A stretch of DNA of 64,000 nucleotides, from IMG/VR virus record IMGVR_UViG_3300022935_000005, positions 216,914-280,913 of that record. One strand, written 5' to 3'. Below the pieces are notes generated by a model. That model was not told the origin of the DNA. It was given only the letters and a program-made list of their open reading frames with translations, and searched no databases. Below are positions 1 to 64,000 of the stretch, in pieces (within the stretch, counting starts at the first letter, position 1; every line of letters begins with the position of its first letter). The position numbers were made by a program, and so were the translations under genes.

Positions 1-1110
1 ACGGATGTCGTGGGATTCGGGAAAACACAGCAGCCATGGCGGATTTATCACTTCCCAAAAAAAGAGGAAGAAGCTAAAGTACTAATATCTTTCAAGAAGA
101 AAGCGATTCTGATCACTGGGACATTTTATTCGGGAGAGATCAAGAAGAGTATTTTTTCGGTACTAAATTTCGAGTTTCCTCAATCTGGCCACTTGCCGAT
201 GCATTGCTCAGTGAATGTAGACAAAGAGCGAAGGAACCCTGCTGTTTTCTTCGGTCTGTCAGGAACAGGAAAGACAACTCTTTCTTCTGACGAAAATCGC
301 ATTTTGATCGGTGACGACGAGCATGGGTGGACCGATAGCGGCTTGACTAATTTCGAAGGCGGTTGCTATGCGAAGACGATTCGACTATCTAAAGAAGCTG
401 AACCCCAGATCTGGGATGCGTGCAATAAGCCTGGAACAATATTGGAGAATGTTGCCTTTAATGAAGACCTGATGCCGGATTTTGATGACGGCACTCTTAC
501 CGAGAACAGCAGAGCTTCATACGCATGTTCTAGTGTTCCCGGCGCTGATCATAAAGGGTATGTCAATGAACACCCTGAGAACGTTATCATGCTTACCTGT
601 GACGCATTTGGTGTGCTACCTCCAGTGATGAAACTGTCACCTGACGAGGCTGTTACACAATTTTTGCTTGGTTATACCGCGAAAGTAGCCGGTACTGAAG
701 CTGGTGTCGTAGAACCGCAAGCAACATTCTCTGCATGCTTTGGCGCTCCCTTCATGCCTCTGCACCCTCGAGAGTATGCTGCTATCTTAAGGGAAAAGTT
801 GGTAAAACACGGCACCTCGTGTTGGCTGGTGAATACTGGCTGGACGGGAGGCTCTTACGGAGTGGGAAGAAGAATGCCGATATCTACTACGAGAGAGATT
901 ATCCAGAAGATTCATACCGGTGAGTTACGAGACTGCGCTACATTCGTTCATGAACCAACAGGCTTTACAGTACCGGACTGCGATAGTATTGAAGAAACAA
1001 TTCTTTACCCAGAAAAGGGCTGGAGCTCTAGAGAAGATTATGATTCCAAGTCTGCTGAGCTAATGTCTTTGTTCCGGGAACAGATGAAAAACATTGGGAT
1101 CTCTAGTTAA
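1..1110 (+). CDS. pckA: Phosphoenolpyruvate carboxykinase (ATP), 5'-truncated by the window edge
   Basis: Motifs HCSVN, FFGLSGTGKTTLS (P-loop), IGDDEHGW, NFEGGCYAK, ENSRASY, SACFGAPF, WLVNTGW; frame is open from position 1. Confidence 0.95.
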   Translation, partial: TDVVGFGKTQQPWRIYHFPKKEEEAKVLISFKKKAILITGTFYSGEIKKSIFSVLNFEFPQSGHLPMHCSVNVDKERRNPAVFFGLSGTGKTTLSSDENRILIGDDEHGWTDSGLTNFEGGCYAKTIRLSKEAEPQIWDACNKPGTILENVAFNEDLMPDFDDGTLTENSRASYACSSVPGADHKGYVNEHPENVIMLTCDAFGVLPPVMKLSPDEAVTQFLLGYTAKVAGTEAGVVEPQATFSACFGAPFMPLHPREYAAILREKLVKHGTSCWLVNTGWTGGSYGVGRRMPISTTREIIQKIHTGELRDCATFVHEPTGFTVPDCDSIEETILYPEKGWSSREDYDSKSAELMSLFREQMKNIGISS

Positions 1111-1208
1111 CTGGCTGTTTTTCACTATTATATTTTCACATAATGAGACAAGTTCAGAGGTGAAAAGAGTTCGCTTCTAGTAACCGTTAATTAGTCTGAA
1201 AAGACATG

Positions 1209-1230
1209 AGAGGGAACCACGGTTCCCTCT
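1209..1230 (+). terminator. Hairpin between pckA and the zorB-like gene
   Basis: AGAGGGAAC-CACG-GTTCCCTCT perfect 9-bp stem; U-tail weak. Confidence 0.45.
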
Positions 1231-1255
1231 TACCATCTACAAAAAGGGTCTAGAC

Positions 1256-1960
1256 TTGAGTAACAGAAATTTGCAAATTCCTTGGGCAAATATCTCTGAT
1301 ATGATGTCTGCCTTGATGATGGTGTTTTTGCTGATCAGCGTTACATACAGCTCTCAAGTGAAAAACAAGTCTGAGCAGCTAGAAGAGAAAAATAAGAAGA
1401 TCCACAAGATTACGGCGGATTTCTCAGACAGCAGGTATGAGATATACGCTAGTTTGAATGAAGCTTTTTCTCATAAGTTTGAAGAGTGGCACGCTACGCT
1501 AGACAGAGAAACTCTGACTTTACGCTTTAACAATCCTGCTATCTTATTCGAGCCGGGTAGCGACAGGTTGACGCCAGCTTTTGAAAAGATACTTGCTGAC
1601 TTGTGGACAAATTACATAGAAGTGCTTCGTAGATACCCAGAAGATGTGGCTGAGGTCAAAATACAAGGTCATACTTCTTCTGAATGGTCTGATTCCACCA
1701 TCGAAGAGTCTTATTTCAACAACATGAAACTGTCTCAAGAAAGGACTCGCTCTACGCTTATCTTCTGCTATAACTTGACCCCTATGGACAAAAGGGATTG
1801 GGTGATAGAGAATGTTACTGCTAACGGTATGTCTTTTGCTAGAACAATTAAGGCACCTGACGGCTCTGAAGACGTGGTGAGGTCAAGAAGAGTAGAGTTT
1901 ACAGTCGTTGTCAATTCACATATCGCTCTAGAAAAGATAGGAGAAGCTTTAGATGATTGA
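1256..1960 (+). CDS. MotB/ZorB-like membrane protein with OmpA-like peptidoglycan-binding domain
   Basis: TM segment WANISDMMSALMMVFLLI with the conserved Asp; LFEPGSDRL, IQGHTSSEW, NMKLSQERTRS, SRRVEF. Confidence 0.85.
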   Translation: MSNRNLQIPWANISDMMSALMMVFLLISVTYSSQVKNKSEQLEEKNKKIHKITADFSDSRYEIYASLNEAFSHKFEEWHATLDRETLTLRFNNPAILFEPGSDRLTPAFEKILADLWTNYIEVLRRYPEDVAEVKIQGHTSSEWSDSTIEESYFNNMKLSQERTRSTLIFCYNLTPMDKRDWVIENVTANGMSFARTIKAPDGSEDVVRSRRVEFTVVVNSHIALEKIGEALDD

Positions 1961-2684
1961 GCACATCACATGGACCACTTTTCTTCCATTGATATTCTTG
2001 GTTCCGCTCATACCACCCTTAAATCGCGTATTTTCTTTCATTGACCCCTCGAAGATGTCATATGGAGCCGCGACTTCTGGGGTTCTTCTGACTTTTTTTG
2101 GCGTTTGGCAGGGTCTAATAGGCTTTGACATTACTAACACTTCTGAGAGTCTTCCTTTTTTGATCGAGGGCTTGAAGATTGCGTTTGGTTCGTCGGTGGT
2201 TGGCCTCGGCACGAGCATGGTCATTAATCTCATTTTCGTTACTAATGATTTATCTGAGGCTGACAGCACCGCTAAAATTGTGGAGCATCTGGAAGAGGTA
2301 AGGGTGAGCTTAGAGAAGTTCTCTGAAACTTCCACACAGTTGCAGACCACAGCGCTTGTATCTGCTATCGAAACTCTTATAACAGATCTAGAGATGGGAA
2401 TTAATACGGAGACAAGGGAAGTGATGTCACGTTTTCGAACATCTGTTGAGTTTTTGAGAGAATGGCAAGAAAAATACGTCGATGAAATCAAAAATGTTAC
2501 TGAAGCTATGGATAAAAACGCGATTGTTACGCAGGCGACATCAGCACAGCTAGATAGGACTAATGAAGTGCTAGCAGAGCTAGCGCCCGTTACAGAAACC
2601 ATAGCGGATAGCATTGGTTGGGTCCGGACAGCGCTTCCAGCGATGAGAAAGAGAAACAACACTGGAGATAAAAGTGAAGAATGA
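1953..2684 (+). CDS. MotA/ExbB/ZorA-like proton-channel protein with helical cytoplasmic tail
   Basis: TSGVLLTFFGVWQGLIGFD...LIEGLKIAFGSSVVGLGTSM, followed by about 140 aa of coiled/helical tail; overlaps the upstream gene. Confidence 0.8.
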   Translation: MIEHITWTTFLPLIFLVPLIPPLNRVFSFIDPSKMSYGAATSGVLLTFFGVWQGLIGFDITNTSESLPFLIEGLKIAFGSSVVGLGTSMVINLIFVTNDLSEADSTAKIVEHLEEVRVSLEKFSETSTQLQTTALVSAIETLITDLEMGINTETREVMSRFRTSVEFLREWQEKYVDEIKNVTEAMDKNAIVTQATSAQLDRTNEVLAELAPVTETIADSIGWVRTALPAMRKRNNTGDKSEE

Positions 2685-3234
2685 GTTCGTGATTTTTGTT
2701 GGTCCGATGTTCGGTGGCAAAACAACAAAGCTGTTAAGCGCGATTGACCGATACAAATACCAGGGCAGAGATATCCATGTCTTTAAGCCTATTGTTGACG
2801 AAAGATATTCTGCTTCTGAAGTGGTTACCCATTGGGGTGCAAAAATACCTGCGACCCGGATTAACTCCGAGTCGATGTACGATACATTACAACCCTTTTT
2901 CTATCAGGCGTCTGACAAAGACAGGGCTGTTATCGCTGTTGATGAAGCTTTTATGATAGGTGGCATCGGTGATGCTTTGGTTCAGCTATTTAAGAATGGT
3001 CACACAATATTGGCGTCGTCTTTACAGCTGTCCTCTGACTTCACACCATATAAGGAGCTTGCAGCCATGCTGCCTTACGCCACGAAGGTAGAAGTCTGTC
3101 CAGCTGTCTGTTCTATATGCGGGGCGGATGCATACTACACGGAAAAGATCGGAGGCAGATCTGACCACGGTATCGAGGTCGGCGGTGCAGATATGTATCA
3201 GCCGAGATGTTTTAATCATTTTTTGAAGGAGTAA
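2674..3234 (+). CDS. tdk: Thymidine kinase
   Basis: GPMFGGKTT P-loop, IAVDEAF, CSICG and IEVGG..Y.PRC zinc/lasso motifs. Confidence 0.92.
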   Translation: MKNEFVIFVGPMFGGKTTKLLSAIDRYKYQGRDIHVFKPIVDERYSASEVVTHWGAKIPATRINSESMYDTLQPFFYQASDKDRAVIAVDEAFMIGGIGDALVQLFKNGHTILASSLQLSSDFTPYKELAAMLPYATKVEVCPAVCSICGADAYYTEKIGGRSDHGIEVGGADMYQPRCFNHFLKE

Positions 3235-3238
3235 ATAC

Positions 3239-3664
3239 ATGAGGAAAGGGATAATTGCCGGTAATTTTGACGTGATCCATCCGGGGTACGTTCGCTTTTT
3301 CAAAGATGCGAAAGAGAACGCATGCGATTGGCTCATAGTCGCTCTTCACGTTGATCCGACAATCGAACGTCCACTTAAGGCAAAGCCGATACTTTCGGCG
3401 GATGAGCGAACAGAGATCTTACTTTCCCTAAAGTACGTAGATGAAGTCTTATATTACAACACTGAGAAAGAGCTTACACAGGTCTTGTCGAGCGTACCAG
3501 ACCATGTAAGAGTGATAGGATCAGATTACCTCGGGAAAGAATTCACTGGTAAGTCTCTCGCAGGTGATATTTATTACCATAAGCGCGACCACAATTGGTC
3601 AACCACGAGGTTCAAGACTGAAATAGCACAGCAATGTATGAGACAGGGTTACATAGACAGATAG
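3239..3664 (+). CDS. Cytidylyltransferase-like (TagD/RfaE family) nucleotidyltransferase
   Basis: AGNFDVIHPGY (HIGH-like), LKYVDEV, GSDY, WSTT. Confidence 0.85.
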   Translation: MRKGIIAGNFDVIHPGYVRFFKDAKENACDWLIVALHVDPTIERPLKAKPILSADERTEILLSLKYVDEVLYYNTEKELTQVLSSVPDHVRVIGSDYLGKEFTGKSLAGDIYYHKRDHNWSTTRFKTEIAQQCMRQGYIDR

Positions 3665-3951
3665 GCCACCAAGTCTTTTTTGTTATTTTAAATCTTCTCG
3701 ATTATCTAACAACTCATACCTTGATCTCGACTGACGGGCAAGAGTTGATGCCTGTCGGTAACGCTGTTATAGAAAATTATGGTCTTATCGGGCTCTTGGT
3801 ATTTAAGCTGTCATTGACATTTTTAGTCATTCTACTGGGTAAGGTATTCAGGTTCAAAGATTCACTGTGGGAACTATTGAACGGCTTCCTGACAGCGGTC
3901 GTTGTTTGGAACAGCACAGGGATATTTCTGTCAATGTTCTTCCCCGTCTAG
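3634..3951 (+). CDS. Small integral membrane protein (DUF5658-like)
   Basis: NLLDYLTT...ELMPV pattern and three hydrophobic segments. Confidence 0.55.
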   Translation: MYETGLHRQIGHQVFFVILNLLDYLTTHTLISTDGQELMPVGNAVIENYGLIGLLVFKLSLTFLVILLGKVFRFKDSLWELLNGFLTAVVVWNSTGIFLSMFFPV

Positions 3952-5846
3952 GCGGTGGGATCTTCGTACCATTCTTCCATGAATGATTCACCGGTGATTT
4001 CTTCTAGTCTTCTGATCATTTTTTCCATATTGATTTTTACAACTTTACCAGTTTTGACATTTCTAGAAAAATACTGCCACTCACCTTCTTCGTTGTGAGG
4101 GGATATTTGCGTAACATTGCCTGCTTCGTCTCTTACAAAAACTTCAGCAGAAGAAGCAACGTCTTTGGAGTAAATGTGAGCGTAATTGGTTACAGTGCTA
4201 GGATCACTTGTTGCTTGCATCGCAATTCTGCCATCAATCTCTAAATCTCCTAAAAACCTAGAATTACCTTTTACATCTAGTTCAGCACTTGGGTTGCTAG
4301 TTCCAATTCCCACACTTCCGGAAGTGTTAAAATGAATAGTACTCGACACATCACTTCCTAGTGTTGCTTCAGACACAATCGATGCATCACCACCTAAAGT
4401 GCCATGATATCCTCCGACATAATCTTTTATTCCATCTTGACCTGTGGTGTCAATGTGGTCTCCCATTTTCCACCAGTGGACTAAATCACTGTATGCAGAG
4501 TACTCTTCCATGTTCTTTACATTTCCGTCGTTGTAAAGTTCTTGAACTTCTGTGGGAGTAAGTACGCGATTAAACCTACACACATCTGCTAATTTACCAG
4601 CGAGCGCATTACTTGTTGAGTCGTTAACATCGATGCCGCCTAAAGTTGTTGGTATTGAGGTTTGAGGCATCCCGGAATAGTTCGTTGAGGTTTGTGTTGT
4701 GAAATATATTAGGTTGGGTACGTTCAAATCATTATTGATTGATGATCCACCGCCTCCCTCATAAATACTTCCATTCCCAACTGGATGTGAGTTCTTATAA
4801 ACTCTTATTCCGGACGTCGCTTTGCTTCCATCGTAAGTAACACAAAGATGAAACCAAGTATTTTCTGCGTGGAAAAATTTACTATTTGCAGAGGTTTGGG
4901 CTACCGCTATCCTGTTTGATGTACTAAAGGTTCCAACACCGTTTTGATCTGGGTCTGCATATAAAATAATTTGTAGCAGACCGCTTCCAACCCCAATATA
5001 AATTTCGCCATCATTAGGTGAAGTAGACCTTTTTGTATATAACCCACCTGCATGCTTCCCGTTTGTTCCATCGTAGTCTATCTCTTCTAGATTGACCCAC
5101 ATAGAAATAGTGAATGCTTTGTCAGTGCCCTGGCCAGAACTAAATGAAGTGTCTGTTGTAGCATCAGAAATAGTTACTTCATCAAACGGAGAGAGTCCGT
5201 CGAGCTGAATTGCCTTCTGGTTTACTAATGAGTCTGATTTTATTTGCACAGACCCAGTGACGCTAAAACTTCCTGTCACAAATGTATTACCTTGAAGTTT
5301 TGAAGTACCTTCTACATGAAGCACGTCAGTTGGCGTTGACGTTCCAATTCCGACTTTATCGTTCGCACCATCAACATAAAGCATATGTGTGTTGTTGTCT
5401 GACTCAACTCGAAAGTTAACTAGCGAGTCTGATGTTTGGTTAACGACAACCTCTGGAACAGCACCATCCAATCGCAATCCTTCACGGGAAGTTCCTGCGT
5501 CACTTGCTTTAAAAACGATATGTTTGTTTGAGTATAGGTTTTCAATTAGGATATTATTTGATGAATTGATCCCAATCAGAGCTCGATCACTATCATCTTC
5601 GGTAAATCTAATGAACGTTTCGTCACTCTGTCCTTCAACTCCGTTTATAGTGAGTTTCTCTGACGGAGTCTCGGTACCGATGCCTACATTCCCATGATCG
5701 TCGATGATAGCTCTTTCCGAACCGTTCGTTGAGAATCTAATTTTATTTTCATTAGGGTTCTGTTCAACTTCTACCTTCGTGTCTCCATCTTTATCTTCTA
5801 GGGTGTCCTCAGTGATGGCACCGGCTCTAATTTTGGTAATTGGCAT
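3948..5846 (-). CDS. Tail-fibre/virion-like protein with LamG (concanavalin-like) domain
   Basis: Repeated GNVGIGTxTP beta-helix units, FTISMWV...WFHLCVTYDG...LADVCRFNRVLT LamG signature; AGGAGG RBS and ATATTTA box upstream. Confidence 0.7.
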   Translation of the reverse strand: MPITKIRAGAITEDTLEDKDGDTKVEVEQNPNENKIRFSTNGSERAIIDDHGNVGIGTETPSEKLTINGVEGQSDETFIRFTEDDSDRALIGINSSNNILIENLYSNKHIVFKASDAGTSREGLRLDGAVPEVVVNQTSDSLVNFRVESDNNTHMLYVDGANDKVGIGTSTPTDVLHVEGTSKLQGNTFVTGSFSVTGSVQIKSDSLVNQKAIQLDGLSPFDEVTISDATTDTSFSSGQGTDKAFTISMWVNLEEIDYDGTNGKHAGGLYTKRSTSPNDGEIYIGVGSGLLQIILYADPDQNGVGTFSTSNRIAVAQTSANSKFFHAENTWFHLCVTYDGSKATSGIRVYKNSHPVGNGSIYEGGGGSSINNDLNVPNLIYFTTQTSTNYSGMPQTSIPTTLGGIDVNDSTSNALAGKLADVCRFNRVLTPTEVQELYNDGNVKNMEEYSAYSDLVHWWKMGDHIDTTGQDGIKDYVGGYHGTLGGDASIVSEATLGSDVSSTIHFNTSGSVGIGTSNPSAELDVKGNSRFLGDLEIDGRIAMQATSDPSTVTNYAHIYSKDVASSAEVFVRDEAGNVTQISPHNEEGEWQYFSRNVKTGKVVKINMEKMIRRLEEITGESFMEEWYEDPTA

Positions 5847-5886
5847 CTTAAAATCCTCCTGGCTTTAGTGTTTAAATATCTTCAAC

Positions 5887-5919
5887 AATCGTGCAAAACT
5901 AAACCACGCTTGATATAAT
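5887..5919 (+). promoter_or_regulatory. Repeated promoter, copy 1 (AATCGTGCAA-N17-TATAAT)
   Basis: AATCGTGCAA 5887-5896, TATAAT 5914-5919. Confidence 0.75.
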
Positions 5920-5952
5920 ACTTACATCATAGGATTAGAAACAGGAGAAAAA

Positions 5953-7890
5953 ATGGGAGCACTTGGCGGCCACATGGCTCATCTTCATGAGTCATTAGAA
6001 CTTACGTTTGATGAACTTTCGACTATTCTTGATAGTGTAGCAAACGCTGACATATCGGCGACTGAAAAGGTTGATGGTCAAAACCTGTTTTTGACAGTGA
6101 AGAGTGACGGGTCTATCAACACTGCCCGTAATGGCGGGGACCTAAAGAAGGGTGGAATGACTCCTAATGAGTTTGCTGCTAAGTGGAAGGGTCACCCCGC
6201 GGAGAGCGCTTTCACTAAGGGGTTCGAGGCAATCTCTCAAGCTATTAAATCCCTTGACCAGTCGACTTTAAATGACTTGTTTGCCAATGGGACGAGATAC
6301 GTTAATATGGAAGTCATGTACCCAGGCAATCCGAACATGATCGTGTATGATGCCGGCAACGTGGTACTTCATAACTTCCAAACGTTCGATTCTTCTGGCG
6401 CTCCCGTCGATGATCCAGACGCCCGCACCGCATTTCAACAGCTTGTTTCTGCTGTCGATGAAGCTGAGTCTGATGTCGATGGTGAAGCTTGGCTAGTGAA
6501 GGGTCCTGTAATCGCCCAGCTGCAGAGGCTAGCAGATGGGACAGCGCTCAAGGAAGTTCAAGCAGCGATCCAGAGGATTGCTTCGCCAGTGGGGATGTCT
6601 GCGACACTTGGGGATCTCGCAGAGTTGCGCTTGAGAGCCACGGCAATTCAGGCCGGTATACCAGAAAATAAGGTCGACCAGATGATGGACGCTGCGTTCG
6701 AGCGTGAGGGCGCTGCGTCTGTTAGGGACATCAAGAAAGGTTTGACGAAAGAACAGCAGGGCGTTGTTTCGAAGTTGGCAACTAAAGCCAACGCCAGGAA
6801 AGCGGTTGGTGCAGCCATGAAGCCGCTTGAATTAGCGATTACTGACTTTGCGATTGAAGTCCTCAGAGGGATGGAGAGCTACTTTGTTTCTGATACTGAT
6901 AAGGAATTGGCCCGACAACGGAATGAGCTTTCTAGGGCCATTGACTACCTCGAGGGACTAGCTACATCAGGTGACGAGGAGGTCGGTAAGATGGTCGACC
7001 GCCAGCTTGAGAAGTTGACTGACATCGAGAATCAGATTAATAGTACGATGGAGGGTATCGTCTTTGAATATCCACCTGGATCGGGAGAACTTAAGAAGCT
7101 TACCGGATCATTTGCGATGATGAATCAATTGGTTGGGAGAGCAAAGCGAGCAGGTATGCCTTCTGGTAGTGCGGTCGAGGAATCGTATGGTCGAGCTGCG
7201 TTCTCTTCTAGTGAATCAGCTTCGATTTACGACTTGATCTTGAATGAGCAAGCCTTCGTCGATAAGGGAAAGAGGGTCGGGTTGATTCCTGTCTCTGGAA
7301 AGCCGTATCACGCAGGACATCATTATCTTGTAGAGCAGGCAGCTGCCGATAATGACGAAGTTGTGCTTTTCGTTTCTACCTCTGATAGGAAAAGGAAAGG
7401 TGAAATGTCTATCTTGGGTGTAGACATGCTTCAAGTCTGGAAGCAAGAGCTAGAGAAGATTATGCCTACAAATGTCCGGGTAGAGTACGGAGGATCTCCT
7501 GTTCGTAAAGTCTATGACACCATTGGGAAAGCGTGTGAAGCGGGTGACGCTGAGGAAACCTACGTCATCTATTCAGATCCCACAGACACGATGCAGAACT
7601 ACCCGCAAGTGAATAGAGACAAATACATGCAGCCTATGTGTCGAATGGGACAAGTGGTTTTTGCGGCAGAAGAAGACCCGACAAGGTTTGAGAGAGGGGA
7701 GGGTTCACCAGATGTAAGCGGTACGAAAATGCGCGCCGCCATGGCAGCTGGAGATTTTGAAACCTTTGCAGCTGGTATGCCCGCAGGGGTTAACTCAAGA
7801 AATGTCTGGAGCATCTTGACTCACGATGAACCTTCTCCCACGTCGGAATCCAAGAAGTACTCTCTGGTATCAGCCCTTTACGGAAGTTAG
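5953..7890 (+). CDS. Two-domain protein: ligase-like KxDG N-terminal domain plus C-terminal HIGH-type nucleotidyltransferase
   Basis: MGALGGHMAH start, TEKVDGQN, C-terminal GKPYHAGH and VSGTKMR. Confidence 0.6.
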   Translation: MGALGGHMAHLHESLELTFDELSTILDSVANADISATEKVDGQNLFLTVKSDGSINTARNGGDLKKGGMTPNEFAAKWKGHPAESAFTKGFEAISQAIKSLDQSTLNDLFANGTRYVNMEVMYPGNPNMIVYDAGNVVLHNFQTFDSSGAPVDDPDARTAFQQLVSAVDEAESDVDGEAWLVKGPVIAQLQRLADGTALKEVQAAIQRIASPVGMSATLGDLAELRLRATAIQAGIPENKVDQMMDAAFEREGAASVRDIKKGLTKEQQGVVSKLATKANARKAVGAAMKPLELAITDFAIEVLRGMESYFVSDTDKELARQRNELSRAIDYLEGLATSGDEEVGKMVDRQLEKLTDIENQINSTMEGIVFEYPPGSGELKKLTGSFAMMNQLVGRAKRAGMPSGSAVEESYGRAAFSSSESASIYDLILNEQAFVDKGKRVGLIPVSGKPYHAGHHYLVEQAAADNDEVVLFVSTSDRKRKGEMSILGVDMLQVWKQELEKIMPTNVRVEYGGSPVRKVYDTIGKACEAGDAEETYVIYSDPTDTMQNYPQVNRDKYMQPMCRMGQVVFAAEEDPTRFERGEGSPDVSGTKMRAAMAAGDFETFAAGMPAGVNSRNVWSILTHDEPSPTSESKKYSLVSALYGS

Positions 7891-7954
7891 TGAACAAGCA
7901 CGGTTATTTTCTTATACTTGTTATGGCTTAAGCCGCAAGCAAAAGGAGAAAAAC

Positions 7955-8962
7955 TTGTTCCGTAAAGCCCTATCTTTTGACGACGTCTTACTCGTACCGA
8001 AGTATTCTGGCGTTCACTCACGTTCTGATATCGATCTCACTCTTGAGATTATGACAGACGAATCCATGAAGCTGCCGGTATTTGCAGCTCCAATGGATAC
8101 CATCATGAATGCAGAGATGGCTAGAGTTTTATTCGAAGCTGGAGCTCGCGGTGTTATGCATAGATACTGCAGTATCGAAGAGCAGGTCGCAGTTGTCAAG
8201 GAGGTAACTGATCAGGCTGAAATATTCGCTGCAGTAGGTATAACAGGAGATTATTATGATAGAGCAGGAGCCCTTATCGATGCAGGAGCTGTTGGGATTT
8301 GTGTGGACGTGGCTCATGGACATCACCGATCTGCAATTGATGCTATTCGAAACCTTAGTCGCACTTACAGAAATACTCATATAATGGCAGGCAACGTTGC
8401 CACCCTACGGGCTTTTGATGATTTAGCGGAAGCTGGAGCCAACTCTATCCGTGTTGGTGTCGGAGGTGGTTCCATCTGTAGTACCAGGATTATGACCGGT
8501 CACGGTGTACCGACATTACAGAGTGTTCTGGACTGCGCGTTGTCAGAGTCGGATGCTTTGCTTATCGCTGATGGTGGTATTAAGAACACTGGAGATATGG
8601 TGAAAGCGTTGGCTGCAGGTGCTGATGCAGTAATGGTTGGTAGAATGCTGGCTGGAACCACCGAGACCCCTGGACAGGTTATTGTTAACCCTGGAGAGAG
8701 GCCCACGAAAGTGTACAGGGGTATGGCAAGCCCGGAGGCTCAAGTTGCTTGGAGAGGTCGATATTCATCAAATGAAGGTGTAAGTAGGACTGTACCACTA
8801 AGAGGTTCTGCAAGAGCTGTGCTGTTTGAGATTGATAAGGGAATTCGTAGTGGTATATCTTATTCTGGAGCATTTTCTGTGAGAGAGCTACAGGCAAGGG
8901 CTGAGTTTATTGAGCAGTCTGCTGCTGGAGCTCGCGAGAGTTCGACGCATATTGACAACTAG
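7955..8962 (+). CDS. IMP dehydrogenase / GMP reductase family protein without CBS domains
   Basis: LSFDDVLLVP, APMDT, DVAHGH, GNVAT, VGVGGGSICSTR, ADGGI, YRGMAS; TTG start at 7955 after AGGAG. Confidence 0.9.
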   Translation: MFRKALSFDDVLLVPKYSGVHSRSDIDLTLEIMTDESMKLPVFAAPMDTIMNAEMARVLFEAGARGVMHRYCSIEEQVAVVKEVTDQAEIFAAVGITGDYYDRAGALIDAGAVGICVDVAHGHHRSAIDAIRNLSRTYRNTHIMAGNVATLRAFDDLAEAGANSIRVGVGGGSICSTRIMTGHGVPTLQSVLDCALSESDALLIADGGIKNTGDMVKALAAGADAVMVGRMLAGTTETPGQVIVNPGERPTKVYRGMASPEAQVAWRGRYSSNEGVSRTVPLRGSARAVLFEIDKGIRSGISYSGAFSVRELQARAEFIEQSAAGARESSTHIDN

Positions 8963-8986
8963 GGGATAATAAACCTCGTTAACTCA

Positions 8987-8993
8987 ATATTTA
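8987..8993 (+). promoter_or_regulatory. Putative late-promoter box ATATTTA
   Basis: Same heptamer at 5873-5879 (- strand), 21253, 30435, 40245 and 60848, each shortly before an ORF or ORF cluster. Confidence 0.5.
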
Positions 8994-9025
8994 GATTTGA
9001 ACACCAACGTGGAGAAGATTGAGAT

Positions 9026-9478
9026 ATGGCGAGCACAATCAGTACAGCTACTCTACAAGTCCAGATACTTGAAGACATTGAGCTTAATGGAGTCAAGAGG
9101 GGGTCTAGGGCGTACCACACATTTGCTAATATTAAGCAAATCGATGAGAGAATTCTAACGGTACCTACATATGAGGTAGATATTCTGCTTCTTAGCTCTT
9201 CAGCTGCTGCTGGTACTTATGCTACCAATAGCTTTAAGTACGCGAGGCTTACCAATCTAGATGATACTAATTATGTTTCGATCACCCTGCTGTCTGGTTC
9301 GCAGGGCTCGAAGTCAGTCCAGAAATTGCTTCCTAAGACGAGTATGATGATAACAGACCTTGCTCTATCAGGGTCATCAGCGGGTGTTTCTTTCGGGTCA
9401 TTCAACGATATCACAGCTGTAAAGGCTAGCGCTAATTCTGCTAATGTTGATTTGTCGCTTTTTGTGGCTACAACTTAG
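9026..9478 (+). CDS. Hypothetical protein, probably structural (beta-rich)
   Basis: S/T/A-rich; KYARLTNLDDTNYV; follows an ATATTTA box. Confidence 0.45.
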   Translation: MASTISTATLQVQILEDIELNGVKRGSRAYHTFANIKQIDERILTVPTYEVDILLLSSSAAAGTYATNSFKYARLTNLDDTNYVSITLLSGSQGSKSVQKLLPKTSMMITDLALSGSSAGVSFGSFNDITAVKASANSANVDLSLFVATT

Positions 9479-9545
9479 TGTCTAACGAATATAATCCAAG
9501 GTGAGATTCATATGAACAGTAACCAAAGAACTGACAGAGGCAAGA

Positions 9546-9833
9546 ATGGTTGATCTTGAATTGAGCTTAAAGGCACTACAAGCGGGTATTTTACCTGCCT
9601 TCTCCGGTGATGAGGTTGCCAAGCTGCTTGAGACATGTGATCCAGAAGAGGCTCATCGTCTTAAGCGGAGGTTTCGTAAGCTGTGGCGGAAAGAAATGAA
9701 AGCTCAACTTCGTGATTGTTCTTCTGATATTGAGATTAAGCGCACTGCCGCTACATTTTCGACGCCTGCTTCGAAAAGAGCAACTGTTAAGTTCAAGCTA
9801 TTAAGCGAGATTTTAGGAAAAAAAGAAGAGTAA
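9546..9833 (+). CDS. Hypothetical protein
   Basis: ORF with GAGG RBS, in line with neighbours. Confidence 0.5.
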   Translation: MVDLELSLKALQAGILPAFSGDEVAKLLETCDPEEAHRLKRRFRKLWRKEMKAQLRDCSSDIEIKRTAATFSTPASKRATVKFKLLSEILGKKEE

Positions 9834-9840
9834 GAAAGCT

Positions 9841-11388
9841 ATGCCTTATAATAAAAGAAAGCAAAAGTGCACACAGTCAGACGGTGACAAAGGAAACTAT
9901 GTCCTTTCTTATACTGACAAGAAAGGGAAAAAGCACCGTGCCTGTCATACCAGTAAGAAGAACATGCAAGGTCAGATCGCTGCGATAGAAGCTGAAGCTG
10001 ACACGTCTGAATCTGACATGCTCGAAGAAATTAGAGCTTTAGTAAGAGAAGAGGTGATGAGGCTTGGGGGATCTTCAGCAGAGGTTGGTCCAATCAAGCA
10101 AGATATGGATCTTATGTCTGTAGCTAAGGATATGTTGGAAGCAGGCGACTCTGAAGGACTTGAGGATCTAGTTGACCTTAACAACGCTATCTATACTTCT
10201 ATCGATAAGCGGGACGCTTGGGAGTCTATTGGCGAACAGCTATTAACCGCTTGGGGCTTTGACGCTCCAGCTCAAGGTAAGAAGGCTGCTGCTGCTTCCG
10301 AGGGTGGTAGCGACGGCTCTGTCGCGACTTTTTGGGACGTGAGAAAAGAAGGTGTGCTATATTCTGTGAAGACGAGTTTTAAGACTCCAACGAAGCCGAC
10401 TAACTACAAGCAAGCAACTCAAAGCTCCAATATAAAGTTGTCAGCACTTTTTTCTGCAATAAAAGAAAATCCGCCAGGAACAAAGCTGGGAAATATTGGC
10501 TGTATTTACTCTGAGGAAGAAAACTCTCGTGTTATTGGGTGGGGAAACGTGACAGCACCAATATCGTCTGACGATCTTAGTCAAAAAATAAGGAGCATCA
10601 TCCAGAAAAATGTTGCCCCTGAAAATGTTGAAATCATTTTAAGCTCGTACGATTCTTTAGTGGGAACTGCTACTGGCAAAAAAATGTCTAAAGACGAGAC
10701 AGTTACAACAAAGCTTATCATTCGTGCACTCTCTTCAGCCGGACTATCGACCTCAGATGGAAGGCTTACAGGTAAGGCTGAACAATTTTTAGGCAGCTAC
10801 TCTGAAGGAACACCGATAGCATCTCTCGCTGTTTATGAACCGTCATATTTCTTTAAGGAGACGATGGGTAAATTAGGTGACGTTGATGATAACCAATTGT
10901 CTCTCTTTGATTTGCCAAAGGCAGATAAAGAATTTGCTTCTGACGGAGAAAGAAATGACGTTGTTAAGAGGCTTGGGACGCTAGCAAGAGGAATGTCTAC
11001 GACACAGCTTGACAAGCTATTGTCAGCAGCCAGAGAAATTATGAATGAGTCATTAATACGTGAGTACATTAGTGAGGCCACACTAATCAATGAAGAGTTA
11101 ACGGGCTCTGATAAGTCTGAAATCAAGCGGATGATAAAGAAAGAGATCGAAGGTGCCACCAACCGTAAAGAGATCGATAAGGCTTTTAAGAAAGCTTTCG
11201 ATTCAGAGCTCAAGAAATCCCTTAGCTCAAAGTCTGTTGTAGACGAGATCCAGAAAGAAGTTGAGAAGAGCATGGGCTCATCTGCGAACCGAGAAGTGGT
11301 GGTCCGGATTTGCAAAGACGTTTTAGTCAAGCTGTACAGAGAGCTTAGTTTCTCGTATAAGCCAGTTATTGACAGAATGAAAGTGTAA
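9841..11388 (+). CDS. Multi-domain hypothetical protein with possible PD-(D/E)xK-like central domain
   Basis: Basic N-terminus; central WESIGE...WDVRKEGVLYSVK; linkers IRALVREE and LIREYISEATLINEE. Confidence 0.5.
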   Translation: MPYNKRKQKCTQSDGDKGNYVLSYTDKKGKKHRACHTSKKNMQGQIAAIEAEADTSESDMLEEIRALVREEVMRLGGSSAEVGPIKQDMDLMSVAKDMLEAGDSEGLEDLVDLNNAIYTSIDKRDAWESIGEQLLTAWGFDAPAQGKKAAAASEGGSDGSVATFWDVRKEGVLYSVKTSFKTPTKPTNYKQATQSSNIKLSALFSAIKENPPGTKLGNIGCIYSEEENSRVIGWGNVTAPISSDDLSQKIRSIIQKNVAPENVEIILSSYDSLVGTATGKKMSKDETVTTKLIIRALSSAGLSTSDGRLTGKAEQFLGSYSEGTPIASLAVYEPSYFFKETMGKLGDVDDNQLSLFDLPKADKEFASDGERNDVVKRLGTLARGMSTTQLDKLLSAAREIMNESLIREYISEATLINEELTGSDKSEIKRMIKKEIEGATNRKEIDKAFKKAFDSELKKSLSSKSVVDEIQKEVEKSMGSSANREVVVRICKDVLVKLYRELSFSYKPVIDRMKV

Positions 11389-11417
11389 ACTATTTCTTCG
11401 TCTGCTATAATCTCTGT

Positions 11418-12359
11418 ATGTATGGCAGAATCCCAAATGAAGAGAAGATGTTTGAGCCAGGTGATACTTTCTTGTATCAGGGTTCTCAAGTGACAGTAGA
11501 TCGTCTTATACCCCACACGGTATACTACGAACATCGCCCCATCGCTAGCTACCAAGCTTATTATTACGTCGTGACGTTACCTGATGGTTCTTCAAGGTCG
11601 CTGAGCTTGCAAGACATCAAGCCGGAGGAGCAGTGAGTGAATCCTACAAAATTGGCGAAGTTGTGTATGTGACTCAATACTACGACGACATGATAGTCAA
11701 GGAAAGGTCTATCGGCTTGATAACTGACATAGATAGATATTCTTGGCTGAATGTCCACGGGGGTAAGACGGAGTTTGAGATTTACAAAATACTAGACTCT
11801 AGAACTAACACAACCGTGACAGCTGAGAAATTTGCAATTAGCAAGCTCGAGGAGTATGTGTAATGAGAGATTTCCTAATAAGCGCAGTTTCTTTTGCAAT
11901 TATCGCAACAATTCTCTGGGGCTCTTTTTTACTGCTTTGTGTGGTGATCGACTTTTTATCTGGAATGGGCATATCTGCTGGCTTTTTGTGGTTTACGTCT
12001 GGTCTAGCTGTGGCTTACTGTAAGCCTGCCGCGGCCCTGCTAAAGTTGTGTGAGTCAGTTTATATTAAGGTTCACGATATATTCTGGAGACTTGATTGAA
12101 GGTCACACCATCACCAAGCCTGATGAGACACCATCAGAGAGAGTACTATGACCCATCTCGTCTGATTCAGATCATCGACGAGCTGATAATAACATCACCT
12201 GATATTCCAAATTCTTACAGATTTATGACCTCGACAGGACTAATCATACATGAGAAGTGTAGGTCTTTAGAGGAGTTTCTTAAAAATAAGACTGATGCGA
12301 GGAGCTTGCGAGTCAAGAATCTTCTGTCCAGACTTCTAAGGCTTAATCAGGAGGTCTGA
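11418..12359 (+). CDS. Run of four small hypothetical ORFs (11418-11636, 11633-11863, 11863-12099, 12096-12359)
   Basis: Overlapping stop/start junctions; the first two have xxPGD/xxIGE beta-barrel-like starts. Confidence 0.55.
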
Positions 12360-12363
12360 TAAG

Positions 12364-13119
12364 ATGGACCCGTACGCTGTCTTAGGAGTGCAAAAGTCTG
12401 CATCACAAGATGAGATAAAGAAGTCATATCGAAAGTTAGCCCTTAAGTACCATCCTGACAGAAATACAGCCCCCGAAGCATCAGAACAATTTAAGAAAGT
12501 CTCTGAAGCTTATTCCATGATAGGTGATCCGCAAGCTAGGAAAGACTACGAGTTGAAGTCTGGAAACCCGCGAAGCCGAGACTTTGAAGAGTTCTTCCGC
12601 GGAAGCCAGTGGGGATCATGGGATGAGATGTTCGGGACAAGATATCAAAAGACGCGACCTTACATTATAAAGGTGAAAATAGACTTCTCTCTGGAAGAGC
12701 TGAACAGCAGGCCCATGAAAAGCTTCCACTTGGATGGTCAGAGGATCGACTTTCGAGTCCCTCGTGGCGTTCGTCCAGGAGAAATCTTCAACGTCGAGTT
12801 AGGTGGTGGTCAGGAATTACATATAACTGCGGGAGTACTAAAGAATAAGCTGTTTGAGCTTAAGGGTGATGACCTGCATACACAAGTGAGTGTCCCTATT
12901 GACATTGCGCTGAAGGGTGGCGAGTTAAAGGTCCCGACGTTGTCAGGAACAATTAGTCTAAAGATTCCCGCGAGAACAAGTTCACACACAAAGCTAAGAG
13001 TGAAGTCATCTGGCCTACCTTTGAAAATTGCAGGTTTCGGATCTATAATCTATGAAGTGAGGTTGGATCTGAAGAAAATAAGTCCTGAATTATTATCATG
13101 GTCTTCTTCTTTCAATTAA
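12364..13119 (+). CDS. DnaJ-class co-chaperone (J domain plus C-terminal domain, no Zn finger)
   Basis: DPYAVLGV...[14 protein letters not shown]-terminal GDDLHT...[12 protein letters not shown]. Confidence 0.92.
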
Positions 13120-13642
13120 TTTGTACTTTACATTTTTGTTCGTATAATATCAATAGTGGAGTTAAAGGAGTTTTAGCCATGGGAGAAGTTGTGGACCTTC
13201 TTGAGTACAAACGGCTCAAGAAGACAGAGGAGGAAGAAGAGATAGAAAAGCTGAAGGCTGAACTACGTTCTCTCATTGGCGAGATAGGCGGGATTCATGT
13301 TGTACCTCTGGCGATGTCACGAGATATGACTGATCTTACGCACTTAGGTTTCGGATATTCTTTCGACCCGGGTGTGTACATGAGCTCTTCCTGTCCGTTC
13401 TACACGGTGAGTACATCAGGGGACAAAAGAGAAGATGAATAGCGAACATTCTCTAAATACTGGAGATATTCTAGAAGATAGATATGGCAACAAAATGGTG
13501 ATCGTAGATGTTTTGGCGCCTGAGAATACAGGTGCTGATTGTTTAGAATGCTTTGTTTTAGTTAACGGAAGAATCAAGAGGGTGAACGCCAATAGTCCCT
13601 CTATTATCAAGTCTTATAAAAAAGAGAAAAGGAGCTTAAAAA

Positions 13643-13876
13643 ATGGCTAATCAGGAAATTGTTACAGAGTTCGTAGAGAAAGTACTTGCTTTCGAGTCTG
13701 AAAAGCGTGAGCTAGCAGAGGCAGAGAAGGAGCTGTACGCAGATTACAAGGACAAGCTTGACGTAAAGGCTTTCAAGATTGCCCTCCGGATTGCAAAGAT
13801 GCGTGCAAAACTAGACTCCTCAGAAGATGCCGAAGTAGATCAAATTCTTGGTGTCGTTTCCACCCGCGTGCCATAA
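13643..13876 (+). CDS. Small helical DNA-binding protein (GapR/DUF2312 or T4 DsbA-like)
   Basis: FVEKVLAFESEKRELAEAEKELYADYK..LDVKAFKIALRIAK pattern. Confidence 0.55.
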   Translation: MANQEIVTEFVEKVLAFESEKRELAEAEKELYADYKDKLDVKAFKIALRIAKMRAKLDSSEDAEVDQILGVVSTRVP

Positions 13877-13919
13877 TTAACTGCGACTTATTTATCACAC
13901 TTTTTGGAGTTAATGTCCC

Positions 13920-14261
13920 ATGTTAGATATTAGAAATGATATGTATAAGGTCGGGCTGATTGGTGGAATAGTACTTTTATACGCCGCCTCAGCCTATAGT
14001 TATCTAAGCTCAACCGGTGATCGACAAACGTCTGGTGAATACTTGGCTACGCCTTCGACAGACAAAACGATGATCAGGGTTTTGGAAACAGCGCGAGCTC
14101 ATGGCGATCACAAGATACCTCACAAAAGCCTCCAGTCTGCGAATGTCATTGTACCGGGATCTACTTGCGTTATAACTAGTGAAAATCTAGACTTCAGTGG
14201 CGACTTTGTCGAGGTATCTGCCGACTGTTTTGCCGTGGGAAGCTCACAGGAAGCAGAGTGA
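13920..14261 (+). CDS. Membrane-anchored hypothetical protein
   Basis: N-terminal TM segment; overlaps the next gene. Confidence 0.5.
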   Translation: MLDIRNDMYKVGLIGGIVLLYAASAYSYLSSTGDRQTSGEYLATPSTDKTMIRVLETARAHGDHKIPHKSLQSANVIVPGSTCVITSENLDFSGDFVEVSADCFAVGSSQEAE

Positions 14262-15154
14262 AATTTGCTGCCGGCCTGCTTACGCTATTTCTACTATCCA
14301 GTAGCACCGCTGCTGATGAAAAGGCGTCTGAGTATATACTCTACAAGCATGAGCTACCAGACTGGGATGAAAGGTTTCAGTTAGCAGCTGGTACAGCGAA
14401 GGATAGATGCCAGCTCCATGAATGCTTGTGCTCTGTTTCTCGCCCGGTATCCTCTTCGCAATCGACCTTTGGCACAGGCACAGACCGCAGACATTCTCTC
14501 TATTTTTCAGAGGCAGGTTATGTCCCGAAAGAGAGTCAGAAAAGAAGTCTGGAGAACTGGATCAAGAAGCATTCTTTTAGTACGTCTATCACACTCATCG
14601 GATACACAGATAGTTGCGGTACCCACGATTATAATGAGAAGCTGGTAAGAAACAGAGTCTCTGAAGTACGGCAAACGCTAACGGGCATGGGATACCCGAA
14701 GGCTAGTTCTATCATTTTTAGGGCGGAAGCTAGTTACGGTCATGATCCTTCTTCCCGAAGGGTCGATGTGATAGTTCACCGAACAAGCCGGTTAACAACC
14801 ATGATTGAAAAGGTACAAGCAGATGTCTACTTAATAGATGCCTCTGGTTCGATGTGGGGTAGCTGGAGAAAATGGTCTGATATAGTCGCTGTTTCTTTTA
14901 AACCCGGTTCGAGGATATACCTTTCGAAGTCTGAAGACTGCTATTCTGGACAATCACTTGACAAGGTGTCTCCGTCAGGCGCAACAGAAATATGGTACTC
15001 TTACTGGAAGGTATTGGATAAGATGAAGGCAGGAGAGACTCTAGTGGTGATATCAGACTTTCGATCAACTGTTCCACTTACTCGTAGAGAGGCGGAAATG
15101 ATTGAAGAGAAAGTCAGGTCGAAGGGCATAAAGGTTATAGCTCTGAAGCCTTAA
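14258..15154 (+). CDS. Secreted protein with OmpA-like domain and C-terminal VWA-like domain
   Basis: Signal peptide; LIGYTDSCG...YNEKL..NRV...SRRVDV; YLIDASGSM and LVVISDF. Confidence 0.7.
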   Translation: MKFAAGLLTLFLLSSSTAADEKASEYILYKHELPDWDERFQLAAGTAKDRCQLHECLCSVSRPVSSSQSTFGTGTDRRHSLYFSEAGYVPKESQKRSLENWIKKHSFSTSITLIGYTDSCGTHDYNEKLVRNRVSEVRQTLTGMGYPKASSIIFRAEASYGHDPSSRRVDVIVHRTSRLTTMIEKVQADVYLIDASGSMWGSWRKWSDIVAVSFKPGSRIYLSKSEDCYSGQSLDKVSPSGATEIWYSYWKVLDKMKAGETLVVISDFRSTVPLTRREAEMIEEKVRSKGIKVIALKP

Positions 15155-15216
15155 CGTTACGCTTTTCCTTAATATGATATGAGGGTAAGGGATACAACAT
15201 CAGGAGGGATCCTCAA

Positions 15217-15423
15217 ATGGCAAGAATGCAATCAGAAGACGTACAAGCTCTTCTAAACTTAAGGGCAAATTTAATCAACGATCACATCCGGATGCTCGAC
15301 GGCGCGACTAGCCCTCACACCGCGATGGTGAAGCAGGCCGATGTAGCTCGTTGCTTGTCAACAGCCATTCGAAATTTAGAGGAAATTCTAGCCACCGCCG
15401 GCGGCGTAGAATTTAATAAGTAG
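15217..15423 (+). CDS. Hypothetical protein
   Basis: ORF with GGAGG RBS. Confidence 0.5.
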   Translation: MARMQSEDVQALLNLRANLINDHIRMLDGATSPHTAMVKQADVARCLSTAIRNLEEILATAGGVEFNK

Positions 15424-15487
15424 CTTTGTAAACTCCTCTTTCTAGAGTTATTATAGAAATAGTTCTAGCAATCAAATAGGAGAACTT

Positions 15488-15895
15488 ATGAAGCAGTATC
15501 GTAACAACTATAAGAATATGCACCCACAGTCAGCAAGGCACATCGGCCGAGAGATTGTGCTAGCCACTCTTTCTGACTCTAATGCTGAGAATGTTAATCG
15601 ACGTCTAAAGTCTGCCGGAGTTACCAATCCTGACGGTACAGACGTTGTGTTTTCAGAGCCACACTTGGATCAGATGAAGACAGGACTAGCTTCTATTATT
15701 GAGATGGTTCAGGATAGGGCTCCACATCGATTCGAGGAAGCTCTTGACCTTGTAATCAATATGCACACAGGTGGATCTTACGGCCCATGGTATCGTAAGT
15801 GGTACATCCCATACGCTTTAGAGACCGGAGCTCCTCTTTGGGTATCTTCATCTGAAGCTCATGAAGTTGTAGACCGACTACGCAGCGCAGCGTAA
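15488..15895 (+). CDS. Hypothetical protein
   Basis: Preceded by TTGTAA-N17-TATTAT (15426-15454) and AGGAG. Confidence 0.55.
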   Translation: MKQYRNNYKNMHPQSARHIGREIVLATLSDSNAENVNRRLKSAGVTNPDGTDVVFSEPHLDQMKTGLASIIEMVQDRAPHRFEEALDLVINMHTGGSYGPWYRKWYIPYALETGAPLWVSSSEAHEVVDRLRSAA

Positions 15896-15918
15896 CAACA
15901 TTTCTTATATGAGTATAT

Positions 15919-15947
15919 GGGGGGGCTTTGCTCCCCTTTTTACTTTT
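15919..15947 (+). terminator. Rho-independent terminator
   Basis: GGGGGGC-TTT-GCTCCCC stem followed by T-runs. Confidence 0.7.
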
Positions 15948-15994
15948 TCGCTCTATTTATCTATAGATAACTTTGTTGTAAAGGGTACAACGCC

Positions 15995-17245
15995 GTGAGC
16001 GGAAAAAACAATAAGGAAGAAGAGACTTTATTTGTAAAGGGTAACTATGTTGCCGTAATGAATGGTAAGGTCGACGCTAGCGGTCTTGTATCAACCTCTG
16101 TGACAGTATGTACCATTTTGCACGTAGGCTGTGATGACGTGTTTGTGCAGTCTACATCCAGCCAGTTTTCTAATCCAGTAAGGTATATCGTTTCTAAACA
16201 AGCGTGCGTTCCTCTCTCCATAGATCCCGGGAATGTCGTTGGTTGTGTGCCTGCCCAGCCCTCAATCGGAGATATGGTTTTGTTTCATGATAAGCTGACG
16301 TGGTCGAGTAAAGAGCTTGAACTTATAGTTGGTACTGTATATGAAATATCTTTTATGAAGGGACGTCCGTCAACCGCGACTGTAATGAGAGGCACTGACA
16401 TGATCGAGCTACCGTACGCCAGTTTGCTGGTTTTACAGAAGGCACATTCGGTAGTGTAATTGTTCGACCAAACGCTTATAGTATAGCCATGAGCAAAGAA
16501 AGCAGCAAACCAACAAGTAAGAAAGCATCGGCACGGGGCGCACGTAAGTCTCTCGTCGCGGAATATAAGGCGAAAGCAAGGGGCAAAAAAACTTCTAGCG
16601 TTTCCTCAAAGAAAAGTGCCGATAAGAGTAAGCCAGTTCGACGAACGCCCACGAAGATTACATACAACCCTATCACGGAAATGGAAGTGGCCGGAGAAGT
16701 TTATCGCACCGGTGACATCGCACACTTCGTTTTAGAGGGCCGGATGGAGTCCAAGAAGCCTCACACCGGTGAGATCAAGGAATGTTATCCCAACGATCGG
16801 ATGGAGCCGAGCGTGGCAGTTTGGGACCAGACCGACGGCAAATACAGAACAATCAGAGCCAGATTGGTTGGATGGACAGCCACAGAAGCAAAGAAGAAAT
16901 GGCAGGAGTTCCTCGGTGACAACCCGGAAAAAGATTACTACTAATAAAGAGAGTGATGTGATTCAATCGTCACGCCGTAAGCGTGCCTCTAGAATCGACC
17001 CCCTCTCAGAGCACTGGTTCCACCCCAGAACCCCTTTCGCTCCCGGAGACATAGTTGCCATCAAGTGGGCAGATGATGCGCTTTCTCACCTCATGAATGA
17101 GGGTCCTCGGAGAACAGGAGTTGTCCTGACCGTGCTTGACGATACCACACCTGAGGGTGTTGAAGTCATGTGGGACTCGGGGGATATTGATTGGGATTAC
17201 GCCGATGACCTCCGACACGTTGAGGAGAGTCCACGACATGAGTAA
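15995..17245 (+). CDS. Three hypothetical ORFs (15995-16459, 16489-16944, about 16958-17245) with SH3/Tudor-like segments
   Basis: PSIGDMVLF, YRTGDIAHF and FAPGDIVAIKW motifs. Confidence 0.5.
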
Positions 17246-18068
17246 AGAGAGAAAACACATACTTCACATTCACGTTCCCAAGACAGGCGGGACTTGGTTC
17301 AACAGAGTCATGCACGAGCACCTGGGTACCGCATTTACTAGTGCCGATCACAACGCTGTCGAGTGGGCCGTCGAGGGCACGATGAAGGTCCCGTTCTGGA
17401 TCACAAGCGGAGCTGAGCACGTCGCTATAACGCTGCAAGGCATCGATGCCGAGGGTAACCGCGTCCCAAACCTCCTCCGCCCGGAGATTTACACGCGAGT
17501 CGGCATCTGCCGGAATCCGTTCGAGCTGCTTGTGAGTCACTGGAGCCACGACCACCCCGCTGACCGCGAGCGTGCCGCTCGCTGGGGCGCGCTGCCAGCC
17601 GGCCCGGTCGGTTGGGACTGCACCAACGCGGTTCACGGCATCTCAAGTTTTGACGGCTTCATCAAACGCCTGACAGATCCTGAGTTTCCCTGGGCTCACG
17701 CAACGTTGCAGCAGTCGCTGCACTACCAGTTACTGACGACAAAACGCCCACCCCGGGTCACTGTTGACTATGTGCTGAGGAACGAGCGGTTGACGGAGGC
17801 AACGCGAGAGCTCTTGGGCTTTCTGGGCATTGAACCCAATGAGACCACGCTCGCGAGCGATCGCGCCAGCAACAGCAGCCGCCACCGAGACTACCGGAGC
17901 TACTATACCGACGAGTTGCGCGAGCTTGTGGAGACCCACTATGCCCGAGACCTGGACACGCTTGGGTACGATTTTGACGGGTCAACGATCGACGCGGCGT
18001 GGTTTGCCATGGACCCTGCTGAAGAGCTGCCCGAGACCGCCATTGACACATATGTGTTAAAGGTGTAA
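17238..18068 (+). CDS. Sulfotransferase family 2 protein
   Basis: HIHVPKTGGTW (5'-PSB), RNPFELLVSHW (3'-PB), DYVLRNERL, YRSYYTDEL...DLDTLGYDF. Confidence 0.85.
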   Translation: MSKERKHILHIHVPKTGGTWFNRVMHEHLGTAFTSADHNAVEWAVEGTMKVPFWITSGAEHVAITLQGIDAEGNRVPNLLRPEIYTRVGICRNPFELLVSHWSHDHPADRERAARWGALPAGPVGWDCTNAVHGISSFDGFIKRLTDPEFPWAHATLQQSLHYQLLTTKRPPRVTVDYVLRNERLTEATRELLGFLGIEPNETTLASDRASNSSRHRDYRSYYTDELRELVETHYARDLDTLGYDFDGSTIDAAWFAMDPAEELPETAIDTYVLKV

Positions 18069-18077
18069 TTGCTCGAC

Positions 18078-18111
18078 AATCGTGCAAAGGTGCACCCACT
18101 TAGTGTATAAT
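18078..18111 (+). promoter_or_regulatory. Repeated promoter copy
   Basis: AATCGTGCAA-N18-TATAAT. Confidence 0.75.
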
Positions 18112-18115
18112 ATAG

Positions 18116-19015
18116 ATGTTGGTGGGGCTGATCCCCCAACACTGGAGAGTGCTCATGGACATCATCGTTACCGACAAGATCACCGCCGTCTGGGGCCGCG
18201 ATGTTACCGGCGTCAAGTACGTCCTCAACATCATTGAGACCGAAAACCTGACTCTGCCCCGCACCGCCGCCACCGGTCTCACCGGTGCCGACCTGGGCTG
18301 GACTGCCTACCCCACGGCGCGGGTGACCCTCGACCGTCGGGCGCGATGACGCGCTATGATGATACCACCGGGCCTGCGCCGGGCACGCTTGTCGCTAACT
18401 GCAACGAGTTCAGCGCTTGTTACGGGAGTGTTGGCCTTGTCATTGAGGAAAACCGGTCGACGCTCGCCGCTCTCGTTTACTTTTTTGTTGACCAGAAAAT
18501 GCGACCTGAACGCTGGGTGTACTGGCGACACTTGTGCGATGTGGAGGATGTAGATGACGCGCAACTCACTTGACTTTTTCTCTGGTCGATCACAGGATGG
18601 GTTTGACCGCTTTGATCCGGATCCCTATGTGACCCAAACCCGGGACCACTTCCTGGCGCTGGTCGGCGGCGAGTTTGATTACTACGGTGCTGACGGTGCC
18701 GAGCATGAGTTCAAGATTGACGGCATTGTCTTCAGGGTCCTTGAGGATCCCCAAGACGGGTACCGAAGCTGCCTGGGCGTGATCGAGTACAGCCCCGACC
18801 AGAGCCGCGGGATCTTCTTCACTCAACCTCTGGCGCGAGTCCGGCTGGAACAGTACGACTTGTACAAGGGCGATGACGTCTACAACGAGGCGTGTCAAGG
18901 GTACCGGTTGGTCGACGTTGATGACGCTCACGTCTGGCTTGAGTTCGGGACTGACAACTACAATGACTACTACCCGATATTCATCTTCCGGCACTGGGCA
19001 AAACCGCCGGCATAG
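18116..19015 (+). CDS. Three small hypothetical ORFs (about 18116-18349, 18346-18573, 18554-19015)
   Basis: Overlapping ORFs downstream of the promoter, G+C-rich codons. Confidence 0.5.
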
Positions 19016-19022
19016 TTTTGAA

Positions 19023-19056
19023 AATCGTGCAAAACGCACTCGCTCTATGGTATTAT
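19023..19056 (+). promoter_or_regulatory. Repeated promoter copy
   Basis: AATCGTGCAA-N18-TATTAT. Confidence 0.75.
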
Positions 19057-19535
19057 AATGATGTTGGTGGGGATTGGACCCCACTCACGAAACAAGAGGT
19101 GACAATGCGTTGCAACTACAATTGGGTTCAGGTTCGCCGGCGTGGCGAGTGGGTTGACAACGATGAGGGGTATAACTACCGTTACTGCCCGTGCTGCGCT
19201 CGGACCACCGAGCATGATCTCGACAAGTGCGTTCCCTGTGACGACCGGCGCGCCCGCGCCCGGCGGCGCTAGGGGGTGGTGATGAAGACTGCTGAGGTTC
19301 ACGTTTCTTTTGACGGCTCTGACTGGCGCAACCGGTTCACGATGCGGAGCCCGACAGGTCGTGTTGTCACTCTGCATTGCAACGGCAAGTGGAGCAAGAT
19401 GAGCCGGGAGCTGCGGCGCCTCGTCAATAAGTACCAGTTCGCAGACGCGGCAGACATTCCCTGGGGTAGTACACGGAAAGAAACTGTTACTTACGACGTG
19501 ATGGCTGAGATCCTGAGCCTCAGCAAGGTGTACTA

Positions 19536-20057
19536 ATGGAGCTCAACGTCGGAGACATCGTCACCTGCAACTGCGAGGCGAAGACGTGGTACCAGGGAAT
19601 CCCTGGCATCATTGTCGAGATTGACGCGCTCAAGGACGTTCATGTCCTCTATGACAACGGTCGGGTCATTCGCCTTGCCCGTTCTGGGTTGGTGCTGGCA
19701 TGAAGGTCGGTGATGTTGTTCTCATGATCGGTGTTCGGGGCATGGGGGTCGAAGTCACAGCTGTTGTGGGAGTCATCATGGCACCCTGGAAGATTGATGA
19801 CTGGTGGGAGGTCATGACACCGCATCACGGTATCATTCACTGGCCTGAGAGTCAGATGCAGAGAGTGGAGATGGGCGATGATGAAACCCGGTGATCTTGT
19901 GTACGATCATGACCTGGATATGATGGGCCTTGTGATCAATGAGTGGGCAAAGGGGGAGAAGTCAACACTGTTCCAGGTCATGTTCAGCACCAGCTTCCTC
20001 ACCATCTGCTCAAGTTCGGACCCAAGCACGGAGGTGATTAGTGAAAATCAGAACTAG
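19536..20057 (+). CDS. Three tandem small SH3/KOW-like ORFs (19536-19703, 19700-19894, 19881-20057)
   Basis: Starts MELNVGDIV, MKVGDVVL, MKPGDLVY; coupled stop/start junctions; two were read by hand because they fall below the ORF-track cut-off. Confidence 0.6.
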
Positions 20058-20379
20058 CGCGCTTGACGGCGAGACGCTCGTCATTGAGATCGAAGAGGGA
20101 GACGACAACGAGCTTGTTCGGCTGCTTGACGGACCTCGTCCCAACGGCTTTGCTGTGTTCGGTCCTGAGGTCCCGGCACCTATTGCCGTCATTGACGGTC
20201 GGATCCTCAACACGGGTCTGACACCCGATCATTTGCTTGCCGTCGAGGCTCACGAGCTCGGGCACATCCACGAAAATACGATTGTTGAGCGCGTTGCAGA
20301 ACAGTTCGCTGTCGACTTGCTTGAAGAGCTGGGTTTGGTGGAGGCTCGGCAGATCTTGCTCGCGAGGGGTATTGTCTAG
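20041..20379 (+). CDS. Small zincin-like (HExxH) protein
   Basis: AVEAHELGH...E.VAEQFA. Confidence 0.55.
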   Translation: MKIRTSALDGETLVIEIEEGDDNELVRLLDGPRPNGFAVFGPEVPAPIAVIDGRILNTGLTPDHLLAVEAHELGHIHENTIVERVAEQFAVDLLEELGLVEARQILLARGIV

Positions 20380-20723
20380 AATGCTCTCTGTACACACTTA
20401 CACGATCCGTTAATATTATCCAAGGAGAACAGCAATGCGTATCACAGTACCTTACACAGCCATCTTCCGCAACCCTGATGGGACCTATGAGTTCGAATAC
20501 ATCGAGCTCCCACAAGGGATTCGAGCAGCTCGACAGTGGTTGGACACTGACTTGCACTTGAACCTGCAGGGCGATGTTGAAGTCGCGGCCCTGATCCCTG
20601 GAGTTCACACGACAGATCTTCCAAAGAGAATGGAGAAAAACTGCGCGTAACCTGTATAAGAGACTGCTGAGAGTGCTATATTAGATATAAGGGCGCGCCC
20701 TACTCTTCTTAGGACACTCATCA

Positions 20724-21215
20724 ATGATACTCACACTACAGTTACTTCTCTTTGTGGGAGGGCACGCTATTAGCGCCCTCCTTTTTTATTTTTTCCACAG
20801 GGTGATCTTTCACGGACCCTTGGCACGCTATCCAGTTTTCAAACAGTGGGCTGCCATTCACACTCGGCATCACGCTCGTCCCGGCGAACCCGGAGCATTT
20901 TTCTTCACATGGTGGGCGAATGCTGCGATCTGGGCACTCACAGCATCAGCACTTTACGCTGCCCCCGCTTTCGGAGCCGGGATGATCAGCTTCTTCTGTG
21001 TGTATGCCTACAATCACATCTCGGCGCATGCTGGCTCTCCATCACGCCAGTCCCATCACCACCTGAGCCACCACTATGTTGCTCCAAAGGCGAACTTTTC
21101 AGTATCATATCCAGCGCTCGATAAGCTCTTTGGATCATACCACCGCGTAAGCCCGGATGCGTTAGCAGCGAAAATAATAAGAGTTCAGAGAAGTGAAAAG
21201 AAAAAATGTGATTGA
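20724..21215 (+). CDS. Fatty-acid hydroxylase / sterol desaturase family membrane protein
   Basis: His boxes HRVIFHG, HTRHH, YNHISAH, HHHLSHHY; NFSVS..LDKLFGS. Confidence 0.8.
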   Translation: MILTLQLLLFVGGHAISALLFYFFHRVIFHGPLARYPVFKQWAAIHTRHHARPGEPGAFFFTWWANAAIWALTASALYAAPAFGAGMISFFCVYAYNHISAHAGSPSRQSHHHLSHHYVAPKANFSVSYPALDKLFGSYHRVSPDALAAKIIRVQRSEKKKCD

Positions 21216-21385
21216 AGCCGTGGACTTCCGTTAACTTTGCGCGGAGTCCATTATATTTAAAAGCATGGTGGGATTGCATGGTCTGAGCCCACCGTAAAAT
21301 AAAATGAGACTGGACATAAGCACTTGCCTACGCATCCTGTTGAGCCCAGTCAGATTTTCGATGATTTAGACTTAGGAGTTCCAGA

Positions 21386-21613
21386 ATGAAAATCACAAAG
21401 AACCAACTTAGAAGAATTATCCGGGAAGAGCGCGCTAAGCTTGCACGTGGCAGAGCTGTTAACGAACAGTACTCACCGGGTCCCGAGGAGCGCCGCGCAC
21501 GGTCCGCGATCGACCAGATTGTCACAGACTTTCTAGAGAGCGATGAGGGTGATCCGGCGTTAATTGCAGAGATTCTGAGAGAGATTGCCAACGACGTCGA
21601 CGAAGAAATGTAG
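21386..21613 (+). CDS. MKITK-leader protein 1
   Basis: MKITKNQLRRIIREERAKLARGRAVNE. Confidence 0.8.
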   Translation: MKITKNQLRRIIREERAKLARGRAVNEQYSPGPEERRARSAIDQIVTDFLESDEGDPALIAEILREIANDVDEEM

Positions 21614-21628
21614 TGGTCTGGGGGCGGC

Positions 21629-22165
21629 ATGAGAATCACAAAGAGACAACTTAGAAGAATTATCCGAGAAGCGATTGATGTTGTTGATAGAGACACTGGC
21701 GAAGTTATGCGCTTTTCTGATGATAGTAGCGACAGCATGGCAGATCTTCCTGAAAAAGCCTGGCCTGACCTGGTAAAGCGGCTTGGGTTGAGCCCTAAAG
21801 ACGTGGGTCTTGATGCTGCCGGTAATCAAGGATTTGAGCTAGACCAGAATGAGTTTATACGCCTTGACAACGAGACTCGTGAAAAAGCCTACAACCGTAA
21901 GATGAAAAAACAGGCAGCTGCCTACAAGGCTGATCGGGAAAGATTGGATATCGACAATCTCCTCGAGAGACTCCGCTATTGGGCACAAGACGCAGCGTCT
22001 GATTACATGGCTGACAATCCAGACACCGACCTGCAGGATATCGCCTATGACCTTGCGGACGCTTGGCAATTCGCGTTCGAAGAAGATGAACGAGAAGAAC
22101 TGTTGTGGCACTTTGACGGTGACCTTAACGACCTTAAGATTTTCGCAGCGGAGAGTATGGGATGA
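21629..22165 (+). CDS. MKITK-leader protein 2
   Basis: MRITKRQLRRIIREA. Confidence 0.8.
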   Translation: MRITKRQLRRIIREAIDVVDRDTGEVMRFSDDSSDSMADLPEKAWPDLVKRLGLSPKDVGLDAAGNQGFELDQNEFIRLDNETREKAYNRKMKKQAAAYKADRERLDIDNLLERLRYWAQDAASDYMADNPDTDLQDIAYDLADAWQFAFEEDEREELLWHFDGDLNDLKIFAAESMG

Positions 22166-22458
22166 AAATCACAAAACGTCAACTACGAAGAATCATTAAG
22201 GAAGAGAAAGCTCGCATTTTGGCTGAGCAACAACTTGATCCTCAAGTTGCCGCCCAAGCTCTTGCGGAGCTAAAGAACGATGGGTGGTTTAGTATGATAC
22301 AAACAGCGGCTACTGACGCAGCTGGTGACCTTGAGCAGCTCAGTGATCAGGTTGATGTCAAGTTAATGGACGCCGGCCTGAACGAGCTTGCCGTAGATAT
22401 CAGAAGTGTTGTTGAGCTATTGGACAAGATTAGACAAGCAGCGTACGGTCAGAGGTAA
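22162..22458 (+). CDS. MKITK-leader protein 3
   Basis: MKITKRQLRRIIKEEKARILAE. Confidence 0.8.
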   Translation: MKITKRQLRRIIKEEKARILAEQQLDPQVAAQALAELKNDGWFSMIQTAATDAAGDLEQLSDQVDVKLMDAGLNELAVDIRSVVELLDKIRQAAYGQR

Positions 22459-22563
22459 CATGATGAAAAAAAAGCTAATGGAGCTGCAAAAGCTCGCTAG
22501 AGATATTCGCGTGAATGTCCAACCGACAGCTGAGCAATCAGCAAGCAAACGAGGGAGTTTCGA

Positions 22564-23019
22564 ATGAAAATTACAAAGACGCAACTAAGACAGATTGTTA
22601 GAGAAAGCGCAGCGATGGACGATGCTGTTTATGAGGCTGGCTACAAAGACGCGATGCAAGATCGCCCACATGGTGCTAATGCAGATATGCGTGATATGGA
22701 TCCAAGATCATATGACTACGGTTTCGATAAGGGTACCGCTGACCGCATGGACATGCAGCGACCGCTTGGAACCAGAGGGTTTTACGAAGGTAAGGTGAGA
22801 ATCAAAAAGAGCGACCTTCAAAGAATCGTCAAGGAAGAGCTTATGTCTGAAGTCCGGACCGACGCGGACCTTGAAATGGACGCTATGTGGGACGAACTGT
22901 TTCAGGCACTAAAGAACAAAAGCTTCGGACTTGACCACGGTCTAGAAAGAGATGAAATTTACATCATGACAGGTGCTGCTGAGGGCATCACGGTCAAGAT
23001 AATGCGAAGAGGTCGATAA
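22564..23019 (+). CDS. MKITK-leader protein 4, with an internal second leader
   Basis: MKITKTQLRQIVRES; internal VRIKKSDLQRIVKEELMSE. Confidence 0.8.
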   Translation: MKITKTQLRQIVRESAAMDDAVYEAGYKDAMQDRPHGANADMRDMDPRSYDYGFDKGTADRMDMQRPLGTRGFYEGKVRIKKSDLQRIVKEELMSEVRTDADLEMDAMWDELFQALKNKSFGLDHGLERDEIYIMTGAAEGITVKIMRRGR

Positions 23020-23246
23020 TGCGTATTGCAAAGTCAGAGCTTAGAAGAATTATTGCAGAAGAGAGAGCAAAGCTTCAAGAACAGCGCCGCGGCCCAAGCG
23101 AAGCGCAAATAGAAGACGCCGTCTCTGGGATCGAGTTTGAGTTAAACAGACTGTATGACCAAGGGATGGATAACGCTGGCTTGCACAAAGTGCTCGACCA
23201 GATTAAGATTGACATTGACCGTGGATTTGTAGGAGAGCCAAGATGA
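23019..23246 (+). CDS. MKITK-leader protein 5
   Basis: MRIAKSELRRIIAEERAKLQE. Confidence 0.8.
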   Translation: MRIAKSELRRIIAEERAKLQEQRRGPSEAQIEDAVSGIEFELNRLYDQGMDNAGLHKVLDQIKIDIDRGFVGEPR

Positions 23247-23503
23247 AAATCACAAAGAACCAATTACGAAGAATCATCAAAGAAGAGCGTGCTAAGCTGC
23301 TCAAAGAAGGTGGATATCGTCACCCGAAAACCGGTGAGGATCTGCTTCTTATGTTAAATGACGTCGTCGACAAACTCATGGACGCTGGTATGGATTTCTA
23401 CGAGCTTGCTGATGAACTTCGAGGTTTGGCTGATGATGTGGAAAACAGCCAGCCTGAAGAGTCTCCGAAATTTATCGACATGACAGATCCAAGGGAGTTG
23501 TAA
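23243..23503 (+). CDS. MKITK-leader protein 6
   Basis: MKITKNQLRRIIKEERAKLLKE. Confidence 0.8.
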   Translation: MKITKNQLRRIIKEERAKLLKEGGYRHPKTGEDLLLMLNDVVDKLMDAGMDFYELADELRGLADDVENSQPEESPKFIDMTDPREL

Positions 23504-23892
23504 TGAAAATCACGAAGAGCCAACTAAGAAGAATCATTAAGGAAGAGAAGGCGAAGCTGCTCAAAGAGTATGGCGCTATGAACATGGAAGCCCTGAGCCC
23601 GCTGGTTCAGTTTGGACAGGCGTATGTTGGTCTCGGCGATGCAGTTCAGTCACAGCTGATTGATCTTGTCAATGCACACATCGAAGGACGCATCGAAGAC
23701 GCAGTATATGAGATGAATCCAAATGCACTTGACATGGCGTTCCAGAGATTACAGCAACCCTTATCTGCTCTAGCAAGAGCAGGTAGCGAAGACGCCGAGG
23801 AAGTGATGGATGCCATGGAGGCAGCTGCTGAAATATTCGCAGAGGGCGACGCAGAAGTGGACGCCGATGCACGAGCTGCAGGAGATATATAA
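23503..23892 (+). CDS. MKITK-leader protein 7
   Basis: MKITKSQLRRIIKEEKAKLLKE. Confidence 0.8.
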   Translation: MKITKSQLRRIIKEEKAKLLKEYGAMNMEALSPLVQFGQAYVGLGDAVQSQLIDLVNAHIEGRIEDAVYEMNPNALDMAFQRLQQPLSALARAGSEDAEEVMDAMEAAAEIFAEGDAEVDADARAAGDI

Positions 23893-23893
23893 A

Positions 23894-24211
23894 ATGAAAA
23901 TCACAAAGAACCAACTTAGAAGAATTATCAAAGAAGAGAAGACAAAACTTCTCGTTGAGATGAACGCTGTGGCAGACGCCGAGCGCTCCCTGGGTTTGTA
24001 CGCTAACGCATCCACAGTCGACAAGCTGTCTAGCGCCCTACAAAGTCTTTTGATGGAAGTCGAAACAGGTGCGATTGAAGACGGTCTTGAAGAAGATGAA
24101 GCTGAAGACATGGCAGCGAACGCTGGACTCATGGCAGTCGCTAACGCATTCCAGTCAGTGGGTATGATTGCTGAATACGACGCACTATACAGATTACTAC
24201 AGCGGGGTTAA
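23894..24211 (+). CDS. MKITK-leader protein 8
   Basis: MKITKNQLRRIIKEEKTKLLVE; likely start is the ATG at 23894, not 23810. Confidence 0.8.
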   Translation: MKITKNQLRRIIKEEKTKLLVEMNAVADAERSLGLYANASTVDKLSSALQSLLMEVETGAIEDGLEEDEAEDMAANAGLMAVANAFQSVGMIAEYDALYRLLQRG

Positions 24212-24217
24212 GACAAG

Positions 24218-24511
24218 ATGAAAATCACAAAGAACCAACTGCGAAGAATTATCAAGGAAGAGAAAGCGAAGCTTATGAACGAGCAGTTCAATTTTGCTGC
24301 TGCCGATCAAGAGATGATTAAGTGCGCTACACAGATGGGAGCTCTATTGGCAGGCCGGCCTGACGTTGCCACGGCAGTCCGTGATGCTCTAGCTGCAGGT
24401 CCTTTTAAGAAGGGAGCCGAGGCTCTTTTTAAAGCGTATGAGTCTGCACAAGCTGCTGCCGACACAGAGTACATGAGCTTTGGTGCCGGATACGATGACG
24501 ACGATTTTTAG
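24218..24511 (+). CDS. MKITK-leader protein 9
   Basis: MKITKNQLRRIIKEEKAKLMNE. Confidence 0.8.
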   Translation: MKITKNQLRRIIKEEKAKLMNEQFNFAAADQEMIKCATQMGALLAGRPDVATAVRDALAAGPFKKGAEALFKAYESAQAAADTEYMSFGAGYDDDDF

Positions 24512-24526
24512 GACTAGGAGAACAAA

Positions 24527-24988
24527 ATGAAAATCACAAAAAGACAATTACTTAGAATAATCAGAGAAGAAAAGGCCCGCATCGCTGAGCAGACTGTAGG
24601 TGTTGAAGACGTTTCTCAGTCAGAGGATGCGTTCGGTGGTGGAGACGTCGAGGAGGAGATCTTTGTCGATGCAGATGCCGATTCTTTACTGAACCAGAAC
24701 GATGATCCCGGTGAGGTTACCGACATCGAGGTCATACCTGAGCGTGTACGTTTGAAGAGACACCTCCGCAAGATTGTGTCAGAAGTTGCTGGCGGTGGTG
24801 GAGCGCTTCCTCCCGTTGATGACCTCGCTACTAAGCTTGCTAGTGTTGGATCTGAAGAAGCTCTTGACTTTATCCAGCGTGTTCTTGCCGCTATGTCGCG
24901 TAAAGCTGGCGCCTCGGCGGCTCCCGCTGAAGATGCAGTGGTAGAACCACCGGCTCCAATGCCCCCGGTTCCTGACGAAGAAGTTTAA
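24527..24988 (+). CDS. MKITK-leader protein 10, with an internal leader-like segment
   Basis: MKITKRQLLRIIREEKARIAE; internal VRLKRHLRKIVSE. Confidence 0.8.
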   Translation: MKITKRQLLRIIREEKARIAEQTVGVEDVSQSEDAFGGGDVEEEIFVDADADSLLNQNDDPGEVTDIEVIPERVRLKRHLRKIVSEVAGGGGALPPVDDLATKLASVGSEEALDFIQRVLAAMSRKAGASAAPAEDAVVEPPAPMPPVPDEEV

Positions 24989-25012
24989 TTAGCTAGAAGA
25001 GGAGGATGCCTC

Positions 25013-25777
25013 ATGGAAAGCAAAAGCTTACGTCTTATAAGACAACTTATACGCGAATCTCTCCTCGCTGAAGGTGTCTATGATCCGGGGGTCCTGAAAG
25101 CTGTTTTTATGGCTGGCGGACCAGGAAGTGGAAAAAGCTTCACTGCTAAGAAGATCTTTGGTGTACCGAGAGAAGTTGCAGCATACGCGACAGGTACTGC
25201 TAGCGGCTTGAAGCTTGTCAATTCAGATCCAGCATTTGAACATTTCCTCAAGAAAGCGGGTATCGATCCTGCTAGCCTTGGAAAGATGTCAAAAGAGGAG
25301 TTCGAAGCTGTAACAGTCGGACCCGATAGTCCACGTGGTAAGGCAAAGACTCTCAGGGGCCAAGCTCAAGAACTATATCAGGGCGGCCGACTAGGGCTAG
25401 TCATCGACGGCACTGGAGACGACTTTGAAAAGATTAGTCGGAAGAAAGGTGAGCTTGAAAAGCTTGGGTACGATACCTACATGATTTTCGTCAACACCTC
25501 AGAAGAAGTGGCACTACAAAGAAACAGAGATCGTGAACGCAAGCTTCCTGACGAACTCGTATCTCAGATCTGGGGTGATGTCCAAAAGAACCTCGGCGCG
25601 TTTCAACAACTCTTCGGTTCTGACCGCATCGCGATTATTGACAATACAGAGTACGGTCCAGTTCCAGAAAAAGTCCAGAAAGCCGTTGACAAGTTCATCT
25701 CTCAACCAGTTAAGAATATCATCGGTAAGAAGTGGATTGAGAACGAGCTTCGTATGAAAGACCGCTCTGACAAATAA
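25013..25777 (+). CDS. P-loop kinase (zeta-toxin/AAA_33-like) with leader-like N-terminus
   Basis: KAVFMAGGPGSGKSF, LVNSD..FE, GLVIDGTG, MIFVNTS.EVALQRN..R.R; N-terminus LRLIRQLIRESLLAE. Confidence 0.8.
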   Translation: MESKSLRLIRQLIRESLLAEGVYDPGVLKAVFMAGGPGSGKSFTAKKIFGVPREVAAYATGTASGLKLVNSDPAFEHFLKKAGIDPASLGKMSKEEFEAVTVGPDSPRGKAKTLRGQAQELYQGGRLGLVIDGTGDDFEKISRKKGELEKLGYDTYMIFVNTSEEVALQRNRDRERKLPDELVSQIWGDVQKNLGAFQQLFGSDRIAIIDNTEYGPVPEKVQKAVDKFISQPVKNIIGKKWIENELRMKDRSDK

Positions 25778-25795
25778 ATAACCAATAATTTTGAA

Positions 25796-25828
25796 AATCG
25801 TGCAATTGACTGCTCCCTGTGGTATAAT
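25796..25828 (+). promoter_or_regulatory. Repeated promoter copy
   Basis: AATCGTGCAA-N17-TATAAT. Confidence 0.75.
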
Positions 25829-25881
25829 AAGAATGTAAGAGGGTAGGGGAAATGGTTCCCCACCTAACCATAGGAGTCAAC

Positions 25882-26697
25882 ATGCCCCGTAAGTCCCGCA
25901 CTCTTCGTCTTCAGCAGGCTCAAGCCCTCGAGGCTGCGTGGGCAAAGTCTCCCTTCATCAACGACTACCGCCACCGGTTCATCCGTGATATGATCGCTCG
26001 GCTCGAGCGTGATCGCGGTACATCCACCAAGCAGCGAAACTGGCTGGACACTCTCATCGAGGAGGGCGTCCCGGTTGTCGAGAACAAGAACCCCGAGCTC
26101 ACGGCGCAGATTGATGCTGCCATTGCGGCTTTCGCCGCAGCTGGCACTTCCTACGACTGGGAGCACAACGTCCTCGTCGACATGCGACCTCGAGTTCTTC
26201 TCGGTAAGTCGATGTCGGAAAAGCAGATGGGCCTTCTTACTCGGCTCTGCTTTGACGGCGAGCAGCTCGCGAAGGGTAACGTCTGGACACCAGACGAAGA
26301 AACAATCGAACAACTCAAGAACGCCGTACGCCTCTACAAGGGTTACGCCGTGCAGTGGCGGGCAGAGCGCCCAGCGGTTTTCCGAGCTGTCACCGATGTC
26401 GAAAACTTCCTAAACCTGGGTGATCAGCTCAAAGCAGCCGCGGCCGATAAGCTCCTCAATGCTGTTTCTGGCAAGCTCAAGAAGGTCAATAAGCCTCGCT
26501 TCAAGACTGGAGACGTTGGCAAGAAAACCGTGACCAAATGGAACCCGTCCACCCACCGCCACGAAGCTGTTGAAACCCAGCGCCTTGTCTGCGTGAGTGA
26601 TGTGTATGTCACTAAAGACGGGTTGATCGTCAATGACTGGCTACTCCCCACTGGTGAGTTCAAGACTATTGCTGCTGAGCAGGTGGCAAAGCGATGA
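25882..26697 (+). CDS. Hypothetical protein
   Basis: AGGAG RBS; internal repeats of S.KQ..WL/SEKQMGLL; C-terminal RFKTGDV barrel-like segment. Confidence 0.6.
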   Translation: MPRKSRTLRLQQAQALEAAWAKSPFINDYRHRFIRDMIARLERDRGTSTKQRNWLDTLIEEGVPVVENKNPELTAQIDAAIAAFAAAGTSYDWEHNVLVDMRPRVLLGKSMSEKQMGLLTRLCFDGEQLAKGNVWTPDEETIEQLKNAVRLYKGYAVQWRAERPAVFRAVTDVENFLNLGDQLKAAAADKLLNAVSGKLKKVNKPRFKTGDVGKKTVTKWNPSTHRHEAVETQRLVCVSDVYVTKDGLIVNDWLLPTGEFKTIAAEQVAKR

Positions 26698-27501
26698 ATA
26701 AAAGCCAGCTCAATTGGTATGTCGGCAAAGTTGTCTATGATCACGCGTACTTCAAGACTGGTCTTGTGATTCGTACTCCCGCTAGCTGGACAGATACTGA
26801 TGGTCAAGACCATGCTTGGGATTTCGATATCTTGTACGAAGATGGTGAACTCGGGCAAGCTGATCTAGATGAGCTAGAGGTGGTAAATGCCGAAACTCAA
26901 GAAGGGTGATCTGGTCCGGCTTAAAGGCGATTGGACACCTGAAGATGAATACTACAAACCAATGCTCGTTGTTGGTACATTCACTCGAAACAAGAGAGAA
27001 GGACAATGGGTTGTGTGCTTACGAGGCGAAGAAACCATATCGTATACTGCGCTGATGCTGGATAAAGTAGGAGATGACAATGACTGACAAGTGGCCACAA
27101 TGCTGGGACTGCGGCGACGAGTTCAATCCGAAGAGAAAAGCTCTTGGATACGAGCACTGCCTTAGCTGTGGAGACGATTACGCTCAGAAAGAGGCGATCA
27201 GAAAAAGTAAGTGCACGGCCCCAGCTTATAATAAAGGTAACTATGTGTACATCAGTTCTAAAGCTGACGCTAGAGATATTGGGAGGTAGAAATGGGATTT
27301 GAAGTCGGTGATACAGTCATGTGGACAGACACAGAGTCACCCTACTCTAAGTGGTTCTATAGCCAGATAGGTGTAATTAAGAACATCACCAACGGTCACT
27401 GTAGGGTAAACTGGCTCTTTCCAGTGAAGTATTACAACACATACGTAAAGTCTAGCGATTTTGGGTTAGTGCACTTTTCAAAGCCGCAGATGAAAAGCTA
27501 G
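26694..27501 (+). CDS. Four small ORFs (26694-26909, 26887-27087, 27074-27289 Zn-finger CxxC...CxxC, 27292-27501)
   Basis: Overlapping; LKKGDLVRL and FEVGDTVMW starts; CWDC/CLSC pairs. Confidence 0.6.
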
Positions 27502-27532
27502 TACTTCGAAACTATTATTTTAAGGGGGCGTC

Positions 27533-27682
27533 ATGAAAACAAAGAACCAGAAAAAGTTGTTTAAGACACGGAACTGGCTTGCTGTCACCGCGCACTTTAA
27601 GACCGGTGCTGGTCATCATGGCGACAAGAACAAGTACAGCCGTAAGAAGAAGCATAAGAAATCACTAGCAGGAGATGAATAA
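27533..27682 (+). CDS. Very basic 49-aa protein, weakly ArfA-like
   Basis: Hand translation MKTKNQKKLFKTRNWLAVTAHFKTGAGHHGDKNKYSRKKKHKKSLAGDE; GGGGG RBS; next ORF starts at 27683. Confidence 0.45.
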   Translation: MKTKNQKKLFKTRNWLAVTAHFKTGAGHHGDKNKYSRKKKHKKSLAGDE

Positions 27683-28021
27683 ATGTACGTTACTGAAATC
27701 ATACGTATTGAGTCTTGTCGGTCCATTGGACCTATTTTTTTCTCTGGAGAACTTGCGTCATCGCAGTTTAGGGAAGTAAGTGATGCTCGAAAAGCCGCTA
27801 GAGACTGGTGCGAAAAGAATAGTGTTGATATGGATACGATCAAGATCGTCAGTAGCATCGTGGGGTGCTTATGATCGAACTGATACCTGTCGTAGCAATC
27901 ACCGCTCTCGTTTACATCATAGCTCGTACTGTTAGTTACGCTGAAGCAAGTCACAAAGCTGCGCAAAAAGAAAAGCTGGAACAAGAGCGAAAAAAGCGAA
28001 TCGCTGAGCTTTACGGAAGAT

Positions 28022-28055
28022 AATCGTGCAAGCACAGGTCAAACTGTTGTATAAT
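28022..28055 (+). promoter_or_regulatory. Repeated promoter copy
   Basis: AATCGTGCAA-N18-TATAAT. Confidence 0.75.
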
Positions 28056-28218
28056 ATAAATGTTGGTAAGGAGGTCAATTGGAAAACTTGACGAACATTG
28101 AGAACTGGATTATCGTTGGAAAAGCAATGATTCAGATCACTTACAACTTTTGGCCCTGTGTTGCTCTGTTCATGGGGTATTGTGTGTACGAAACTTTTTT
28201 TATGAAGGAAGAGCGATA

Positions 28219-29051
28219 ATGAAGTACGAGACTTTGGTAAAGAAACTTAAGAAACGACTTGGTGAAGACATCGATATTCAAGTTGGTGAATACAAGGATT
28301 TCCTTGTCTACGGGGGTAGAGTCCTCTCTTGGCGGAAGGACATCGATGGTCAAGTCCGAGGGTTTCACACAAAAGGCGTCGGCCAGGAGTCTTGTCCACA
28401 CACTGATTATTATCCGGGAACGTGGTGGGATAACGCAACACAGATGATCGACAGCGTCTGCCCACCACCTCCGAAGTTTGTTCCAGGACAGTACGTCCGA
28501 TTCAAAGACAACAAGCGAAATCAACGCGCAGGTCTAGTCGGTAAGTCAGACTTGGTGGTTGAAGCTAAAAGTAAGTATTCAGTCACTTTGATGAATATGT
28601 CTACTAGCACCCATCCAGTCTGGGGTCAGCAAACAATCGTTTTCAATGAAAGAGATCTAGAGCTAGTAAGCTAGAAGGGAAAATAATGGCCTTCGCGGTT
28701 AAGAACAACAAGGGTGATATCGACAAACGGAAGACAAACACTCTTGCGAAACAACTAGAAAAGTCTTGCAAGAATATTAATAAGACAGTCTTGAAAGAGG
28801 TTACTACATTCAAGAAGATGGCCGAAGAGTTCGAGGTTGATGATTCTTTCTGGCGTGCGGCAGCTCACCGAGCGATGCTTACGCTACACAAAGACAATAT
28901 GGATGTCTGGCTGTCTGCCGAGTTTGGTGATCTCTTTGGTAATGCAGATTTGCATAATCCAACCAACATTAACAGCTGGGTCGACATCGAGAGGCTAGAA
29001 AGCGCTCGACAGAAATGGGAAGAAAAACAAAAGAAGAAGGAGAACAAATGA
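28219..29051 (+). CDS. Two hypothetical ORFs (about 28219-28674, 28686-29051)
   Basis: The first has a C-terminal FVPGQYVRF barrel-like domain. Confidence 0.55.
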
Positions 29052-29410
29052 AGAAGTATCACACGTATTTTTTTGATATCGATGGAACGATTTTCGTATA
29101 TCGAAAGTTTGAGACATACGGAGATTCGCCTGCGGTGCTGACCCCAGGAGCCCTTGAGAAGCTTCGAGAGATCAAGGATGCTGGTCACACCATCATTCTT
29201 ACTACAGCCCGGCCAGAAGAGCTCCGCGACCTTACAGTGGTAGAGTTGAGAGGTGCCGGAGTTCCTTACGACCAGCTGGTAATGGGACTAGCTCGAGGGC
29301 CCCGCCATCTTGTGAATGATATGTCGCCGAATGAACCGGGTGAGAGGGCCACTGGCTGGAACCTAACCAGAGATGAAGGTCTTGAAAAAATTGAAGTTGT
29401 TAGAGTCTAA
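29048..29410 (+). CDS. HAD-superfamily phosphatase (PNK/Pnk phosphatase-domain-like)
   Basis: FFDIDGTI motif I, IILTTARP motif II, YDQLVMG...VND. Confidence 0.8.
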   Translation: MKKYHTYFFDIDGTIFVYRKFETYGDSPAVLTPGALEKLREIKDAGHTIILTTARPEELRDLTVVELRGAGVPYDQLVMGLARGPRHLVNDMSPNEPGERATGWNLTRDEGLEKIEVVRV

Positions 29411-30369
29411 CTGCTGACCACGTAGCCGACTTCAACTAGAGCACCGCCACTGGGTATGACTGTGAAAAGCACAGTGTTAGTTGCGACGTCGAACGTCCAA
29501 TCAAGATATTCTGACCCGTCGACAAATACTCTTATTGTCTGTTCTATCGGAGTGTATGACAACGTGATGGATTCATAGGGTTCTATTTGATCGGTCGCCG
29601 CACTGACTCCGGGGGTCCAGTCTTCAGAACATATATCAACGATCGTACCGAACATCAGGTTAGTTGCATCCATGTATCGTACACCAACGTCTGAGCTCCC
29701 TACGGGAACCTCACACACTGACTGGTCTTCTTCTTGCATAACAATGCTTGCAAGAAAAACGTTCCCGAACCGTCTAGAGGTATACCACATCACAAACTCA
29801 TTAGCTGTAGCGAATGTAGTGCTTTGATCATCTTCATCGCTAACGAAAACAACGAGAAGCGCAGCATCATGTCTCATCCAAGACGCAGCGTATGGATTAT
29901 ATTGCATATAGTGATATAACGCGTCAAAACCCTCTTCGTCAGCTCCCGTGCCCATCGCCGCGTACATGTCCTCTGCGTCAGTTATTGTATCACCCGGTAC
30001 CAGAGGGAACTGCTGTTCCACCTCTGCTTCTTCCGGGTCTGTTGGTATCATTATCAACCGCCAACCAGTTGGGGGTAAAGATAGCATCATTTGCTCAATG
30101 CCTACCAACAATCGATCTTGGAATTGCTGCATTGATCCGCTAGTATCAATAACCCATATGATATCGACACCATCGACAGCAGAAACCTGTACAAATGAAT
30201 CAATCCAAATGTCTGCTTCCTCGATCGGTGTCTCGACTTCGACTGGCACTTCGACGACGACTTCGACTTCGACTGGTACTTCAACAACTTTTTCGTATAC
30301 TAGAGTCTGATCAGAGCCACAGCCGGCGAGCAGTGATATTGATAGGATGATGTGTGGGAAGAGCTTCAT
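29407..30369 (-). CDS. Lipoprotein with VWA domain (myxobacterial type)
   Basis: Lipobox LLAGC; VEVPVEV repeats; DIIWVIDTSGSM, LVVFVSDEDDQS. Confidence 0.8.
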   Translation of the reverse strand: MKLFPHIILSISLLAGCGSDQTLVYEKVVEVPVEVEVVVEVPVEVETPIEEADIWIDSFVQVSAVDGVDIIWVIDTSGSMQQFQDRLLVGIEQMMLSLPPTGWRLIMIPTDPEEAEVEQQFPLVPGDTITDAEDMYAAMGTGADEEGFDALYHYMQYNPYAASWMRHDAALLVVFVSDEDDQSTTFATANEFVMWYTSRRFGNVFLASIVMQEEDQSVCEVPVGSSDVGVRYMDATNLMFGTIVDICSEDWTPGVSAATDQIEPYESITLSYTPIEQTIRVFVDGSEYLDWTFDVATNTVLFTVIPSGGALVEVGYVVSS

Positions 30370-30461
30370 TGTGGTCCCTTATTTGTAACTATACAGAAGA
30401 GAGCTATTTGTGTTTACCTAACACTCAAAGGCGTATATTTATATCTGCAAGGAGTTTGACT

Positions 30462-30851
30462 ATGAAAATAACAGAAAGCAACATCAGAAAGATAATCAGA
30501 GAAGAGCTCTCCTCACTTATGGAGCAGGACGAGGCGAAGCCAAAGAAGCTCGATGATCTTGACTTTAAGTCTGATGACCGAATGGAGTATGAGAGATGGG
30601 CTCGTTCTGCTGGTCACGTTTCTCCTGAAGTCCAATCAACTCTAGTTTCGTATTTCTTAAACCAAAATCTACAGAATGCTCATGACTTGCACCAGAGGCT
30701 CTGTGACGAACTCGGTTTAGACCATGATGCAGTGATGGCGGCTATGGAAAACCGACTAGAAAAAGAAGAAGATCCAGCTGCAGAGGAATCTGCTCGAGAG
30801 CTCGATCTAGCACGCGTCGCAGAAGCAGTATCTGCAATCTCTAAGCTGTAA
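30462..30851 (+). CDS. MKITK-leader protein, dispersed member
   Basis: MKITESNIRKIIREELSSLME; ATATTTA at 30435 and AGGAG RBS. Confidence 0.75.
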   Translation: MKITESNIRKIIREELSSLMEQDEAKPKKLDDLDFKSDDRMEYERWARSAGHVSPEVQSTLVSYFLNQNLQNAHDLHQRLCDELGLDHDAVMAAMENRLEKEEDPAAEESARELDLARVAEAVSAISKL

Positions 30852-31748
30852 CATCTCATCAGGTTCCTGAAGAAAGAATACTTATAGAGTAAGGAACTGG
30901 AGATAGCGATGAAAATTGAAGAGCTTGCGCCCGGAATGCTACTCAAGCCGATCCCGGGTTATGTCTGGGTAGAAATACCGTGGAAGGGCAGCTCTGGTAA
31001 AGTGGTCGGGTCGTACATCAAGGTTTGTACCGATAGGTATAACCCTGCTCCAGAAGAGATGGTTCGTTGCGAAAGAGTCTTGTACCTCGGAGATTCAAGC
31101 TTAACAGGTGTTATGCCCACTCCCGGTAAGCAGGTAGTCCTTGCATGGGGATCAAAAATGACGATCGATCCGACGAGCTGGCGTTTCATCTGTCAAGTTA
31201 CCTAAAATTGTACATTGATTGTACAGAAGCATATTTCCCTATAGAATAAATGGTGTACAGTATTACTCGGTGGGAAATATTACTCAGATGAAGAATATAG
31301 ACATTAAACTTAGCTCTGGTGAAGGCGCGATAGTGTTTCGCGGTGAAGGAGTGGAGTTCTATTATCCAGATGGCGGGCCCATCGATCTTCGAGAAACGTT
31401 TGAGTTTTTAACTTTCGCGCTTATGAAGCACGAGTGGTTAGCTGAGTGGTACGAGTATCTCGCATCTGCCGAAGCGCTTAGAGACCTTGCTGGTGAAAAT
31501 GATAAGCCGCATCTTAGGTTGATAGTTGGAGGAAAATCAGACGATGAAATTGAGTCATAGCACACAGAGAGCTATCGTTCTTGCTACTTTTGTAGCTGGA
31601 CTTTTAGTTATACTATACCCATTCTTAGAAGGTGTCGTCCTCGCTCCTTCTTCACAAGAGTTTCTTGCAAAACCAACGCAAGCTCCTGAAGAAAACCCAG
31701 CCTTCACCCCATTATATCCTGAGGGCTCTGGAGAGAGGGTTCCAGCAA

Positions 31749-32261
31749 TTGGAAAACAGTAACATCAAGATTGCTTTTTATAAAGGGAGCCACGACAGTC
31801 GTCTTCATCAGTTCATAAAGTGGTACACGAAAAGCAAATACAGCCACGCTGAGTTGGTACTACCTGATGGGAAAACGTGGGTCAGTATTAGTCCTTTCCT
31901 TTCATCTACGGTAGAGACCAGGATCGTCGATCATCCAAACCCAGAAAATTGGGACTACCTGACTCTTAAGTTACACTGGCGCGAGCCTGTGAGGAAATAC
32001 CAGCTTGAACAATTAGGGAAGTTCATAGGAATGACCGAAGGTTCTGGGTATGACTGGGTTGGAATGATTCTTTCTCAGCTTTGTCCGTTTGTAATAAAGC
32101 ACAAAAAGAAGTGGTATTGCTCAGAGTGGATTGCATATGCATTGGTACATTCTAGGATCGTGATGTGGGACGATATAAAGCTATATAGGACACCTGATCT
32201 TCACCCTGGAAAGCTGTATAACATCCTGAGTAGTATTGACGAAAATGCGATGTACAAATAG
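31749..32261 (+). CDS. Permuted papain-like amidase (YaeF/YiiX-like)
   Basis: SKYSHAELV (His before Cys), YDWVG, KWYCSEWIA; start position uncertain. Confidence 0.7.
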   Translation: MENSNIKIAFYKGSHDSRLHQFIKWYTKSKYSHAELVLPDGKTWVSISPFLSSTVETRIVDHPNPENWDYLTLKLHWREPVRKYQLEQLGKFIGMTEGSGYDWVGMILSQLCPFVIKHKKKWYCSEWIAYALVHSRIVMWDDIKLYRTPDLHPGKLYNILSSIDENAMYK

Positions 32262-32337
32262 ACAGCTTTTCTTATATTGACACATCAAATAATTTAGCGA
32301 CTCAGGAACACGCTAACGAAGTCAAGGAGATGAAATA

Positions 32338-32775
32338 ATGAGTCAAGTTGTAGAGAATGGTAACACGATTGCCGTAAATTATGTTGGTACCCTCGAGGAC
32401 GGTTCAGAGTTTGATAACTCATATGAGCGTGGAGAGCCGATCGGCTTTGAAGTCGGGGGAGCGCAGGTGATCAAAGGTTTCAGCAATGCCGTCTTGGGTA
32501 TGCAGGTCGGTGAGAAGAAATCTGTTACCATTGCACCTGAAGACGCCTACGGTGAACGTCAACTTGAGGCAGTACAAGTATTTCCTCGTGAAGCTTTTCC
32601 TGAAGATATGGAGCTAGCTCCAGGGATGCAAGTTACCGGGGCTGGACCCGAGGGGCAAGAGTTCCCTGCAATTGTTACAGCTATCGCATTCAATGGTGTT
32701 ATTCTTGATATGAACCACCCTCTTGCTGGTAGAACCTTAAACTTCGATATCGAAGTTGTAAGTATTGAGCAGTAA
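32338..32775 (+). CDS. FKBP-type peptidyl-prolyl isomerase (SlyD-like, no metal tail)
   Basis: VNYVGTLEDGSEFDNS, GEKKSVTIAPEDAYG, DMNHPLAGRTLNFDIEV. Confidence 0.93.
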   Translation: MSQVVENGNTIAVNYVGTLEDGSEFDNSYERGEPIGFEVGGAQVIKGFSNAVLGMQVGEKKSVTIAPEDAYGERQLEAVQVFPREAFPEDMELAPGMQVTGAGPEGQEFPAIVTAIAFNGVILDMNHPLAGRTLNFDIEVVSIEQ

Positions 32776-32864
32776 ACTTGTACAATCAGAAGTGCTCTGA
32801 TAATATCTGATGGATTCACAGGTTGTGAACATCTTTATTGTTTAAAAAGAAAGGAGGAAAATCA

Positions 32865-33218
32865 ATGAAGAACATTATTTTGACGCTGCTCGCCGGAGTT
32901 GCTATCTATGGTTTTGGTGGATTCATGGTCGGTTGCGGTGATGGTGAAGATGAGACTGTAGAGACTGGAACTGAAGCAGAGACTGATGCTGGAACTGAAG
33001 CAGAAGCAGAAGCAGAAGCTGGAACTGAAGCAGAAGCTGGAACTGAAGCAGAAGCTGGAACTGAAGCAGAAGCTGGAACTGAAGCAGAAGCTGGAACTGA
33101 AGCAGAAGCTGGATCTGAGACTGAGACTGATGCTGGAGCGGAAGCTGGGGCTGGGGCAGACGCCGGCGTTGAAGAAGACGAAGATGCAGGCGCCGACCCT
33201 GAAGAATCTCAGGACTAA
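32865..33218 (+). CDS. Acidic low-complexity lipoprotein with (AGTEAE)n repeats
   Basis: Signal ending VGC, AGGAGG RBS, E/A/G/T-rich body. Confidence 0.7.
   Translation: MKNIILTLLAGVAIYGFGGFMVGCGDGEDETVETGTEAETDAGTEAEAEAEAGTEAEAGTEAEAGTEAEAGTEAEAGTEAEAGSETETDAGAEAGAGADAGVEEDEDAGADPEESQD
32988..33107 (+). repeat. 18-bp coding tandem repeat GCTGGAACTGAAGCAGAA
   Basis: Five perfect tandem units at 33018-33107 plus one at 32988-33005. Confidence 0.95.
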
Positions 33219-33303
33219 TAAAACAAGCCGCAGGAAGGCACGGGCTGAAATGGTTTCGATAGGTGCCTAAACCCATTAACACACACACACAAAGGAGAAA
33301 AAA

Positions 33304-33507
33304 ATGGGTAAAGAAAATAAGAGTGGTTACGAACTACGCACTGAATTGCTTGGTATGGCAATTGGAATTGTTGACCAGAAGACACAACGTCTTTTTGAAA
33401 ATGAGCATCTCAAGCCAGAAGGTACGAGATCTCCGGTTTCACCATTCACAACTGAGGACGTAATTGCTGAGGCTGAGAAGCTTTACAATTTTGTTCAGCA
33501 GAAGTAG
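33304..33507 (+). CDS. Small phage-type hypothetical protein
   Basis: YELRTELLGMA...P..TEDVIAEAEKLYNFV. Confidence 0.6.
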   Translation: MGKENKSGYELRTELLGMAIGIVDQKTQRLFENEHLKPEGTRSPVSPFTTEDVIAEAEKLYNFVQQK

Positions 33508-33529
33508 CCGTGAATAGCTAGTTCTACTT

Positions 33530-33562
33530 GAGGGGGAAGTTAATTCTTCCCCCTCTTTTTTT
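33530..33562 (+). terminator. Rho-independent terminator
   Basis: GAGGGGGAAG-TTAATT-CTTCCCCCTC followed by T7. Confidence 0.9.
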
Positions 33563-33937
33563 GTTCGGAGGTTCACATGATAACTTTTCTGTTATTCTGT
33601 TTCGGTTTCACCGTCGGAACACTATTTGGCATGGCACTAGCCAAAGTCAGGTTTAGTATGATGTCATGGGAACTCTTAAAGTGGCATCCTGAATCCCTTG
33701 GTTATAGGATCGTCCCAGGTCCCAAGCCCAAAATTAAGAGGGGCGAAAGAGCTTATCTTGCTCTTCCTCTCGATACGTCAGGCCTCAGTCCGGGAGAAGA
33801 AATCGTCGTAAAGAGGCCTGAGTAAATTTCTTTGTACAAACTGATTTTTATGATTATTTATTATACAGATGGCAGGAACGCCATAACGGGTTCTTGACAT
33901 CTAGCAGTAACTCGCTTGAATAAAAAGGAGGTAAGCA

Positions 33938-34378
33938 ATGAACACTGCACTTACTCGACGTACAAACGTCTCATTCCCAAGTCTTCTTGGACGTTCCGTA
34001 TTTGATGATGTATTTGATACATTCTTCAATGATATGCCGACCCATGTAAAACAATCTACGCAGGGTTACCCGGTAGCTGATATCTACAGCGACGCGGATG
34101 GAAATACGGTCATGGAGTTTGCGCTGGCTGGATTCTCTAAGGAGAACCTCACCATTGAAGTGAAGCCAGAAGAACGCACTCTGACTGTTGCCGCTAACAC
34201 CGACGAAGGTGGTGTAAGTGAGCGCCGCATCGCTCGTCGTAGTTTCAGTAAGACGTATGTCAATTATGACGACAACCTCGACCTCGCACAGGCGAAGGCC
34301 CGATTTGAGAATGGACTTCTCTCTATCACAGTGCCGCGCCGACCTGAGGTAGCGCCTGTCGCAATTGATATCGCTTGA
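33938..34378 (+). CDS. Small heat-shock protein (Hsp20/IbpA family)
   Basis: YPVADI, EFALAGFSK, RRIARRSFSKT, ARFENGLLSITVP. Confidence 0.92.
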   Translation: MNTALTRRTNVSFPSLLGRSVFDDVFDTFFNDMPTHVKQSTQGYPVADIYSDADGNTVMEFALAGFSKENLTIEVKPEERTLTVAANTDEGGVSERRIARRSFSKTYVNYDDNLDLAQAKARFENGLLSITVPRRPEVAPVAIDIA

Positions 34379-34400
34379 TCCGACGGTCAGCTATTCGGGT

Positions 34401-34433
34401 GGGGGAGAAGGTTTCGGCCTTCTCCCCCTTTTT
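34401..34433 (+). terminator. Rho-independent terminator
   Basis: GGGGGAGAAGG-TTTCGG-CCTTCTCCCCC followed by T5. Confidence 0.9.
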
Positions 34434-34481
34434 CATTTGTAAACTTAGATTCGTCCGTTAGAATCATCTTAGGAGAGTAGT

Positions 34482-34793
34482 ATGTCACAGGACACTATCT
34501 GGTGGGTTTATGTTGTAGAATGCAGTGATAATAGTCTCTACACAGGGACGACCACAGATGTACAACGGAGGGTAAAAGAACACAACTCTCGAAGCCAGGG
34601 AGCAAAGTACACACGTTCTAGACGCCCGGTGAGGCTGAAAGTCTGTTTTCCTTGTGCTGATAGATCACAAGCACTGAAGGAAGAGTATAAGTTCAAGCAG
34701 CTCTCTAGAGAAAAGAAACTCCGATTTATTGAAGAGTACTGTGGCACGTGCCGACAGATGCCGTGTGACTGTAACGTTATGTTTGGGTTTTAA
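34482..34793 (+). CDS. GIY-YIG nuclease (UPF0213-like)
   Basis: WVYVVEC.DNSLYTGTTTDVQRR..EHN, GAKYTRSRRP, AL.EE. Confidence 0.88.
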   Translation: MSQDTIWWVYVVECSDNSLYTGTTTDVQRRVKEHNSRSQGAKYTRSRRPVRLKVCFPCADRSQALKEEYKFKQLSREKKLRFIEEYCGTCRQMPCDCNVMFGF

Positions 34794-34794
34794 G

Positions 34795-35250
34795 ATGGAA
34801 ATATCGAAGAGTTTAAGGATACGTATTCCGAATGTTATAACACACCAAGAAGCGAATCATTTGGTATCAACAGCTCGAAGAGACTGGAACATCACCTTCT
34901 TAGAGTCGACTCCGCCCGTCGTCAACCGGGTGTTAGATAGCTTGAGAGAACACTTTGAGTTTGAGCTAACTGACAATTCATACTGGCGTTTACAGGACAC
35001 TCCAGAAGCTGGAGTGTGGTGGCATAAGGATGTTGGAAGTCATGGGCACATGTCATGGTGTAAGTTCGGTGTTAGCGTTCTTCTCACCGAAGAATGTGGA
35101 GGTCGATTTAAGTACCGAAAAGACGGGATCGAGGAAACTATAAATGATCGCGAAACTTTTGATGCTCTTGTCCACTCGAGTGACTGGGAACACATGGTAG
35201 AAGCTCCTGACCCAGGCGCAACCAGAACGGTGTTACTATTTTTCATCTAG
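34795..35250 (+). CDS. Hypothetical protein, possible 2OG-Fe(II) oxygenase-like fold
   Basis: WHKD, CGG.F.Y, H.V...R.VLL pattern. Confidence 0.35.
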   Translation: MEISKSLRIRIPNVITHQEANHLVSTARRDWNITFLESTPPVVNRVLDSLREHFEFELTDNSYWRLQDTPEAGVWWHKDVGSHGHMSWCKFGVSVLLTEECGGRFKYRKDGIEETINDRETFDALVHSSDWEHMVEAPDPGATRTVLLFFI

Positions 35251-35464
35251 AGCCTGGCGATCTCGTATTAAGCCTCACTCATGACGAGGCTGGAGTTGTT
35301 GTGTCACCGCCACGTAAGAGGTTCATGGTCGGCTATGTTGTAGAAGTGCTAATCTCTGGTCAGATCGAAACTCTCGTGCTAGAGAGAGTTGAGCTTCTTG
35401 AAAAAAATGCAACGAAATAATACAAAGACTTACATCATGCGGCGTGATCTATTTGCTGGTTGAC

Positions 35465-35498
35465 AATCGTGCAAAAGAGGTGCTTACTTTGTTATAAT
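35465..35498 (+). promoter_or_regulatory. Repeated promoter copy
   Basis: AATCGTGCAA-N18-TATAAT. Confidence 0.75.
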
Positions 35499-35549
35499 GG
35501 TAACATAGGAAATGAGGGAATCAACTCTCATGTAGACAAGGAAGACCGC

Positions 35550-35828
35550 ATGTCTGATAACCGTCCAATACTGCAGATGCCACCAGCAATCTTTAAAAGC
35601 ACCGTAAGTGGAAAGACGTATATCGTCGGTGGCCGCTGGGTCGAAGTTCCTGAGGGCACTCGCTTGGAAGATGCTCACAAGTACGTAAACTACGTAAAGC
35701 CTGTGTATGAAACAAAGACGTGGCAGGTCCGCCAGTATACAGTCAGAAAGACTAGCCACGGTCTAACATGCAGCTGTCCTGGATTCAGGTGGCACAGAAA
35801 GTGTAAGCACCTCAAGGAAGCAGCATAA
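35550..35828 (+). CDS. SWIM zinc-finger protein
   Basis: TCSCPGFRWHRKCKH. Confidence 0.75.
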   Translation: MSDNRPILQMPPAIFKSTVSGKTYIVGGRWVEVPEGTRLEDAHKYVNYVKPVYETKTWQVRQYTVRKTSHGLTCSCPGFRWHRKCKHLKEAA

Positions 35829-35850
35829 AAAAATGTCGTCAGAGCTTGAC

Positions 35851-35884
35851 AATCGTGCAAAAGCTGGTTTGACTGTGGTATTAT
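35851..35884 (+). promoter_or_regulatory. Repeated promoter copy
   Basis: AATCGTGCAA-N18-TATTAT. Confidence 0.75.
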
Positions 35885-35933
35885 ATAAATGAAGGTGGGG
35901 AAGGAATAAAGACCCCCACTAAGGAGAGACACC

Positions 35934-38482
35934 ATGCTAGCAAAGCCCAAACTTTTCGGACCCCTCATTGGCGACCGCGTTCGGTCCTTTGACTTCCACG
36001 GCAACAAGGATCTTGATGGCGAACGAGCCTGCTACATGGAAGGCCAGATCACTGGGCTCGAGCAGATTGAGGGTTGCTGGCGGTACAAAATTGAGGTCCG
36101 CAAGTCGATTTTTGGGGGAATGGAAGTGAGTGACTTTCCATCGGTCATCTTTCCACCGGTCAACGGAACTCCTCGATTGTTCGGTGGAGAATGCAACGGC
36201 GTGGAGGTCATCTAATGAATGCTGTAACAGTTCCAGCCACAAAGAGGAATCTTCCTTCTTGGCGTACGATTGCCAACGCCTATCGCGATGGCCTGAAACA
36301 GGTCTTCGGATGCGGTTGTGATGACGTCGATGACTATCTCATCAAGGCGCTGAAGAGTGATGTCCACAAGGCAGACAGAGCCCCGGGACAGTGGTCGCCC
36401 AACTCGATCCTCGAAATCTACTGCGAGAACGGAATCCCTAACGCGACTGACATTAACGAGTTCCGTTGGGAAGGGAAGTGGCACTGCTCTTACAACAGTG
36501 AGAAGTGGTGCAAAGTCGATGATTATGTTAATCAGACACTAGCGCTCAAAGGGTATCGTGAGCGTGTTTATCACGAACCCTACAACAGCGCAGTTGTCAA
36601 CATTGGGTGGAGCTGAAAATGCTGGTACAACGTCGTTCAATCCTTACTGGTGTGGTCCGGGCTCGCGAGCTGGACATTACAGAAGAGCAGCTCAACGCTT
36701 GGCAGAATGGTGCTCTGATTCAGGATGTCATGCCGAATCTCTCGGTTTCTGACCGGGAGTTTCTCATCAACGGCGTCACTGATGAAGAGTGGGCTGCAAC
36801 CTTCGGAGATGATGCATGAAGATTGGTGATCTGGTGAAGATGTCTGGAGGGGATGATCCAGGCGTGGGCTTGATACTAGAAGAACCGGTGCCTTGTGGGC
36901 CTCATGGCAACCGTGAACGTGTCAAGCTTCTGTGGCTCGACTGTGATGAAGTTTGTTTTGAACGCGTAGACTGGCTGGAGATCGTTAATGAAAGTCGGTG
37001 ATGTGATAAAGCTCAAAGGGTCTTTCAAAGAAACCCGGGTTGGTGTGTTGGTTAGTGAGACAAAGGGAAACTGGAACGGCTGGTGGAATATTCTGGACTC
37101 TGACGGCTTGATGGTGATGTGGCCCGAGACGATGATCGAGGTGCTTAATGCAGATCGGTGACTTGGTGACGGTGGAAAAGAAGGTTGGGATTGTAGATGA
37201 AGGTATTATCGTCGGCATCGAGAACTCCGGTAACTGCTTCAAGGCTTTTGAAGTGCTCTGTTTTGGAACAGGAAAGGTCTGTTCCGCCCACCCCCTTGAC
37301 GTAAAGAAGATGACAGGAGAAAAAAAATGACTCGTAAAGATTTTGCAGATGCGCTCCGGCGACACGACTGGTATTACGCTTACAGCGATGACCACCGCTA
37401 CTGGACCCGCGGACGAGATGAGGCCGCAGCTCTTAACGCAAGCCACTCTGCGCTTGAGTGCCCTTTTGACATGGCTACTCTACGTAAGTGGGCTCATGAT
37501 ATGGTCGTTGACCACTTCGCTGAGGAGGAACCCGGCAATTGGTATCGCCAACCACGATTGTACAAGTGCGTTGCCCCAACTCCCCGCGCCGATTTGATCA
37601 CGAACGAAGAACACAACAACATTTCACGATGGATGGAAGAATAAATGACTGAGAATGAACTTGATCGTCTACTAGCGATGCTGAACCCCGCATGTGATGA
37701 TACCACAGTAGAGTTCGTAAAAGAGCGATTGATCAATGCAGGAGCTGTTAGGCGCCCACGCTCGATGAGTGAAGCGCAGACAATCAATCCTTTTGAAAGA
37801 CCGCCTGCAAACGATCCAGTGGAGTGGTAATGGCCCGTACGATTCGAATGTCTGCTCAAGACCGAGCAGATCTGCAAAAGATCTTGGATGAAGGGAAGAA
37901 CCCAGTTGGTGGAGGATCGTGCAGGATCTCCGCCACGAAGCTTGTCAGGAACAACGGCATTCTGTTCGTCGATGGCGAACGCCAAGAGTCCGTGGGACTA
38001 CGAGAAGCAAAGTACGCTGTCGACAAGATGCTAATTGACCAAAATCACCCATCAGCACCAAGAGAATCTCCGCCTACGCAAGTGAGTATTTTCCCGATGC
38101 TGCAGATCAAAAGCATCACTGTCGATACCGGAGCTGGTTGCGTCGAGCTAGATATTGACGGCTTGCAACTTAAGCTACTCGAGGGGATGGATACTATCCC
38201 GCTTGATATTCTTGCACCATCTACTCAGCTGATTCAATACATTCGAGATTGGCATGAGGGTAAAGTGTAAAAGGAGTTGTAATGCGTAACATGAGGTCAG
38301 AGTACTATGAAGGTCTAGCAGCCGTTGTTTTCATGGTTGCAGCTTGTATTGTCTGGTATTTCGCATATGTCAAACCGAACGATGAAGCGCGCGGAGAGAT
38401 TGTAAAGTGTATGCGTGCAACGGACGACATGAGCTTCGAGAACTGGCAAAAGTGTAGTAAAGAGCTTGATGCTCTTAGATAA
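35934..38482 (+). CDS. Operon of about 10 small hypothetical ORFs, including three KxGD barrel-like ORFs (36816-37001, 36988-37161, 37148-37330)
   Basis: Contiguous coupled ORFs 35934, 36215, 36607, 36816, 36988, 37148, 37327, 37645, 37824, 38282. Confidence 0.6.
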
Positions 38483-38514
38483 TCGTGCAAGAGGCCTCCC
38501 TCCTTTGATATAAT
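38481..38514 (+). promoter_or_regulatory. Repeated promoter copy
   Basis: AATCGTGCAA-N18-TATAAT. Confidence 0.75.
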
Positions 38515-38875
38515 AGTAATATAGAGAGGAGGTCGCTAGTGTTAGAGTTCTTATTCTTTTTCTTCCTTATAGCCTGGCTTTTCGGTGCCAAGTTTTGGGA
38601 TCTCTTTAAGCTCTTTCTTTTCGGGTCAGCAGCGTATATGCTTATTTGTCTGCTGTGGCTTCTTTTCTTGTATTTGTTTTCTTCGTGGGTCTTCCACTTA
38701 ATTTTCTAAAGGAGCGACAATTGCTATACAATAATCCAATCTACAGAGATACAGTAACCAAGTTGGCGTTCGCCAGTGCGTTCACGACCATGCTAGTTTT
38801 GTGTACACACTTAGTGCTATACCTCGGTAATCTGTAAACCCCGCGAAAACAAATAAAATAAATCAGGAGGTTCAT

Positions 38876-39814
38876 ATGTCATCAGTCAACCTTGGATATG
38901 CGTGTATCAACATGACGCTCCAGAAATCTCGCAAAGTTCAGTGCAATCGTGGCATGATCAAACGCACGTTTGCAGCAAAAGGCATCTCGTATGCTAGCGA
39001 GCTAGCTCTGAAGAATGTTACAGATCTTCGTGAAGTCATAAAGTGGAACAACGAAAACGGTGTCAGCGTTTATCGTATGACATCGTGCTTGTTTCCGTGG
39101 TTCTCAGAATATGACATGTTCGATCTTCCAGACATTGATAAGATCGCAGAGGTTATGGCAGACGCTGGTAAGATCGCTATGGATGCCGGACAGCGGCTAA
39201 GCTTCCATCCTGGCCCCTTCAACTGTCTGGCTTCACCAAGCGAAAGTGTAGTTCTTAAGACCATCAAAGAGCTTAATGATCATGCCGCGCAGATGGACCT
39301 CATGGGTCTACCAGCCTCCCCCATGGCTAAGATTAATATCCATGTTGGTGGAGCATATGGTGAGCATGACAAAGCACTGGAGAGGTTCTGTAAGAACTTC
39401 GAACGTCTTGGTGAAACTACTCGAGCTCGGCTGACTGTGGAAAATGACGACAAGCCCGCCTTATATTCTACCAAGATGCTGGTTGAAGGTGTCTCGAATC
39501 GAGTTGGGGCTCCAGTAGTCTTCGACTCTCATCACCATGAGCTAGGCCCGCAGGATTTGGATTACCACGATGCGTTCCATCTTGCTCGTGAAACTTGGGA
39601 AAAGCGCAGTGCCAAGCAGCAGTGTCACCATTCAAACTCTCGTAAGAACTACGAAGACCCTACCGCGAACGCAGTAGCGCACTCTGACTGGTACTATACT
39701 CCTTTCGAGAGCTTTGGTAAGCAGGTAGATGTTGTTCTAGAATGTAAGAAGAAAGAAGTTGCTCTATTCAAATACAGGAATGATTTCGTCGACAGTCTTC
39801 AAAAGGTGGCATAA
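38876..39814 (+). CDS. uvsE: UV DNA damage endonuclease
   Basis: LGYACIN, YRMTS.LFP, RLSFHPGPF.CLASP, INIHVGG, LTVENDDK, VFDSHHH, HSD. Confidence 0.92.
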   Translation: MSSVNLGYACINMTLQKSRKVQCNRGMIKRTFAAKGISYASELALKNVTDLREVIKWNNENGVSVYRMTSCLFPWFSEYDMFDLPDIDKIAEVMADAGKIAMDAGQRLSFHPGPFNCLASPSESVVLKTIKELNDHAAQMDLMGLPASPMAKINIHVGGAYGEHDKALERFCKNFERLGETTRARLTVENDDKPALYSTKMLVEGVSNRVGAPVVFDSHHHELGPQDLDYHDAFHLARETWEKRSAKQQCHHSNSRKNYEDPTANAVAHSDWYYTPFESFGKQVDVVLECKKKEVALFKYRNDFVDSLQKVA

Positions 39815-40888
39815 ATGAAAGATGTAAGGATAACAGATAAGTTTAGCGAGCTCAATATCAGAATGTGTGAAAAACATTTTCGGTCCTATAGAGTCCATAT
39901 GATGAATGCAGCAGCTGGTGGTACTAGCTACAGTTTCCAATCCACATCTGGTAGGGGCTGTGATATCTGTAAAAAGGAGAGAAGTAATGAATAGTAGAAC
40001 GCTTAAGCGAAATAAAGAGCGAGCACAAAAGAAACTGGCAAAGAAAGCCATGAAGAATGTATCGAAAGCTCTAGAACGGATGCCTCAGAGGTGTGATGAG
40101 TGCTCGACTGTCTTCGACCGCGAAAATAAAGAATCCCTTGAGTGGCGCATCGCTGTATACGACGATGGAAGGGTTCACCTTGTATGCCCAAGCTGTGTAC
40201 CTGATGATGTAAAGAACCAACAGTGATCTAGCGCTCCTCACCATATATTTAATTGTATGCGCCAAGGAGAAGCAAATGGTTACAGCTGTTATCATACTGA
40301 TCATCGGTACGCTATTTTGCATCTTGGCTCTTGTACTATATGGAGCCCGACAAGATTCAGAAGCTAGTCTTGACGTCAGGTTGAGGAAAGCTTTAGGGAA
40401 CCATGAGATCATAGGTCTTGTGATGAGACTGTCTGACGCGAGGGTCCGAATGAGGTCCCATGAAAAAAGAGACATAGCGAGATATAATCTTTTGAGAGCA
40501 CGTCTAAAAGAGAAAGTATCAGATCAAGATGTGCTAGATGTGTTACACAAGATTGTTGAAAGAATAAGCAACAAGAAATGAGTGATGACAAAAAAATAGA
40601 GGCAGGATACTTCTCCAAAGACCCATGGATGTTAGGGTTTATCAGCGACTGTCTCGACATATATGGTTGTCCTACAGACGAATCTGTATGCGTTAGCAGA
40701 GAGGAAGAGATCTGGTTCATGTATTCTTCCATGTTTCTCATGGGTGCAATAGAGAACATGCCAGAAGAACGGCTGGAAGAGTTAAGGCAGCTCAGTACCA
40801 GGGATGCTGCGTACCTGTATGCAAAGTTCTATGAAACTATGTACAGTGAACCGCTTGTGATGCCTTTCGCAGGCAAGGAGGAACCACA

Positions 40889-41401
40889 ATGACTACCAGT
40901 CTGCTACTAGCGACTCTGTGTACGGTCTTTTCAGACCCAAGCTTCTACATGAGTAACACTCGCCAGAAACAGGTATGTGATATTATGCCAGAAGTGCTCA
41001 ATGAAGCTACGAAAAATAATCTCGATCCATTTCTCTTAATGGGACTGATAACTGTAGAGTCTAATTGGAAGACTACGGCAGTCAGTCACGCCGGCGCGTG
41101 CGGACTAACTCAAGTCATGCCGAAATATACTGGAGGCTCTGCTACATCGAGAGTCAAATATACCTGCAAACAGCTTCAAGTACCTCGAACGGGAGTCCGC
41201 GTGGGAGCTAAGGTACTAGCTTGGTGGATCTATAGATACGGAAAGGGAGATGTACAGACAGGACTGTGCGGATATTTCTCAGGGTTTAGATGTCGGCCAC
41301 CAACAAAAGCAGGTAAGAACTACAGCATGAAGGTGCTTAAATATCGTGATAAAATTAAGCGGTTATACGAGGCAAAGGCTTCGGGAGGAAACGGTGGTTA
41401 A
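40889..41401 (+). CDS. Lytic transglycosylase (SLT domain) with N-terminal anchor
   Basis: GLITVESNW...AVSHAGACGLTQVMP. Confidence 0.88.
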   Translation: MTTSLLLATLCTVFSDPSFYMSNTRQKQVCDIMPEVLNEATKNNLDPFLLMGLITVESNWKTTAVSHAGACGLTQVMPKYTGGSATSRVKYTCKQLQVPRTGVRVGAKVLAWWIYRYGKGDVQTGLCGYFSGFRCRPPTKAGKNYSMKVLKYRDKIKRLYEAKASGGNGG

Positions 41402-41485
41402 TCGTGTGGCAAGTCGCTGGAGATCTTGTACTAGCAGGTTTGATAATAGCTAGCGGAATACTTTTCGTAGTTGTCAATGTGAATT

Positions 41486-41746
41486 ATGAGGGTGATGATT
41501 GAAAACACCAGAGCCCACATGACTGGGTCGTGTGTACTTCATCTATCAGGCACCTTGCAACAGAGTGTGATTGAAGATCTACATACTCAAGCTAATTGTT
41601 CACAGTCTAACTTCTATCATGATCCCTTTATAAACAAACTGGTACTTACCAGTTATTATTTATCAAATCGAGGCCACTGTTGCGGAAGCGGATGCAGACA
41701 CTGTCCGTACCAAGGTGACCTGTTAGGGGATAACAGTGGTATCTAG
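41486..41746 (+). CDS. Cys-rich protein (DUF5522-like)
   Basis: LSNRGHCCGSGCRHCPY; start uncertain. Confidence 0.65.
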   Translation: MRVMIENTRAHMTGSCVLHLSGTLQQSVIEDLHTQANCSQSNFYHDPFINKLVLTSYYLSNRGHCCGSGCRHCPYQGDLLGDNSGI

Positions 41747-41972
41747 AAAGCGCCATATGGCTAAGGCTTTAAGCTGGCGGGCTGTCGGTACACTAGACAC
41801 AATGCTTGTGAGCTGGATAGTGACCGGCGATGCGTTGGTGGGATTATCAATAGGCCTCTTCGAAATAGTTTCAAAAACAGCTCTTTATTATTTTCACGAA
41901 AGAGTGTGGTATAGACTGTCTGACTTCGGTCTAGACAAAGAAAACACAGGGAAGGAAAACCAAACTAAATGA
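41736..41972 (+). CDS. DUF2061-like membrane protein
   Basis: KALSWRAVGTLDT...KTALYYFHERVW. Confidence 0.85.
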   Translation: MVSRKRHMAKALSWRAVGTLDTMLVSWIVTGDALVGLSIGLFEIVSKTALYYFHERVWYRLSDFGLDKENTGKENQTK

Positions 41973-42577
41973 AAGCAACGAACTTGCACTATCACTCAGA
42001 AACTGTGACGACAGAAGCGAAAGCTGCGAGAAATGGGCATAACCCATGCGTGATTTGGCTTACTGGACTGTCTGGTTCAGGAAAATCAACCATAGCCAAC
42101 GCCTTAGAGTCCACTTTATTTGGGATGGGTTTACAAACTCATCTTCTGGACGGTGATAACGTGAGGATGGGTCTAAACTCAGATCTGGGGTTTTCGCCTG
42201 AAGATAGGGCTGAAAACATCAGGCGGATCGGTGAAGTCGCAAACCTCTTCGCTCAAGCAGGTACAATCGTGATAACAGCATTTATATCTCCATATGAAAG
42301 CGACCGTTCGATTGCCAGAAGTGCAAGTAAACAAGACTTCCTTGAAGTGCACGTCCATGCAGATCTAGAAACTTGCGAATCTAGAGACCCAAAAGGATTG
42401 TATAAAAAAGCTCGGGCCGGGGTGATTAAAGGTTTTACAGGTATTGACGCTCCCTATGAAGCGCCGGACCTGGAGAGAGAGAACACTACTGTTGTTGACA
42501 CAAGTGTGTTGACAGTTCAAGAGTGTGTAGATTTAATAATCAAAGAATTAAGAGAGATGAAAGTGATTGGAGCATAA
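41969..42577 (+). CDS. cysC: Adenylyl-sulfate (APS) kinase
   Basis: WLTGLSGSGKST, LDGDNVR.GL..DLGFS..DR.ENIRR, FISPY, RDPKGLYKKA, FTGIDAPYEAP. Confidence 0.95.
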   Translation: MKATNLHYHSETVTTEAKAARNGHNPCVIWLTGLSGSGKSTIANALESTLFGMGLQTHLLDGDNVRMGLNSDLGFSPEDRAENIRRIGEVANLFAQAGTIVITAFISPYESDRSIARSASKQDFLEVHVHADLETCESRDPKGLYKKARAGVIKGFTGIDAPYEAPDLERENTTVVDTSVLTVQECVDLIIKELREMKVIGA

Positions 42578-42971
42578 GATGAGAAGAGCAATGTTCGTAG
42601 GAAGATGGCAACCACTACATAATGGTCATAAGTGGTTAATAGGTCAAAAGTTGGATGAGGGAGTTCCAGTCCTAATATGTGTAAGAGACATTCCTCCTGA
42701 TGAAAAGAACCCATTCACAACAGAGCAAACAGTCGAGATGCTTGAGACTGCATATGCTGATCAGGATGTTGTTGTGATGGCTATCCCCGACATTGAGAGC
42801 GTGAATTACGGACGTGGGGTAGGATATGGCATCGTTGAACACGTGCCACCGCAGGATATTGGGTTCATTTCAGCGACTGATATCCGTGCAAAGATCTCAA
42901 CGGGAGATGATTCTTGGAGAGAGAAAGTTGACCCCAAAATCCACGATCTGGTGATCCAGGGACTAAGCTGA
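42567..42971 (+). CDS. Minimal HIGH-type nucleotidyltransferase (NadM/cytidylyltransferase-like)
   Basis: MFVGRWQPLHNGH, ISATDIR. Confidence 0.8.
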   Translation: MEHKMRRAMFVGRWQPLHNGHKWLIGQKLDEGVPVLICVRDIPPDEKNPFTTEQTVEMLETAYADQDVVVMAIPDIESVNYGRGVGYGIVEHVPPQDIGFISATDIRAKISTGDDSWREKVDPKIHDLVIQGLS

Positions 42972-43052
42972 TAGTTATTTTTGATATACCTGCAAACTCG
43001 TGCAGAATTGTATATAATAGTACTATAAGAAAGGGTTGACTTAGGAGTTAAC

Positions 43053-43535
43053 ATGAAAGTACTTTTTCTGCATGGACTTGAATCGAAGCCGGGTGGAACG
43101 AAAGCCAGGTTTTTAAAAGAAAATGGGTGTGAGGTTCTCAACCCGGGGCTCCCCAGAGAGAGCTTCGAAGAGTCTGTCCAAATTGCGCAAGATGTTATTG
43201 ACAAAGAGAGTCCTGATGTTGTAGTTGGGTCGTCGAGAGGCGGAGCAGTTGCTATGAGTGTTAATACTTGTGGTGCTGCTGTCGTCTTGATCGCTCCAGC
43301 TTGGCGCCGATTCATGAATGAAAATCAGCGTAAAGCTTGGGACATTAGATGTGAGCAGCAGAAAACGATTGTCCTACACTCGAAAAATGATGCTATAGTT
43401 CCCTATGCAGATAGTGAGTATCTAAACGAAGAGTGGGGAGTGAAAGTCATGGATGTCGGTGATAACCACCGGATGAGTGATGAAGACGCACTAGCAGCGC
43501 TTCTGGATGTTGTCCAGTGGCTCGGAAGACGATGA
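43053..43535 (+). CDS. Alpha/beta hydrolase (YqiA-like)
   Basis: FLHGLES, VGSSRGG nucleophile elbow, HSKND, DNHRM. Confidence 0.85.
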   Translation: MKVLFLHGLESKPGGTKARFLKENGCEVLNPGLPRESFEESVQIAQDVIDKESPDVVVGSSRGGAVAMSVNTCGAAVVLIAPAWRRFMNENQRKAWDIRCEQQKTIVLHSKNDAIVPYADSEYLNEEWGVKVMDVGDNHRMSDEDALAALLDVVQWLGRR

Positions 43536-43813
43536 AGGTTGACCACATAGCGCTACAAGTTGAAGACCCTAGAGCGGCAGCTGAGTGGTACATAGAAAAC
43601 TTCTCTGCAGAACCGTTATATGTCGACGATACCTGGGGAATCGTTCAGTTTGAAAATATCAAATTAGCGTTCGTCGTCAAAAACCAACATCCGCCTCATT
43701 TTGCGTTTGATGTGCCAGACCTCGAGAGTGGGACCCTACACAGAGATGGGTCAATATCCCAATATAAGAAAGACCCATGGGGTAACATCTACGAGCTGAT
43801 CAAATACGAGTAG
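43532..43813 (+). CDS. VOC/glyoxalase-family protein
   Basis: VDHIALQV, HFAF, KKDPWGNIYELI. Confidence 0.8.
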   Translation: MKVDHIALQVEDPRAAAEWYIENFSAEPLYVDDTWGIVQFENIKLAFVVKNQHPPHFAFDVPDLESGTLHRDGSISQYKKDPWGNIYELIKYE

Positions 43814-43823
43814 GGGCGTAAAA

Positions 43824-44171
43824 GTGATCTACACCAACAGATACCTCGTAACACAACCTGACCTTAATGCTCACGGTACTCTGCACGGTGGCGTTTTGAT
43901 GAAGTGGGTAGATGAGGCGTGCGGAATGCAAGCTCGCATGCTTACGAAGGGTGTTTGTGCAACTAGATTTATTGGTGAGATAGAGTTCGTCTCCACTGCA
44001 AAAGCTGGTGACATTTTAGAAGTCTCATTCCACATCGTGAGAGGTGGCAAAACAAGTATTACCTTCAAGGCAGAAGTTATTAACATCACTTCCTTTAATT
44101 CTCTTGTGGCGCTATTCGATAAAGTAGTATTTGTTGCGATCGACAAAGACCATAAGCCAAGAACGTATTAA
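43824..44171 (+). CDS. Acyl-CoA thioesterase (hotdog fold)
   Basis: DLNAHGTLHGG.LMKWVDEA, GKTS, VFVAID. Confidence 0.88.
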   Translation: MIYTNRYLVTQPDLNAHGTLHGGVLMKWVDEACGMQARMLTKGVCATRFIGEIEFVSTAKAGDILEVSFHIVRGGKTSITFKAEVINITSFNSLVALFDKVVFVAIDKDHKPRTY

Positions 44172-44246
44172 ATGTCTGTAAAGCCCGACCTGCAAGACTA
44201 TTATTGAAATGCCTTTCGGGCTTTGGTGTAAAAGGAGAAAAAACAC

Positions 44247-44726
44247 ATGACATCATTCGCAGATAAGATCAAGAACCTCAACGTCGCTACTGACACTTTC
44301 GTAACTCTCACCTACGAAGAGGGTGCTGACGTTTTCCACTTTAACGAGACAGAAATTGAGACAGCGCTATCAGAGACTAACGTCGTTGAAACTCTCTGTT
44401 CCCTTCTTCTAACAAAGGGGCTCGATGTCCGAGACTCGTGGCAGGGCGAAAGTATTATTCAGAATTTGCGTGATCAAGACCTGTTAGAGGATTATGAGCG
44501 GGGCTCATTTGATTTCGAGTCTTACCTTGTAGAGACGATCAAGGAAAACTTCTACGATGTAGAGCTTGTAGATTACTCTACTGAGAAATACGATCACAAG
44601 CGTGGGTTTACGACGCTGACTGCAACTGTCAAGGTTCCAGTTGAGAACTTTTTAGCAATTGACCCTGCATGTTCAGAGTGGACGGTTTCTGTAGAAACTG
44701 ACGCTGGTACTCTTACACTTTCTTGA
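44247..44726 (+). CDS. Hypothetical protein, paralog of the C-terminal part of 50151-50867
   Basis: EEGADVFHFN...YERGSFDFESY...STEKYDHKRGFTTLTA. Confidence 0.7.
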   Translation: MTSFADKIKNLNVATDTFVTLTYEEGADVFHFNETEIETALSETNVVETLCSLLLTKGLDVRDSWQGESIIQNLRDQDLLEDYERGSFDFESYLVETIKENFYDVELVDYSTEKYDHKRGFTTLTATVKVPVENFLAIDPACSEWTVSVETDAGTLTLS

Positions 44727-44739
44727 TTCATAAACAACT

Positions 44740-44783
44740 CACCCCTTGCCTTTACTATTCAAAAGAAGAAAGGCAAGGGGTGA
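44740..44783. terminator. Long perfect hairpin after 44726
   Basis: CACCCCTTGCCTTT...AAAGGCAAGGGGTG, 14-bp stem; no clear U-tail. Confidence 0.55.
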
Positions 44784-45263
44784 TGTCGTATGACCAATAC
44801 AGAGTTCCATAAAGAGATTAGAAAGATTATTAAAGCCGCGCTGGATGACTTCTCTGGAAACCAGTTAAATCTGGATTCAGACTCCTGCAAAGAGGCTGTC
44901 TCCTACCGAGTGGCGACTGACATCATAGAAAACTTCGAGTTCTTATACGAGGATAAAAAGAAAGGATAGGACGTGTCGCGAGCGATTCTAGATCTTATAC
45001 AGCAACGGTACAAGTCAAAAGTCAAGCGTGAGATGCAATTGATCGAAAACAGCTTAGGTGCCGAGCTAAGAGAAGTCCCGGTAAAATTTAGGTACCGTCC
45101 AGCAGGAAGCAAAGAGAGCCATGTTGTGGAAGGAACAGTTTCTAGGGCGACATGGGATATTCATAGCGATGATGTAACTCTTGTGATAGACTTCCTGTGC
45201 CCAGAAAGAAAGAGTCCTAATACAACAGTCAGAAAAATTTCAGAGCTTTATGAGTGAGGTGAA

Positions 45264-45581
45264 GTGGAAAAGTTAGTCCGTGATTTCATTCCAGCTGTTA
45301 TTCAAGAATCAGGTAACTCCTGTAAATGGCGGTATGTCGATAGCAAGACAGAGCATGTAAGCTTTCTAATAAAGAAGCTGACTGAAGAAGCGAAAGAGCT
45401 AACTGATGCGATCGCTTTTTCAGATGTGAAGCAGGAAGCGGGTGATCTGTACGAAGTGTTTCAAACCCTTCTCAACATTACAGGCGTCTCATTAGAAGAA
45501 GCGCAAGCTGCCGCTAAGAAAAAAGCGTTGAGGCGTGGCGGCTTCAAAGAAGGTATTATCCTAGAAATGAAAGAGCGATGA
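45264..45581 (+). CDS. MazG-like / PRA-PH-like NTP pyrophosphohydrolase
   Basis: KLVRD.IP, KKL.EEA.EL, EAGDLYEV, K...RGGF..GIIL. Confidence 0.8.
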   Translation: MEKLVRDFIPAVIQESGNSCKWRYVDSKTEHVSFLIKKLTEEAKELTDAIAFSDVKQEAGDLYEVFQTLLNITGVSLEEAQAAAKKKALRRGGFKEGIILEMKER

Positions 45582-45872
45582 CCGCGTCGCTGGTGTTGTT
45601 GTTGGCCAGCTTACCTGCCGTTGAATGCCCTCGCTGGTTACCAGGAACAGATCAGGTTCTTCCTCCGCAAGTCCACCTGACGCCAGACCAACAGTTATCT
45701 AATAACCTTCGATGCTATTGCGAATTCGTAAAGCCCGCCGAGAGGGAGTGCGCACGAAATAATCCTCTAGACCAGTGTAAGCAGCGGACTCTAGAATGGA
45801 TAAATCGAAACCTTAGATTGAATACTTCTGGCAATGTTCCCGGCGTCCCACGACGGCTAAGGATGATATCTG

Positions 45873-46238
45873 TTGAGCCGTAAAGGGTTTGCGCTAGTGA
45901 CCGTATTATTTCTAGCGGCAGTGATTGTGTCTGGTGCATATCTAGTTTGGTCGATGGTGAACACAGATCAACAGATTGTACTCAACACCCGCAAAATATC
46001 TTTAGCAAGGGCAGCAGCGCAATCAGGCCTCAACCATTTTGTTGCTCTCGGCCTGTCTGACTCTGACGTGTCTGATCGGTTCGTGATACCAGAGACTAGC
46101 CTATCAAATAACACTACCTATGAAGTCATCGCGACTTGGATCGATCAACAAACACTCTTGGTAGTCAGCACGGGAAAATACAAAAAGAATGGTATGACTT
46201 TATTCTCATATCCCATGAGAGCAGTCTTTGGAAGATAG
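45873..46238 (+). CDS. PilX-like (minor pilin/pseudopilin K-type N-terminus) protein
   Basis: RKG-FALVTVLFL prepilin-like site; ...ARAAAQSGL. Confidence 0.7.
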   Translation: MSRKGFALVTVLFLAAVIVSGAYLVWSMVNTDQQIVLNTRKISLARAAAQSGLNHFVALGLSDSDVSDRFVIPETSLSNNTTYEVIATWIDQQTLLVVSTGKYKKNGMTLFSYPMRAVFGR

Positions 46239-46830
46239 TTTGTAATCTGCTACTATTTCTTTTATATTTTATATTATAGGGCAAATCACTAAGGAGGCCA
46301 CATGAGACACGATACGATTGTTGAAATTACTCCCGACGGCAGACCAGCTTTGCGGCTGGTAATCGTTCCAGACAGCTACTCTAGACCTCCAGAGAATGAC
46401 CACCCAGAACCAGAAAGTGTAGTAATCATTTCCTACGAAGAAGATGACCCTTACGTCGTGAAGGAAAATACCGTCACTTGGGAAGTCTAATGAAGCCCGG
46501 CGACTTAGTGAGGTTTCACCAGTGGGGTGATTTAGCTGATGTTAACGACTGGTCAACTACCCCGAAGTCTAAAGTCGGTGTTCTGATAGAGCACAATAAG
46601 CTCTTCGGTCACGTCGACATCTTGTATGAAGGTAATGTCATAAGAGAGCGCTCTGCTTTCGTAGAAAAAGCTGGAAAACGAGATTTAGCCAGAGAAGAAG
46701 ATGAATTGCCAAACTGAGCCTTTTTGTAGTTTCTGCGGTGAAGAGATGCCCCAGGGCTCACGTACGTTGGGCCAGATTTTTTGTAACTTGCTTTGTCAGC
46801 TTAAAGCTGATCCTATAGAACCGGTGACGC

Positions 46831-47076
46831 ATGAAGAAAGAAAAGGTAGACCACCCTTCCCACTACAACAAGGGGAAGATAGAAGTAATTGACGCTATCG
46901 AAGATTGGGATCTCAATTTCTCTGAAGGCAACGTCATAAAGTATGTCGCAAGACATCGTTTCAAAGGCGAACCGCTTGAAGACCTAAGGAAAGCAGAGTG
47001 GTATATTCAGCGCCTTATTAGAAATTTAGAAAAAAAACGTGAACAAGAGTTGTCAAATCGCTATACTCAATTATGA
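46831..47076 (+). CDS. DUF3310 / nucleotide-kinase-like phage protein
   Basis: VDHPSHY..G.IEVIDAI, FSEGNVIKY..R...KG..EDL.KA.WY. Confidence 0.85.
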   Translation: MKKEKVDHPSHYNKGKIEVIDAIEDWDLNFSEGNVIKYVARHRFKGEPLEDLRKAEWYIQRLIRNLEKKREQELSNRYTQL

Positions 47077-47489
47077 AGAGAGGAATAGCATTTTTGATAG
47101 TAGCGCTGTGTGCAGGCGCCGAAGTTGCACATGCAGATGTGATAAACACTGTAGACGATAATTGGAATAAGCATTGTAAGAAATGCCATGGCGTCGACGG
47201 AGAAGCGACAAAGATTGGGCTAAAGCTCAAGGCTCCCCCCGACTTATTCTCGGCTGTTGGGGCAAAATCAAGAGATGTCATAACTGACTATATTGAAAAC
47301 GGCAAAAACAAAATGCCGAAATATAGAAAGAAGCTCTCAACCGAAGAAATAGCAGCGCTGGTAGAGTTTGTTGAGTACGCGTCTCTTACGAAGAGAATGC
47401 GTGAAAATGAAGACAGGATAGATTCGACTCTGGAGCAGATTAAAAAAGATTATAAAAATTTGCCCGAGTGTGACTCTGTTACTCAATAA
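47073..47489 (+). CDS. Class I c-type cytochrome (c6/c553-like)
   Basis: Signal peptide, CKKCH haem site, GKNKMP axial Met, LSTEEIAALVEFV. Confidence 0.88.
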   Translation: MKRGIAFLIVALCAGAEVAHADVINTVDDNWNKHCKKCHGVDGEATKIGLKLKAPPDLFSAVGAKSRDVITDYIENGKNKMPKYRKKLSTEEIAALVEFVEYASLTKRMRENEDRIDSTLEQIKKDYKNLPECDSVTQ

Positions 47490-47498
47490 GGGGGACTC

Positions 47499-48209
47499 AT
47501 GAATAAATTGTCTATGATCGTAGGCGGTTTGGTACTACTGTTTTCTTCTCTTGCTAACGGTGCTGAAAAACTAGAGTATCAAATAAAAGTTCTCAACGTC
47601 GACTTTGGAGATGCTACACTATACACTTCTGAGGAACGCTTGTATGGTGAGATGAAGACTAATGATAAGTGGGGTAGCTTATACGCTGTTGATAACAAGA
47701 TGGCAACGTGGTTATCTCCTGAGGATTCACCGAAGAAGACAGAAATAGTATATAGAAAGCCCAGCAGAGTCATTAAATTTGAGCTCTTTTTTACCGCTGT
47801 GAACAATGTAAAAGTGAAGCTTTCAAGGCCTCATAAAAATCCCAAGTCCTATGTGACAAAGTCAAAGAGTGAAGTCTATGACTTTCTTACAATGCTCGCG
47901 ATTATGAGAAAAAAAGTGGGAGCCGATGAGACTGTTTTCTCAGTGATCACAGGTAAGAAGATTTATGACGTCGTGTTTACAAAGCAGAAGGATCAGAGTA
48001 TTACGACTTTATTGGGGCCCAAGGAAGCGGCGGTATATGATATCGTTGTGACGAGACCTGGAAAATTCCGACAAGAAATGAGAGTTTGGTTTGAGAAGAA
48101 TCCCGAGGCAACCCCCTTGAAGTTGGCTGGTAAAACCAAGCTCGGCGCTTTTGATGTGTCGATCCTAAAGCGCTCCCTCAACACGAATCAAGAAAGTTAT
48201 CAAAAATGA
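47499..48209 (+). CDS. Secreted DUF3108-like protein
   Basis: Signal peptide; L.YQI...DFGDA; RVWF...P..L. Confidence 0.6.
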   Translation: MNKLSMIVGGLVLLFSSLANGAEKLEYQIKVLNVDFGDATLYTSEERLYGEMKTNDKWGSLYAVDNKMATWLSPEDSPKKTEIVYRKPSRVIKFELFFTAVNNVKVKLSRPHKNPKSYVTKSKSEVYDFLTMLAIMRKKVGADETVFSVITGKKIYDVVFTKQKDQSITTLLGPKEAAVYDIVVTRPGKFRQEMRVWFEKNPEATPLKLAGKTKLGAFDVSILKRSLNTNQESYQK

Positions 48210-48496
48210 AGATTACGCTTACAAAGGATGAAGTTGAAAAACTTATAAGGACGCTCGACTGGGTCAACTTTGCAACTCAAGATACTGAGGAGTCAAGAGA
48301 GCAAATTAAGACCATAATCGCAAAGCTAGCGGTTGGACTAAAGAATGCGAGACAAACAACAGAGCTGAAGATTGATATTGTAGATGTCTAGTGAATAATT
48401 AAACACAGTTCCCGGAACCCCTAAGTTTGTAATCGGGTGGAGGGCAGACATCAACACGGCTTGAGCTTAACAGCTTGCCGTTATAAAGGACAGACG

Positions 48497-49843
48497 ATGA
48501 GGTTCATTTTTCTTAGTGTTATTGCACTTAGTTCTCTTACGTTCCCCGCATATTCACAGGATATCAGCGACAGTGAGACGTCATATTCTGGAGCTACAAT
48601 ATTAGAGGGAGACACCGACGTCTTCTTTTTTGATTTTGAGCCTATCAATGATCCGGACGGAGAAACAGATCCCTACGCATTTTTTGAGGGTAACACTCTG
48701 TATGCGGGAAATTCAGACCAGTACGGAAATACAGTAGATGCTATCATCGAATTCTTCTGGTTCGAATCCTCAATTGATCGTGGTTCTGATTTCTATGTTG
48801 CCGTTATCAAGACGAGAGTCACTCCTGGCGATGATTGCCAATGGGCTCCGTTTTCGTGGGCGGATGGAGTCAAGTGTAGGTTATGGACAGACCAGTGGCA
48901 GGACTGGGGGGAACATCCGGTGATGTCGGTCGAAGCCCATACTGATATATCCCTTGAACAAGGTGCGTTCAGGTGGGACTGGTCCATCCCTTTTGAAACG
49001 TATGGTATCGATGCTTATGGGCAAGTCACACTTAAGAATGAGTATGGGTTGGGTATTGAGTCTGAAGGCGCCGCAGTCGCCCACGGTGAATATCAGCTTG
49101 ACGAAGAGGGTAATGTAGAAGCAGAGGGTGAAGTACAAATCAAAGGGTTCGCTAATGAAGAGTACAGTGTTAAGACCCAGTACAACATTACGCTCTGGGA
49201 GTGGGAGATCTTTGTTGATGGACGAGCTGATCTGATGGCTTGGGACATGTACCTAAACCTTTCTGCTCGAGATGAACAGTCGGCTTACCATGAGTATTTC
49301 CTCAGCATTCAAGTTGCAGAAGGAGAGATGTTTACACTCAACGAAATCAAGATTCTTTCAAATTTCGATACGGGATGGTACAACCCAATTCACCATGAAG
49401 TGGGTTTAAGCATCGGACCCATCATGATAAATCGACCCTTCTACGAAATCGTAACGCCTGAAGAGCCAGAGGAAGAGCCAGAGCAGAACCCAGGAAAGAG
49501 ATACGAATTTCCCGTCTTGCCAGTTCCAGATGAGCAATCTGAGCCTGATCAGGTCGACATTGACGCTCCTTCGATGATGTCTGAAACACGAGGAGAGAGC
49601 GATCCCGTAGCCTCTGAGGCTTCAAAGGAAGCTCAAGAGACGCAGCAGGATGAGTTTAGCGGGCTTAGAGATATGTCATGGGATTATTTTGATGGGGGCC
49701 AGAGCGTAGAGTCTCCAGAAGCGCCGCCGCCCACTGAAACTATATACTCTAATGGATCTGGCTGCACCACCGCTAGTTCTGCTCCTTCACTTTTCATGTT
49801 CCTATTCATGATTCTGCCTCTAGTTGCCCGAAGCAAACATTAA
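48497..49843 (+). CDS. Secreted acidic protein with MYXO-CTERM-like C-terminus
   Basis: Signal peptide; E/P-rich stalk; GSGCTTASS plus TM segment plus ARSKH. Confidence 0.65.
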   Translation: MRFIFLSVIALSSLTFPAYSQDISDSETSYSGATILEGDTDVFFFDFEPINDPDGETDPYAFFEGNTLYAGNSDQYGNTVDAIIEFFWFESSIDRGSDFYVAVIKTRVTPGDDCQWAPFSWADGVKCRLWTDQWQDWGEHPVMSVEAHTDISLEQGAFRWDWSIPFETYGIDAYGQVTLKNEYGLGIESEGAAVAHGEYQLDEEGNVEAEGEVQIKGFANEEYSVKTQYNITLWEWEIFVDGRADLMAWDMYLNLSARDEQSAYHEYFLSIQVAEGEMFTLNEIKILSNFDTGWYNPIHHEVGLSIGPIMINRPFYEIVTPEEPEEEPEQNPGKRYEFPVLPVPDEQSEPDQVDIDAPSMMSETRGESDPVASEASKEAQETQQDEFSGLRDMSWDYFDGGQSVESPEAPPPTETIYSNGSGCTTASSAPSLFMFLFMILPLVARSKH

Positions 49844-50150
49844 TCTGTAAACTCTCATTCCCGCCTCTATAATAAAACAGCAACTATAAAACGATTCCGT
49901 AAATACAGAAAGTGAACTGATTGAAAGGTCATGTAATGGCTTGGACAAAAGAAACGCTGCTCGACAGCTTTTATCGCAAGAAGGGCAAAGCGCTGAAACA
50001 AGAAAAGAGCTTGCTAAAAATTAGAATGAACAGGGGGGACATCACACACGCTGAATACCTTGAGATCTTAGAAGAAACTAAAGAATACTATGCACAGTGG
50101 AAAGACCACAAAGAACCAAAGACACGTCAACGACGACAAGGGTTAAGATA

Positions 50151-50867
50151 ATGAGTACAGATTTCGCAGCAAGAATGGCAAAGATCAAAGCAGCAGAACC
50201 TTTTAAGGTTGGTGCAAAAGTAACACATAACGGAGATATCGGCACAGATGCGGAAGGTACTGTGTACGAGATATCAGTTCAGCAAGGGGTAGGTGCGCGC
50301 ATCTGGCTGGATCCGTATCGAAGCGGCACTCCATGTAGTTTTGAGGAGCTAGCTCTAGTCTCGACTGCAGTTAGTCGACGAGAGAAACTGAACAATACCT
50401 TCGACAAAACAGAGGTATCGGGTGATACCCGAGTCGAACTCTTCATGGAGGATGGCGCGGATGTTATTCACTACAACGACACTCAAGACGAAACCGTAAT
50501 GGAGGAGACAACTGTGATCGAGAGCTTGGTGGAGGCATCTCGTTCCGGTATTAAGTTTGAAGAAGACCTGATTCAGACACTTCGGGACTGGGACATGCTG
50601 GAAGACTACGAGCGCGGTTCGTACGAATTTGACAGCTACTGTTTAGAAAAGATTAAGGAGAATGCATATGACTTCTGCGACTTTATCGATTTCAGCACAG
50701 AACAGTACGATCACAAACGAGGTTATACAACTTTGACAGCACGTCTTTATACTACAGTAGATAACTTGAGGTCGGCTAACGAAGGACAAGTCAATGCGTT
50801 GTCAGGTTGGTCAGCAAAGTTTGAGTCGAAGGCTGTCGGTAACAGCACGATCACGATTGAAATTTAA
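50151..50867 (+). CDS. Hypothetical protein: KVGAKV barrel fused to a 44247-type domain
   Basis: EDGADVIHYN...YERGSYEFDSY...STEQYDHKRGYTTLTA. Confidence 0.7.
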   Translation: MSTDFAARMAKIKAAEPFKVGAKVTHNGDIGTDAEGTVYEISVQQGVGARIWLDPYRSGTPCSFEELALVSTAVSRREKLNNTFDKTEVSGDTRVELFMEDGADVIHYNDTQDETVMEETTVIESLVEASRSGIKFEEDLIQTLRDWDMLEDYERGSYEFDSYCLEKIKENAYDFCDFIDFSTEQYDHKRGYTTLTARLYTTVDNLRSANEGQVNALSGWSAKFESKAVGNSTITIEI

Positions 50868-50884
50868 TTTAACAAAAATTACAC

Positions 50885-50917
50885 AATCGTGCAAACGACT
50901 CCCTGGCGTGGTACTAT
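50885..50917 (+). promoter_or_regulatory. Repeated promoter copy
   Basis: AATCGTGCAA-N17-TACTAT. Confidence 0.7.
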
Positions 50918-51161
50918 AAAAATATAAAGGATAGCAACCACAAGGAAGGAGGTCAAAGATGACCAAGAAGATCAAAGTTGGAGATAGAGTTTACTACAGA
51001 GCTCCCCGGTTGGCAGATCGTAAGAAGGGCTCAAAGCCAGAATTCACAGTGGTAGAACTTTACGACGGTGGTACGATGGCTAATGTCAAACATGACGACG
51101 GTTATATCTTCACTGGCTACATCGTAGACCGAATGACTAAATACGAAGGATAGGTGTCAGT

Positions 51162-51755
51162 ATGAAAAACTATCTATTGCTCACTTCTATTATTCTTGCT
51201 GCATGCGGAGAAAACCCTGATATTACAGTTAGCGAAGAATCTTTGATTGAAGATCATGATGTAGCAACTCAGAATCTTCCTTATGTAGATTTTCTTCTTG
51301 ATATAGGGAACCTTAAAGCGAACGGAGATTTTCATTTCATGAATTCTTCTCTTAAAACCAGCGAAGACATTCATACGATATACGCTCAAGTCGGAGCGTT
51401 CATGGTGGATGTTGGGGATCATAATCCCGAACTGCTTCGAGTGCACTTTCGGAGTGACTATGAAGAGTGGGTAAGCTTTGATGACATCCTTTCTCCTGTT
51501 CATGCCACACAAGAAGAATGTGAAGAAAGTTCTTCTTACTGCGAAAGGGTTGACATCGTCCACGGCGAGAGCGGTTTGGTGGATTCTCAAGAGGGTCTGG
51601 TAGGCCTCAAGAATGTATACTGTCGTCACCTTGAAGAATCATATGAGTATGAGGTAGAAGCATGGGTAACAACCTTAGAGACTTACCCACCAACGATTGT
51701 AAGTGAAATAGAAGTTCTGACAGTTCAGTGCGAAAATGTAGATAGAGGAGAGTAA
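51162..51755 (+). CDS. Acidic lipoprotein
   Basis: MKNYLLLTSIILAAC lipobox. Confidence 0.65.
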   Translation: MKNYLLLTSIILAACGENPDITVSEESLIEDHDVATQNLPYVDFLLDIGNLKANGDFHFMNSSLKTSEDIHTIYAQVGAFMVDVGDHNPELLRVHFRSDYEEWVSFDDILSPVHATQEECEESSSYCERVDIVHGESGLVDSQEGLVGLKNVYCRHLEESYEYEVEAWVTTLETYPPTIVSEIEVLTVQCENVDRGE

Positions 51756-52331
51756 GATGAGTTTAAATTATAAAGAGTTCGGTATTGCTAGTGTTGTAAC
51801 TGTAGCTTACTTGTTGGTAGTTTTTGGTAGTTTGTTTGCCCAATAAAGGAGAAGCTTGAAAGTTGGAGAATTAGTCAATGTTCGGGTTCGCCTTGGTTGT
51901 GTTGATCCTCCTGTCTTCCAGGAACGTGGGATTGGATTAGTACTGGATATTAAGCGGACTGTGCCTCTCACTCTAAAGGGAGAAACTTTCTGTTTAGGAA
52001 ACGACATCGTGGTTTGTCTTGACGGTCGGGTTGAGAAATTCCACGAAAGTGATGTGCAAGAGGTACCTCACTAACTTGAGAGAAGGAAAGTTATGAAAAA
52101 ACTATGGTTTCTTAGCGTTACCGCGATCATCTCAACCTCGGCGATCTTCTTTCTTTTGAAAGAAAATATCGAGATCAAAGAAGGCTTGGGCAGTTGCATA
52201 GAGAACGTACAGAAGCAGTGCGGACCAATAATAAACTACGGAGTAGCTTTAGAGAATGAAAACGCGCGGCTGAACAGAAAGCTAGCCGCCTGTATCTGTC
52301 CAGAAAAGCTGGACTGAAAGATTCGGGGGAG

Positions 52332-54440
52332 ATGACCAACAGAAGACTAGCAGCTTCATTTTTCTTTCTTGCTGCTATCGGGTGCTCAGAAGATCAAGTC
52401 TCTCAGATGACCGTCGACTCTGGTGTAAGGACTATCACTCAAGATGACAGCAGTGCTGCAGATGTAATGATAGTCACAGTTCAAGACGCCTCTATAGATA
52501 TGTTCATTGATCCATGTCTCGACATCCAGAACACCGATGATATGTACTGTGAGTGTCACCCCAGATGCTGTCAAAATCAAACATGGTACTGCCCTCCTAG
52601 AGGTACTGAAGTTTTGGCAAAAGATGCTGTCTTAGACATCTGCGATACTGACTATGTACCGTGTGATAGAAACATTGATGAATCATGTCCTCCGGCAGAA
52701 ATTATCTACGAAAGTTCTTGTAACCATATGTTTGACTGTCCACCGGGCATAGACGAAGACTTTACAGTTTTCTATGATTGTGAGGTGGATGGTAACCCGG
52801 GCACTCAGAGGGTGCGTTGTGACAAGGGAAGGTTAGACTATGGACAGTGCGTCGTTTGTGTCTTGGCGGACGAGATCTGTGACGGCCAAGATAATGACTG
52901 CGATGGCGAAATAGACGAACACCAATTGAATGAATGTGGTCAATGTGGATTGTTACCCCAAGATGCTTGTGATGGGCTCGATAACGACTGCGATGGTCTT
53001 GTTGATGAAGATCTGGTTCAAGCATGTGTCACTACATGTGAGCGTGGTGTAGAGGTTTGTGAAAACGGAGCCTGGGTGGGTTGTACAGCAAGACAGCCAT
53101 CCGAAGAAATCTGCGACGGCTTCGATAATGACTGCGACGGTTTGATTGATGAAGAGCTTAATTGCGGATGCCCACCTGAGATGGTCGGCGCGTTGCTACC
53201 CTGTATGGAACCACCACTAACTTGTGGGATGGGATTCAAGACGTGCGAGTGTGAAGATGAAGACTGCTTGACAACTCGAATGTCTGACTGCTTCGCTTTG
53301 TGCGCTTGGTTACCGGCAGAGATAGTCCAGCATGATGAGCCAGACACTTGTGACAGATACGCAGGAATGCCTGTTAATCCAGAAGTTTGTAATAACTTCG
53401 ACGAAGACTGTGACGGTTTAATCGATGAGAGACTAAACAAGCCTTGCTATTCTGGTCCTCAAGATACTATAGGGGTAGGTGTGTGTCGAGGTGGTAGTCA
53501 AGTCTGCGAACAAGGTCGCTGGTACGGAGAAACAACAGCCGGCAGTTTTGTTCACGATTTTTGTGCAGGTGAGATCGTACCCAGCAGAGAGATTTGCGAC
53601 GGTAGTGATAATGACTGCGATGGTGTTACCGACTTTGGTCGAGAGATTCCAGACACAGACATTCTTTTCATTCTTGATTGGTCTGGATCTATGGCATACC
53701 AGATCAACGCTGTAAAGATGGCGATGAATAGATTTGCAAACCATTTCGCTGCAGAGGGTAAGTTAAAATGGGGATTAATAACCGGACCTCGGATTTTTCC
53801 AAGAGAAGGTCAAGATCCTTCACAGGCTAAACAATACCTGAGGTTAGAAACTGACATAACATCATTCTCAGATTTTATCGCTGCATTCTCTGCAGCTGGT
53901 GCTTTTGAGACTGGAGCAACCCATGAAATGTTAATTGACGCGCTGCTGCTTTCTGTCGCGACTATTTCATCTAACATGACTTATGACCTGTCAACCGCAC
54001 AGTGGTTCAATGGTTTCTCTGACGCCGGATCGATTCCGAGTCTACAAGACTTTCGAATAAACTGGCGACATAACGCTGACAGGGTTATCGTAGTGTTTAC
54101 AGACGAGGAGGATCAGTCTTTCCTCGTACCGAAAGTGACTAGCGAACAAGCTATAGCAGCCCTCGAGGGATCACCAGATACTACACTTTATGTGTTCACA
54201 CAAAGATACTTTTTTTCGAGGTGGGACGATTATGTAGACCCGACAGGTGGAAGACTGTTCCCATTATCTTCTAACTCTGAGCAGATGTATGATGATCTCA
54301 TGTCTATACTCGATGAGATCTGCCTTAACGCAGGCTCTTCTGTACAGATGGAAGAAGCTTCGTATAATGGTAATATGTCAAGCCAGCTATACAATCCAGT
54401 GATTTCAAGATATAATTTTTCTGGTGGCTATTGCTACTAA
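52332..54440 (+). CDS. Cys-rich lipoprotein with repeated E.CDG.DNDCDG..DE (putative metal-binding/MopE-like) motifs and C-terminal VWA domain
   Basis: Lipobox AAIGC; five CD/NxxDxDCDG units; DILFILDWSGSM, VIVVFTDEEDQS. Confidence 0.85.
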   Translation: MTNRRLAASFFFLAAIGCSEDQVSQMTVDSGVRTITQDDSSAADVMIVTVQDASIDMFIDPCLDIQNTDDMYCECHPRCCQNQTWYCPPRGTEVLAKDAVLDICDTDYVPCDRNIDESCPPAEIIYESSCNHMFDCPPGIDEDFTVFYDCEVDGNPGTQRVRCDKGRLDYGQCVVCVLADEICDGQDNDCDGEIDEHQLNECGQCGLLPQDACDGLDNDCDGLVDEDLVQACVTTCERGVEVCENGAWVGCTARQPSEEICDGFDNDCDGLIDEELNCGCPPEMVGALLPCMEPPLTCGMGFKTCECEDEDCLTTRMSDCFALCAWLPAEIVQHDEPDTCDRYAGMPVNPEVCNNFDEDCDGLIDERLNKPCYSGPQDTIGVGVCRGGSQVCEQGRWYGETTAGSFVHDFCAGEIVPSREICDGSDNDCDGVTDFGREIPDTDILFILDWSGSMAYQINAVKMAMNRFANHFAAEGKLKWGLITGPRIFPREGQDPSQAKQYLRLETDITSFSDFIAAFSAAGAFETGATHEMLIDALLLSVATISSNMTYDLSTAQWFNGFSDAGSIPSLQDFRINWRHNADRVIVVFTDEEDQSFLVPKVTSEQAIAALEGSPDTTLYVFTQRYFFSRWDDYVDPTGGRLFPLSSNSEQMYDDLMSILDEICLNAGSSVQMEEASYNGNMSSQLYNPVISRYNFSGGYCY

Positions 54441-54450
54441 TGGGGAAGCC

Positions 54451-54837
54451 ATGAGCTTTAATCTAAGAGAAACTAAGATATTTGTTGCGCTCGCTTCAGT
54501 ATTTATGTTATGCTACGCGGCTTTACTTATAAAGGGCGCCAACAGGTTCGAGGCTCATTCTGCGACGTCACAATCTGCTGCTGAGGTTGAGTATGCAAGG
54601 ACAGCGGCCCAAGAAGGAATGAGCGAGTTTATCTCTATCCACCTCTCCAATGAACCAATAGAAAGCGGTGTTTTGATTCCAGAAACGCAGTTGAGACATG
54701 GCTCGTCTTATGAAGTAGAAATCCAGCATAATGAGGCTGGTAACATCGTTGTCACGAGTAGAGGGAAATACAAGAGTTCGAATGATATAATCTATGAGTA
54801 TCCTATACGGGCAGTCCTCAGCCCCAAAAGTGACTAA
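54451..54837 (+). CDS. Second PilX-like protein
   Basis: TM segment, then ARTAAQEG; YEV, V.SRGKYK and YP.RAV shared with 45873. Confidence 0.6.
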   Translation: MSFNLRETKIFVALASVFMLCYAALLIKGANRFEAHSATSQSAAEVEYARTAAQEGMSEFISIHLSNEPIESGVLIPETQLRHGSSYEVEIQHNEAGNIVVTSRGKYKSSNDIIYEYPIRAVLSPKSD

Positions 54838-55192
54838 TGATGCGAGTACCGTCAAGTCGTATACCGAAAGGGTGGGAACAAGTGCTGTCTGGTCACTCTT
54901 TATTAGAAGGGGATTATTTCTGGTGTGCGATAGAAGGGAATTGGAAGCCTATTTCTTTACGAAACGTAGGCCTGATTATTAGTGAAAAAGCGGGGGTTTT
55001 ATATATCAGACAGAAAGGTCCACCCCTAGCTGAAGCAAGTCTGCAAGTTATACGTAGACATCTCGGTGGTGTTTTTGAAGACCTACTTCGGGCTGGGTAT
55101 AGAGGCGAACATTTCGGAGCTGCCTATGATGATGTGCTGCTCTGGGAGATTGCGTCTGCATGCGTCGAATGGGACAAGAGGAGTAAGTAGAC

Positions 55193-55498
55193 TTGCTTAA
55201 AAGTGATTACATAAGAAAAGAACATGAGAACACGCTATTGTACCAAGGATATATCTGCGTAAAGACAGACACAACAGGCACCCAGACATGGGCTGACATG
55301 ACTGAAGGCGGACCAGACATCTATCATCACACTGAAGAGTATGATATGTATGTGGAAGAGTTAGGACATTTCGCGCCGACAAAGGCAGAAGCCGCCGGAG
55401 CGCGCTACTTCACAATCCACCACGAGAACATAAAAGAGACATATCAGACAGCGATCGTCAGCAAGGCGATAGCGTACGCCAGAACCAAAATTTATTAA
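55193..55498 (+). CDS. Hypothetical protein, GYI..GxQTWxD family member 1
   Basis: QGYICVKTDTTGTQTWAD. Confidence 0.6.
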   Translation: MLKSDYIRKEHENTLLYQGYICVKTDTTGTQTWADMTEGGPDIYHHTEEYDMYVEELGHFAPTKAEAAGARYFTIHHENIKETYQTAIVSKAIAYARTKIY

Positions 55499-55517
55499 GT
55501 AAACCATATTTAATACC

Positions 55518-55919
55518 ATGGCTCGCCGAAAGAAAAAAAAGTCGAAGCTCTGGAAGTCGATAAAGAAGGTCAACTACACTCGAGTTAGCGATGGGAAAGT
55601 TATCCAGATGGATAGCAGTTGGGAAGTTAAGTGTGCTGAAAAACTAGACGAGCTGAATGTCGAGTGGGAACGAACCGAAGACATAAAGCTACAATACATT
55701 GATAAGAAAGCGCAGACTAGAAACTACATCCCTGACTTTTACCTCCCAGAGTATGACATTTATTTAGAAGTGAAAGGATACTGGACGACACCAGCCAGAT
55801 GGAAAATGAGATCCGTTATGGATAGGAATCCTGGGAAAATTCGTCTGCTCCAGAGTCTAGATGAAATATCAGAGTTAGAGCTTCCCGTTCTGGCAACGAC
55901 CAGTAGCGTTCCGCTATGA
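55518..55919 (+). CDS. PD-(D/E)xK endonuclease (TnsA-N / T7 endonuclease I-like)
   Basis: DSSWE, YIPDFYL...IYLEVKGYW. Confidence 0.8.
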   Translation: MARRKKKKSKLWKSIKKVNYTRVSDGKVIQMDSSWEVKCAEKLDELNVEWERTEDIKLQYIDKKAQTRNYIPDFYLPEYDIYLEVKGYWTTPARWKMRSVMDRNPGKIRLLQSLDEISELELPVLATTSSVPL

Positions 55920-55969
55920 TGTCTGTACAAGCCGATGTCTTTCTCTATAATCTAACTGGATAGAACAGA

Positions 55970-56212
55970 GTGCTAAAAACCACACATCCCTTGAATGCAT
56001 TTGAAAAAACGCTTCTGGCTAGTGGTTATATCTGTGTTGAAAGGGTAGCAGGGGTTCAGACTTGGGTTGACTTACTTTTTGATGGTAAACCTATCACTTA
56101 CAGAAAGACTCGAGGCTCAAAGAAAGCTTTCTTTACCGGAGGCACGAAATATAAGAGTCTTGAAGCTGTGATAATAGCGTCACGATCAGATGGATTCACG
56201 GAGCTTCCATGA
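55970..56212 (+). CDS. GYI..GxQTWxD family member 2
   Basis: SGYICVERVAGVQTWVD. Confidence 0.6.
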   Translation: MLKTTHPLNAFEKTLLASGYICVERVAGVQTWVDLLFDGKPITYRKTRGSKKAFFTGGTKYKSLEAVIIASRSDGFTELP

Positions 56213-56883
56213 ACAGCTCGTATAATAGTGGGTAAAAGAACTTGAAGATTGGTGATTATGTCGGTCTATACGCGAGCTCGCCTTCCTCTGATACCGAGGA
56301 TTCGCCTCTTGGTGTCGTCATCGGATTTAACGAAACTGGAGAGGGCGGGAGACACTTCGTACACGTCTTGACAGATGCGGGCATCGAGATATTTTCAGCT
56401 TGGAACCTTTACGTTATCACAGACCATGAAGAAGATTGAAAGTGAAGATAAGATGGAAGACGATTGGGAAGATAAAGAGCTTGAGGTGTCCGACGAAGAG
56501 TGGTATCCTGTGACCCTACAATTTGAGATCCCGGGTACCGGTGAATTTCACCGCATTGACATTCTAGACAAAGATGAAGAAGAGGCTGCGTTAGCTTGGA
56601 TGTATGAACAGTGCGGAGAAGACTTTGAAGACTACGAATGGCGATGAGATCAAGCTCGGAAGCATCGTTAAAGCCAATGGTCATGTATCTGGCTCTACGA
56701 AAGTGTGGGACATAAAGTACCGGTCTGGTATCGTTATTGAACTACACACTCCGAAATGGGACTCGGTATATACATCGCTTCCTTCTGCTACTGTATTGTG
56801 GGAAGACGGAAAGACAAATGTTCTGTGGGTTCAAGACCTTGAACTAGTTGAAGAAGCTGACAACTAGTAACAAAAAAATTTAA

Positions 56884-56917
56884 AATCGTGCAAACCTACC
56901 AACAAGTATGGTACTAT
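56884..56917 (+). promoter_or_regulatory. Repeated promoter copy
   Basis: AATCGTGCAA-N18-TACTAT. Confidence 0.7.
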
Positions 56918-57132
56918 GAATCATAAAGAAACAAAGGACTTGGAGGTAAAAATAAGTGAGGAGTACTGATTATGTCTAACATACCTGCATTCATTTTGTT
57001 ATGTCTCTTTTCTGTTGGAGCCAACCTATATGTTGTCTATAAGTTGTTCGAGATAGAAGATTATCTCAAAAGGCGAGACAGGGATGACCCTCAAAATGCA
57101 CCAACAGAGAAAGTTGCGATTAGGAGAGCCCG

Positions 57133-57408
57133 ATGAAATCCAGCACCTTGATTCTGGTTCTGGGTTTTCTCGCTGGGTGTGGCGATCATATGGAGCTATC
57201 TGTAGATGAAGACTGTTCACCGCAGCATGAAGAGTATACGCATTCTGTACTGTACTGTAACAACCAGCTGAGCACTATCGCTGTCGTCTGCGATCCATCT
57301 GAAGAACTTCCACAAGAGCAGTGCTCGACCTCAGAAGACTTGCTTACTGATAATTGCGAGCTGGTGTCTGTCTGCTGCATCGATTATGAGTGTAGGACGA
57401 ATTACTGA
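57133..57408 (+). CDS. Small Cys-rich lipoprotein
   Basis: LGFLAGC lipobox; several Cys residues. Confidence 0.6.
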   Translation: MKSSTLILVLGFLAGCGDHMELSVDEDCSPQHEEYTHSVLYCNNQLSTIAVVCDPSEELPQEQCSTSEDLLTDNCELVSVCCIDYECRTNY

Positions 57409-57409
57409 T

Positions 57410-57443
57410 AATCGTGTAACCAGAACATTGACTGTTGTATAAT
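57410..57443 (+). promoter_or_regulatory. Repeated promoter copy (variant)
   Basis: AATCGTGTAA-N18-TATAAT. Confidence 0.7.
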
Positions 57444-58179
57444 AGTAATACTCCCGGGAGTGGAATGGAAACAGTATCATTCACGATCAAGTTCGGAGAC
57501 ACTTCCGACCCCCACCAGCTTGCACGGCAGATCGCTGAGGAGCTAGACCTTCGAAGTTGGAGGGTCAAGGAATCTGACTCATCCTCTGAGGATGAGGGTA
57601 TCGCTGCCACAAAATACATTATCCAAGGATGGAGCACCGAATGGTGAAAGAAGAGGTAAGGGACATCGTTATCGCTACCACCGTTAACGCTATCACCGTT
57701 GGCGCAGGTATCTTACTCGGGTACACCATGTATCCTATTATCGTCGAGTTTATGAAGTGATACATCTCATTGGTGACATCGTCCGGTTTGTGGGGTCTAG
57801 TGCTGATGAGATGTACATGATTATCGACAGAGCATATCCCGGCGATGATGAGGAGTGGGAGTGGGAGTGGGTCTTGATGAACTTTCACGGTGGACATATC
57901 ATTTATTGTGCTGATGAAGAGATCACCCTCGTCTCAGAGGGTGAAGAGTGAAAGTGGGTGACTTGGTAAGAGTTCAGTATCCGGATGATGATACTTGGTA
58001 TTCGGGTTTTCTAGTCGAGGTTGCTCACGACGACGATCCGATGTCAACCTATCAGATGTATTGTGTTGAGCGTGAAGCTCTTCATATTCTAAGTCCGGGC
58101 CGCGATCTAATCGAGGTGATTAGTGAAGAATAGATGCCACCAGCAGTGTAAAACAGCATACTTAAGATTAGAATAGAAT

Positions 58180-58626
58180 ATGAGTGATTACCGTCTTGAA
58201 ATTGTTACCAACCGTCCTGAGCTTTGGAAAGACGGTGATCCAGTCCGCCCTGAACTGGGCGTATCCTACAAGACATACCCGGGAAGAGAAGTATACGGTC
58301 TAAGAAATCCTGCCGGTGGATATGATGCTTTCTGCTGCATCGCTAGAACGTTTAGCGTACCTCAAGATATTATGTCATTGAGCAACCTGACTAGCCTAGA
58401 CGGCTCTGTATGGGTACCCTATACAGTCTGGTCTAGCCGCCGCGGCGCAGGAAGAGAGATCATAAAGAAGATCTTGGAGTACTCTCAAATAGTGAGTCCT
58501 CGAGCGGACAGGATCGTAACACTCTCTCCAAACAATGACATGGCTAGAAAGTTCCACCTCAGGAACGGTGCCACAGAGATAGCGACATTCGCGTCGACTG
58601 CAAACTTCGAGTATACTATCAAGTAA
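58180..58626 (+). CDS. Hypothetical protein, possible GNAT-like fold
   Basis: DPVRPEL, YTVWSSRRGAGREII, ARKFHLRNGA. Confidence 0.45.
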   Translation: MSDYRLEIVTNRPELWKDGDPVRPELGVSYKTYPGREVYGLRNPAGGYDAFCCIARTFSVPQDIMSLSNLTSLDGSVWVPYTVWSSRRGAGREIIKKILEYSQIVSPRADRIVTLSPNNDMARKFHLRNGATEIATFASTANFEYTIK

Positions 58627-59037
58627 GCTCCCAACCCACTTCACAAACAACAACTACATTTTTCAAGGAGTCTTATGACTAGATTTTTTGCTCTCATCGG
58701 AATTATAAGACGCCGGTCATAGTGCTGTGACCTTCCTTTTGGGGACTCTTTGCAGAAGTCTATTCATTTACATATCGTGGTACTTGTTTAGCGCTATAGC
58801 TTGGATGGTTTTACAATGAAAGTTGGTGATCTGGTCGAGGTTTACGACGTCTGTAACGGTTGGTCTCTCGGCGTAATCGTTGAGATCAACGCACGACCCA
58901 CCGGGTCAGACTTTATCAAGGTGTTTAGGGACGGTGCAGTTGAAGCAACGACTTCGCTGTGGTGTCGAGATCCCATAACGCAAAAGCGACACCGTTACGG
59001 AACTGAGACTTGAAAAGAGACTTCATAACAGCGGGAG

Positions 59038-59283
59038 GTGCTGATGTTGACAGAAGAAGAAGTCCAGCTTTTTGAAGCTGGATACATAAGGATAGAAACG
59101 AACGAAGAGACGGGTGAGCAAACTTGGGTCGACCTTCAGCAGGGCGGCCTTGATATCATTCATAGTCCTCTAGACTTTTTTCGAAGGTTTAGGGTCGAGA
59201 ATGGCACCAAGAGCTTTTCTACTGGAGGTGTCGACAATGCAATTAGAGGAAGCAGAGGGGACGCAAAACTAGACTCATGGTAA
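59038..59283 (+). CDS. GYI..GxQTWxD family member 3
   Basis: AGYIRIETNEETGEQTWVD. Confidence 0.6.
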   Translation: MLMLTEEEVQLFEAGYIRIETNEETGEQTWVDLQQGGLDIIHSPLDFFRRFRVENGTKSFSTGGVDNAIRGSRGDAKLDSW

Positions 59284-59464
59284 ATTTTCTTCCGAATGAA
59301 GAGTTCTGGAATCTCGACTCAATCCCGGGTGAGTACTTGAACAACCTCCTCACCTGAGTTATGATTTGATGAACAAAGATTGAAATCTTCTAGAAAGACG
59401 GGATATTTTATATTAAAGAACCAGAGCTATAAGATAATTAAATTAGATAGAGGATGGAAACACT

Positions 59465-60616
59465 ATGACTTATGCACAAGAGCTTCTCATAAAGGAGCAC
59501 ATAGAATTATTTGAAACCCGTGTTCAGTTGAGAAAACCCATGCATCATATCCCTATGGTGTACACTGTCCAGGAAGGAGTTGTTGACGACGCGCTTGAAG
59601 CTCTGGCAACGGCAGGTGAAGGTGCGATTCTAAATATCGTCCAATGGGCAGTAGCAGGCGCCGCTGAATACGGATTGGTCGCAACTGGTGCCGGAGCTCC
59701 AGCTGCACCCTTCGCAGAAACCTTAATTGATGTAGGGTTCACTGCGGGTGACCTTGCTAGTGCAACCTCTTCAATGGCATCTATTCAAACGAATTTCTCA
59801 GAATTCTCGAAAATGATAGGTGACGCAATAGAAAGTTATGGTGAAAGCTGGTCTGCTTTCTACAAAAAGGTTCGAAAAATCATCCGTGAAGGCTTGAGAG
59901 CTCTTGGTAAAGGCGCGACAGGAAAAGTAGATGAGCTAGCGGAGAAACTAAAAAAGGGACTCAAGAATATCCTCAAGAAGTTGAACCGTACAATTGGCAA
60001 CCTCATTCAGGCTATTATACCAGATGCGACTATAGGGGCAACAGTTGCTACCGCGATTGAAACCTTACTGACTGGATTGACACAAAGTCCTTTCAGCGCT
60101 GTCACAAGTACCATGGGTAAAATACCAGTAGTCAAAGATCTCATTCTTGAACCTGCTAAGTTTGTACAATTCTTCAAAGACGGGTTTCAGTCACTTATCA
60201 AAGGCATCATTGCATTAGGTAAGAAAATTGATGCAGGCGGTTTCATGGAAAAAGCTGCACTGGCTACCGTGAGTCCAATCCTTGGAGCTCTCGCCGCTGC
60301 CGGCGCTGTGGGCAAAGGACTCGAGTGGATTGCTAAGAATGTCATCGAGCCAGTTATTGAACCGGCGACGAAAGTGATCACACAAATCCTCGAAGTTGTA
60401 ATGCCTACCGTGATGTCACTCCTCGCAGTATATCAGATACTAGTAAAAGGTGAATACAAAGAGCAAAAAGTTACAAGCGAAAGCAGAAAGCTGCGCGCCT
60501 CTGACATTGAGTTTGCTTACGTTGACAACCTGATAGAGCAAAGGGTCAAATTGTATGAGCAGGCAAAAATCGATTTGTCGCTAAACACAAAAAGTCTCTC
60601 TGCTTTTATTGCGTAA
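59465..60616 (+). CDS. Ala/Gly-rich helical hypothetical protein with hydrophobic hairpins
   Basis: AVAGAAEYGLVATGAGAPAAP, ALATVSPILGALAAAGAVG; long amphipathic helices. Confidence 0.6.
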   Translation: MTYAQELLIKEHIELFETRVQLRKPMHHIPMVYTVQEGVVDDALEALATAGEGAILNIVQWAVAGAAEYGLVATGAGAPAAPFAETLIDVGFTAGDLASATSSMASIQTNFSEFSKMIGDAIESYGESWSAFYKKVRKIIREGLRALGKGATGKVDELAEKLKKGLKNILKKLNRTIGNLIQAIIPDATIGATVATAIETLLTGLTQSPFSAVTSTMGKIPVVKDLILEPAKFVQFFKDGFQSLIKGIIALGKKIDAGGFMEKAALATVSPILGALAAAGAVGKGLEWIAKNVIEPVIEPATKVITQILEVVMPTVMSLLAVYQILVKGEYKEQKVTSESRKLRASDIEFAYVDNLIEQRVKLYEQAKIDLSLNTKSLSAFIA

Positions 60617-60698
60617 AGAGTGAAAGTCGGTGAAACCTCACAAAGCACCGCACAAAGCACCTTGAACAACGCTCTCACCTGAGTTACAATAATTCAAC

Positions 60699-60814
60699 AG
60701 GAGTGAGGCGGTATTACGCAGGGTTCTACTGAGACAATAAACGACCCGGGCCGAGGAATAAGAGTCTAACAAAGGAATACTCGGTCACTTGCAGGTGAGA
60801 ACCCTGCCACTCCT
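60699..60814 (+). ncRNA. Structured RNA motif A, copy 1
   Basis: AGGAGTG/CACTCCT, GCAGGGTTCT/AGAACCCTGC and GGCCGAG/CTCGGTC stems; TTGAAC-N17-TACAAT promoter directly upstream and T-run downstream; second copy at 63189. Confidence 0.75.
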
Positions 60815-60877
60815 TCTTTTTTGGTATATCTATATGCTGCGCTCGATATATTTATCTTTACGATCTGGAGGACAATA

Positions 60878-61156
60878 ATGAAAATCACAAAAAGACAGCT
60901 TAGAGGGATTATCAGAGAAGCTATGCAGCCCGGCGGAATGGCTGTACGTTTGCAAACAAATAAGCTGGTGAAAGCGGGTCTTGCAGATTTTTCAGGACCT
61001 ATCGAGTACAAGAGTCCACAAAATTTTGTCATTAGAGACGTAGAGAAATCCAAAGTGCCTGAATTCATTAGCTGGATCGAGGAAATCGATTCAATGATGC
61101 GCCATGAAGAACCAGGATCCGCGCCTCACTTGGTAGACTTGCATTACGGAGTGTAG
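60878..61156 (+). CDS. MKITK-leader protein, dispersed member
   Basis: MKITKRQLRGIIREA; ATATTTA at 60848 and GGAGG RBS. Confidence 0.75.
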   Translation: MKITKRQLRGIIREAMQPGGMAVRLQTNKLVKAGLADFSGPIEYKSPQNFVIRDVEKSKVPEFISWIEEIDSMMRHEEPGSAPHLVDLHYGV

Positions 61157-61157
61157 A

Positions 61158-61382
61158 ATGAAAATCACAAAGCGACAACTAAGAAGAATTATTAGAGAAG
61201 CTACTGTATCCCCTAAGTTACCCAATCCAGATCCTCACTATGAAGATGGATGGAATGACGCTATTGTGTACGGTGAACCTAGACAAACTCCCACTCATCC
61301 ACCCAAAGCCGTTGATGCGTATTGGGACGGTTATCAAGATGGTGAAGATCATGCACGAAGGTCCGAAGAGCCTCTTCATTAA
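61158..61382 (+). CDS. MKITK-leader protein, dispersed member
   Basis: MKITKRQLRRIIREA; body Y.DGW.D...Y.DGY.DG. Confidence 0.75.
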   Translation: MKITKRQLRRIIREATVSPKLPNPDPHYEDGWNDAIVYGEPRQTPTHPPKAVDAYWDGYQDGEDHARRSEEPLH

Positions 61383-61444
61383 ACAAACCTCTCCAAAAAC
61401 ACTCCTCTCTTGTAAATACATCTACTCCCATAATACAATTCTAT

Positions 61445-61513
61445 AAATGAAGTTACCCCGATCGTAGCGGGTGGGACTGGAAACAGTCAGTTAGGTGGTC
61501 TGGTTGCCTAACA
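61445..61513 (+). ncRNA. Structured RNA motif B, copy 1
   Basis: ACCCCG/CGGGT, GACTG-GAAA-CAGTC and GTTAGG/CCTAAC hairpins plus T-run; TTGTAA-N18-TACAAT upstream. Confidence 0.7.
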
Positions 61514-61597
61514 TTTTTAATTTAGTTGCTTTTTATGAGCAAAACGCCCACTCGGAGTAGGCACTATGACACATAAAAGTAACTTGCGGAGAAGAGA

Positions 61598-62182
61598 ATG
61601 ACTGACGAAATCAAAGAACTCAAAAAGCAAGTAGAAGAACTCAAAAAAGAGAATACAGAGCTACAACGAGAGTTATCAGTTCATAATTTTCTTGATACTG
61701 GCGTTCCACAGGAGCGACTTGATTATCAGCGAGAGTTAAAAAAAGAACTAAACGAATTTCGTTATCTCTACGGAAGTGTTCTTTCTCGCATAAACAAGTT
61801 GGAAGACGACACAAGAGCAGCGATAGAGTTTGCCGACCTCGCAGAAGACGATAGGGGAACTGAAATGATCTTGAAGTTCTGCGACGACATTACAAAGTTG
61901 GTTGGAGAATAAAGAATGAAAAGCAACCACTCTTATAATGCTGGTTATCACAGAGGACTAAACACAGAATACCACGATGTTCCTATTGAAGAACTCTTTG
62001 CTAAATGGATTGCCGATGTTCGCAGACCAGCATCAGCAGAAGCATTTGACCCTGTTGCTTTTGAGAAAGGTTATAACGACGGCAAAGACGACTATCTATG
62101 CGGTGGCAACACACCAGAAAGAGTTGAAGAACAGATAGAGTGGTTGAAGAAACTTGCGGAGAAAGAAAATGAACAACATTGA
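61598..62182 (+). CDS. Two hypothetical ORFs (61598-61912 coiled coil; 61916-62182)
   Basis: A-rich ORFs with GGAG RBSs. Confidence 0.55.
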
Positions 62183-62747
62183 GGACATTAAAAACAAATG
62201 GGAGAACACAAGGCTCCTAGAAGAACTACCAGAAGACGAGCAATATTCTATGAGTCAATTGTTAGAAAATGAAGCAAGACATATTCTATCTACTTACCAA
62301 GATGTAAATGAAAGTCAATTAGCATACATTTGTTTTCCTTTAATTCGCAGGATATTCCAATCATCAGGTTTTTTTGAAGAAGGTGATTGCCCACTCACTT
62401 TCACATACGAAACAAGTGTTCTTCCCGCATTTACCTACTTCAAGCCAGACGAAGAAGAAGCAAGTGTTGCAATAACTCAGGTTTATGATTTTGAATCCTC
62501 GCCAAACAAAGAAGTGGTTGAGGAAATTTGCTCCAATAGGTATTATGCTCTGGATGCGGAAGTTGGACTAACAGCAGAACTCGCTGAAAGATTCAGAAAC
62601 GAACTTAACGAGAAACACAAAGGAAAACATCTTATTTTTGGAGATCCAATTATGATGAGAGAAGAAGACGGCGAAAGGATTTATTCTTATCGTTGTGCGG
62701 TTTTACCGGGAGGTTCAAGATTACACGAAGGAGGATATAAAGAATGA
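62169..62747 (+). CDS. Protein resembling the N-terminal part of a T4 gp23-type major capsid protein (truncated paralog)
   Basis: KWENTRLLEEL...MSQLLENEARHIL...FPLIRRIF. Confidence 0.6.
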   Translation: MNNIEDIKNKWENTRLLEELPEDEQYSMSQLLENEARHILSTYQDVNESQLAYICFPLIRRIFQSSGFFEEGDCPLTFTYETSVLPAFTYFKPDEEEASVAITQVYDFESSPNKEVVEEICSNRYYALDAEVGLTAELAERFRNELNEKHKGKHLIFGDPIMMREEDGERIYSYRCAVLPGGSRLHEGGYKE

Positions 62748-63180
62748 ACAACATTGAGATTCTATATCAAGAATGCAAAGTGTGTGGAAAAACATTCAAA
62801 CTTCCAACTCGTAAAGAACTGGAAAAATCAATTTTATTCAAGGCTGCCGAGGCTCTCGGAATTGATATGGGAAATGGTTATACAGGCGGGAATAGTTTAT
62901 TGGCGATGTTGAACTGTTCTGTTGAGTGTGCGAGAAAACTGGAGAGCGAAGAGTGAAAGTCGGTGATCTGGTAAAAGCAAAGCACAAATACTCTAAAAAC
63001 GAAGTAGGGATTGGGATAGTACTCAAAGTAGAAGAAAACTTCTACAAAACCTATAATGATTACTTTGAAGACCGATTGACTATTCACTGGGCACACGGGG
63101 AGACAACTTTGGAACCAGATAGTTATGTTGAGAAAATAAGTGGAACAAAATGTCAACATTTGCTCCCAGATGGAGTATAA
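62744..63180 (+). CDS. Zn-finger ORF (62744-62956) and KVGDLV barrel ORF (62953-63180)
   Basis: CKVC...CSVEC; MKVGDLVKAKHK. Confidence 0.6.
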
Positions 63181-63188
63181 TTGTAACA

Positions 63189-63308
63189 AATAGAGTGAGG
63201 CGGTATTACGCAGGGTTCTACTGAGATGATATACGACCCGGACCAAGGAATAAGAGTCTTAAAAGGGAATACTTGGTCGCTTGCAGGTAAAAATCCTGCC
63301 ACTCTATT
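63189..63308 (+). ncRNA. Structured RNA motif A, copy 2
   Basis: AATAGAGTG/CACTCTATT and GACCAAG/CTTGGTC stems, compensatory relative to copy 1; TATAAT at 63176-63181. Confidence 0.75.
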
Positions 63309-63311
63309 ATA

Positions 63312-63422
63312 AAATGAAGTTACCCCGATTGTAAGGATGAAGCGGGAGAGGGATAAACTCCATGATTGCTAATCTGCGGGTGGGACTGGAAACAGTCAGT
63401 TAGGTGGTCTGGTTGCCTAACA
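63312..63422 (+). ncRNA. Structured RNA motif B, copy 2, with a 42-nt insertion
   Basis: Nearly identical to copy 1 except insert 63334-63375 in the first hairpin loop. Confidence 0.7.
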
Positions 63423-63443
63423 CCTTTTTAGGGAGAGCGAAGA

Positions 63444-63533
63444 ATGAAAGTCGGTGATCTGGTAAAAGCAAATCACAAAATCGGCGCGGCTAATATCAAA
63501 AAACGCTACAAGATGACGAGCGGTCAAGCTTAA
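63444..63533 (+). pseudogene. Truncated copy of the 62953 gene start
   Basis: 41-bp near-identity 62941-62981 vs 63432-63472 (one mismatch at the start codon), then divergence and a stop after 29 aa. Confidence 0.6.
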
Positions 63534-64000
63534 AGGAAGAGACAGCGCCACTATAACGAGAGACGCATCATCTACTATAAGAACATACACCTCAGCTCAC
63601 ACTCACGATCACGCTTCTGTTATACAAGAATAGAGTAGTATATCAGCGCTCTCTGCTCTCTGTCTCCCAGCTCTCTGCCCACTCTAACACCAAAAAACAC
63701 TCACTAACACCCATTAACACCCATTTACACTCGGGTATCCCTCTTGGGTCGTGACAGGTGGCTATTCCTCCATGTGTCCTGGCTCGTAGGGGGCAGTTTT
63801 TCTGTTGCTCCCTCTGGTCACATTCCACGAGGAGTTATTTCTGTGTTGAGATTTTTTCTCTCGGCTAAGTACATATACGAGCCGATGTACACAAGTAAAT
63901 GAGTTTAATAGAAAAAAAGTAGATTTACACGAATTTCATGTGCGAATACAAAACTTTTACAATTCTCTTCGAGAACCCGCGTTTCCAACTGTTCTCGCGT

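What the first reader, a model, noticed from the sequence alone, without database searches (positions are those of the whole stretch)
5887..57443. Eleven copies of a conserved promoter AATCGTG(C/T)AA-N17/18-TA(T/C)(A/T)AT
Seen at 5887, 18078, 19023, 25796, 28022, 35465, 35851, 38481, 50885, 56884 and 57410, always intergenic or at a gene end, + strand, and mostly heading clusters of small ORFs. Looser (T/C)TG(T/C)AA-N17/18 variants occur at 15426, 42990 and 61410. Inference: a sigma70-like early promoter with an atypical -35 (GTGCAA) and an AATC extension, possibly read with a phage factor. The repeats could also act as recombination anchors, as mobile early-promoter cassettes do in T4-type phages.
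Basis: partly seen in the sequence, partly recalled or inferred. Interest (0 to 1): 0.6.

Follow-up and report, generated by a model that had tools for sequence, protein, structure and literature searches.

The report
Repeated phage promoters, unusual -35 box
Eleven copies in the window (about twenty in the genome) of one sigma-70-type promoter head the small-gene region of an uncultured 281-kb marine T4-like phage. Their unusual -35 box turns up only in relatives that carry a sigma factor split into two genes, and that split factor probably reads it.

Summary
All 11 AATCGTG(C/T)AA-N17/18-TA(T/C)(A/T)AT sites exist, all on the + strand, against 0.24 expected by chance. The window is the last 64 kb of a 280,913-bp metagenomic gp23-type jumbo phage. 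Genome-wide there are 15 exact and about 20 clear sites, all on the coding strand. They cluster at 180 kb through the contig end to 6 kb, and each lies 15-55 nt before a Shine-Dalgarno sequence and start codon. Eight of the 11 have an extended -10 (TGn), about half have an A-rich upstream tract, and about half of the predicted transcripts begin with a hairpin.

Relatives keep the element. The invariant core is TGYAA, 17-19 bp from TATAAT; the AATC extension is lineage-specific.

The phage also encodes a sigma-70 homologue that stops after region 4.1, and a separate 104-aa protein with four conserved cysteines plus a region 4.2 helix-turn-helix. Two base-contacting residues in that helix are changed. 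TGYAA promoters were found only in records that carry these genes. A sigma-less relative uses canonical TTGACA.

Best reading (0.45): the detached 4.2 protein reads the box. Main rival (0.37): host sigma-70 reads it alone. No transcription start data could be obtained. Promoter-led gene cassettes are reshuffled among relatives, but the one junction I inspected lies outside the box.

The parts
5887..5919 (+). Class-A promoter: box 5887-5896, 17-bp spacer, -10 TATAAT 5914-5919, extended -10 TGA. First ORF 5953-7890 (645 aa, nucleotidyltransferase-like C-terminus). No 5' hairpin.
18078..18141 (+). Class-A promoter: box 18078-18087, -10 at 18106-18111. Includes a 5' hairpin at 18117-18141 (-15.2 kcal/mol). 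First ORF 18155-18349 (64 aa).
19023..19088 (+). Class-A promoter: -10 TATTAT at 19051-19056, extended -10 TGG. Includes a 5' hairpin at 19063-19088 (-13.8 kcal/mol). First ORF 19105-19272 (55 aa). Its homologue in relative L237 is also promoter-led, but in a different neighbourhood.
25796..25865 (+). Class-A promoter: 17-bp spacer, -10 at 25823-25828. Includes a 5' hairpin at 25841-25865 (-14.3 kcal/mol). First ORF ends at 26697 (about 270-281 aa, no Pfam family).
28022..28055 (+). Class-A promoter: -10 at 28050-28055, preceded by TTG rather than TGn. Followed by small ORFs from 28079 and 28150.
35465..35498 (+). Class-A promoter: TTGAC directly before the box, -10 at 35493-35498. Weak hairpin at 35512-35531. 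First ORF 35550-35828 (92 aa).
35851..35920 (+). Class-A promoter: -10 TATTAT at 35879-35884. Includes a 5' hairpin at 35894-35920 (-11.5 kcal/mol). First ORF 35934-36215 (93 aa). Assembly graphs of RNA-library runs fork here, onto the copies at genome 3373 and 6334.
38481..38514 (+). Class-A promoter before a 56-aa ORF (38539-38709) and the UvdE endonuclease gene (38876-39814).
50885..50917 (+). Class-A promoter: 17-bp spacer, -10 TACTAT. First ORF 50959-51153 (64 aa).
56884..56917 (+). Class-A promoter: -10 TACTAT, A-rich tract upstream. First ORF 56972-57136 (54 aa).
57410..57443 (+). Class-A promoter with the box variant AATCGTGTAA. First ORF 57465-57647 (60 aa).
11383..11411 (+). Weaker member: GTGTAA-N17-TATAAT (genome 228296), without the AATC extension.
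15426..15454 (+).
42986..43018 (+). It is the 21st site in the matrix scan (score 16.0). The homologous gene in relative L237 is also promoter-led.
61410..61439 (+).

Best explanation
These are real transcription promoters of the sigma-70 type. They are organised as expression cassettes with up to six parts, which no single copy carries in full: an A-rich upstream tract (about half of the copies), a box at the -35 position, an extended -10 (8 of the 11 window copies), TATAAT, a transcript that often begins with a hairpin (about half), and a Shine-Dalgarno sequence with start codon. About 20 copies drive the variable, small-gene part of an uncultured T4-like jumbo phage, and also its tRNA cluster and its own sigma gene.

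The -10 (TATAAT) is read by region 2 of a sigma-70-family protein. The box at -35 (family core TGYAA, here AATCGTGCAA) is most likely not read by the host sigma. I propose it is read by a phage protein I call sigma-C. Sigma-C is 104 aa long and has four conserved cysteines followed by a sigma region 4.2 helix-turn-helix. It is the piece that is missing from the phage's truncated sigma, which I call sigma-N and which has regions 1.2, 2, 3 and 4.1 only. Together they would form a sigma factor split between regions 4.1 and 4.2.

Sigma-C has its own conserved, canonical-looking promoter (TTGAAA-N18-TAAAAT), so host polymerase could make it first. Host sigma-70 could fire the class-A promoters weakly through their extended -10, including the one before the sigma-N gene. 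The phage pair would then take over in a positive feedback loop.

The 5' hairpin most likely protects the mRNA 5' end from degradation.

Shown here: the motif statistics, geometry, conservation, the gene split and the co-occurrence. Inferred: who binds the box, the timing, and the role of the hairpin.
For: Promoter nature:
- 11 of 11 window sites and 22 versus 0 genome sites lie on the coding strand, with a fixed 17/18-bp spacing to TAYWAT.
- A Shine-Dalgarno sequence and start codon follow within 15-55 nt.
- Box and -10 are conserved while spacers differ, both in this genome and in relatives.

Split sigma:
- Sigma-N (genome 184883-185641) matches Pfam regions 1.2, 2 and 3, and only the first half of region 4.
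- Sigma-N aligns to E. coli RpoD residues 101-126 and 374-565 and then ends.
- About 120 homologues of roughly 250 aa end at the same place.
- Sigma-C (genome 27776-28090, - strand) aligns to RpoD 572-599 at 61% identity, with E585 changed to M and R588 changed to C.
- Its recognition helix TRMRICQIEK and four cysteines are invariant in 22 homologues.
- All 57 PDB hits of its family profile are region 4.2 of primary sigma factors.

Co-occurrence of the two genes:
- 7 of 8 large records chosen for sigma-C also have sigma-N.
- All 4 sigma-N-chosen records that are at least 76% complete have sigma-C.
- All 5 records that are at least 90% complete and have either gene have both.

Link to the box:
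- TGYAA-type promoters are strongly strand-biased in 12 sigma-carrying records: G000 22/0, G002 22/0, G009 15/0, G011 25/0, G019 55/0, G015 8/0, G021 7/0, G017 16/0, G016 7/0, G010 9/3, G020 7/2, G027 4/0.
- They sit at background level (0-2) in 7 sigma-less records.
- One of those, G001, is 98% complete and its capsid protein is 68% identical over the C-terminal half. It and similar AT-rich contigs use TTGACA-N16/17-TATAAT instead.
- G000 has no TTGACA-N16-18-TAYWAT on either strand.

Cascade:
- Sigma-C is always a lone, reverse-oriented gene.
- It has TTGAAA-N18-TAAAAT or TACAAT upstream in 5 of 8 relatives, and GTGAAA-N18-TAAAAT in a sixth; the spacers are not conserved.
- The sigma-N gene lies behind a class-A promoter in G000, G002, G009 and the relatives L069 and L070.

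Hairpin:
- Folding energy just after the -10 is lower than in shuffles for G000 (p = 8e-4) and G009 (p = 6e-4).
- The arm sequences differ between lineages while the pairing is kept.
Against: - There are no transcription start or timing data. The RNA-library runs that hold the phage are available only as contigs and may contain DNA.
- No binding evidence exists.
- The co-occurrence is confounded by ancestry and by host. The sigma-carrying phages form a clade, and G001 is AT-rich and probably has a different host.
- T4-type phages without such a sigma already use lineage-specific -35 variants that host sigma-70 reads. Examples are TTTACW in T4/PST and TTGYVH in KVP40/nt-1, the latter overlapping TGYAA (PMC4122927).
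- TTGAAA, TTGTAA and GTGCAA all share TG..AA, so a single reader could serve them all.
- If the promoters strictly needed the phage pair, the sigma-N gene behind its own promoter class would have a start-up problem.
- Nine sigma-carrying records showed no clear motif with my two exact patterns (G012-G014, G018, G022-G026).
- Sigma-N lacks the two residues that contact the extended -10 TG in E. coli (H455 and E458 are S and A by my reading).
Confidence: 0.45

Rival explanations
1. These are ordinary early promoters read by unmodified host sigma-70 holoenzyme alone. The box is a lineage-specific variant of the -35 hexamer (TG and the final A are kept). The extended -10 and an A-rich UP-like tract make up for it, as in T4-type early promoters. 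Strong conservation reflects selection for very strong promoters. The phage sigma pair serves some other promoter set, or simply shares the -10.
For: - The sites head clusters of small ORFs with no known family, which is typical of early or hyperplastic regions; 9 of 10 tested had no Pfam hit.
- 8 of the 11 window sites have TGn before the -10.
- A-rich tracts lie upstream in about half of the sites.
- T4/PST early promoters use TTTACW and KVP40/nt-1 use TTGYVH with host sigma-70 (PMC4122927).
- The sigma-N gene is itself behind such a promoter, which needs a reader that exists before sigma-N does.
- Looser TTGTAA and CTGCAA variants grade towards the canonical hexamer.
Against: - GTGCAA matches TTGACA at only 3 of 6 positions.
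- There is not one TTGACA-N16-18-TAYWAT in 281 kb.
- The 10-nt box is invariant in 14 of 15 exact copies, and the TGYAA core is kept across relatives whose sigma proteins are only about 50% identical.
- The box is absent from all seven sigma-less records, including the capsid-similar G001, which uses TTGACA.
- No other abundant two-part promoter motif was found for the sigma pair to read.
Confidence: 0.37
2. The promoters are extended -10 promoters that need no -35 element. The conserved upstream box is then the operator of a regulator, either a phage or host repressor or activator, that switches the whole set on or off together. The second phage protein with a region 4.2-like helix (334 aa, genome 175157-176161) is one candidate.
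For: - The box is far more conserved than a -35 hexamer needs to be, and in this lineage it extends to about 13-14 nt (GAC-AATCGTGCAA-a).
- Most sites have TGn.
- A second phage protein carries a sigma region 4.2-like helix-turn-helix.
Against: - The core kept across lineages is only TGYAA, at a fixed 17-19 bp from the -10. That is the geometry of a -35 element, not of an independent operator.
- The box has no dyad symmetry.
- The extension varies by lineage.
Confidence: 0.1
3. The repeats matter mainly as recombination sites, that is, as mobile promoter cassettes like the PeSLs of T4-type phages. On this view their sequence identity is maintained by copying between sites rather than by protein recognition.
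For: - Promoter-led genes homologous to those at genome 259899, 2478 and 235936 lie side by side in relative L237.
- One relative lacks the three cassettes at genome 675-3316.
- The repeats are long enough to fork assembly graphs.
Against: - Spacers between box and -10 are not conserved, so the identity is in blocks and functional, not the result of copying.
- The one junction resolved lies about 55 nt upstream of the box, at a TCTA microhomology.
- Upstream terminator hairpins are absent: one clear case (before genome 786) and two marginal hits, all 130 nt or more upstream, among 21 sites.
- Strict orientation and distance to start codons point to expression as the primary role.
Confidence: 0.05

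Closest known systems
Early promoters and PeSL cassettes of T4-type phages (RB49/phi1, T4/PST, KVP40/nt-1; Arbiol 2010 PMC2839356, Comeau 2014 PMC4122927)
   Same: Many near-identical sigma-70-type promoters lie in the hyperplastic small-gene regions of a gp23-type myovirus. The -35 variant is lineage-specific, upstream sequence is A-rich, and a Shine-Dalgarno sequence and start codon follow closely. Neighbouring genes are gained, lost and reshuffled between relatives.
   Different: There is no stem-loop terminator directly upstream of the promoter. Instead a hairpin lies downstream, at the transcript's 5' end. The -35 core is TGYAA with a non-T first base. The phage also carries its own sigma-70 homologue. 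A crossover inside the repeat was not demonstrated.
T4 middle promoters (sigma appropriation by AsiA and MotA)
   Same: A normal -10 is combined with a phage-specific upstream box that replaces the host -35 and is read by a phage protein placed where sigma region 4 normally sits.
   Different: The box sits at the true -35 position (17-19 bp from the -10), not at -30 with 11-13 bp spacing. Its sequence is unrelated to TGCTT. No AsiA homologue was found. The candidate reader is itself a copy of sigma region 4.2 rather than a MotA-type protein.
Two-subunit (split) sigma factors: T4 gp55/gp33, SPO1 gp33/gp34, B. subtilis SigO-RsoA, Tn916 Sig7-Sig8 (bioRxiv 10.64898/2026.10.01.756105)
   Same: Promoter recognition is divided between two small proteins encoded by separate genes. 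As with Tn916 Psig7, a sigma gene sits behind its own promoter class, which gives positive feedback.
   Different: Known cases separate a region 2 protein from a region 4 protein. Here a primary-like sigma (regions 1.2, 2, 3 and 4.1) is cut between 4.1 and 4.2. The 4.2 piece is fused to a module with four conserved cysteines and is encoded about 157 kb away on the opposite strand. Function is untested.
Extended -10 promoters and sigma-70 lacking region 4.2 (established E. coli work, from my own knowledge)
   Same: Most sites carry TGn before TATAAT, the feature that lets holoenzyme work without -35 contacts.
   Different: A strongly conserved element is nevertheless present at -35. Sigma-N also lacks the E. 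coli residues that contact TG.
5'-terminal stem-loops that stabilise mRNA (for example the ompA leader; from my own knowledge)
   Same: The hairpin begins within a few nucleotides of the predicted 5' end and is followed by an unpaired Shine-Dalgarno sequence.
   Different: It is present in only about half of the cassettes. Its 5' arm is part of the conserved promoter-proximal block. No stability data exist, and it matches no Rfam family.

Membership tests
Sigma-70-type (-10/-35) promoter | A -10 hexamer close to TATAAT | tested here: met
   TATAAT, TATTAT or TACTAT in 11 of 11 window sites and in all 20 genome sites
Sigma-70-type (-10/-35) promoter | A second element 17 +/- 1 bp upstream of the -10 | tested here: met
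   The spacer is 17 bp (3 sites) or 18 bp (8 sites) in the window. It is 17 bp in G002 and G009, and 18 bp after TGTAAA in G017
Sigma-70-type (-10/-35) promoter | A -35 hexamer close to TTGACA | tested here: not met
   GTGCAA matches at 3 of 6 positions. There is no TTGACA-N16-18-TAYWAT anywhere in the genome
Sigma-70-type (-10/-35) promoter | Transcription starts about 7 nt downstream of the -10 | not testable with these tools
   RNA-library runs are held only as contigs and show no 5' ends
PeSL (promoter-early stem-loop) cassette | A stem-loop terminator immediately upstream of the promoter | tested here: not met
   One convincing terminator (130 nt before genome 786) and two marginal hairpin hits, all 130 nt or more upstream, among 21 sites; none immediately upstream. 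The definition comes from PMC4122927
PeSL (promoter-early stem-loop) cassette | Location in hyperplastic regions, next to genes that differ between close relatives | tested here: met
   Cassettes are reshuffled in L237, and three cassettes are absent from contig 3300017744_005557. Downstream ORFs mostly have no known family
PeSL (promoter-early stem-loop) cassette | Recombination occurs within the repeat itself | tested here: inconclusive
   The one junction resolved lies about 55 nt upstream of the box. Other pairs are too diverged for base-level mapping
T4 MotA-dependent middle promoter | A MotA box (TGCTT) centred at -30, plus AsiA and MotA genes | tested here: not met
   The box has a different sequence and position. 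There is no AsiA match in the genome. MotA was not searched for
Split (two-subunit) sigma factor | Two separate genes that together cover the promoter-recognition regions of one sigma | tested here: met
   Sigma-N aligns to RpoD 101-126 and 374-565. Sigma-C aligns to RpoD 572-599
Split (two-subunit) sigma factor | The two genes are conserved and occur together | tested here: met
   14 records carry both genes. All 5 records that are at least 90% complete and have either gene have both. The misses are in records 44-73% complete
Split (two-subunit) sigma factor | Both proteins bind RNA polymerase and are required at the cognate promoter | not testable with these tools
Sigma-70 region 4 (Pfam PF04545), applied to sigma-C | A score above the curated cut-off | tested here: met
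   31.4 bits against a cut-off of 24.1, on profile positions 19-46 only. The precomputed PF04545 hit appears in all 59 homologue clusters

The most novel reading that the evidence does not exclude
A widespread, uncultured lineage of marine and estuarine T4-like jumbo phages carries a primary-type sigma factor that is naturally cut between regions 4.1 and 4.2. The detached 4.2 module is fused to a domain with four conserved cysteines, is encoded far away on the opposite strand, and is probably made first by host polymerase. On this reading it recognises a private -35 element (TGYAA). The phage's roughly 20-55 promoter cassettes would then be invisible or weak to host sigma and switched on as a set by the phage pair. 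That would be a one-protein equivalent of T4's AsiA/MotA sigma appropriation, and a new way of splitting a sigma factor.
Probability: 0.4. Interest if true: 0.8.

Novelty: new variant of a known kind. Interest (0 to 1): 0.62.

Why it matters
Repeated strong promoters in the variable regions of T4-like phages are well known, so the motif alone would be a new member of a known kind. The new element is the link to a sigma factor that appears to be split in an undescribed place, between regions 4.1 and 4.2, in a lineage with hundreds of metagenomic relatives and no cultured member.

If the detached 4.2 protein reads the TGYAA box, two things follow. It would give a simple natural example of modular -35 recognition in trans. 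It would also show how a phage can build a private promoter code on host core polymerase.

The idea is directly testable with three small proteins and a 60-bp DNA fragment. The promoter model also gives a practical tool for annotating transcription units and cassette boundaries in these uncultured genomes.

Tried and rejected
- **Nucleotide search of deposited phages** with 12 kb of the window found nothing. The genome has no close deposited relative.
- **Transcript evidence.** Six RNA-library runs hold the phage, but only as contigs. The contigs tile the region, break at the promoter repeat, and show neither starts nor strand. This is no evidence either way.
This says nothing about binding.
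- **AlphaFold2 on sigma-C** gave pLDDT 56. Only the helix-turn-helix (residues 65-100) was moderately confident, so I ran no fold search.
- **Base-level mapping of cassette boundaries** against relatives mostly failed because of divergence.
- **Rfam** found no family in the window.
- **AsiA** was not found.
- **Canonical TTGACA/TATAAT matches** with up to one mismatch each are equally common on both strands (21 and 19), so they are background. The exception is the one directly upstream of sigma-C.
- **T4 late promoter TATAAATA** is not enriched (3 on each strand).
- **Host identification** through the PEPCK gene gave only about 55% identity to many Alphaproteobacteria, which is too distant to name a host.
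- **A first genome-wide terminator script** timed out. I replaced it with a local scan.
- **The exact-pattern scan of IMG/VR** returned mostly single chance hits. Only multi-hit contigs were informative.

Full report
**1. The observation**

AATCGTGYAA occurs 11 times in the window, at exactly the coordinates given. All copies are on the + strand, against a mean of 0.24 in shuffles. All 11 carry TAYWAT 17 or 18 bp downstream, where the expected number for the full pattern is 0.00.

**2. Genome context**

The window is the last 64 kb (216914-280913) of a single 280,913-bp contig with 45% G+C.

- The genome encodes a gp23-type major capsid protein, a portal protein, two tail-sheath paralogues, a DnaE-type polymerase and ribonucleotide reductase.
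- Nearly all genes are on the + strand.
- The capsid protein's best deposited relatives are Microcystis phage Mel-JY01 (36%), Flavobacterium phages and Rhodothermus RM378.
- The genome itself is known only from JGI and ENA metagenomes.
- Salt-marsh, estuary, marine and freshwater runs hold it.
- IMG/VR classes the record as linear and 92% complete.
- A related contig bridges genome position 280853 to position 190, so the contig end and start are contiguous.

**3. The full set of sites**

There are 15 exact copies genome-wide. A two-block weight matrix gives 20 clear sites: scores of 24.6 or more, against 16.0 for the next best. This adds variants ATTCGTGCAA, AAGCGTGCAA and AAGCGTGTAA at genome 786, 2478, 6334, 180705 and 212773. 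None lies on the - strand. All sites fall between 180.7 kb and 6.3 kb, going through the contig end.

- Each site is followed within 15-55 nt by a Shine-Dalgarno sequence and start codon. The exception is 212773, which precedes the tRNA cluster.
- One copy (184795) lies 88 nt before a sigma-factor gene.
- Downstream ORFs are mostly small. Nine of 10 tested had no Pfam family.

**4. Anatomy of the element**

Aligned, the conserved blocks read tt-GAC-AATCGTGCAA-a, then a variable spacer, then cTGTGG-TATAAT-ataaATGTTGGTGGGG.

- Eight of the 11 window sites have TGn before the -10.
- About half have an A-rich tract upstream.
- About half of the predicted transcripts begin with a hairpin, 5' arm GGTGGGG and 3' arm CCCCACC.
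- Folding energy just after the -10 is lower than in shuffles for G000 (p = 8e-4) and for relative G009 (p = 6e-4). It is marginal for G002 (p = 0.05).
- In G002 the hairpin arms have a different sequence (GGAAGGAAAGG and CCTTTCCTCC) but still pair.
- Terminator-like hairpins upstream are essentially absent: one clear case and two marginal hits, all 130 nt or more upstream, among 21 sites.
- Rfam has no match in the window.

**5. Conservation in relatives**

An exact-pattern scan of IMG/VR, followed by tblastx, found diverged relatives that carry the same box, the same -10 and a similar hairpin, but different spacers.

- In deeper relatives (capsid 65-66% identical) the AATC extension is gone. 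The core (c)GTGCAA-a remains, 17 bp from TATAAT. G002 has 22 on its coding strand and 0 on the other; G009 has 15 and 0.
- Other lineages use GTGTAA (G011 25/0, G019 55/0).
- Others use gattCTGTAAAA (G017 16/0, G016 7/0) or TTGTAAA (G010 9/3, G020 7/2).

The invariant core is therefore TGYAA. The first base and the upstream extension are lineage-specific.

**6. A split sigma factor**

*Sigma-N.* The genome encodes a 252-aa sigma-70-family protein, which I call sigma-N (genome 184883-185641).

- It has regions 1.2, 2 and 3, and only the first half of region 4.
- It aligns to E. coli RpoD residues 101-126 and 374-565 and then ends.
- About 120 listed homologues of roughly 250 aa end at the same point.

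*Sigma-C.* A separate 104-aa protein, which I call sigma-C, is encoded at genome 27776-28090 on the - strand.

- It aligns to RpoD 572-599 at 61% identity.
- Two residues differ that contact -35 bases in E. coli according to established work, which I cite from my own knowledge: E585 is M and R588 is C.
- In 22 homologues the helix TRMRICQIEK and four cysteines are invariant.
- All 57 PDB matches of the family profile are region 4.2 of primary sigma factors.

*Other related genes.* A third protein (334 aa, genome 175157-176161) has a weaker 4.2-like helix. A gp55-like late sigma is also present. No AsiA was found.

*Prior knowledge.* Iyer et al. 2021 (PMC7824862) noted that gp23-type jumbo phages carry both 'minimal single-HTH' and RpoD-like sigmas. 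They did not describe the two as complementary halves. No deposited phage has a sigma-C homologue.

**7. Co-occurrence**

IMG/VR holds 221 sigma-C loci and 293 sigma-N loci.

- Of 8 large records chosen for sigma-C, 7 have sigma-N.
- Of 10 chosen for sigma-N, 5 have sigma-C, including all 4 that are at least 76% complete.
- All 5 records that are at least 90% complete and have either gene have both.
- TGYAA-type promoters are strongly strand-biased in 12 sigma-carrying records.
- They are at background (0-2, no strand bias) in 7 sigma-less records.
- One sigma-less record, G001, is 98% complete, and its capsid protein is 68% identical over the C-terminal half. It and similar AT-rich contigs use TTGACA-N16/17-TATAAT.
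- G000 has no TTGACA-N16-18-TAYWAT at all.

**8. A possible cascade**

Sigma-C is always a lone, reverse-oriented gene between a PhoH-like and an Hc1-like gene.

- Its upstream region carries TTGAAA-N18-TAAAAT or TACAAT in 5 of 8 relatives, and GTGAAA-N18-TAAAAT in a sixth. The spacers are not conserved.
- Part of the -35 there overlaps the complement of the neighbouring gene's ribosome-binding site, which weakens this point.
- The sigma-N gene lies behind a class-A promoter in every lineage I looked at.
- This resembles the positive feedback of the Tn916 split sigma.

**9. Interpretation**

That these are promoters is supported by every indirect test, but start sites could not be obtained. 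Who reads the box is open.

- I favour the detached 4.2 protein (0.45). The reasons are the exact complementarity of the two genes, the changed base-contacting residues, the parallel invariance of the recognition helix and the box core, the co-occurrence, and the lack of any other two-part motif for the pair to read.
- The main rival is host sigma-70 alone (0.37). T4/PST and KVP40/nt-1 early promoters already use non-canonical -35 variants (TTTACW and TTGYVH) with host sigma. The co-occurrence is confounded by ancestry and host. The sigma-N gene also needs a reader that exists before sigma-N is made.
- A mixed course is plausible: host sigma first, through the extended -10, and the phage pair later.

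**10. Recombination**

- In relative L237, three promoter-led genes homologous to those at genome 259899, 2478 and 235936 lie side by side.
- Another relative lacks genome 675-3316, which holds three cassettes.
- The junction of that indel lies at a TCTA microhomology, just after a terminator and about 55 nt upstream of the box at 3373. It is not inside the repeat.
- Other junctions were too diverged to map.

So cassettes move as promoter-plus-gene units. That the repeats are the crossover sites is not shown. The defining upstream stem-loop of PeSLs is also missing.

**11. Verdict**

The finding is a new variant of a known kind: a phage promoter family whose -35 box is tied to a candidate sigma factor split between regions 4.1 and 4.2.

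Noticed in passing
outside the window: genome 184883-185641 (+) and 27776-28090 (-); loci L010:4883-5641 and L132:1459-1773: A sigma-70 homologue ends after region 4.1. A separate 104-aa protein with four conserved cysteines carries the missing region 4.2 helix-turn-helix. Together they look like a split sigma factor. The pair is conserved and co-occurs in many uncultured jumbo phages, and is absent from deposited phages.
   Followed up: yes
window 21253, 40245, 55506, 58158; genome-wide 29 on + and 7 on -: The motif ATAYTTAA is strand-biased and mostly intergenic. It lies 12-60 nt before start codons, mainly of structural and replication genes. It is a candidate late promoter for the gp55-like sigma (genome about 54037-54771), in place of T4's TATAAATA. 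Some copies sit only 12 nt from the ATG, which would give nearly leaderless mRNAs.
   Followed up: partly
window 1-1110 (gene at genome 216551-218023): The phage encodes an ATP-dependent phosphoenolpyruvate carboxykinase, an unusual auxiliary metabolic gene. The best cellular matches are about 55% identical, across many Alphaproteobacteria.
   Followed up: partly
window 5953-8962: A 645-aa protein with a cytidylyl/adenylyl-transferase-like C-terminus is followed by an IMP dehydrogenase/GMP reductase family gene (378 aa, 313 bits). Both lie behind the promoter at 5887.
   Followed up: no
window 16001-20000: A G+C-rich island (54.5%, against 42-49% elsewhere) contains a 310-aa ORF (17136-18068) and two of the promoters. 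It may be a recent acquisition.
   Followed up: no
window 52332-54440: A 702-aa protein carries MopE-like putative metal-binding repeats (PF11617, 63 bits).
   Followed up: no
window 3948-5846 (-) and 29407-30369 (-): These are two of the few minus-strand genes. The first is tail-fibre-like, with a concanavalin/laminin-G domain, and starts back-to-back with the promoter at 5887.
   Followed up: no
genome 210284-215396 (L011:10284-15396), just upstream of the window: A cluster of seven tRNA genes (Met x2, Asn, Glu, Leu, Gln, Thr). Six of them lie behind the class-A variant promoter at genome 212773, which also has the 5' hairpin; the first tRNA-Met (210284) lies upstream of it.
   Followed up: partly
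genome 175157-176161 (L009:15157-16161): A 334-aa protein has a second, weaker sigma region 4.2-like helix-turn-helix (25.9 bits). It is preceded by CATATTTAG, which resembles the candidate late promoter. It could be another partner for the truncated sigma, or a gp33-like factor.
   Followed up: partly
window 35873-35902: Contigs of four RNA-library runs end or fork exactly at the conserved -10/hairpin block and continue into the copies at genome 3373 and 6334. The repeats exceed the assembler's word length and will fragment assemblies of such phages.
   Followed up: partly
loci L302, L312-L316 and genome about 27500-29500: Sigma-C is always flanked by a PhoH-like ATPase gene and a small Hc1 (histone H1-like, PF07432) gene, both in the opposite orientation.
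   Followed up: no

Follow-up and report, generated by a model that had tools for sequence, protein, structure and literature searches.

In a marine T4-type myovirus, ten consecutive genes encode proteins with a basic amphipathic helix at the N-terminus and, behind it, a body that varies and is usually acidic. We put at roughly one half the probability that this helix serves as a propeptide for targeting to the prohead, an analogue of the T4 capsid-targeting sequence that is longer and differs from it in sequence. The feature lies at 21386-25777 of a 64,000-nt window (the whole stretch of DNA analysed, IMGVR_UViG_3300022935_000005:216914-280913), which is an accessory-gene region of a genome of roughly 250-280 kb; thymidine kinase and an immuto_208 homolog were the only matches when T4 and immuto proteins were compared with the window by phmmer.

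Tandem and dispersed genes with a common leader

The ten array genes occupy 21386-24988 on the + strand and share the N-terminal motif M-K-I-T-K-x-Q-L-R-R-I-I-K/R-E, and three dispersed ORFs open with the motif as well. All of these N-termini matched what the sequence-only reading had assigned to them.

21253..21259, + strand: ATATTTA promoter-like box, 127 nt 5' of the array
21386..21613, + strand: leader gene 1, 75 aa; body net charge -10
21629..22165, + strand: leader gene 2, 178 aa; body net charge -19; orthologs in L007, L009 and L037
22162..22458, + strand: leader gene 3, 98 aa; overlaps gene 2 by 4 nt
22564..23019, + strand: leader gene 4, 151 aa; second leader-like stretch internally, at about residue 80
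23019..23246, + strand: leader gene 5, 75 aa; variant M-R-I-A-K-S-E-L
23243..23503, + strand: leader gene 6, 86 aa
23503..23892, + strand: leader gene 7, 129 aa; >250 full-length homologs
23894..24211, + strand: leader gene 8, 105 aa; the L001 gene call uses the same start
24218..24511, + strand: leader gene 9, 97 aa
24527..24988, + strand: leader gene 10, 153 aa; body net charge -19
25013..25777, + strand: P-loop kinase (Zeta_toxin/AAA_33, phrog_12810), final ORF of the feature
30435..30441, + strand: ATATTTA box, 21 nt 5' of the dispersed member at 30462
30462..30851, + strand: dispersed diverged leader gene, 129 aa; M-K-I-T-E-S-N-I-R-K-I-I-R-E-E
60848..60854, + strand: ATATTTA box 5' of the dispersed pair 60878/61158
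60878..61156, + strand: dispersed leader gene, 92 aa
61158..61382, + strand: dispersed leader gene, 74 aa

A degenerate DNA pattern back-translated from codons 1 to 14 gave 11 matches in the window versus 0 in 100 dinucleotide shuffles, and the leader is conserved at the protein level, since Leu, Arg and Ile codons differ synonymously between copies. Five array junctions overlap or are 1 nt apart, the others measure 6 to 24 nt with one gap of 105 nt, and GGAG-type ribosome sites lie upstream of most starts; this is a compact operon with translational coupling between its genes, in line with what had been described for most of the ORFs. Gene 2 carries a short leader form that diverges after I-I-R-E-A, and the start of gene 8 is an internal ATG within a longer mechanical ORF from 23810. 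The P-loop kinase, whose N-terminal helix is a degenerate leader-like one and whose homolog in L196 bears a leader-type N-terminus, is a possible enzymatic payload.

The ATATTTA box does precede the array and both dispersed loci, as had been claimed, but it is not specific to leader genes. It showed no overall enrichment (10 matches versus 7.25 expected) and was also found 5' of other genes, namely a tail-fibre-like one on the minus strand of the window (5873), an immuto_208 homolog and, at a distance of about 35 nt, the scaffold gene of this genome's head module, which rules it out as a leader-specific element. It is a candidate for a general promoter-like element, possibly a late one.

The leader, its bodies and its distribution

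The tag consensus, M-K-I-T-K-x-Q-L-R/K-x-I-I-K-E-E, spans 15 residues and often continues as a helix to about residue 22. In a logo of 750 distinct members, positions 1 to 15 were almost invariant and conservation was lost by position 23. The best-conserved residues were L8, I11, I12 and E14 (each 91 to 98%), [LI]-x-E ending at E14 was present in 95% of the members versus 1.2% per residue in the bodies, and a second L-x-E occurred near residue 22 in about 45%. Leader copies were at the protein N-terminus in 95% of cases. Internal copies in multi-leader ORFs were preceded by hydrophobic-x-E at the upstream junction in 69% (versus 15% background), and 78% of them retained a start-type residue. 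This upstream motif was rejected as a protease site, as an in-frame Shine-Dalgarno sequence plus spacer yields the same residues; the region upstream of 24527 in the window reads stop-E-N-K-M. A double-glycine bacteriocin-type export leader, which has a similar hydrophobic pattern, and a RiPP precursor array were likewise rejected on account of the lack of Gly-Gly, the large folded bodies and the phage context.

Behind the leader the proteins are largely unrelated, as the sequence-only reading had proposed: 748 bodies fell into 426 clusters, 326 of them singletons (BLASTP, 1e-5). Their lengths range from about 50 to >500 aa and their domain content differs, with pentapeptide repeats, a DNA-mimic fold, in one long member (1.4e-28) and HEAT/LRV repeats in others. 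Net charge was negative in 77% of the bodies of the 750-member set (median, -6) and ranged from -3 to -19 in the window, where an all-against-all BLASTP gave a single marginal pair (o22162/o23243, E of 8e-4 in a tiny database), a D-x-G-h-D motif was common to a few members and a weak helical acidic motif to some bodies. None of the 10 array proteins had a Pfam match above the cut-off or a PHROG match at an E value of <0.04. In the AlphaFold2 (AF2) model of gene 7, a leader helix (residues 5 to 27) and a low-confidence hinge are followed by a compact helical bundle (33 to 125), suggesting an independently folded body; the model had no fold match in PDB or BFVD. The notion of a swappable payload library holds as far as the diversity of bodies and their turnover between relatives go, only 4 of the 10 array members having orthologs in a 59%-identical locus (L037), but many bodies are conserved orthologous families, one of them with >250 full-length homologs.

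The tag is not private to this genome, since a leader profile search among 1.84 billion proteins returned 12,048 representatives (50%-identity clusters), none of which is covered by a Pfam or PHROGs model. The tag is carried by at least 12,000 protein families of ocean phages. The 64-kb window has 13 leader genes, and relatives reach as many as 29 per 20 kb. Wherever head genes could be recognised on a leader-bearing contig, they were T4-type. The tag is lineage-restricted within T4-type phages, because it is almost absent from the protease-centred loci nearest phage immuto (canonical leaders in 7 of 80, all weak); the head region of Microcystis phage Mel-JY01 had no leader genes. Megablast and tblastn searches of 50,697 GenBank phage records gave no match to the region, to member o23503, to the 23-aa leader consensus or to a 341-aa leader protein from an immuto-like contig, which is weak evidence because low-complexity filtering may mask the leader, and no cultured phage in that collection was found to bear the canonical leader. 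A literal text search of 8.4 million papers for the motif returned irrelevant matches only, and the shared tag appears to be undescribed so far.

Head genes and candidate functions of the tag

A gp21-type protease, expected if the leader is processed, was found on contigs identical to the window. A stretch of one contig (L054) is 100.000% identical to positions 12162-22752 over 10,591 nt, and both this contig and the array-holding JGI contig (L001) encode Terminase_6N, Portal_T4, Peptidase_S77, scaffold, Gp23 and gp13. On the latter contig, the head module (L397) includes a 205-aa Peptidase_S77 gene (PF03420; 9017-9634; phrog_207, 8.7e-49), also supported by phmmer against T4 gp21 and the immuto protease, together with PF07230 (gp20 portal), PF07068 (gp23) and a scaffold of 505 aa and net charge -55 that resembles T4 gp22 in having an N-terminus with I-A-E-A-Q at its end. 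The proposed T4-type head system is therefore present through gp20, gp21, gp22-like and gp23 genes elsewhere in the genome, but the gp23-like fragment placed at 62169 was discarded as evidence for it, as that ORF (62154-62747) had no Pfam, PHROG or PDB match.

Among 49 protease-centred loci selected irrespective of leaders, a leader gene abutted the protease gene in 13, and 23 of 26 leader genes lay within 1.5 kb of the protease start. Relatives carry many more leader genes between the portal and capsid genes, the position of T4 gp67/gp68, and arrays occur at several genomic positions (next to the protease gene, 5' of the terminase gene and behind the tail-tube gene). Non-structural genes, an S21 homolog among them, are found in the protease-side slots too, so part of the adjacency may be due to an insertion hot spot. 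The gene immediately 3' of the protease gene is conserved (the g138 family, at least 4,335 homologs), and its product has an N-terminal helix that closely resembles the leader (hhalign P of 1.4e-4); AF2 predicts this helix at pLDDT 92 to 95 and the remainder at low confidence, a profile suggestive of a scaffold-like protein.

A capsid-targeting propeptide is the best explanation of the leader because of this protease-side synteny, the likeness of the helices, the T4-like residue spacing and the I-x-E. The leader genes would be expressed late, from ATATTTA-type promoters, and within the assembling prohead the basic leader helix would dock on the scaffold core, which is very acidic; the N-terminal helix of the conserved protease neighbour would do likewise. 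Peptidase_S77 would cut after Glu14 of I-(K/R)-E and, in the roughly 45% of members that have an L-x-E near residue 22, a second time after that motif, and cleavage would free the body inside the shell. Against targeting, acidic bodies would be repelled by packed DNA, and I-x-E could simply stem from an amphipathic I/K/E-rich helix. The very high numbers of leader genes count against it as well, as do, in the present genome, the distance of about 130 kb between array and head module and a protease that has no canonical flanking leader gene.

The leader might instead be a docking or oligomerisation helix through which many small acidic proteins reach a shared partner during infection, such as a host polymerase, nucleoid protein or phage chaperone; they would act once synthesised and never be packaged. 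Small acidic bodies are typical of host-takeover and DNA-mimic proteins, and the pentapeptide and HEAT/LRV repeats, the position of the window array amid metabolic and accessory genes, remote from the head module, and the HSP70, Cpn60, FKBP and HSP20 encoded by relatives would all suit such a cytoplasmic helix. We consider it unlikely, as it leaves unexplained why leader genes cluster by the protease gene, why the leader is like the N-terminus of a head-module product, why the tag is confined to T4-type phages and why I-x-E is invariant, with T4-like spacing.

If the tag does target the prohead, the freed bodies may either remain with the DNA, reaching the next host as effectors, or serve as core components of the assembly phase, and we lean weakly towards the former. 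As accessory proteins of the core, they would fill a very large capsid or determine its size and be degraded or driven out, rather than injected, once DNA is packaged, as with T4 gp67/gp68/gp22 and phiKZ inner-body paralogs. That 426 unrelated clusters with folded domains, repeats and a kinase exceed structural need, and that one body is predicted with confidence as a compact fold unable to exit shell pores uncut, makes a core role improbable, even with a body charge nearer to that of gp67 and gp22 than to that of internal proteins, the weak acidic motif, the resemblance of the leader to a scaffold-like, mostly disordered head-module protein and jumbo-sized genomes with doubled sheath genes in its favour. 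Tandem duplication of an ordinary paralog family, with purifying selection keeping the N-terminus within one fold and the remainder diverged past recognition, would suit the tandem arrangement, the o22162/o23243 similarity and the D-x-G-h-D motif but is very unlikely given the differing body lengths and domains, the abrupt end of conservation at residues 15 to 22, the AF2 hinge between helix and independent bundle and the same tag on 12,048 clusters.

A more far-reaching and tentative possibility is that with one tag a clade of abundant marine T4-type phages, 250- to 300-kb genomes included, loads thousands of small protein families into the capsid and delivers them with its DNA. If so, the tag would give access to a very large, unexplored pool of injected proteins for host takeover and anti-defence, and would itself be a natural, modular signal for packaging proteins. 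A capsid-loading motif would mark, from sequence alone, virion-internal or injected genes among the unknowns of marine jumbo phages, where anti-defence factors are expected and hard to find, and a scale of at least 12,000 clusters, beyond that of T-even phages, raises the question of how a capsid fits so many cargo species. As a short and portable element that comes with an identifiable protease and scaffold, the tag lends itself to a direct test of the hypothesis. Even if targeting is wrong, these proteins are among the largest uncharacterised shared-leader sets in phages.

Comparison with known systems

T4 IPI, IPII, IPIII and Alt, like the present proteins, carry a short N-terminal segment on otherwise unrelated proteins. 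In the IPIII targeting sequence, experiments have shown residues 4 and 7 to matter for targeting and residues 8 and 10 for processing (PMC9026906); leader residues L8, I11, I12 and E14 have the same i, i+3, i+4, i+6 spacing, and the leader ends in I-x-Glu, the gp21 motif being L/I-x-E, with hydrophobic residues at -7, -4 and -3 from the Glu. The T4 tag is 10 residues long, whereas the leader has 14 to 22, and the relation is one of grammar rather than demonstrable homology, because the leader HMM gave negative scores against the first 40 residues of T4 internal proteins. These proteins are basic (+2 to +9), whereas the bodies described here, set on a strongly basic leader, are mostly acidic, like T4 gp67 (-25) and gp22 (-28). 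The analogy drawn by the sequence-only reading thus survives in the I-x-E, the S77 protease and the synteny but not in the charge of the bodies or in the tag sequence.

The hypervariable internal-protein loci of T-even phages encode diverse defence-countering proteins that share the targeting sequence only (PMC3012670, PMC9026906), a pattern that the 426 body clusters match (PMC3012670). Both systems combine a conserved tag with variable payloads that turn over between relatives. However, T-even phages have a handful of internal proteins, whereas a genome here has tens of members and the clusters total at least 12,000, and the present system differs further in its many stable orthologous payload families across wide divergence, its much longer arrays and their several positions.

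The inner-body and ejection proteins of phiKZ, 201phi2-1 and SPN3US have propeptides cut after Glu by a gp21-related protease (PMC9026906, PMC5694885). Such jumbo myoviruses resemble what is proposed for the present phages in having many head-loaded proteins and a Glu-specific protease, and they have paralogous head-internal sets. Their propeptides are long, with the motif S/A/G-x-E and no single shared short tag, the clade is not closely related, and the 748 bodies in 426 clusters are not the homologous bodies of a phiKZ-like paralogous set. Moraphages and uncultured aquatic jumbo phages, described without mention of the leader family (PMC12619734), are the same kind of genome, with T4-type structural genes and predicted Bacteroidota hosts; genes in common are gp13, gp19, gp20, gp23, prohead protease, PhoH, DnaK and sHSP. 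The closest cultured match to the head module is that of Flavobacterium phage vB_FspM_immuto, which carries a shortened leader variant, M-K-K-S-Q-L-R-Q-I-I-K-E, on three genes.

Leader genes and other features of the window

An ORF list and a motif scan bore out the ten consecutive leader ORFs and three dispersed members described in the sequence-only reading, and all 13 genes shared the start M-(K/R)-I-(T/A)-K-x-(Q/E)-L-R-(R/Q)-I-(I/V)-x-E.

Features of the window
10-1110: 5'-truncated ATP-dependent phosphoenolpyruvate carboxykinase gene (PF01293, 2.3e-139), an unusual phage auxiliary metabolic gene
16001-22000: stretch just upstream of the array with a GC content of 0.53-0.56 (about 0.44 elsewhere), where the genes for the sulfotransferase and the fatty-acid hydroxylase lie; a possible horizontal acquisition
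21267-21293: GGTGGG ... CCCACC, a perfect 6-bp stem that follows the ATATTTA box and precedes the first array gene; possibly a stabilising hairpin at the 5' end, or else a terminator of the preceding gene
21386-24988, + strand: array of ten leader genes, starting at 21386, 21629, 22162, 22564, 23019, 23243, 23503, 23894, 24218 and 24527
25013-25777: P-loop kinase of the Zeta_toxin/AAA_33 type, directly after the array (phrog_12810, 1.2e-35)
30462, 60878, 61158: the three leader genes outside the array
38876-39814: UV-damage endonuclease UvdE (phrog_8420, 7e-42); best match in the phage collection, LR756502.1, a 642-kb uncultured marine phage (44% identity)
52332-54440: protein of 702 aa that carries four metal-binding motifs of the MopE type (2e-17) and matches VWA weakly
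59465-60616: 383-aa hydrophobic Ala/Gly-rich protein with a weak tape-measure match, directly upstream of the dispersed leader pair

A degenerate DNA pattern of the first 14 leader codons matched 11 times in the window and 0 times in 100 shuffles. The Leu, Arg, and Ile codons varied between leader copies, and the repeat is thus maintained as protein and not as a DNA repeat. Most array starts were preceded by a GGAG-type ribosome site, and five of the nine array junctions overlapped or were 1 nt apart. The bodies following the leader, described earlier as unrelated and acidic, were indeed acidic (net charge, -3 to -19) and, with the exception of one marginal pair, showed no similarity in pairwise BLASTP; no Pfam or PHROG family was found for the ten array proteins. 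The N-terminal helix of the kinase directly after the array is a degenerate leader, and a homolog of the kinase in L196 starts in leader fashion.

ATATTTA occurred 10 times in the window (7.25 expected by chance), with seven copies, by inspection, 6 to 127 nt upstream of gene starts and 5 of the 10 in noncoding positions (P = 0.014 under a crude gene model). It preceded the array and both dispersed loci, as had been noted, but was not specific to leader genes, being found also before a tail-fibre-like gene, before a homolog of gene 208 of Flavobacterium phage vB_FspM_immuto, and, in the head module, some 35 nt ahead of the scaffold gene. Such a distribution is consistent with a general promoter element, possibly a late one. 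Nearly all window genes lay on one strand, tRNA genes were absent from the window, and its accessory genes included those for phosphoenolpyruvate carboxykinase, thymidine kinase, UvdE, FKBP, fatty-acid hydroxylase, and sulfotransferase. The window corresponds to the final 64 kb of an IMG/VR contig of 280,913 bp.

Spread and anatomy of the tag

The tag was confirmed and extended beyond the window. The array protein o23503 had more than 250 full-length homologs (60 to 100% identity) in marine metagenomes. Back-translated leader patterns retrieved 63 IMG/VR loci and 6 metagenome-assembled genome (MAG) contigs, and a second query added 75 loci; in 2.1 Mb of retrieved loci, a leader HMM identified about 980 leader genes (up to 29 per 20 kb), with 95% of the leader copies beginning at the initiator Met. 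The profile search proposed in the sequence-only reading, run with 32 positions against 1.84 billion proteins (E <= 0.001), found the tag widely, with 12,048 matches that each represent a 50%-identity cluster. The tag was absent from curated families, structures, and searchable papers, including a 2025 paper on similar jumbo phages from aquatic samples (PMC12619734). The nearest cultured carrier is phage vB_FspM_immuto (host, Flavobacterium sp. LMO8), in which genes 175, 176, and 190 bear a shortened form of the tag. Leader-bearing contigs had been deposited as parts of a Methylococcaceae TMED69 MAG (L073/L076, NHDW01000006.1, 305 kb, 21 leader genes) and of a Halobacteriovorax MAG (L077, PBIO01000025.1, 101 kb, 20 leader genes); since one of the leader-bearing MAG contigs is also an IMG/VR viral contig, these look like mis-binned phage genomes.

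In a logo of 750 distinct members, positions 1 to 15 were nearly invariant (M, K90, I90, T91, K86, x, Q91, L98, R/K, x, I91, I97, K/R, E98, E73; percentages follow the residue), positions 16 to 22 kept an amphipathic pattern only (E22 in 43%), and conservation was zero from position 23 on. An [LI]-x-E motif ended at E14 in 95% of members, and 45% had one that ended at residue 21 or 22, against a background of 1.2% per residue. In the AlphaFold2 model of o23503 (66 homologs), residues 5-27 formed a helix (pLDDT by ten-residue block: 80, 76, and 62); after a break at 28-32, residues 33-125 formed a compact helical bundle that was modelled with confidence (pLDDT > 90) and had no fold match in PDB or BFVD.

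Two or three leader copies per ORF, with a module of about 123 aa, were present in 149 of the 150 best matches of the 12,048, and tandem two- or three-module leader-body ORFs were common among database proteins P0121-P0270. The junction hydrophobic-x-E-N/S/G-K before M-K-I-T-K was strongly enriched, for which an in-frame ribosome site accounts at least partly. In P0121-P0270, 78% of the internal leaders retained both a start-type residue and the footprint of an in-frame ribosome site, suggesting that multi-leader ORFs arise via stop-codon loss between coupled genes.

Head genes and their link to the tag

Locus L054 was 100.000% identical to window positions 12162-22752 (10,591 nt), and a complete T4-type morphogenesis module lies elsewhere on its contig (L358); a 248-kb JGI contig likewise carries the identical array (L001) and a T4-type morphogenesis module (L397).

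Features of the head module and of protease loci
Gene order: Terminase_6N, Portal_T4, 280-aa gene, Peptidase_S77, five small genes, 505-aa scaffold, Gp23, gp13, two sheath genes of about 1,050 aa
L397 9017-9634: Peptidase_S77 gene (205 aa)
L397 11956-13473: scaffold gene (505 aa)
L397 19160-20417; L358 9998-16300: the two adjacent tail-sheath genes (about 1,050 aa each)
L237-L305 (e.g., L268 7025-7264) and L400 22183-22410: S21-like ribosomal protein gene, found in many T4-type contigs of marine origin two genes 3' of the prohead protease; the copy in Microcystis phage Mel-JY01 (L400) is annotated RpsU

The Peptidase_S77 belongs to the gp21 family (phrog_207, 8.7e-49), and with it and Gp23 in both modules the gp21/gp23-type head genes assumed in the sequence-only reading are present. 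ORF 62154-62747, taken there for a gp23-like fragment, was unsupported in Pfam, PHROG, and PDB searches and was dropped. The scaffold has a net charge of -55 and an N terminus ending in I-A-E-A-Q, as in T4 gp22. The sheath proteins are about 1.6 times the size of T4 gp18 (659 aa); in relatives L048, L026, L039, and L021, the sheath genes are followed by a gp19 tube gene and then by leader arrays.

All leader-bearing contigs with recognisable structural genes were of the T4 type. In a related lineage with a K-Q-I-I-K-E-E-L variant, leader genes lay directly 5' or 3' of the protease gene, between the portal and capsid genes (L047, L161, L162, L169, L170, L176, L207, L222, L231, and others), the position occupied in T4 by prohead-core genes 67 and 68. 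Eighty protease-centred loci were retrieved irrespective of leaders; in the 49 with flanks, a leader gene adjoined the protease gene in 13, and 23 of 26 leader genes lay 1.5 kb or less from the protease start. Just 3' of the protease, almost all these phages, the window genome included, carry a conserved unnamed gene with a product of some 140 aa, for whose family (g138) at least 4,335 homologs are on record; it commonly starts M-K-K-S-E-L-K-K-L-I-K-P-L-V-K-E-C and, in related jumbo-phage locus L330, M-A-K-L-S-R-S-Q-L-K-S-I-V-K-E-C. Its N terminus aligned with the leader (hhalign P, 1.4e-4; probability, 53%), and AlphaFold2 gave an N-terminal helix (pLDDT, 92 to 95) with a low-confidence remainder, as would be expected of a scaffold-like protein. 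In the window genome, a 91-aa neighbour includes L-K-K-L-V-M-E-E-K-A-K-L-M-E. The T4-type contigs, the protease-adjoining variants, the protease-centred loci, and the g138 likeness connect the tag with the head.

Interpretation of the tag and comparison with T4

The tag is best explained as a candidate T4-like capsid-targeting propeptide reused on a very large scale (probability, about 0.5), the chief difficulties being the acidic bodies and the sheer number of members. On this reading the leader would be cleaved and the bodies packaged, and they may then be injected as effectors; E14 and I12 would matter for cleavage, and L8 and I11 for binding. That it is instead a cytoplasmic docking helix appears unlikely beside its connection with the head. 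We give equally little credence to an expanded set of assembly-phase core proteins, even though the bodies resemble T4 gp67 (-25) and gp22 (-28) in being acidic. A plain paralog family is highly improbable: 748 distinct bodies fell into 426 BLAST clusters (326 singletons), and the few domains recognised among 94 long members were pentapeptide and LRV/HEAT repeats along with several DUFs. Of the bodies, 77% were net negative; leader proteins had a median length of 109 aa.

For the targeting propeptide, the analogy drawn in the sequence-only reading held in part. Leader HMM scores on T4 internal-protein sequences were negative, so that homology is not shown, and the T4 internal proteins, with charges of +2 to +9, are basic, in contrast to the acidic bodies here. 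The first ten residues of T4 IPIII are enough for packaging, with residues 4 and 7 serving targeting and 8 and 10 processing, and gp21 cleaves after L/I-x-E (PMC9026906, PMC3012670). Leader residues L8, I11, I12, and E14 match the i, i+3, i+4, i+6 spacing of these key residues, and the I-x-E is shared as well; the T-even internal proteins are themselves a diverse set with only the targeting sequence in common (PMC9026906, PMC3012670).

What the first reader, a model, noticed from the sequence alone, without database searches (positions are those of the whole stretch)
22564..24988. Internal leader copies suggest polyprotein-like fusions of payload units
Seen: ORF 22564-23019 has a second leader mid-protein (EGKVRIKKSDLQRIVKEELMSE), and ORF 24527-24988 has VRLKRHLRKIVSE. 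Inference: adjacent units fused by loss of a stop codon and the product may be processed into separate payloads at the Glu sites. This would favour a cleavage role for the motif over a purely translational one.
Basis: partly seen in the sequence, partly recalled or inferred. Interest (0 to 1): 0.6.

Follow-up and report, generated by a model that had tools for sequence, protein, structure and literature searches.

The report
Multi-unit leader-tagged phage head proteins
Two small genes of an uncultured 281-kb T4-like phage each carry a second, internal copy of the 14-residue tag that starts about twenty of its small acidic proteins; relatives show these are fusions of once-separate tagged units, probably cut apart by the phage's head protease, though cleavage is untested.

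Summary
Both ORFs (22564-23019 and 24527-24988) carry a mid-protein copy of the leader MKITKxQLRRIIKE. These copies, with one in a third ORF outside the window, are the three best internal leader matches in the whole phage proteome.

The fusion reading is supported. Each half exists elsewhere as a stand-alone leader-plus-payload protein, or joined to other partners. Across related contigs 38 of 461 leader-bearing frames hold 2-4 leaders. Their internal copies show a decay series of ribosome-binding site and start codon.

ORF 24527 is not a recent accident. All 33 homologue clusters keep the internal K..L[RK][RK][LIM][VIL]xE. Its first half is homologous to a segment of the phage's putative scaffold protein.

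Cleavage is plausible but unproven. The phage encodes a T4 gp21-type (S77) prohead protease. Its capsid protein has L-R-E exactly where T4 gp23 is cut. Leaders end in [IV]-x-E, and internal leaders have a Glu on both sides.

The closest precedents are the T4 capsid-targeting sequences and the T4 core proteins gp22, gp67 and gp68, which are cut into several pieces. I call this a new variant of a known kind. Internal initiation at GTG in ORF 22564 remains a live rival.

The parts
21386..24988 (+). Tandem array of ten leader-bearing ORFs: 21386, 21629, 22162, 22564, 23019, 23243, 23503, 23894, 24218, 24527. Spacing is -4 to +15 nt, apart from one 105-nt gap. All payloads are acidic (pI 4.1-5.0).
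22564..23019 (+). ORF A, 151 aa, a two-unit protein
22564..22605 (+). ORF A N-terminal leader (residues 1-14, ends V-R-E14)
22606..22794 (+). ORF A first payload module (residues 15-77, ends GFYEGK). It is conserved in P0002-P0017, where it carries other tails.
22795..22836 (+). ORF A internal leader copy (V78-E91). It begins GTG behind GAAGG. No nucleotide change lies in codons 76-92 against the 92% orthologue.
22837..23016 (+). ORF A second payload module (residues 92-151, ends ...RRGR). It is a stand-alone leader-tagged protein in many relatives.
24527..24988 (+). ORF B, 153 aa, a conserved two-leader protein (33 homologue clusters)
24527..24568 (+). ORF B N-terminal leader (residues 1-14), within predicted helix 5-22
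24569..24742 (+). ORF B first module (residues 15-72). It is acidic and predicted disordered, ends I-P-E72, and is homologous to residues 326-373 of the phage's putative scaffold and to internal segments of scaffold-like proteins of relatives.
24743..24784 (+). ORF B internal leader-like helix (R73-E86). There is no start codon. L80 and E86 are invariant, and positions 83/84 are always [LIM]/[VIL].
24785..24985 (+). ORF B second module (residues 87-153, helix 97-129). It stands alone behind a canonical leader in P0102 and P0104.
25013..25777 (+). Flanking P-loop protein (Zeta_toxin/AAA_33 hits) with a leader-like N-terminus. I used it as the anchor to fetch related loci.
60878..61382 (+). Two more leader-bearing ORFs of the same family (60878-61156, 61158-61382)
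30462..30851 (+). Diverged leader-bearing ORF (leader variant beginning MKITESN)

Best explanation
The window is the last 64 kb of a 280,913-bp uncultured T4-like jumbo phage from salt-marsh and estuarine water. About twenty of its small acidic proteins begin with the same basic amphipathic 14-residue leader, which ends in [IV]-x-Glu.

I read this leader as the counterpart of the T4 capsid-targeting sequence. In that model it docks the protein onto the prohead core and is then removed by the phage's gp21-type (S77) prohead protease, which cuts after Glu.

ORF A and ORF B are multi-unit members of this family. Formerly separate leader+payload genes became one reading frame, and the leader of the downstream unit stayed as an internal linear motif.

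Inside the prohead the protease would cut at the Glu that ends the internal leader, and probably also at the Glu just before it. That would release two payload peptides from one precursor. T4 does the same with its core proteins gp22, gp67 and gp68.

Shown:
- the internal copies exist and exceed chance;
- the halves are modular and exist separately in relatives;
- the translation signals of internal copies decay while the peptide is kept;
- the internal motif has been conserved for a long time;
- the protease is present, and the capsid protein has an L-x-E site at the T4-homologous position;
- half of ORF B is homologous to the putative scaffold.

Inferred: capsid targeting, cleavage at the internal sites, and the fate of the fragments.
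For: Phage context:
- The phage has a T4-like head module: Peptidase_S77 at 90.6 bits and phrog_207 at 6.6e-49; MCP phrog_138; gene order as in T4.
- The MCP residues V-L-R-E61|S align with T4 gp23 F-L-T-E65|A. T4 gp21 cuts after Glu in L/I-x-E, and T4 CTS propeptides are 10-19 residues long (PMC9026906; PMC3012670).

The leader acts as a peptide:
- Identity among copies is 0.81 at codon positions 1+2 and 0.64 at position 3. The DNA upstream of the leaders is unrelated.

The internal copies exceed chance.

The halves are separate or recombined in relatives.

The pattern is general:
- 423 frames hold one leader and 38 hold 2-4. In the internal copies, Glu sits at leader position 14 in 38 of 40 and P3 is I or V in 40 of 40, although the scoring PSSM includes those positions.
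- The RBS and start codon of internal copies decay.
- A Glu lies 2-5 residues before internal leaders in 38 of 43, against 34% for the same-frame reading before true starts (p = 2.8e-12).
- [LIV]xE occurs just upstream in 14 of 43, against a 12% background.

ORF B:
- The internal motif is invariant in 33 clusters while the flanking linkers vary by indels.
- Both leaders are predicted helices and the first payload is predicted disordered.
- The first module matches the phage's own putative scaffold (i-E 3.4e-7) and scaffold-like proteins of relatives (E 3e-8 to 4e-4 against 1.84 billion proteins).

ORF A: in 12 of 13 homologues of the first module, an [LIV]-x-E follows the module end whatever tail comes next.
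Against: - There are no protein-level data. The phage is uncultured, so neither packaging nor cleavage has been observed.
- The leader has no significant sequence similarity to T4 proteins. The match to T4 gp67 has E = 0.91.
- The array lies about 130 kb from the head module.
- The payloads are acidic, unlike the basic T4 internal proteins.
- The P3 residue at the upstream flanking Glu is [LIV] in only a third of cases.
- ORF A's internal copy begins with GTG behind an SD-like GAAGG and is frozen at synonymous sites. That fits internal initiation as well as cleavage.
- AF2 confidence is modest for ORF B (pLDDT 64.6) and poor for ORF A (48.1).
Confidence: 0.55

Rival explanations
1. Internal translation start. 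In ORF A the internal GTG, with GAAGG four nucleotides upstream, is used as a second start. The gene would then yield the full-length protein plus a separate 74-residue leader+payload protein. The arrangement would be a nested gene, not a polyprotein that needs cutting.
For: - The GAAGG-N4-GTG arrangement is present.
- Seventeen consecutive codons (76-92) show no change, not even a synonymous one, against an orthologue with 46 changed codons in 151.
- 18 of 20 internal leaders in relatives that keep ATG/GTG also keep an SD-like 4-mer. One example is GAGGA-N7-ATG in L163.
- T4 itself uses in-frame internal starts in genes 17 and 21 (annotation; PMC9026906).
Against: - It cannot apply to ORF B. 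The codon there is GTA, there is no SD, and none of the 33 homologues has a consistent start-like residue.
- It cannot apply to the 22 of 40 internal copies in relatives with non-start codons that still keep the leader.
- The 4-nt spacer in ORF A is shorter than the 6-9 nt seen at the true starts of the array.
- It is compatible with cleavage of the full-length form.
Confidence: 0.2
2. The internal leader is kept as a docking or oligomerisation helix and is not cut. In this reading multi-leader proteins are multivalent core-binding or scaffold-like proteins that stay intact, or are degraded as a whole.
For: - Whole leaders, not just the x-E end, are preserved in many internal copies.
- ORF B's first half is scaffold-like.
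- Both leaders are predicted helices.
- In T4 an Asp at the end of the CTS still allows targeting without processing (PMC9026906). Targeting and cutting are therefore separable.
Against: - The Glu ending the internal leader is invariant and is never Asp: 33 of 33 in the ORF B family and 38 of 40 in relatives.
- An extra Glu is enriched just upstream of the internal leader.
- In the old ORF B family the first four leader positions have decayed while the cut-site half is kept. In T4 it is the first half that targets and the second half that is processed.
Confidence: 0.15
3. The leader has nothing to do with the capsid. It could be a shared N-terminal helix for another purpose, such as host-target binding, regulated turnover or a DNA-level recombination cassette boundary. 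The internal copies would then be by-products of domain shuffling.
For: - There is no family hit for any unit and no significant similarity to T4 CTS-bearing proteins.
- The array is far from the head genes.
- Metagenome contigs break or re-join at leader boundaries. This fits leader-mediated recombination, or assembly ambiguity.
Against: - One unit is homologous to the putative scaffold protein.
- Small head-module proteins next to the protease have leader-like N-termini.
- The motif fits the specificity expected of the encoded protease.
- The decayed internal copies are conserved at the peptide level.
Confidence: 0.1

Closest known systems
T4 capsid-targeting sequence (CTS) of internal proteins IPI, IPII, IPIII and Alt
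   Same: - A short N-terminal propeptide shared by otherwise unrelated small proteins.
- It ends in a hydrophobic-x-Glu site for the gp21-type prohead protease.
- The phage encodes that protease.
- The cargo genes are variable and clustered (PMC3012670, PMC9026906).
   Different: - The sequence is different and the tag is longer (14-22 residues).
- There are about twenty copies per genome in tandem arrays, not four.
- The cargo is acidic rather than basic.
- The tag recurs inside proteins. I found no report of that for T4 internal proteins in the papers read.
- Function is untested.
T4 prohead core proteins gp22 (scaffold), gp67 (annotated 'pip' in the T4 record) and gp68
   Same: - Small or acidic core proteins that gp21 cuts into several fragments at L/I-x-E.
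- The first half of ORF B is homologous to a segment of this phage's putative scaffold.
- Several Glu sites per protein.
   Different: - The array is not in the head module.
- No significant similarity to T4 gp67 (E = 0.91).
- The units here are modular cassettes, each with its own complete leader. They are found separately or in different combinations in relatives.
Inner-body and ejection proteins of phiKZ, 201phi2-1 and SPN3US
   Same: - Jumbo phages with diverged gp21 homologues that cut after Glu.
- Large paralogue families of head proteins.
- Propeptides with several redundant cleavage sites (PMC5694885, PMC10052503, PMC9026906).
   Different: - Those propeptides exceed 100 residues and the motifs are A/S/G-x-E.
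- The families are true paralogues.
- Here only the 14-residue tag is shared and the payloads are unrelated.
Viral polyproteins cut by a virus-encoded protease
   Same: One reading frame holds several units, separated by a recurring recognition motif for the virus's own protease.
   Different: - That comparison is from general knowledge only.
- Here most units are separate genes, and only about 8% of frames are multi-unit.
- Cutting would take place inside the prohead.
- No evidence of processing yet.

Membership tests
T4-type CTS-tagged prohead proteins | Short (10-19 residue) N-terminal propeptide shared by unrelated cargo proteins | tested here: met
   A 14-residue leader, extended to about 22 in many units, heads 15 or more ORFs with unrelated payloads.
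T4-type CTS-tagged prohead proteins | Propeptide ends in L/I-x-E, the gp21 cleavage motif | tested here: met
   Leader positions 12-14 are [IV]-x-E in all copies. Internal copies: V-K-E91 in ORF A and V-S-E86 in ORF B. This is at sequence level only.
T4-type CTS-tagged prohead proteins | Genome encodes a gp21-type (Peptidase_S77) prohead protease with T4-like specificity | tested here: met
   PF03420 at 90.6 bits and phrog_207 at 6.6e-49. The MCP L-R-E61 aligns with T4 gp23 L-T-E65. Specificity is inferred, not measured.
T4-type CTS-tagged prohead proteins | [quoted passage not shown] | not testable with these tools
   This needs particle proteomics or an in vitro protease assay.
T4-type CTS-tagged prohead proteins | Sequence homology to T4 IP, Alt or gp67 propeptides | tested here: not met
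   T4 gp67 against a unit gives E = 0.91. Only a resemblance in flavour to the gp24 and gp67 segments. The T4 IP sequences themselves were not compared.
Prohead scaffold/core proteins (gp22-like) | Homology to the scaffold protein encoded between protease and MCP | tested here: met
   Met for the first half of ORF B only: HMM i-E 3.4e-7 and BLASTP 1e-5 to the phage's own putative scaffold, and E 3e-8 to 4e-4 to scaffold-like proteins of relatives. The scaffold identity rests on gene position and on synteny with cultured phages. No family model matched.
Prohead scaffold/core proteins (gp22-like) | Gene lies in the head morphogenesis module | tested here: not met
   The array is at genome 238-242 kb and the head module at 102-113 kb.
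Protease-processed polyprotein | Units separated by the protease's motif are independent functional modules | tested here: met
   Both halves of ORF A and of ORF B occur alone or with other partners in relatives.
Protease-processed polyprotein | The precursor is actually cleaved at the junctions | not testable with these tools
   No proteomic data exist. The complex prediction gave no answer.

The most novel reading that the evidence does not exclude
A widespread group of uncultured aquatic T4-like jumbo phages uses one universal 14-residue tag as both a capsid address and a release site. Tagged cassettes can be strung together into precursors of two to four units, which are cut apart inside the prohead. 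New combinations arise by loss of the stop codon between neighbours and by recombination at the tag. The tag itself derives from a helix of the scaffold protein. The small acidic cargoes would be a rapidly shuffled arsenal delivered with the DNA.
Probability: 0.3. Interest if true: 0.75.

Novelty: new variant of a known kind. Interest (0 to 1): 0.55.

Why it matters
If the tag is a capsid address plus cut site, these phages show how a virus can load many unrelated small proteins into its head with one portable signal. They would also show how gene fusion turns single cargoes into multi-cargo precursors.

The idea gives concrete predictions that mass spectrometry can test: neo-N-termini after E14 and E91 in ORF A, and after E14, E72 and E86 in ORF B.

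It also offers a short, natural, modular targeting and release tag distinct from the T4 CTS already used to package foreign proteins.

The link between the tag-bearing family and the scaffold protein suggests where capsid-targeting sequences come from.

Tried and rejected
Family and collection searches:
- Pfam and PHROG scans of all ten array ORFs found nothing at useful E-values.
- tblastn of ORF A against 50,697 GenBank phage records found no match.
- The Atlas look-alike search for P0024 and P0057 returned only unnamed viral clusters, all scoring below 0.9.
- A full-text search for the leader strings found no paper.

Halves of ORF B:
- A word search with the C half of ORF B alone found nothing at E <= 0.01. 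This is a weak negative, and the exhaustive search later found stand-alone forms.

Structure:
- The AF2 model of ORF A has pLDDT 48.1 and was not used for fold search.
- Complex prediction of the S77 protease with ORF A residues 62-125 gave no answer, with score 0.01 against a mark of 0.34. This is neither support nor evidence against.

Ideas revised or rejected:
- I first read the residues EGK before ORF A's internal leader as a translated RBS relic. That needed revising. GFYEG is the conserved end of the first module in homologues with other tails, and Glu before internal leaders is far more frequent than a translated RBS would give.
- T4 gp67 as a homologue of the units is rejected as a membership claim (E = 0.91).
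- Chance or assembly artefact is rejected.

Procedure:
The step was redone from coordinates and a PSSM built from references.
Full report
**What the window is**

The window is bases 216,914-280,913 of a 280,913-bp IMG/VR virus record estimated at 92% complete. Elsewhere the genome has a T4-like head module in the T4 gene order:
- large terminase, then portal;
- a Peptidase_S77 prohead protease (PF03420 at 90.6 bits; phrog_207 at 6.6e-49);
- several small proteins;
- a 505-aa acidic protein in the scaffold position;
- a gp23-type capsid protein (phrog_138 at 3.1e-73).

The closest cultured capsid proteins are only 36-51% identical. They belong to Microcystis phage Mel-JY01, Flavobacterium phage immuto, Rhodothermus phage RM378 and cyanomyoviruses. 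Near-identical DNA is held by 14 salt-marsh runs, including one RNA library. Estuary and freshwater runs hold it partially.

**The leader family**

Ten + strand ORFs sit in tandem at 21386-24988, spaced -4 to +15 nt apart except for one 105-nt gap. All begin with MKITKxQLRRIIKE, often continued by EKAKL. All their payloads are acidic, with pI 4.1-5.0.
- More copies lie at 60878, 61158 and 30462 in the window.
- Others lie at genome 12976, 13399, 13678 and 197228.
- No unit matches any Pfam or PHROG family.

The leader is conserved as a peptide. Pairwise identity in codons 2-14 is 0.81 at codon positions 1+2 and 0.64 at position 3. The 30 nt upstream are unrelated (0.31).

**Check of the observation**

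ORF A (22564-23019) has an internal copy at V78-E91. ORF B (24527-24988) has one at R73-E86.

I scored a PSSM of leader positions 5-14 over all 68,015 internal positions of the phage's 404 ORF products. The three best hits were these two copies and a third in genome ORF 12020-12973. Shuffled proteomes are expected to give 0.01-0.06 such hits, and 0.82 for the fourth-best hit. All three hits lie in proteins that also start with a leader.

A plain HMMER model supports copy A (i-E 0.0055) but not copy B (i-E 6.4). Copy B lacks residues matching the start of the leader. Its homologues P0076, P0079 and P0086-P0088 have a fuller leader at the same spot.

The ORFs are not artefacts:
- An independent salt-marsh contig spans each ORF with at most one difference and no gap.
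- So do contigs from an RNA library and from an estuary variant.
- ORF A's 92% orthologue keeps the fusion.

**Are the halves separate in relatives?**

ORF A:
- Its second module, which ends ...RRGR, is a stand-alone 83-100 aa protein with a canonical leader in many clusters, such as P0019, P0020, P0024 and P0038.
- In L086 it is the first gene of a 12-gene leader array.
- The same module also sits behind at least five unrelated first units, always preceded by an internal leader (P0016/P0023, P0021, P0042, P0056, P0018).
- The first module occurs with several unrelated tails (P0002-P0012) and as a second unit behind an internal leader (P0013).
- In L163 it is fused to the homologue of the window's separate unit 23894-24211 (P0014). 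That array is syntenic with the window's.

ORF B:
- 33 clusters of full-length homologues (141-177 aa; 43-68% identity among the 32 with near-full-length matches) all keep the two-leader form.
- The exhaustive search also found the second module alone behind a canonical leader (P0102, P0104).
- It found the first module alone (P0094, P0098), or fused through an internal leader to other second units (P0091-P0093, P0095, P0096).

I found no relative in which the two halves of either ORF are neighbouring separate genes.

**How general the pattern is, and how it arose**

The strict leader pattern matched 348 stretches in IMG/VR, many on contigs of 170-293 kb. Over all the related loci I fetched, 423 distinct open frames hold one leader core and 38 (8%) hold two to four.

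The first codons of the internal copies are:
- ATG in 13 and GTG in 5;
- one-step derivatives (ATA, GTA, GTT, ATC) in 8;
- unrelated codons in 14.

An SD-like 4-mer lies at -17..-4 as follows:

| Position class | Share with SD-like 4-mer |
|---|---|
| True starts | 78% |
| Internal copies that keep a start codon | 90% |
| Internal copies that lost the start codon | 39% |
| Random positions | 18% |

This decay series is what fusion of once-independent genes predicts. It also shows that the peptide leader outlives its translation signals.

**Evidence bearing on cleavage**

- T4 gp21 cuts after Glu in L/I-x-E, and T4 CTS propeptides are 10-19 residues long (PMC9026906).
- This phage's capsid protein has L-R-E61|S aligned with T4 gp23 L-T-E65|A. 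The cut after Glu65 is from my own knowledge of T4; the review read gives T4 propeptides of 7 to 65 residues. A T4-like specificity is therefore likely here.
- All leaders end in [IV]-x-E.
- In the ORF B family L80 and E86 are 33 of 33, position 84 is always V, I or L, and position 83 is always L, I or M. The linkers on both sides vary by indels.
- In that old family the first four leader positions have decayed while the half carrying the cut site is kept. In the T4 CTS the first half targets and the last residues direct processing.

One pattern was unexpected. A Glu lies 2-5 residues before the internal leader in 38 of 43 cases. The same-frame reading of DNA before true starts gives 34% (Fisher p = 2.8e-12). 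An [LIV]-x-E is present there in 14 of 43, against a 12% background. ORF B has I-P-E72 at that place. Internal leaders are thus bracketed by Glu, as expected if the leader is excised. The 43 cases include some related sequences, so they are not all independent.

In homologues of ORF A's first module, an [LIV]-x-E follows the module end in 12 of 13, whatever tail comes next.

**Link to the prohead core**

ORF B's first module matches residues 326-373 of the phage's own scaffold-position protein (HMM i-E 3.4e-7, BLASTP 1e-5).

Together with the second half of its leader, it also matches internal segments of long acidic proteins of relatives. These share the C-terminal end of that protein (E 3e-8 to 4e-4 against 1.84 billion proteins).

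The scaffold assignment rests on gene position and on a conserved C-terminus found just upstream of the capsid gene in Flavobacterium phage immuto and Microcystis phage Mel-JY01. No family model matched.

Two small genes beside the protease also have leader-like N-termini.

AF2 predicts helices for both ORF B leaders (5-22 and 72-89) and disorder for the first payload, at pLDDT 64.6.

**What remains open**

No protein data exist. ORF A's internal leader starts with GTG behind GAAGG. It shows no change in codons 76-92 against an orthologue with 46 changed codons of 151, 34 of them synonymous. With about 0.3 changes per codon, no change in 15 codons has a probability of about 0.005 (my estimate). 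This points to a nucleotide-level constraint and keeps internal initiation alive as a rival for ORF A. It does not apply to ORF B.

**Verdict**

The fusion reading is supported. The processing reading is plausible and made sharper, but it is not shown.

The nearest known systems are the T4 CTS-tagged internal proteins and the multiply cut T4 core proteins. The internal, Glu-bracketed, recombining tag in large arrays is a new variant of that kind.

Noticed in passing
L085 (genome 199426-205572, outside the window): A second leader family. Nine tandem ORFs of 170-319 aa all begin with an M.LLREYIRELL.E-type N-terminus, another amphipathic helix ending in L-x-E. No internal copies were found.
   Followed up: partly
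window 25013-25777: The gene just after the array encodes a P-loop protein that hits Zeta_toxin (37.2 bits, above the cut-off) and AAA_33. Its N-terminus is leader-like. It has 467 relatives in IMG/VR contigs.
   Followed up: partly
L084:1021-1974 (genome 12020-12973): A third two-leader ORF (317 aa), and the best internal leader hit in the proteome. Its homologue in L163 (3780-4253) stops just after the degenerate internal leader, so the second half is separable there too.
   Followed up: partly
window 22459-22563: The only long gap in the array (105 nt) is absent from an estuary variant and from one salt-marsh contig (joint 22462 to 22564).
   Followed up: no
window 21386-24300, leader starts: Metagenome contigs often match only a leader and then diverge, or join one leader to another unit. 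The joints and loose ends sit at 21629, 22162, 23243, 23894 and 24218. This could be recombination at leaders, or assembly ambiguity at the repeat.
   Followed up: no
window 23005-23021: The conserved C-terminal RRGR of ORF A's second module is encoded by the DNA that also carries the AGAGG ribosome-binding site of the next gene. Part of that conservation may therefore be at the nucleotide level.
   Followed up: no
window 22789-22839: Codons 76-92 of ORF A show no change, not even a synonymous one, against a 92% orthologue (L089). This is the longest unchanged run in the gene.
   Followed up: partly
window 22318-25100: Contigs from a salt-marsh metatranscriptome library (X11) cover both ORFs nearly perfectly. 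The tool warns that DNA can be present in such libraries, so transcription is not shown.
   Followed up: no
H16-H19, MW353176.1 126494-126814: In Flavobacterium phage immuto the gene just upstream of the capsid gene is annotated 'DNA polymerase phi-like protein'. It is homologous to the C-terminus of this phage's scaffold-position protein, so the annotation is probably wrong.
   Followed up: no
L090 (T4) 6782-7024 and 11324-11353: The T4 gp24 propeptide (ends LLRE) and a gp67 segment (LIKEEK) resemble the leader in flavour. The similarity is not significant (E = 0.91).
   Followed up: yes

What the first reader, a model, noticed from the sequence alone, without database searches (positions are those of the whole stretch)
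45873..54837. Two isolated PilX-like minor-pilin mimics
Seen: 45873 has a G-FALV prepilin-type site and ARAAAQSG; 54451 is a paralog (ARTAAQEG, YEV, GKYK, YP.RAV). Both are only 120-130 aa and have no other pil genes nearby. Established: PilX/GspK-type minor pilins prime type IV pilus assembly, and pili are common phage receptors and drive myxobacterial S-motility. Inference: dominant-negative pilus blockers for superinfection exclusion or motility control.
Basis: partly seen in the sequence, partly recalled or inferred. Interest (0 to 1): 0.6.

Follow-up and report, generated by a model that had tools for sequence, protein, structure and literature searches.

The report
Phage-encoded minimal PilX-type pilins
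An uncultured 281-kb salt-marsh jumbo phage carries two small genes that really are stripped-down relatives of the bacterial pilus-tip subunit PilX/GspK. One comes with a conserved secreted partner protein and the other has lost its processing site, so the phage probably tampers with its host's pili or secretion pseudopili, though this is untested.

Summary
Both ORFs are real, under purifying selection, and paralogous (32% identity, E 4e-21). They belong to a family seen only in phage-type contigs. It gave 43 hits in 1.84 billion proteins, and four viral Atlas clusters of 64-117 members share the fold.

Neither window protein hits Pfam PilX_N directly. However, 16 of 36 family members do, three above the curated cut-off. 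The AlphaFold model (pLDDT 93) is a pilin "lollipop". Its six best solved neighbours are all tip minor (pseudo)pilins: ComZ, PilA2, S. sanguinis PilA, EpsI, GspI and XcpV.

Its TTG start lies inside the last codons of a 101-aa secreted four-cysteine protein, and that partner sits directly upstream in all 9 testable Gly(-1) lineages.

Gene 2 belongs to a derived clade that lost both the Gly(-1) prepilin-peptidase site and the partner. In this lineage only, it follows a MopE+VWA lipoprotein gene.

The phage has no prepilin peptidase and no other pilus gene, so any pilin function depends on host machinery.

The function is inferred, not shown: remodelling or blocking the tip of the host's type IV filament, for example superinfection exclusion as with prophage P-FimU. 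The host is unknown, and a myxobacterial host is unsupported.

The parts
45578..45883 (+). Partner gene: a 101-aa secreted protein. It has an N-terminal signal-like hydrophobic stretch, an invariant C-P-x-W motif, 4 invariant Cys, a helical hairpin (residues 36-78) and a low-confidence C-terminal tail with a conserved alternating pattern (RRLRMISVEP). Its last codons contain the TTG start of the pilin-like gene.
   Evidence: An HMM of the partner finds it immediately upstream of the pilin-like gene in L006, L011/12, L018/19, L022, L023/24, L020/21, L083 and L084/85. Alignment A3. AF2 model at pLDDT 71 with tail below 50. No Pfam family. dN/dS 0.17.
45873..46238 (+). P0001: a 121-aa minimal PilX/GspK-type (Glu5-less) prepilin-like protein. 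Leader MSRKG, predicted cleavage G|F, hydrophobic alpha1-N, then alpha1-C carrying the A..AAQSG..HF motif and a 4-stranded sheet.
54451..54837 (+). P0002: a 128-aa diverged paralog with the same globular domain. Its N-terminus is a plain signal-anchor with no Gly(-1), so it is predicted not to be processed by a prepilin peptidase. It has no partner gene.
   Evidence: It falls in a single clade (support 99/97) with P0008, P0014 and P0017, sister to Gly-bearing, partner-linked P0009 and P0013.
52332..54440 (+). A 702-aa predicted lipoprotein with MopE-type Cys-rich repeats and a C-terminal VWA domain, lying directly upstream of P0002. The association is lineage-specific only, so membership in the module is doubtful.
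   Evidence: Pfam MopE E 2e-17, VWA weak. The VWA fold sits in all-viral Atlas clusters. It lies upstream of P0002-type genes in L013, L014 and L016. In 15 other viral loci with a 44-64% identical VWA domain, no pilin-like gene lies within 3 kb.

Best explanation
P0001 is a phage-encoded, miniaturised tip-class minor pilin of the PilX/PilK/GspK type: a short basic leader, Gly(-1), no Glu5, and a PilX_N-type alpha1 helix. It is made together with a small secreted disulfide-bonded partner from an overlapping, probably translationally coupled gene pair.

Inferred mechanism: after infection the host's own prepilin peptidase cleaves P0001. The phage encodes no such peptidase. Because P0001 lacks Glu5, it can only sit at the apex of a type IV filament. 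It therefore enters the initiation (tip) complex of the host's type IV pilus or T2SS pseudopilus, or competes for it. The partner either rides on it or stabilises it. The result is a remodelled or blocked filament tip. The most likely benefit is exclusion of pilus-dependent competitor or sibling phages from an already infected cell.

P0002 is a derived copy that kept the globular domain but lost the cleavage site and the partner. It should stay anchored in the inner membrane, and it may act as a non-assembling decoy.

Shown here: paralogy, family, fold, motifs, gene linkage, selection, and absence of other pilus genes. Inferred: processing, incorporation, target filament and biological benefit.
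For: - Paralogy: E 4e-21.
- Family: 43 hits, and every context inspected is phage-like.
- PilX_N profile hits in 16 of 36 members, 3 above the gathering score, each covering essentially the whole 51-position model.
- Sub-threshold NCBIfam hits for the two window proteins are both to pseudopilins: GspK and XpsH.
- 22/22 Gly-type N-termini carry [KR]-G-[FYMV], and 0/26 have Glu5.
- AF2 model at pLDDT 93: helix 3-59 plus 4 strands.
- The top six of 48,161 PDB representatives are all tip minor (pseudo)pilins, Z 7.3-8.4, rmsd 2.0-2.8 over 77-81 residues.
- Atlas shape search: viral clusters at TM 0.84-0.90 over all 121 residues, one of them PilX_N-annotated, followed by bacterial N_methyl and T2SSI (GspI) clusters.
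- The partner is immediately upstream in 9 of 9 testable Gly-bearing lineages, with a conserved overlap of its stop region and the pilin TTG start.
- No peptidase A24, N_methyl or PilX_N elsewhere in the phage.
- dN/dS 0.07-0.17.
- Precedents: prophage P-FimU minor pilins and PilA-like genes in virulent phages (PMC12952977). Glu5-less subunits sit at the tip (PMC9934059).
Against: - Neither window protein reaches any Pfam or NCBIfam threshold by itself.
- Foldseek against the PDB gave nothing at E <= 0.001. VIA Z of about 8 is, by the tool's own note, a typical best score for an unmatched model, so the fold argument rests on the consistency of the top hits, not on the score.
- No bacterial homolog sits in a pil or gsp operon to anchor the family.
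- The host and its filaments are unknown.
- Expression is not shown. One metatranscriptome holds the region at 100% identity, but uniformly, which may be DNA carry-over.
- No processing or incorporation data exist.
- P-FimU works without blocking pili, so the direction of the effect is open.
Confidence: 0.55

Rival explanations
1. The partner acts as a mini-PilY1. Its disordered C-terminal tail is donated in trans as the last beta-strand of the P0001 sheet, as PilC/PilY1 does for PilK/PilX. The phage thus supplies a complete two-protein 'licensing' cap that seeds or caps host filaments with a phage-specified tip.
For: - Strict gene linkage and overlap in 9 of 9 lineages.
- The partner tail is conserved as an alternating hydrophobic/polar pattern, and it is the only part of the mature protein modelled below pLDDT 50.
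Against: - The P0001 model already has a closed 4-stranded sheet on its own.
- There is no positive modelling or biochemical evidence of binding.
- The partner has no beta-propeller or adhesin domain.
Confidence: 0.2
2. The pair is a lysis or envelope module unrelated to pili, for example a spanin-like pair. A bitopic inner-membrane protein would work with a small secreted or outer-membrane partner to disrupt or bridge the envelope at lysis.
For: - The general layout fits: a small N-terminally anchored protein next to a small Cys- and Pro-containing secreted protein, with overlapping genes.
- An SLT lytic transglycosylase lies about 4.5 kb upstream (window 40889-41401), and in L020 one lies about 2 kb upstream.
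Against: - The partner has no lipobox: residue -1 to the invariant Cys is E or V.
- The gene order is the reverse of Rz/Rz1.
- The periplasmic domain of P0001 is a beta-sheet pilin head, not a coiled coil.
- PilX_N hits, Gly(-1) conservation and pilin structural neighbours are unexplained by this view.
Confidence: 0.07
3. The proteins are pilin-derived but no longer act on filaments. The pilin fold would be reused as a membrane-anchored periplasmic binding module, for example to tether the partner or, for P0002, the VWA lipoprotein, or to sense or block another envelope target.
For: - P0002-type proteins lost Gly(-1) yet keep the globular domain under purifying selection.
- The region is rich in phage-encoded envelope proteins: cytochrome c, DUF3108, lipoproteins and MopE-VWA.
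Against: - Strict retention of the [KR]-G-[FYMV] site and of the PilX_N-type alpha1 in all other lineages argues that processing and assembly features still matter.
- The VWA-P0002 adjacency is not conserved outside close relatives.
Confidence: 0.15

Closest known systems
PilX / PilK / GspK class of tip minor (pseudo)pilins (Pfam PF14341 PilX_N; T2SS GspK)
   Same: - Short basic leader ending in Gly, hydrophobic alpha1-N and no Glu5.
- The PilX_N profile matches family members over the whole 51-position model.
- The pilin-like domain of ComZ, described by its authors as closest to GspK, is the top structural neighbour.
   Different: - About 120 aa with no inserted alpha or beta-solenoid domain.
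- No sequence similarity beyond alpha1.
- Encoded by a phage with no I/J/H partners, no PilY1 and no machinery.
- The window proteins themselves are below every curated threshold: GspK NCBIfam 12.3 bits against 130.
GspI / EpsI / XcpV, Thermus PilA2 and S. sanguinis PilA (the 'I' subunit of the tip complex)
   Same: Size (about 120 aa) and a bare lollipop fold. Z 7.3-8.1, rmsd 2.3-2.8 over 77-81 residues. A T2SSI cluster matches at TM 0.68 in the Atlas.
   Different: No sequence match to T2SSI or N_methyl. Most GspI proteins carry the canonical N-methyl/Glu5 motif, which this family lacks.
Prophage P-FimU, and phage PilA-like proteins (Sztanko et al., Cell Rep 2026, PMC12952977)
   Same: A phage-encoded type IV pilus subunit with no other pilus genes in the phage. 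It relies on host machinery and has a proposed or shown role in excluding pilus-dependent phages. PilA-like genes also occur in virulent phages.
   Different: - P-FimU is a close copy of the host's FimU (H class, with Glu5) in temperate Pseudomonas phages.
- Here the protein is a K/I-class Glu5-less mini-pilin with no detectable bacterial ortholog, in uncultured marine jumbo myoviruses.
- It always comes with a dedicated secreted partner, plus an uncleavable derivative.
PilC/PilY1 - PilK beta-strand addition module (Ellison et al., PNAS 2026, PMC13533445)
   Same: A two-gene unit in which one protein is a PilK-class pilin and the neighbour ends in a short conserved strand-like tail.
   Different: The partner is 85 aa mature, a helical hairpin with two likely disulfides. 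It has no propeller or VWA domain, and binding is not shown.

Membership tests
Type IV pilin superfamily (class III signal peptide proteins) | Short positively charged leader ending in Gly(-1), followed by about 20 hydrophobic residues | tested here: met
   P0001 has MSRKG|FALVTVLFLAAVIVSGAYLVW. All 22 Gly-type family members with complete called N-termini have [KR]-G-[FYMV], and so do P0009 and P0013 after start correction. For P0002 the feature is NOT met: no Gly at the aligned position in 4 of 4 subfamily representatives.
Type IV pilin superfamily (class III signal peptide proteins) | Cleavage and N-methylation by a prepilin peptidase (PilD/GspO) | not testable with these tools
   No Peptidase_A24 in the phage. 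This needs co-expression and mass analysis.
Type IV pilin superfamily (class III signal peptide proteins) | Lollipop fold: a long N-terminal helix packed on an antiparallel sheet | tested here: met
   AF2 at pLDDT 93 with helix 3-59 and strands 69-76, 81-89, 94-105 and 108-120. Pilins fill the top of the VIA list, and Atlas N_methyl and T2SSI clusters match at TM 0.68-0.74. This is a prediction, not an experimental structure.
Type IV pilin superfamily (class III signal peptide proteins) | Glu at position +5 (canonical assembling pilins; absent in the K class) | tested here: not met
   0 of 26 complete N-termini have Glu at +5; P0001 has Thr. This is consistent with the PilX/GspK class, not with major pilins, FimU or GspH.
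Pfam PF14341 PilX_N | Score at or above the gathering threshold (25.5 bits) | tested here: inconclusive
   P0001 and P0002 give no reported hit even at E <= 10. The six-frame search of the phage gives none either. Relatives alignable over their full length do pass: P0016 (45% identical to P0001) at 26.6 bits, P0030 at 27.7 and P0046 at 34.4. P0011 and P0015 score 22-23 bits. In all, 16 of 36 hit at E <= 1.
T2SS GspK (NCBIfam NF037980) | Full-length ~300-aa protein with an inserted alpha-domain, scoring at or above 130 bits | tested here: not met
   12.3 bits, N-terminal 53 residues only. hhalign against E. coli GspK aligns only the leader and TM segment. XcpX scores Z 5.6.
T2SS GspI (Pfam T2SSI) / N_methyl | N_methyl motif and T2SSI profile match | tested here: not met
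   No N_methyl or T2SSI hit in any of 36 members or in the genome. The similarity is structural only.
Two-component spanins (Rz/Rz1) | The outer-membrane partner is a lipoprotein (lipobox before Cys), and the inner-membrane partner has a coiled-coil periplasmic domain | tested here: not met
   Residue -1 to the invariant Cys is E or V, so there is no lipobox. The P0001 head is a beta-sheet.
Trimeric autotransporter YadA-type anchor | C-terminal helix plus 4 strands after a Sec signal and a passenger domain, ending in an aromatic beta-signal | tested here: not met
   Hia and AtaA anchors appear at Z 6.4-6.6. But the protein has no passenger, its helix begins with a TM-like prepilin segment, and the C-termini of the family are variable and do not end on the aromatic residue.

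The most novel reading that the evidence does not exclude
Large marine phages carry a self-contained two-protein 'tip cap': a Glu5-less mini-pilin plus a secreted strand-donor partner. The cap would plug into the host's type IV filament initiation complex in place of PilK/PilX-PilY1, letting the phage seed, cap or retarget host pili or pseudopili. An uncleavable paralog would act as a membrane decoy. This would be the first viral mimic of the filament-licensing step itself.
Probability: 0.2. Interest if true: 0.75.

Novelty: new variant of a known kind. Interest (0 to 1): 0.55.

Why it matters
Phage-encoded pilus subunits have only just been shown to act as anti-phage defence (P-FimU). Those were near-copies of a host gene in temperate Pseudomonas phages.

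Here a sequence-divergent, phage-restricted family of the apex (K/I) class turns up in uncultured marine jumbo phages. It is always coupled to a dedicated secreted partner. If it acts on the tip-initiation step, it would give three things:
- a minimal, 120-residue probe of how type IV filaments are licensed;
- a new class of phage-versus-phage or phage-versus-host interference;
- a marker (a pilus- or T2SS-bearing host) for phages whose host is unknown.

Tried and rejected
**Direct family and database searches**
- Direct Pfam, PHROG and NCBIfam scans of both proteins gave nothing significant.
- PDB sequence-profile searches with A1 and A2 gave only chance hits.
- Foldseek against the PDB and BFVD gave nothing at E <= 0.001.
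- hhalign of the family profile against single E. coli GspK, GspI, GspG and YgdB sequences aligned only the leader and TM segment, or nothing for YgdB. It does not discriminate between pilin classes.

**Partner binding**
- Complex prediction of P0001 (28-121) with the partner (17-101) returned no verdict (score 0.02). This counts neither for nor against binding.
- An Atlas feature search with the partner gave no usable hit.

**Wider distribution**
- The search for related loci with family alignments failed for lack of a conserved 7-10-column stretch.
- A degenerate DNA pattern for the A-A-Q-S-G-x-N-H-F motif over 185,579 species genomes gave 32 hits. None encodes a family member or a partner.
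- tBLASTn of P0001 and of the VWA protein against 50,697 cultured-phage records gave no match.
- DnaE and the tail sheath find only remote relatives, so no host could be inferred.

**Other ideas tested**
- The idea that the MopE-VWA lipoprotein is the functional partner of P0002 (a split TadG/CpaL-like arrangement) is weakened. 15 other viral loci with the same VWA domain have no pilin-like gene within 3 kb.
- The promoter and terminator scan was at chance level.
- Three giant repetitive proteins in the profile search (P0023, P0045, P0048) were set aside. P0023, once read, is a repetitive adhesin and a spurious repeat hit; the other two were judged only by length and multiple short matches.
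- RNA evidence is inconclusive. Contigs of one metatranscriptome cover 44200-50100 at 100% identity, but evenly, and two other RNA runs leave the gene pair uncovered.


Full report
**Setting**

The window is bases 216914-280913 of a 280,913-bp IMG/VR virus record, CheckV completeness 92%. It encodes a tail sheath and a DnaE-type polymerase. It has no close cultured relative. It recurs at full identity in 14 salt-marsh DNA runs, most or all of them possibly the source samples, and at slightly lower identity in one estuary and one seawater metagenome. Almost all genes lie on the + strand, and there is no tRNA in the window. It is an uncultured jumbo myovirus of unknown host.

**Observation**

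- ORF 45873-46238 (P0001, 121 aa) starts at a TTG nine bases after an AAGGA. It reads M-S-R-K-G-F-A-L-V-T, followed by a hydrophobic stretch.
- BLASTP gives 32% identity over 115 residues, E 4e-21.
- Only these two copies exist in the phage.
- dN/dS against orthologs is 0.07 for P0001 and 0.15 for P0002, so both are constrained genes.

**Family**

The word-based search found only near-identical metagenomic copies and one 72% ortholog. JGI had named that ortholog 'PulK'.

A profile search of 1.84 billion representatives returned 43 hits. Nearly all were proteins of 88-182 aa (most 105-151). The rest were three giant repetitive proteins, which I set aside: P0023, once read, is a spurious repeat hit.

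Every genomic context I could read is phage-like. The contigs show runs of small co-oriented ORFs with thymidine kinase, ThyX, GIY-YIG, HSP20, MazG/PRA-PH, SLT and Clp protease.

A degenerate-motif scan of one genome for each of 185,579 prokaryotic species found no family member. The ESM Atlas shape search finds four all- or mostly-viral clusters (64, 117, 70 and 71 members) with TM 0.71-0.90, so the family is sizeable among phages.

**Is it PilX-like?**

Taken directly, no. Neither window protein hits PF14341, even at E <= 10. The best NCBIfam hits are sub-threshold, though both are to pseudopilins: GspK at E 0.09 and XpsH at E 0.086.

At family level, yes:
- 16 of 36 members hit PilX_N. Three are above the 25.5-bit gathering score, each covering essentially the whole 51-position model. 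One of these is P0016, which is 45% identical to P0001 over its full length.
- All 22 Gly-type members with a complete called N-terminus carry a basic leader ending in Gly, followed by F, Y, M or V. P0009 and P0013 do as well once their mis-called starts are corrected.
- None of the 26 complete N-termini has Glu at +5, the hallmark that separates the K class from assembling pilins.
- AlphaFold2 with the 36-sequence alignment gives pLDDT 93. The model has one helix (3-59) and a four-stranded antiparallel sheet.

Foldseek is silent on the model. The exhaustive VIA search ranks ComZ (Z 8.4), Thermus PilA2/TT_C0855 (8.1), S. sanguinis PilA (8.1), EpsI (7.6), GspI (7.5) and XcpV (7.3) first. XcpX (GspK), FimA, PAK pilin and PilE come lower.

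The authors of the ComZ structure describe its pilin-like domain as closest to GspK, and PilA2 as closest to GspI (PMC6561018). S. sanguinis PilA is a GspI-like, Glu5-less subunit proposed to enter the tip first (PMC9934059).

A Z of about 8 is not remarkable on its own. What carries weight is that the top six hits all belong to one functional class, and that this agrees with the sequence evidence.

I conclude that P0001 is a bona fide, highly reduced tip-class minor pilin homolog. It has the sequence signature of the K class and the size and shape of the I class.

The ORF just upstream (45578-45883, 101 aa) overlaps P0001 by 11 nt. The pilin TTG lies inside the codons for the partner's last residues.

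An HMM built from five partner sequences finds a partner immediately upstream of the pilin-like gene in every locus that has upstream DNA: L006, L011/12, L018/19, L022, L023/24, L020/21, L083 and L084/85. In L022 gene callers had missed it. In L023/24 it overlaps an over-extended pilin call. These loci span pilin identities down to about 30%.

With the window's own lineage, that makes 9 of 9 testable Gly-bearing lineages. In the two sister lineages the same overlap of partner stop and TTG start is kept.

The partner has these features:
- a signal-like N-terminus;
- four invariant Cys and an invariant Trp;
- a predicted helical hairpin;
- a C-terminal tail of low confidence with a conserved alternating pattern;
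- no Pfam family;
- no lipobox, which argues against an o-spanin.

**The second paralog**

P0002, P0008, P0014 and P0017 form one clade (support 99/97), sister to P0009 and P0013. After start correction, P0009 and P0013 have both Gly(-1) and the partner.

The P0002 clade has neither. Its N-terminal half has drifted, while the globular half keeps the family motifs.

It always follows a MopE-repeat/VWA lipoprotein gene. That adjacency is confined to close relatives: 15 other viral loci with the same VWA domain lack any pilin-like gene nearby. I therefore treat P0002 as a derived, probably uncleavable, membrane-anchored copy. The VWA link is unproven.

**Mechanism**

The phage lacks a prepilin peptidase and every other filament gene. 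Any pilin function must therefore use host machinery.

Established knowledge:
- Glu5-less K-class subunits occupy the apex of the tip complex that initiates type IV pili and T2SS pseudopili.
- PilC/PilY1 licenses assembly by donating its last ~10 residues as a strand to the PilK sheet (PMC13533445).
- Prophage FimU copies are built into pili and block tip-binding phages, and virulent phages carry PilA-like genes (PMC12952977).

Inference: P0001 is processed by the host and enters the initiation complex, or competes for it, with its partner bound. This changes or blocks the filament tip, most plausibly to exclude pilus-dependent phages from an infected cell.

Whether the partner donates a strand is an attractive but unsupported idea. 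The single complex job gave no verdict, and the P0001 sheet is already closed in the monomer model.

**Expression**

One metatranscriptome yields contigs covering 44200-50100 at 100% identity. One of them is a 1,815-nt contig running from within the partner gene through P0001 into the downstream genes. But coverage is even, and two other RNA runs leave the pair uncovered, so transcription is not shown.

**Verdict**

The PilX-like identity is supported at family and fold level. The functional reading is plausible by precedent but untested.

I rate this a new variant of a known kind, namely phage-encoded pilus subunits. Interest is moderate to good.

Noticed in passing
window 48437-49843: A 468-aa secreted, acidic protein ends in G-C followed by a hydrophobic stretch and basic residues (…GCTTASSAPSLFMFLFMILPLVARSKH). 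This is reminiscent of a C-terminal sorting signal of the MYXO-CTERM/PEP-CTERM kind. No Pfam or NCBIfam model matched. It is conserved at 81% in the related phage.
   Followed up: partly
window 47073-48209: Two adjacent phage genes encode secreted proteins: a cbb3-type cytochrome c domain protein (138 aa, E 1.8e-13) and a DUF3108 protein (236 aa, E 2.5e-11). Both are conserved in the related phage. They look like unusual envelope or redox auxiliary genes.
   Followed up: no
window 52332-54440: The 702-aa MopE-repeat plus VWA lipoprotein belongs to several ESM Atlas clusters that are 100% viral (50-83 members). MopE-VWA proteins therefore appear to be a widespread, undescribed class of phage envelope proteins. 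Orthologs share a conserved C-terminal Y-N-F…C-Y tail.
   Followed up: partly
window 44247-44726 and 50097-50867: The 159-aa protein and the C-terminal part of the 256-aa protein are paralogs. The first matches the ortholog of the second at 46% identity. No family was found for either.
   Followed up: no
protein P0043, not in the window: One family representative starts with the partner's C-P-K-W-V-P-G-T motif and continues directly into the pilin-like alpha1-C and head. This is either a natural fusion or deletion of the two genes, or a frameshifted assembly.
   Followed up: no
window 45264-45581: A MazG/PRA-PH-like pyrophosphohydrolase gene lies directly upstream of the partner here, in L006 and in L084/L085. 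A MazG-partner-pilin order is thus kept in part of the family.
   Followed up: partly
loci L083 (104-514), L084 (2010-2378), L022 (4690-5001), L023 (2985-3332): Public gene calls for this family are often wrong. TTG starts are missed, which truncates the prepilin leader. The partner is uncalled in L022, and the pilin start is over-extended through the partner in L023. This hides both the Gly(-1) site and the gene pair from automated annotation.
   Followed up: yes
window 55518-55919: A 133-aa protein gives weak phage endonuclease I / DUF790 hits (E about 1e-5, below the cut-off). It is conserved two to three genes downstream of P0002-type genes in L013 and L016.
   Followed up: no
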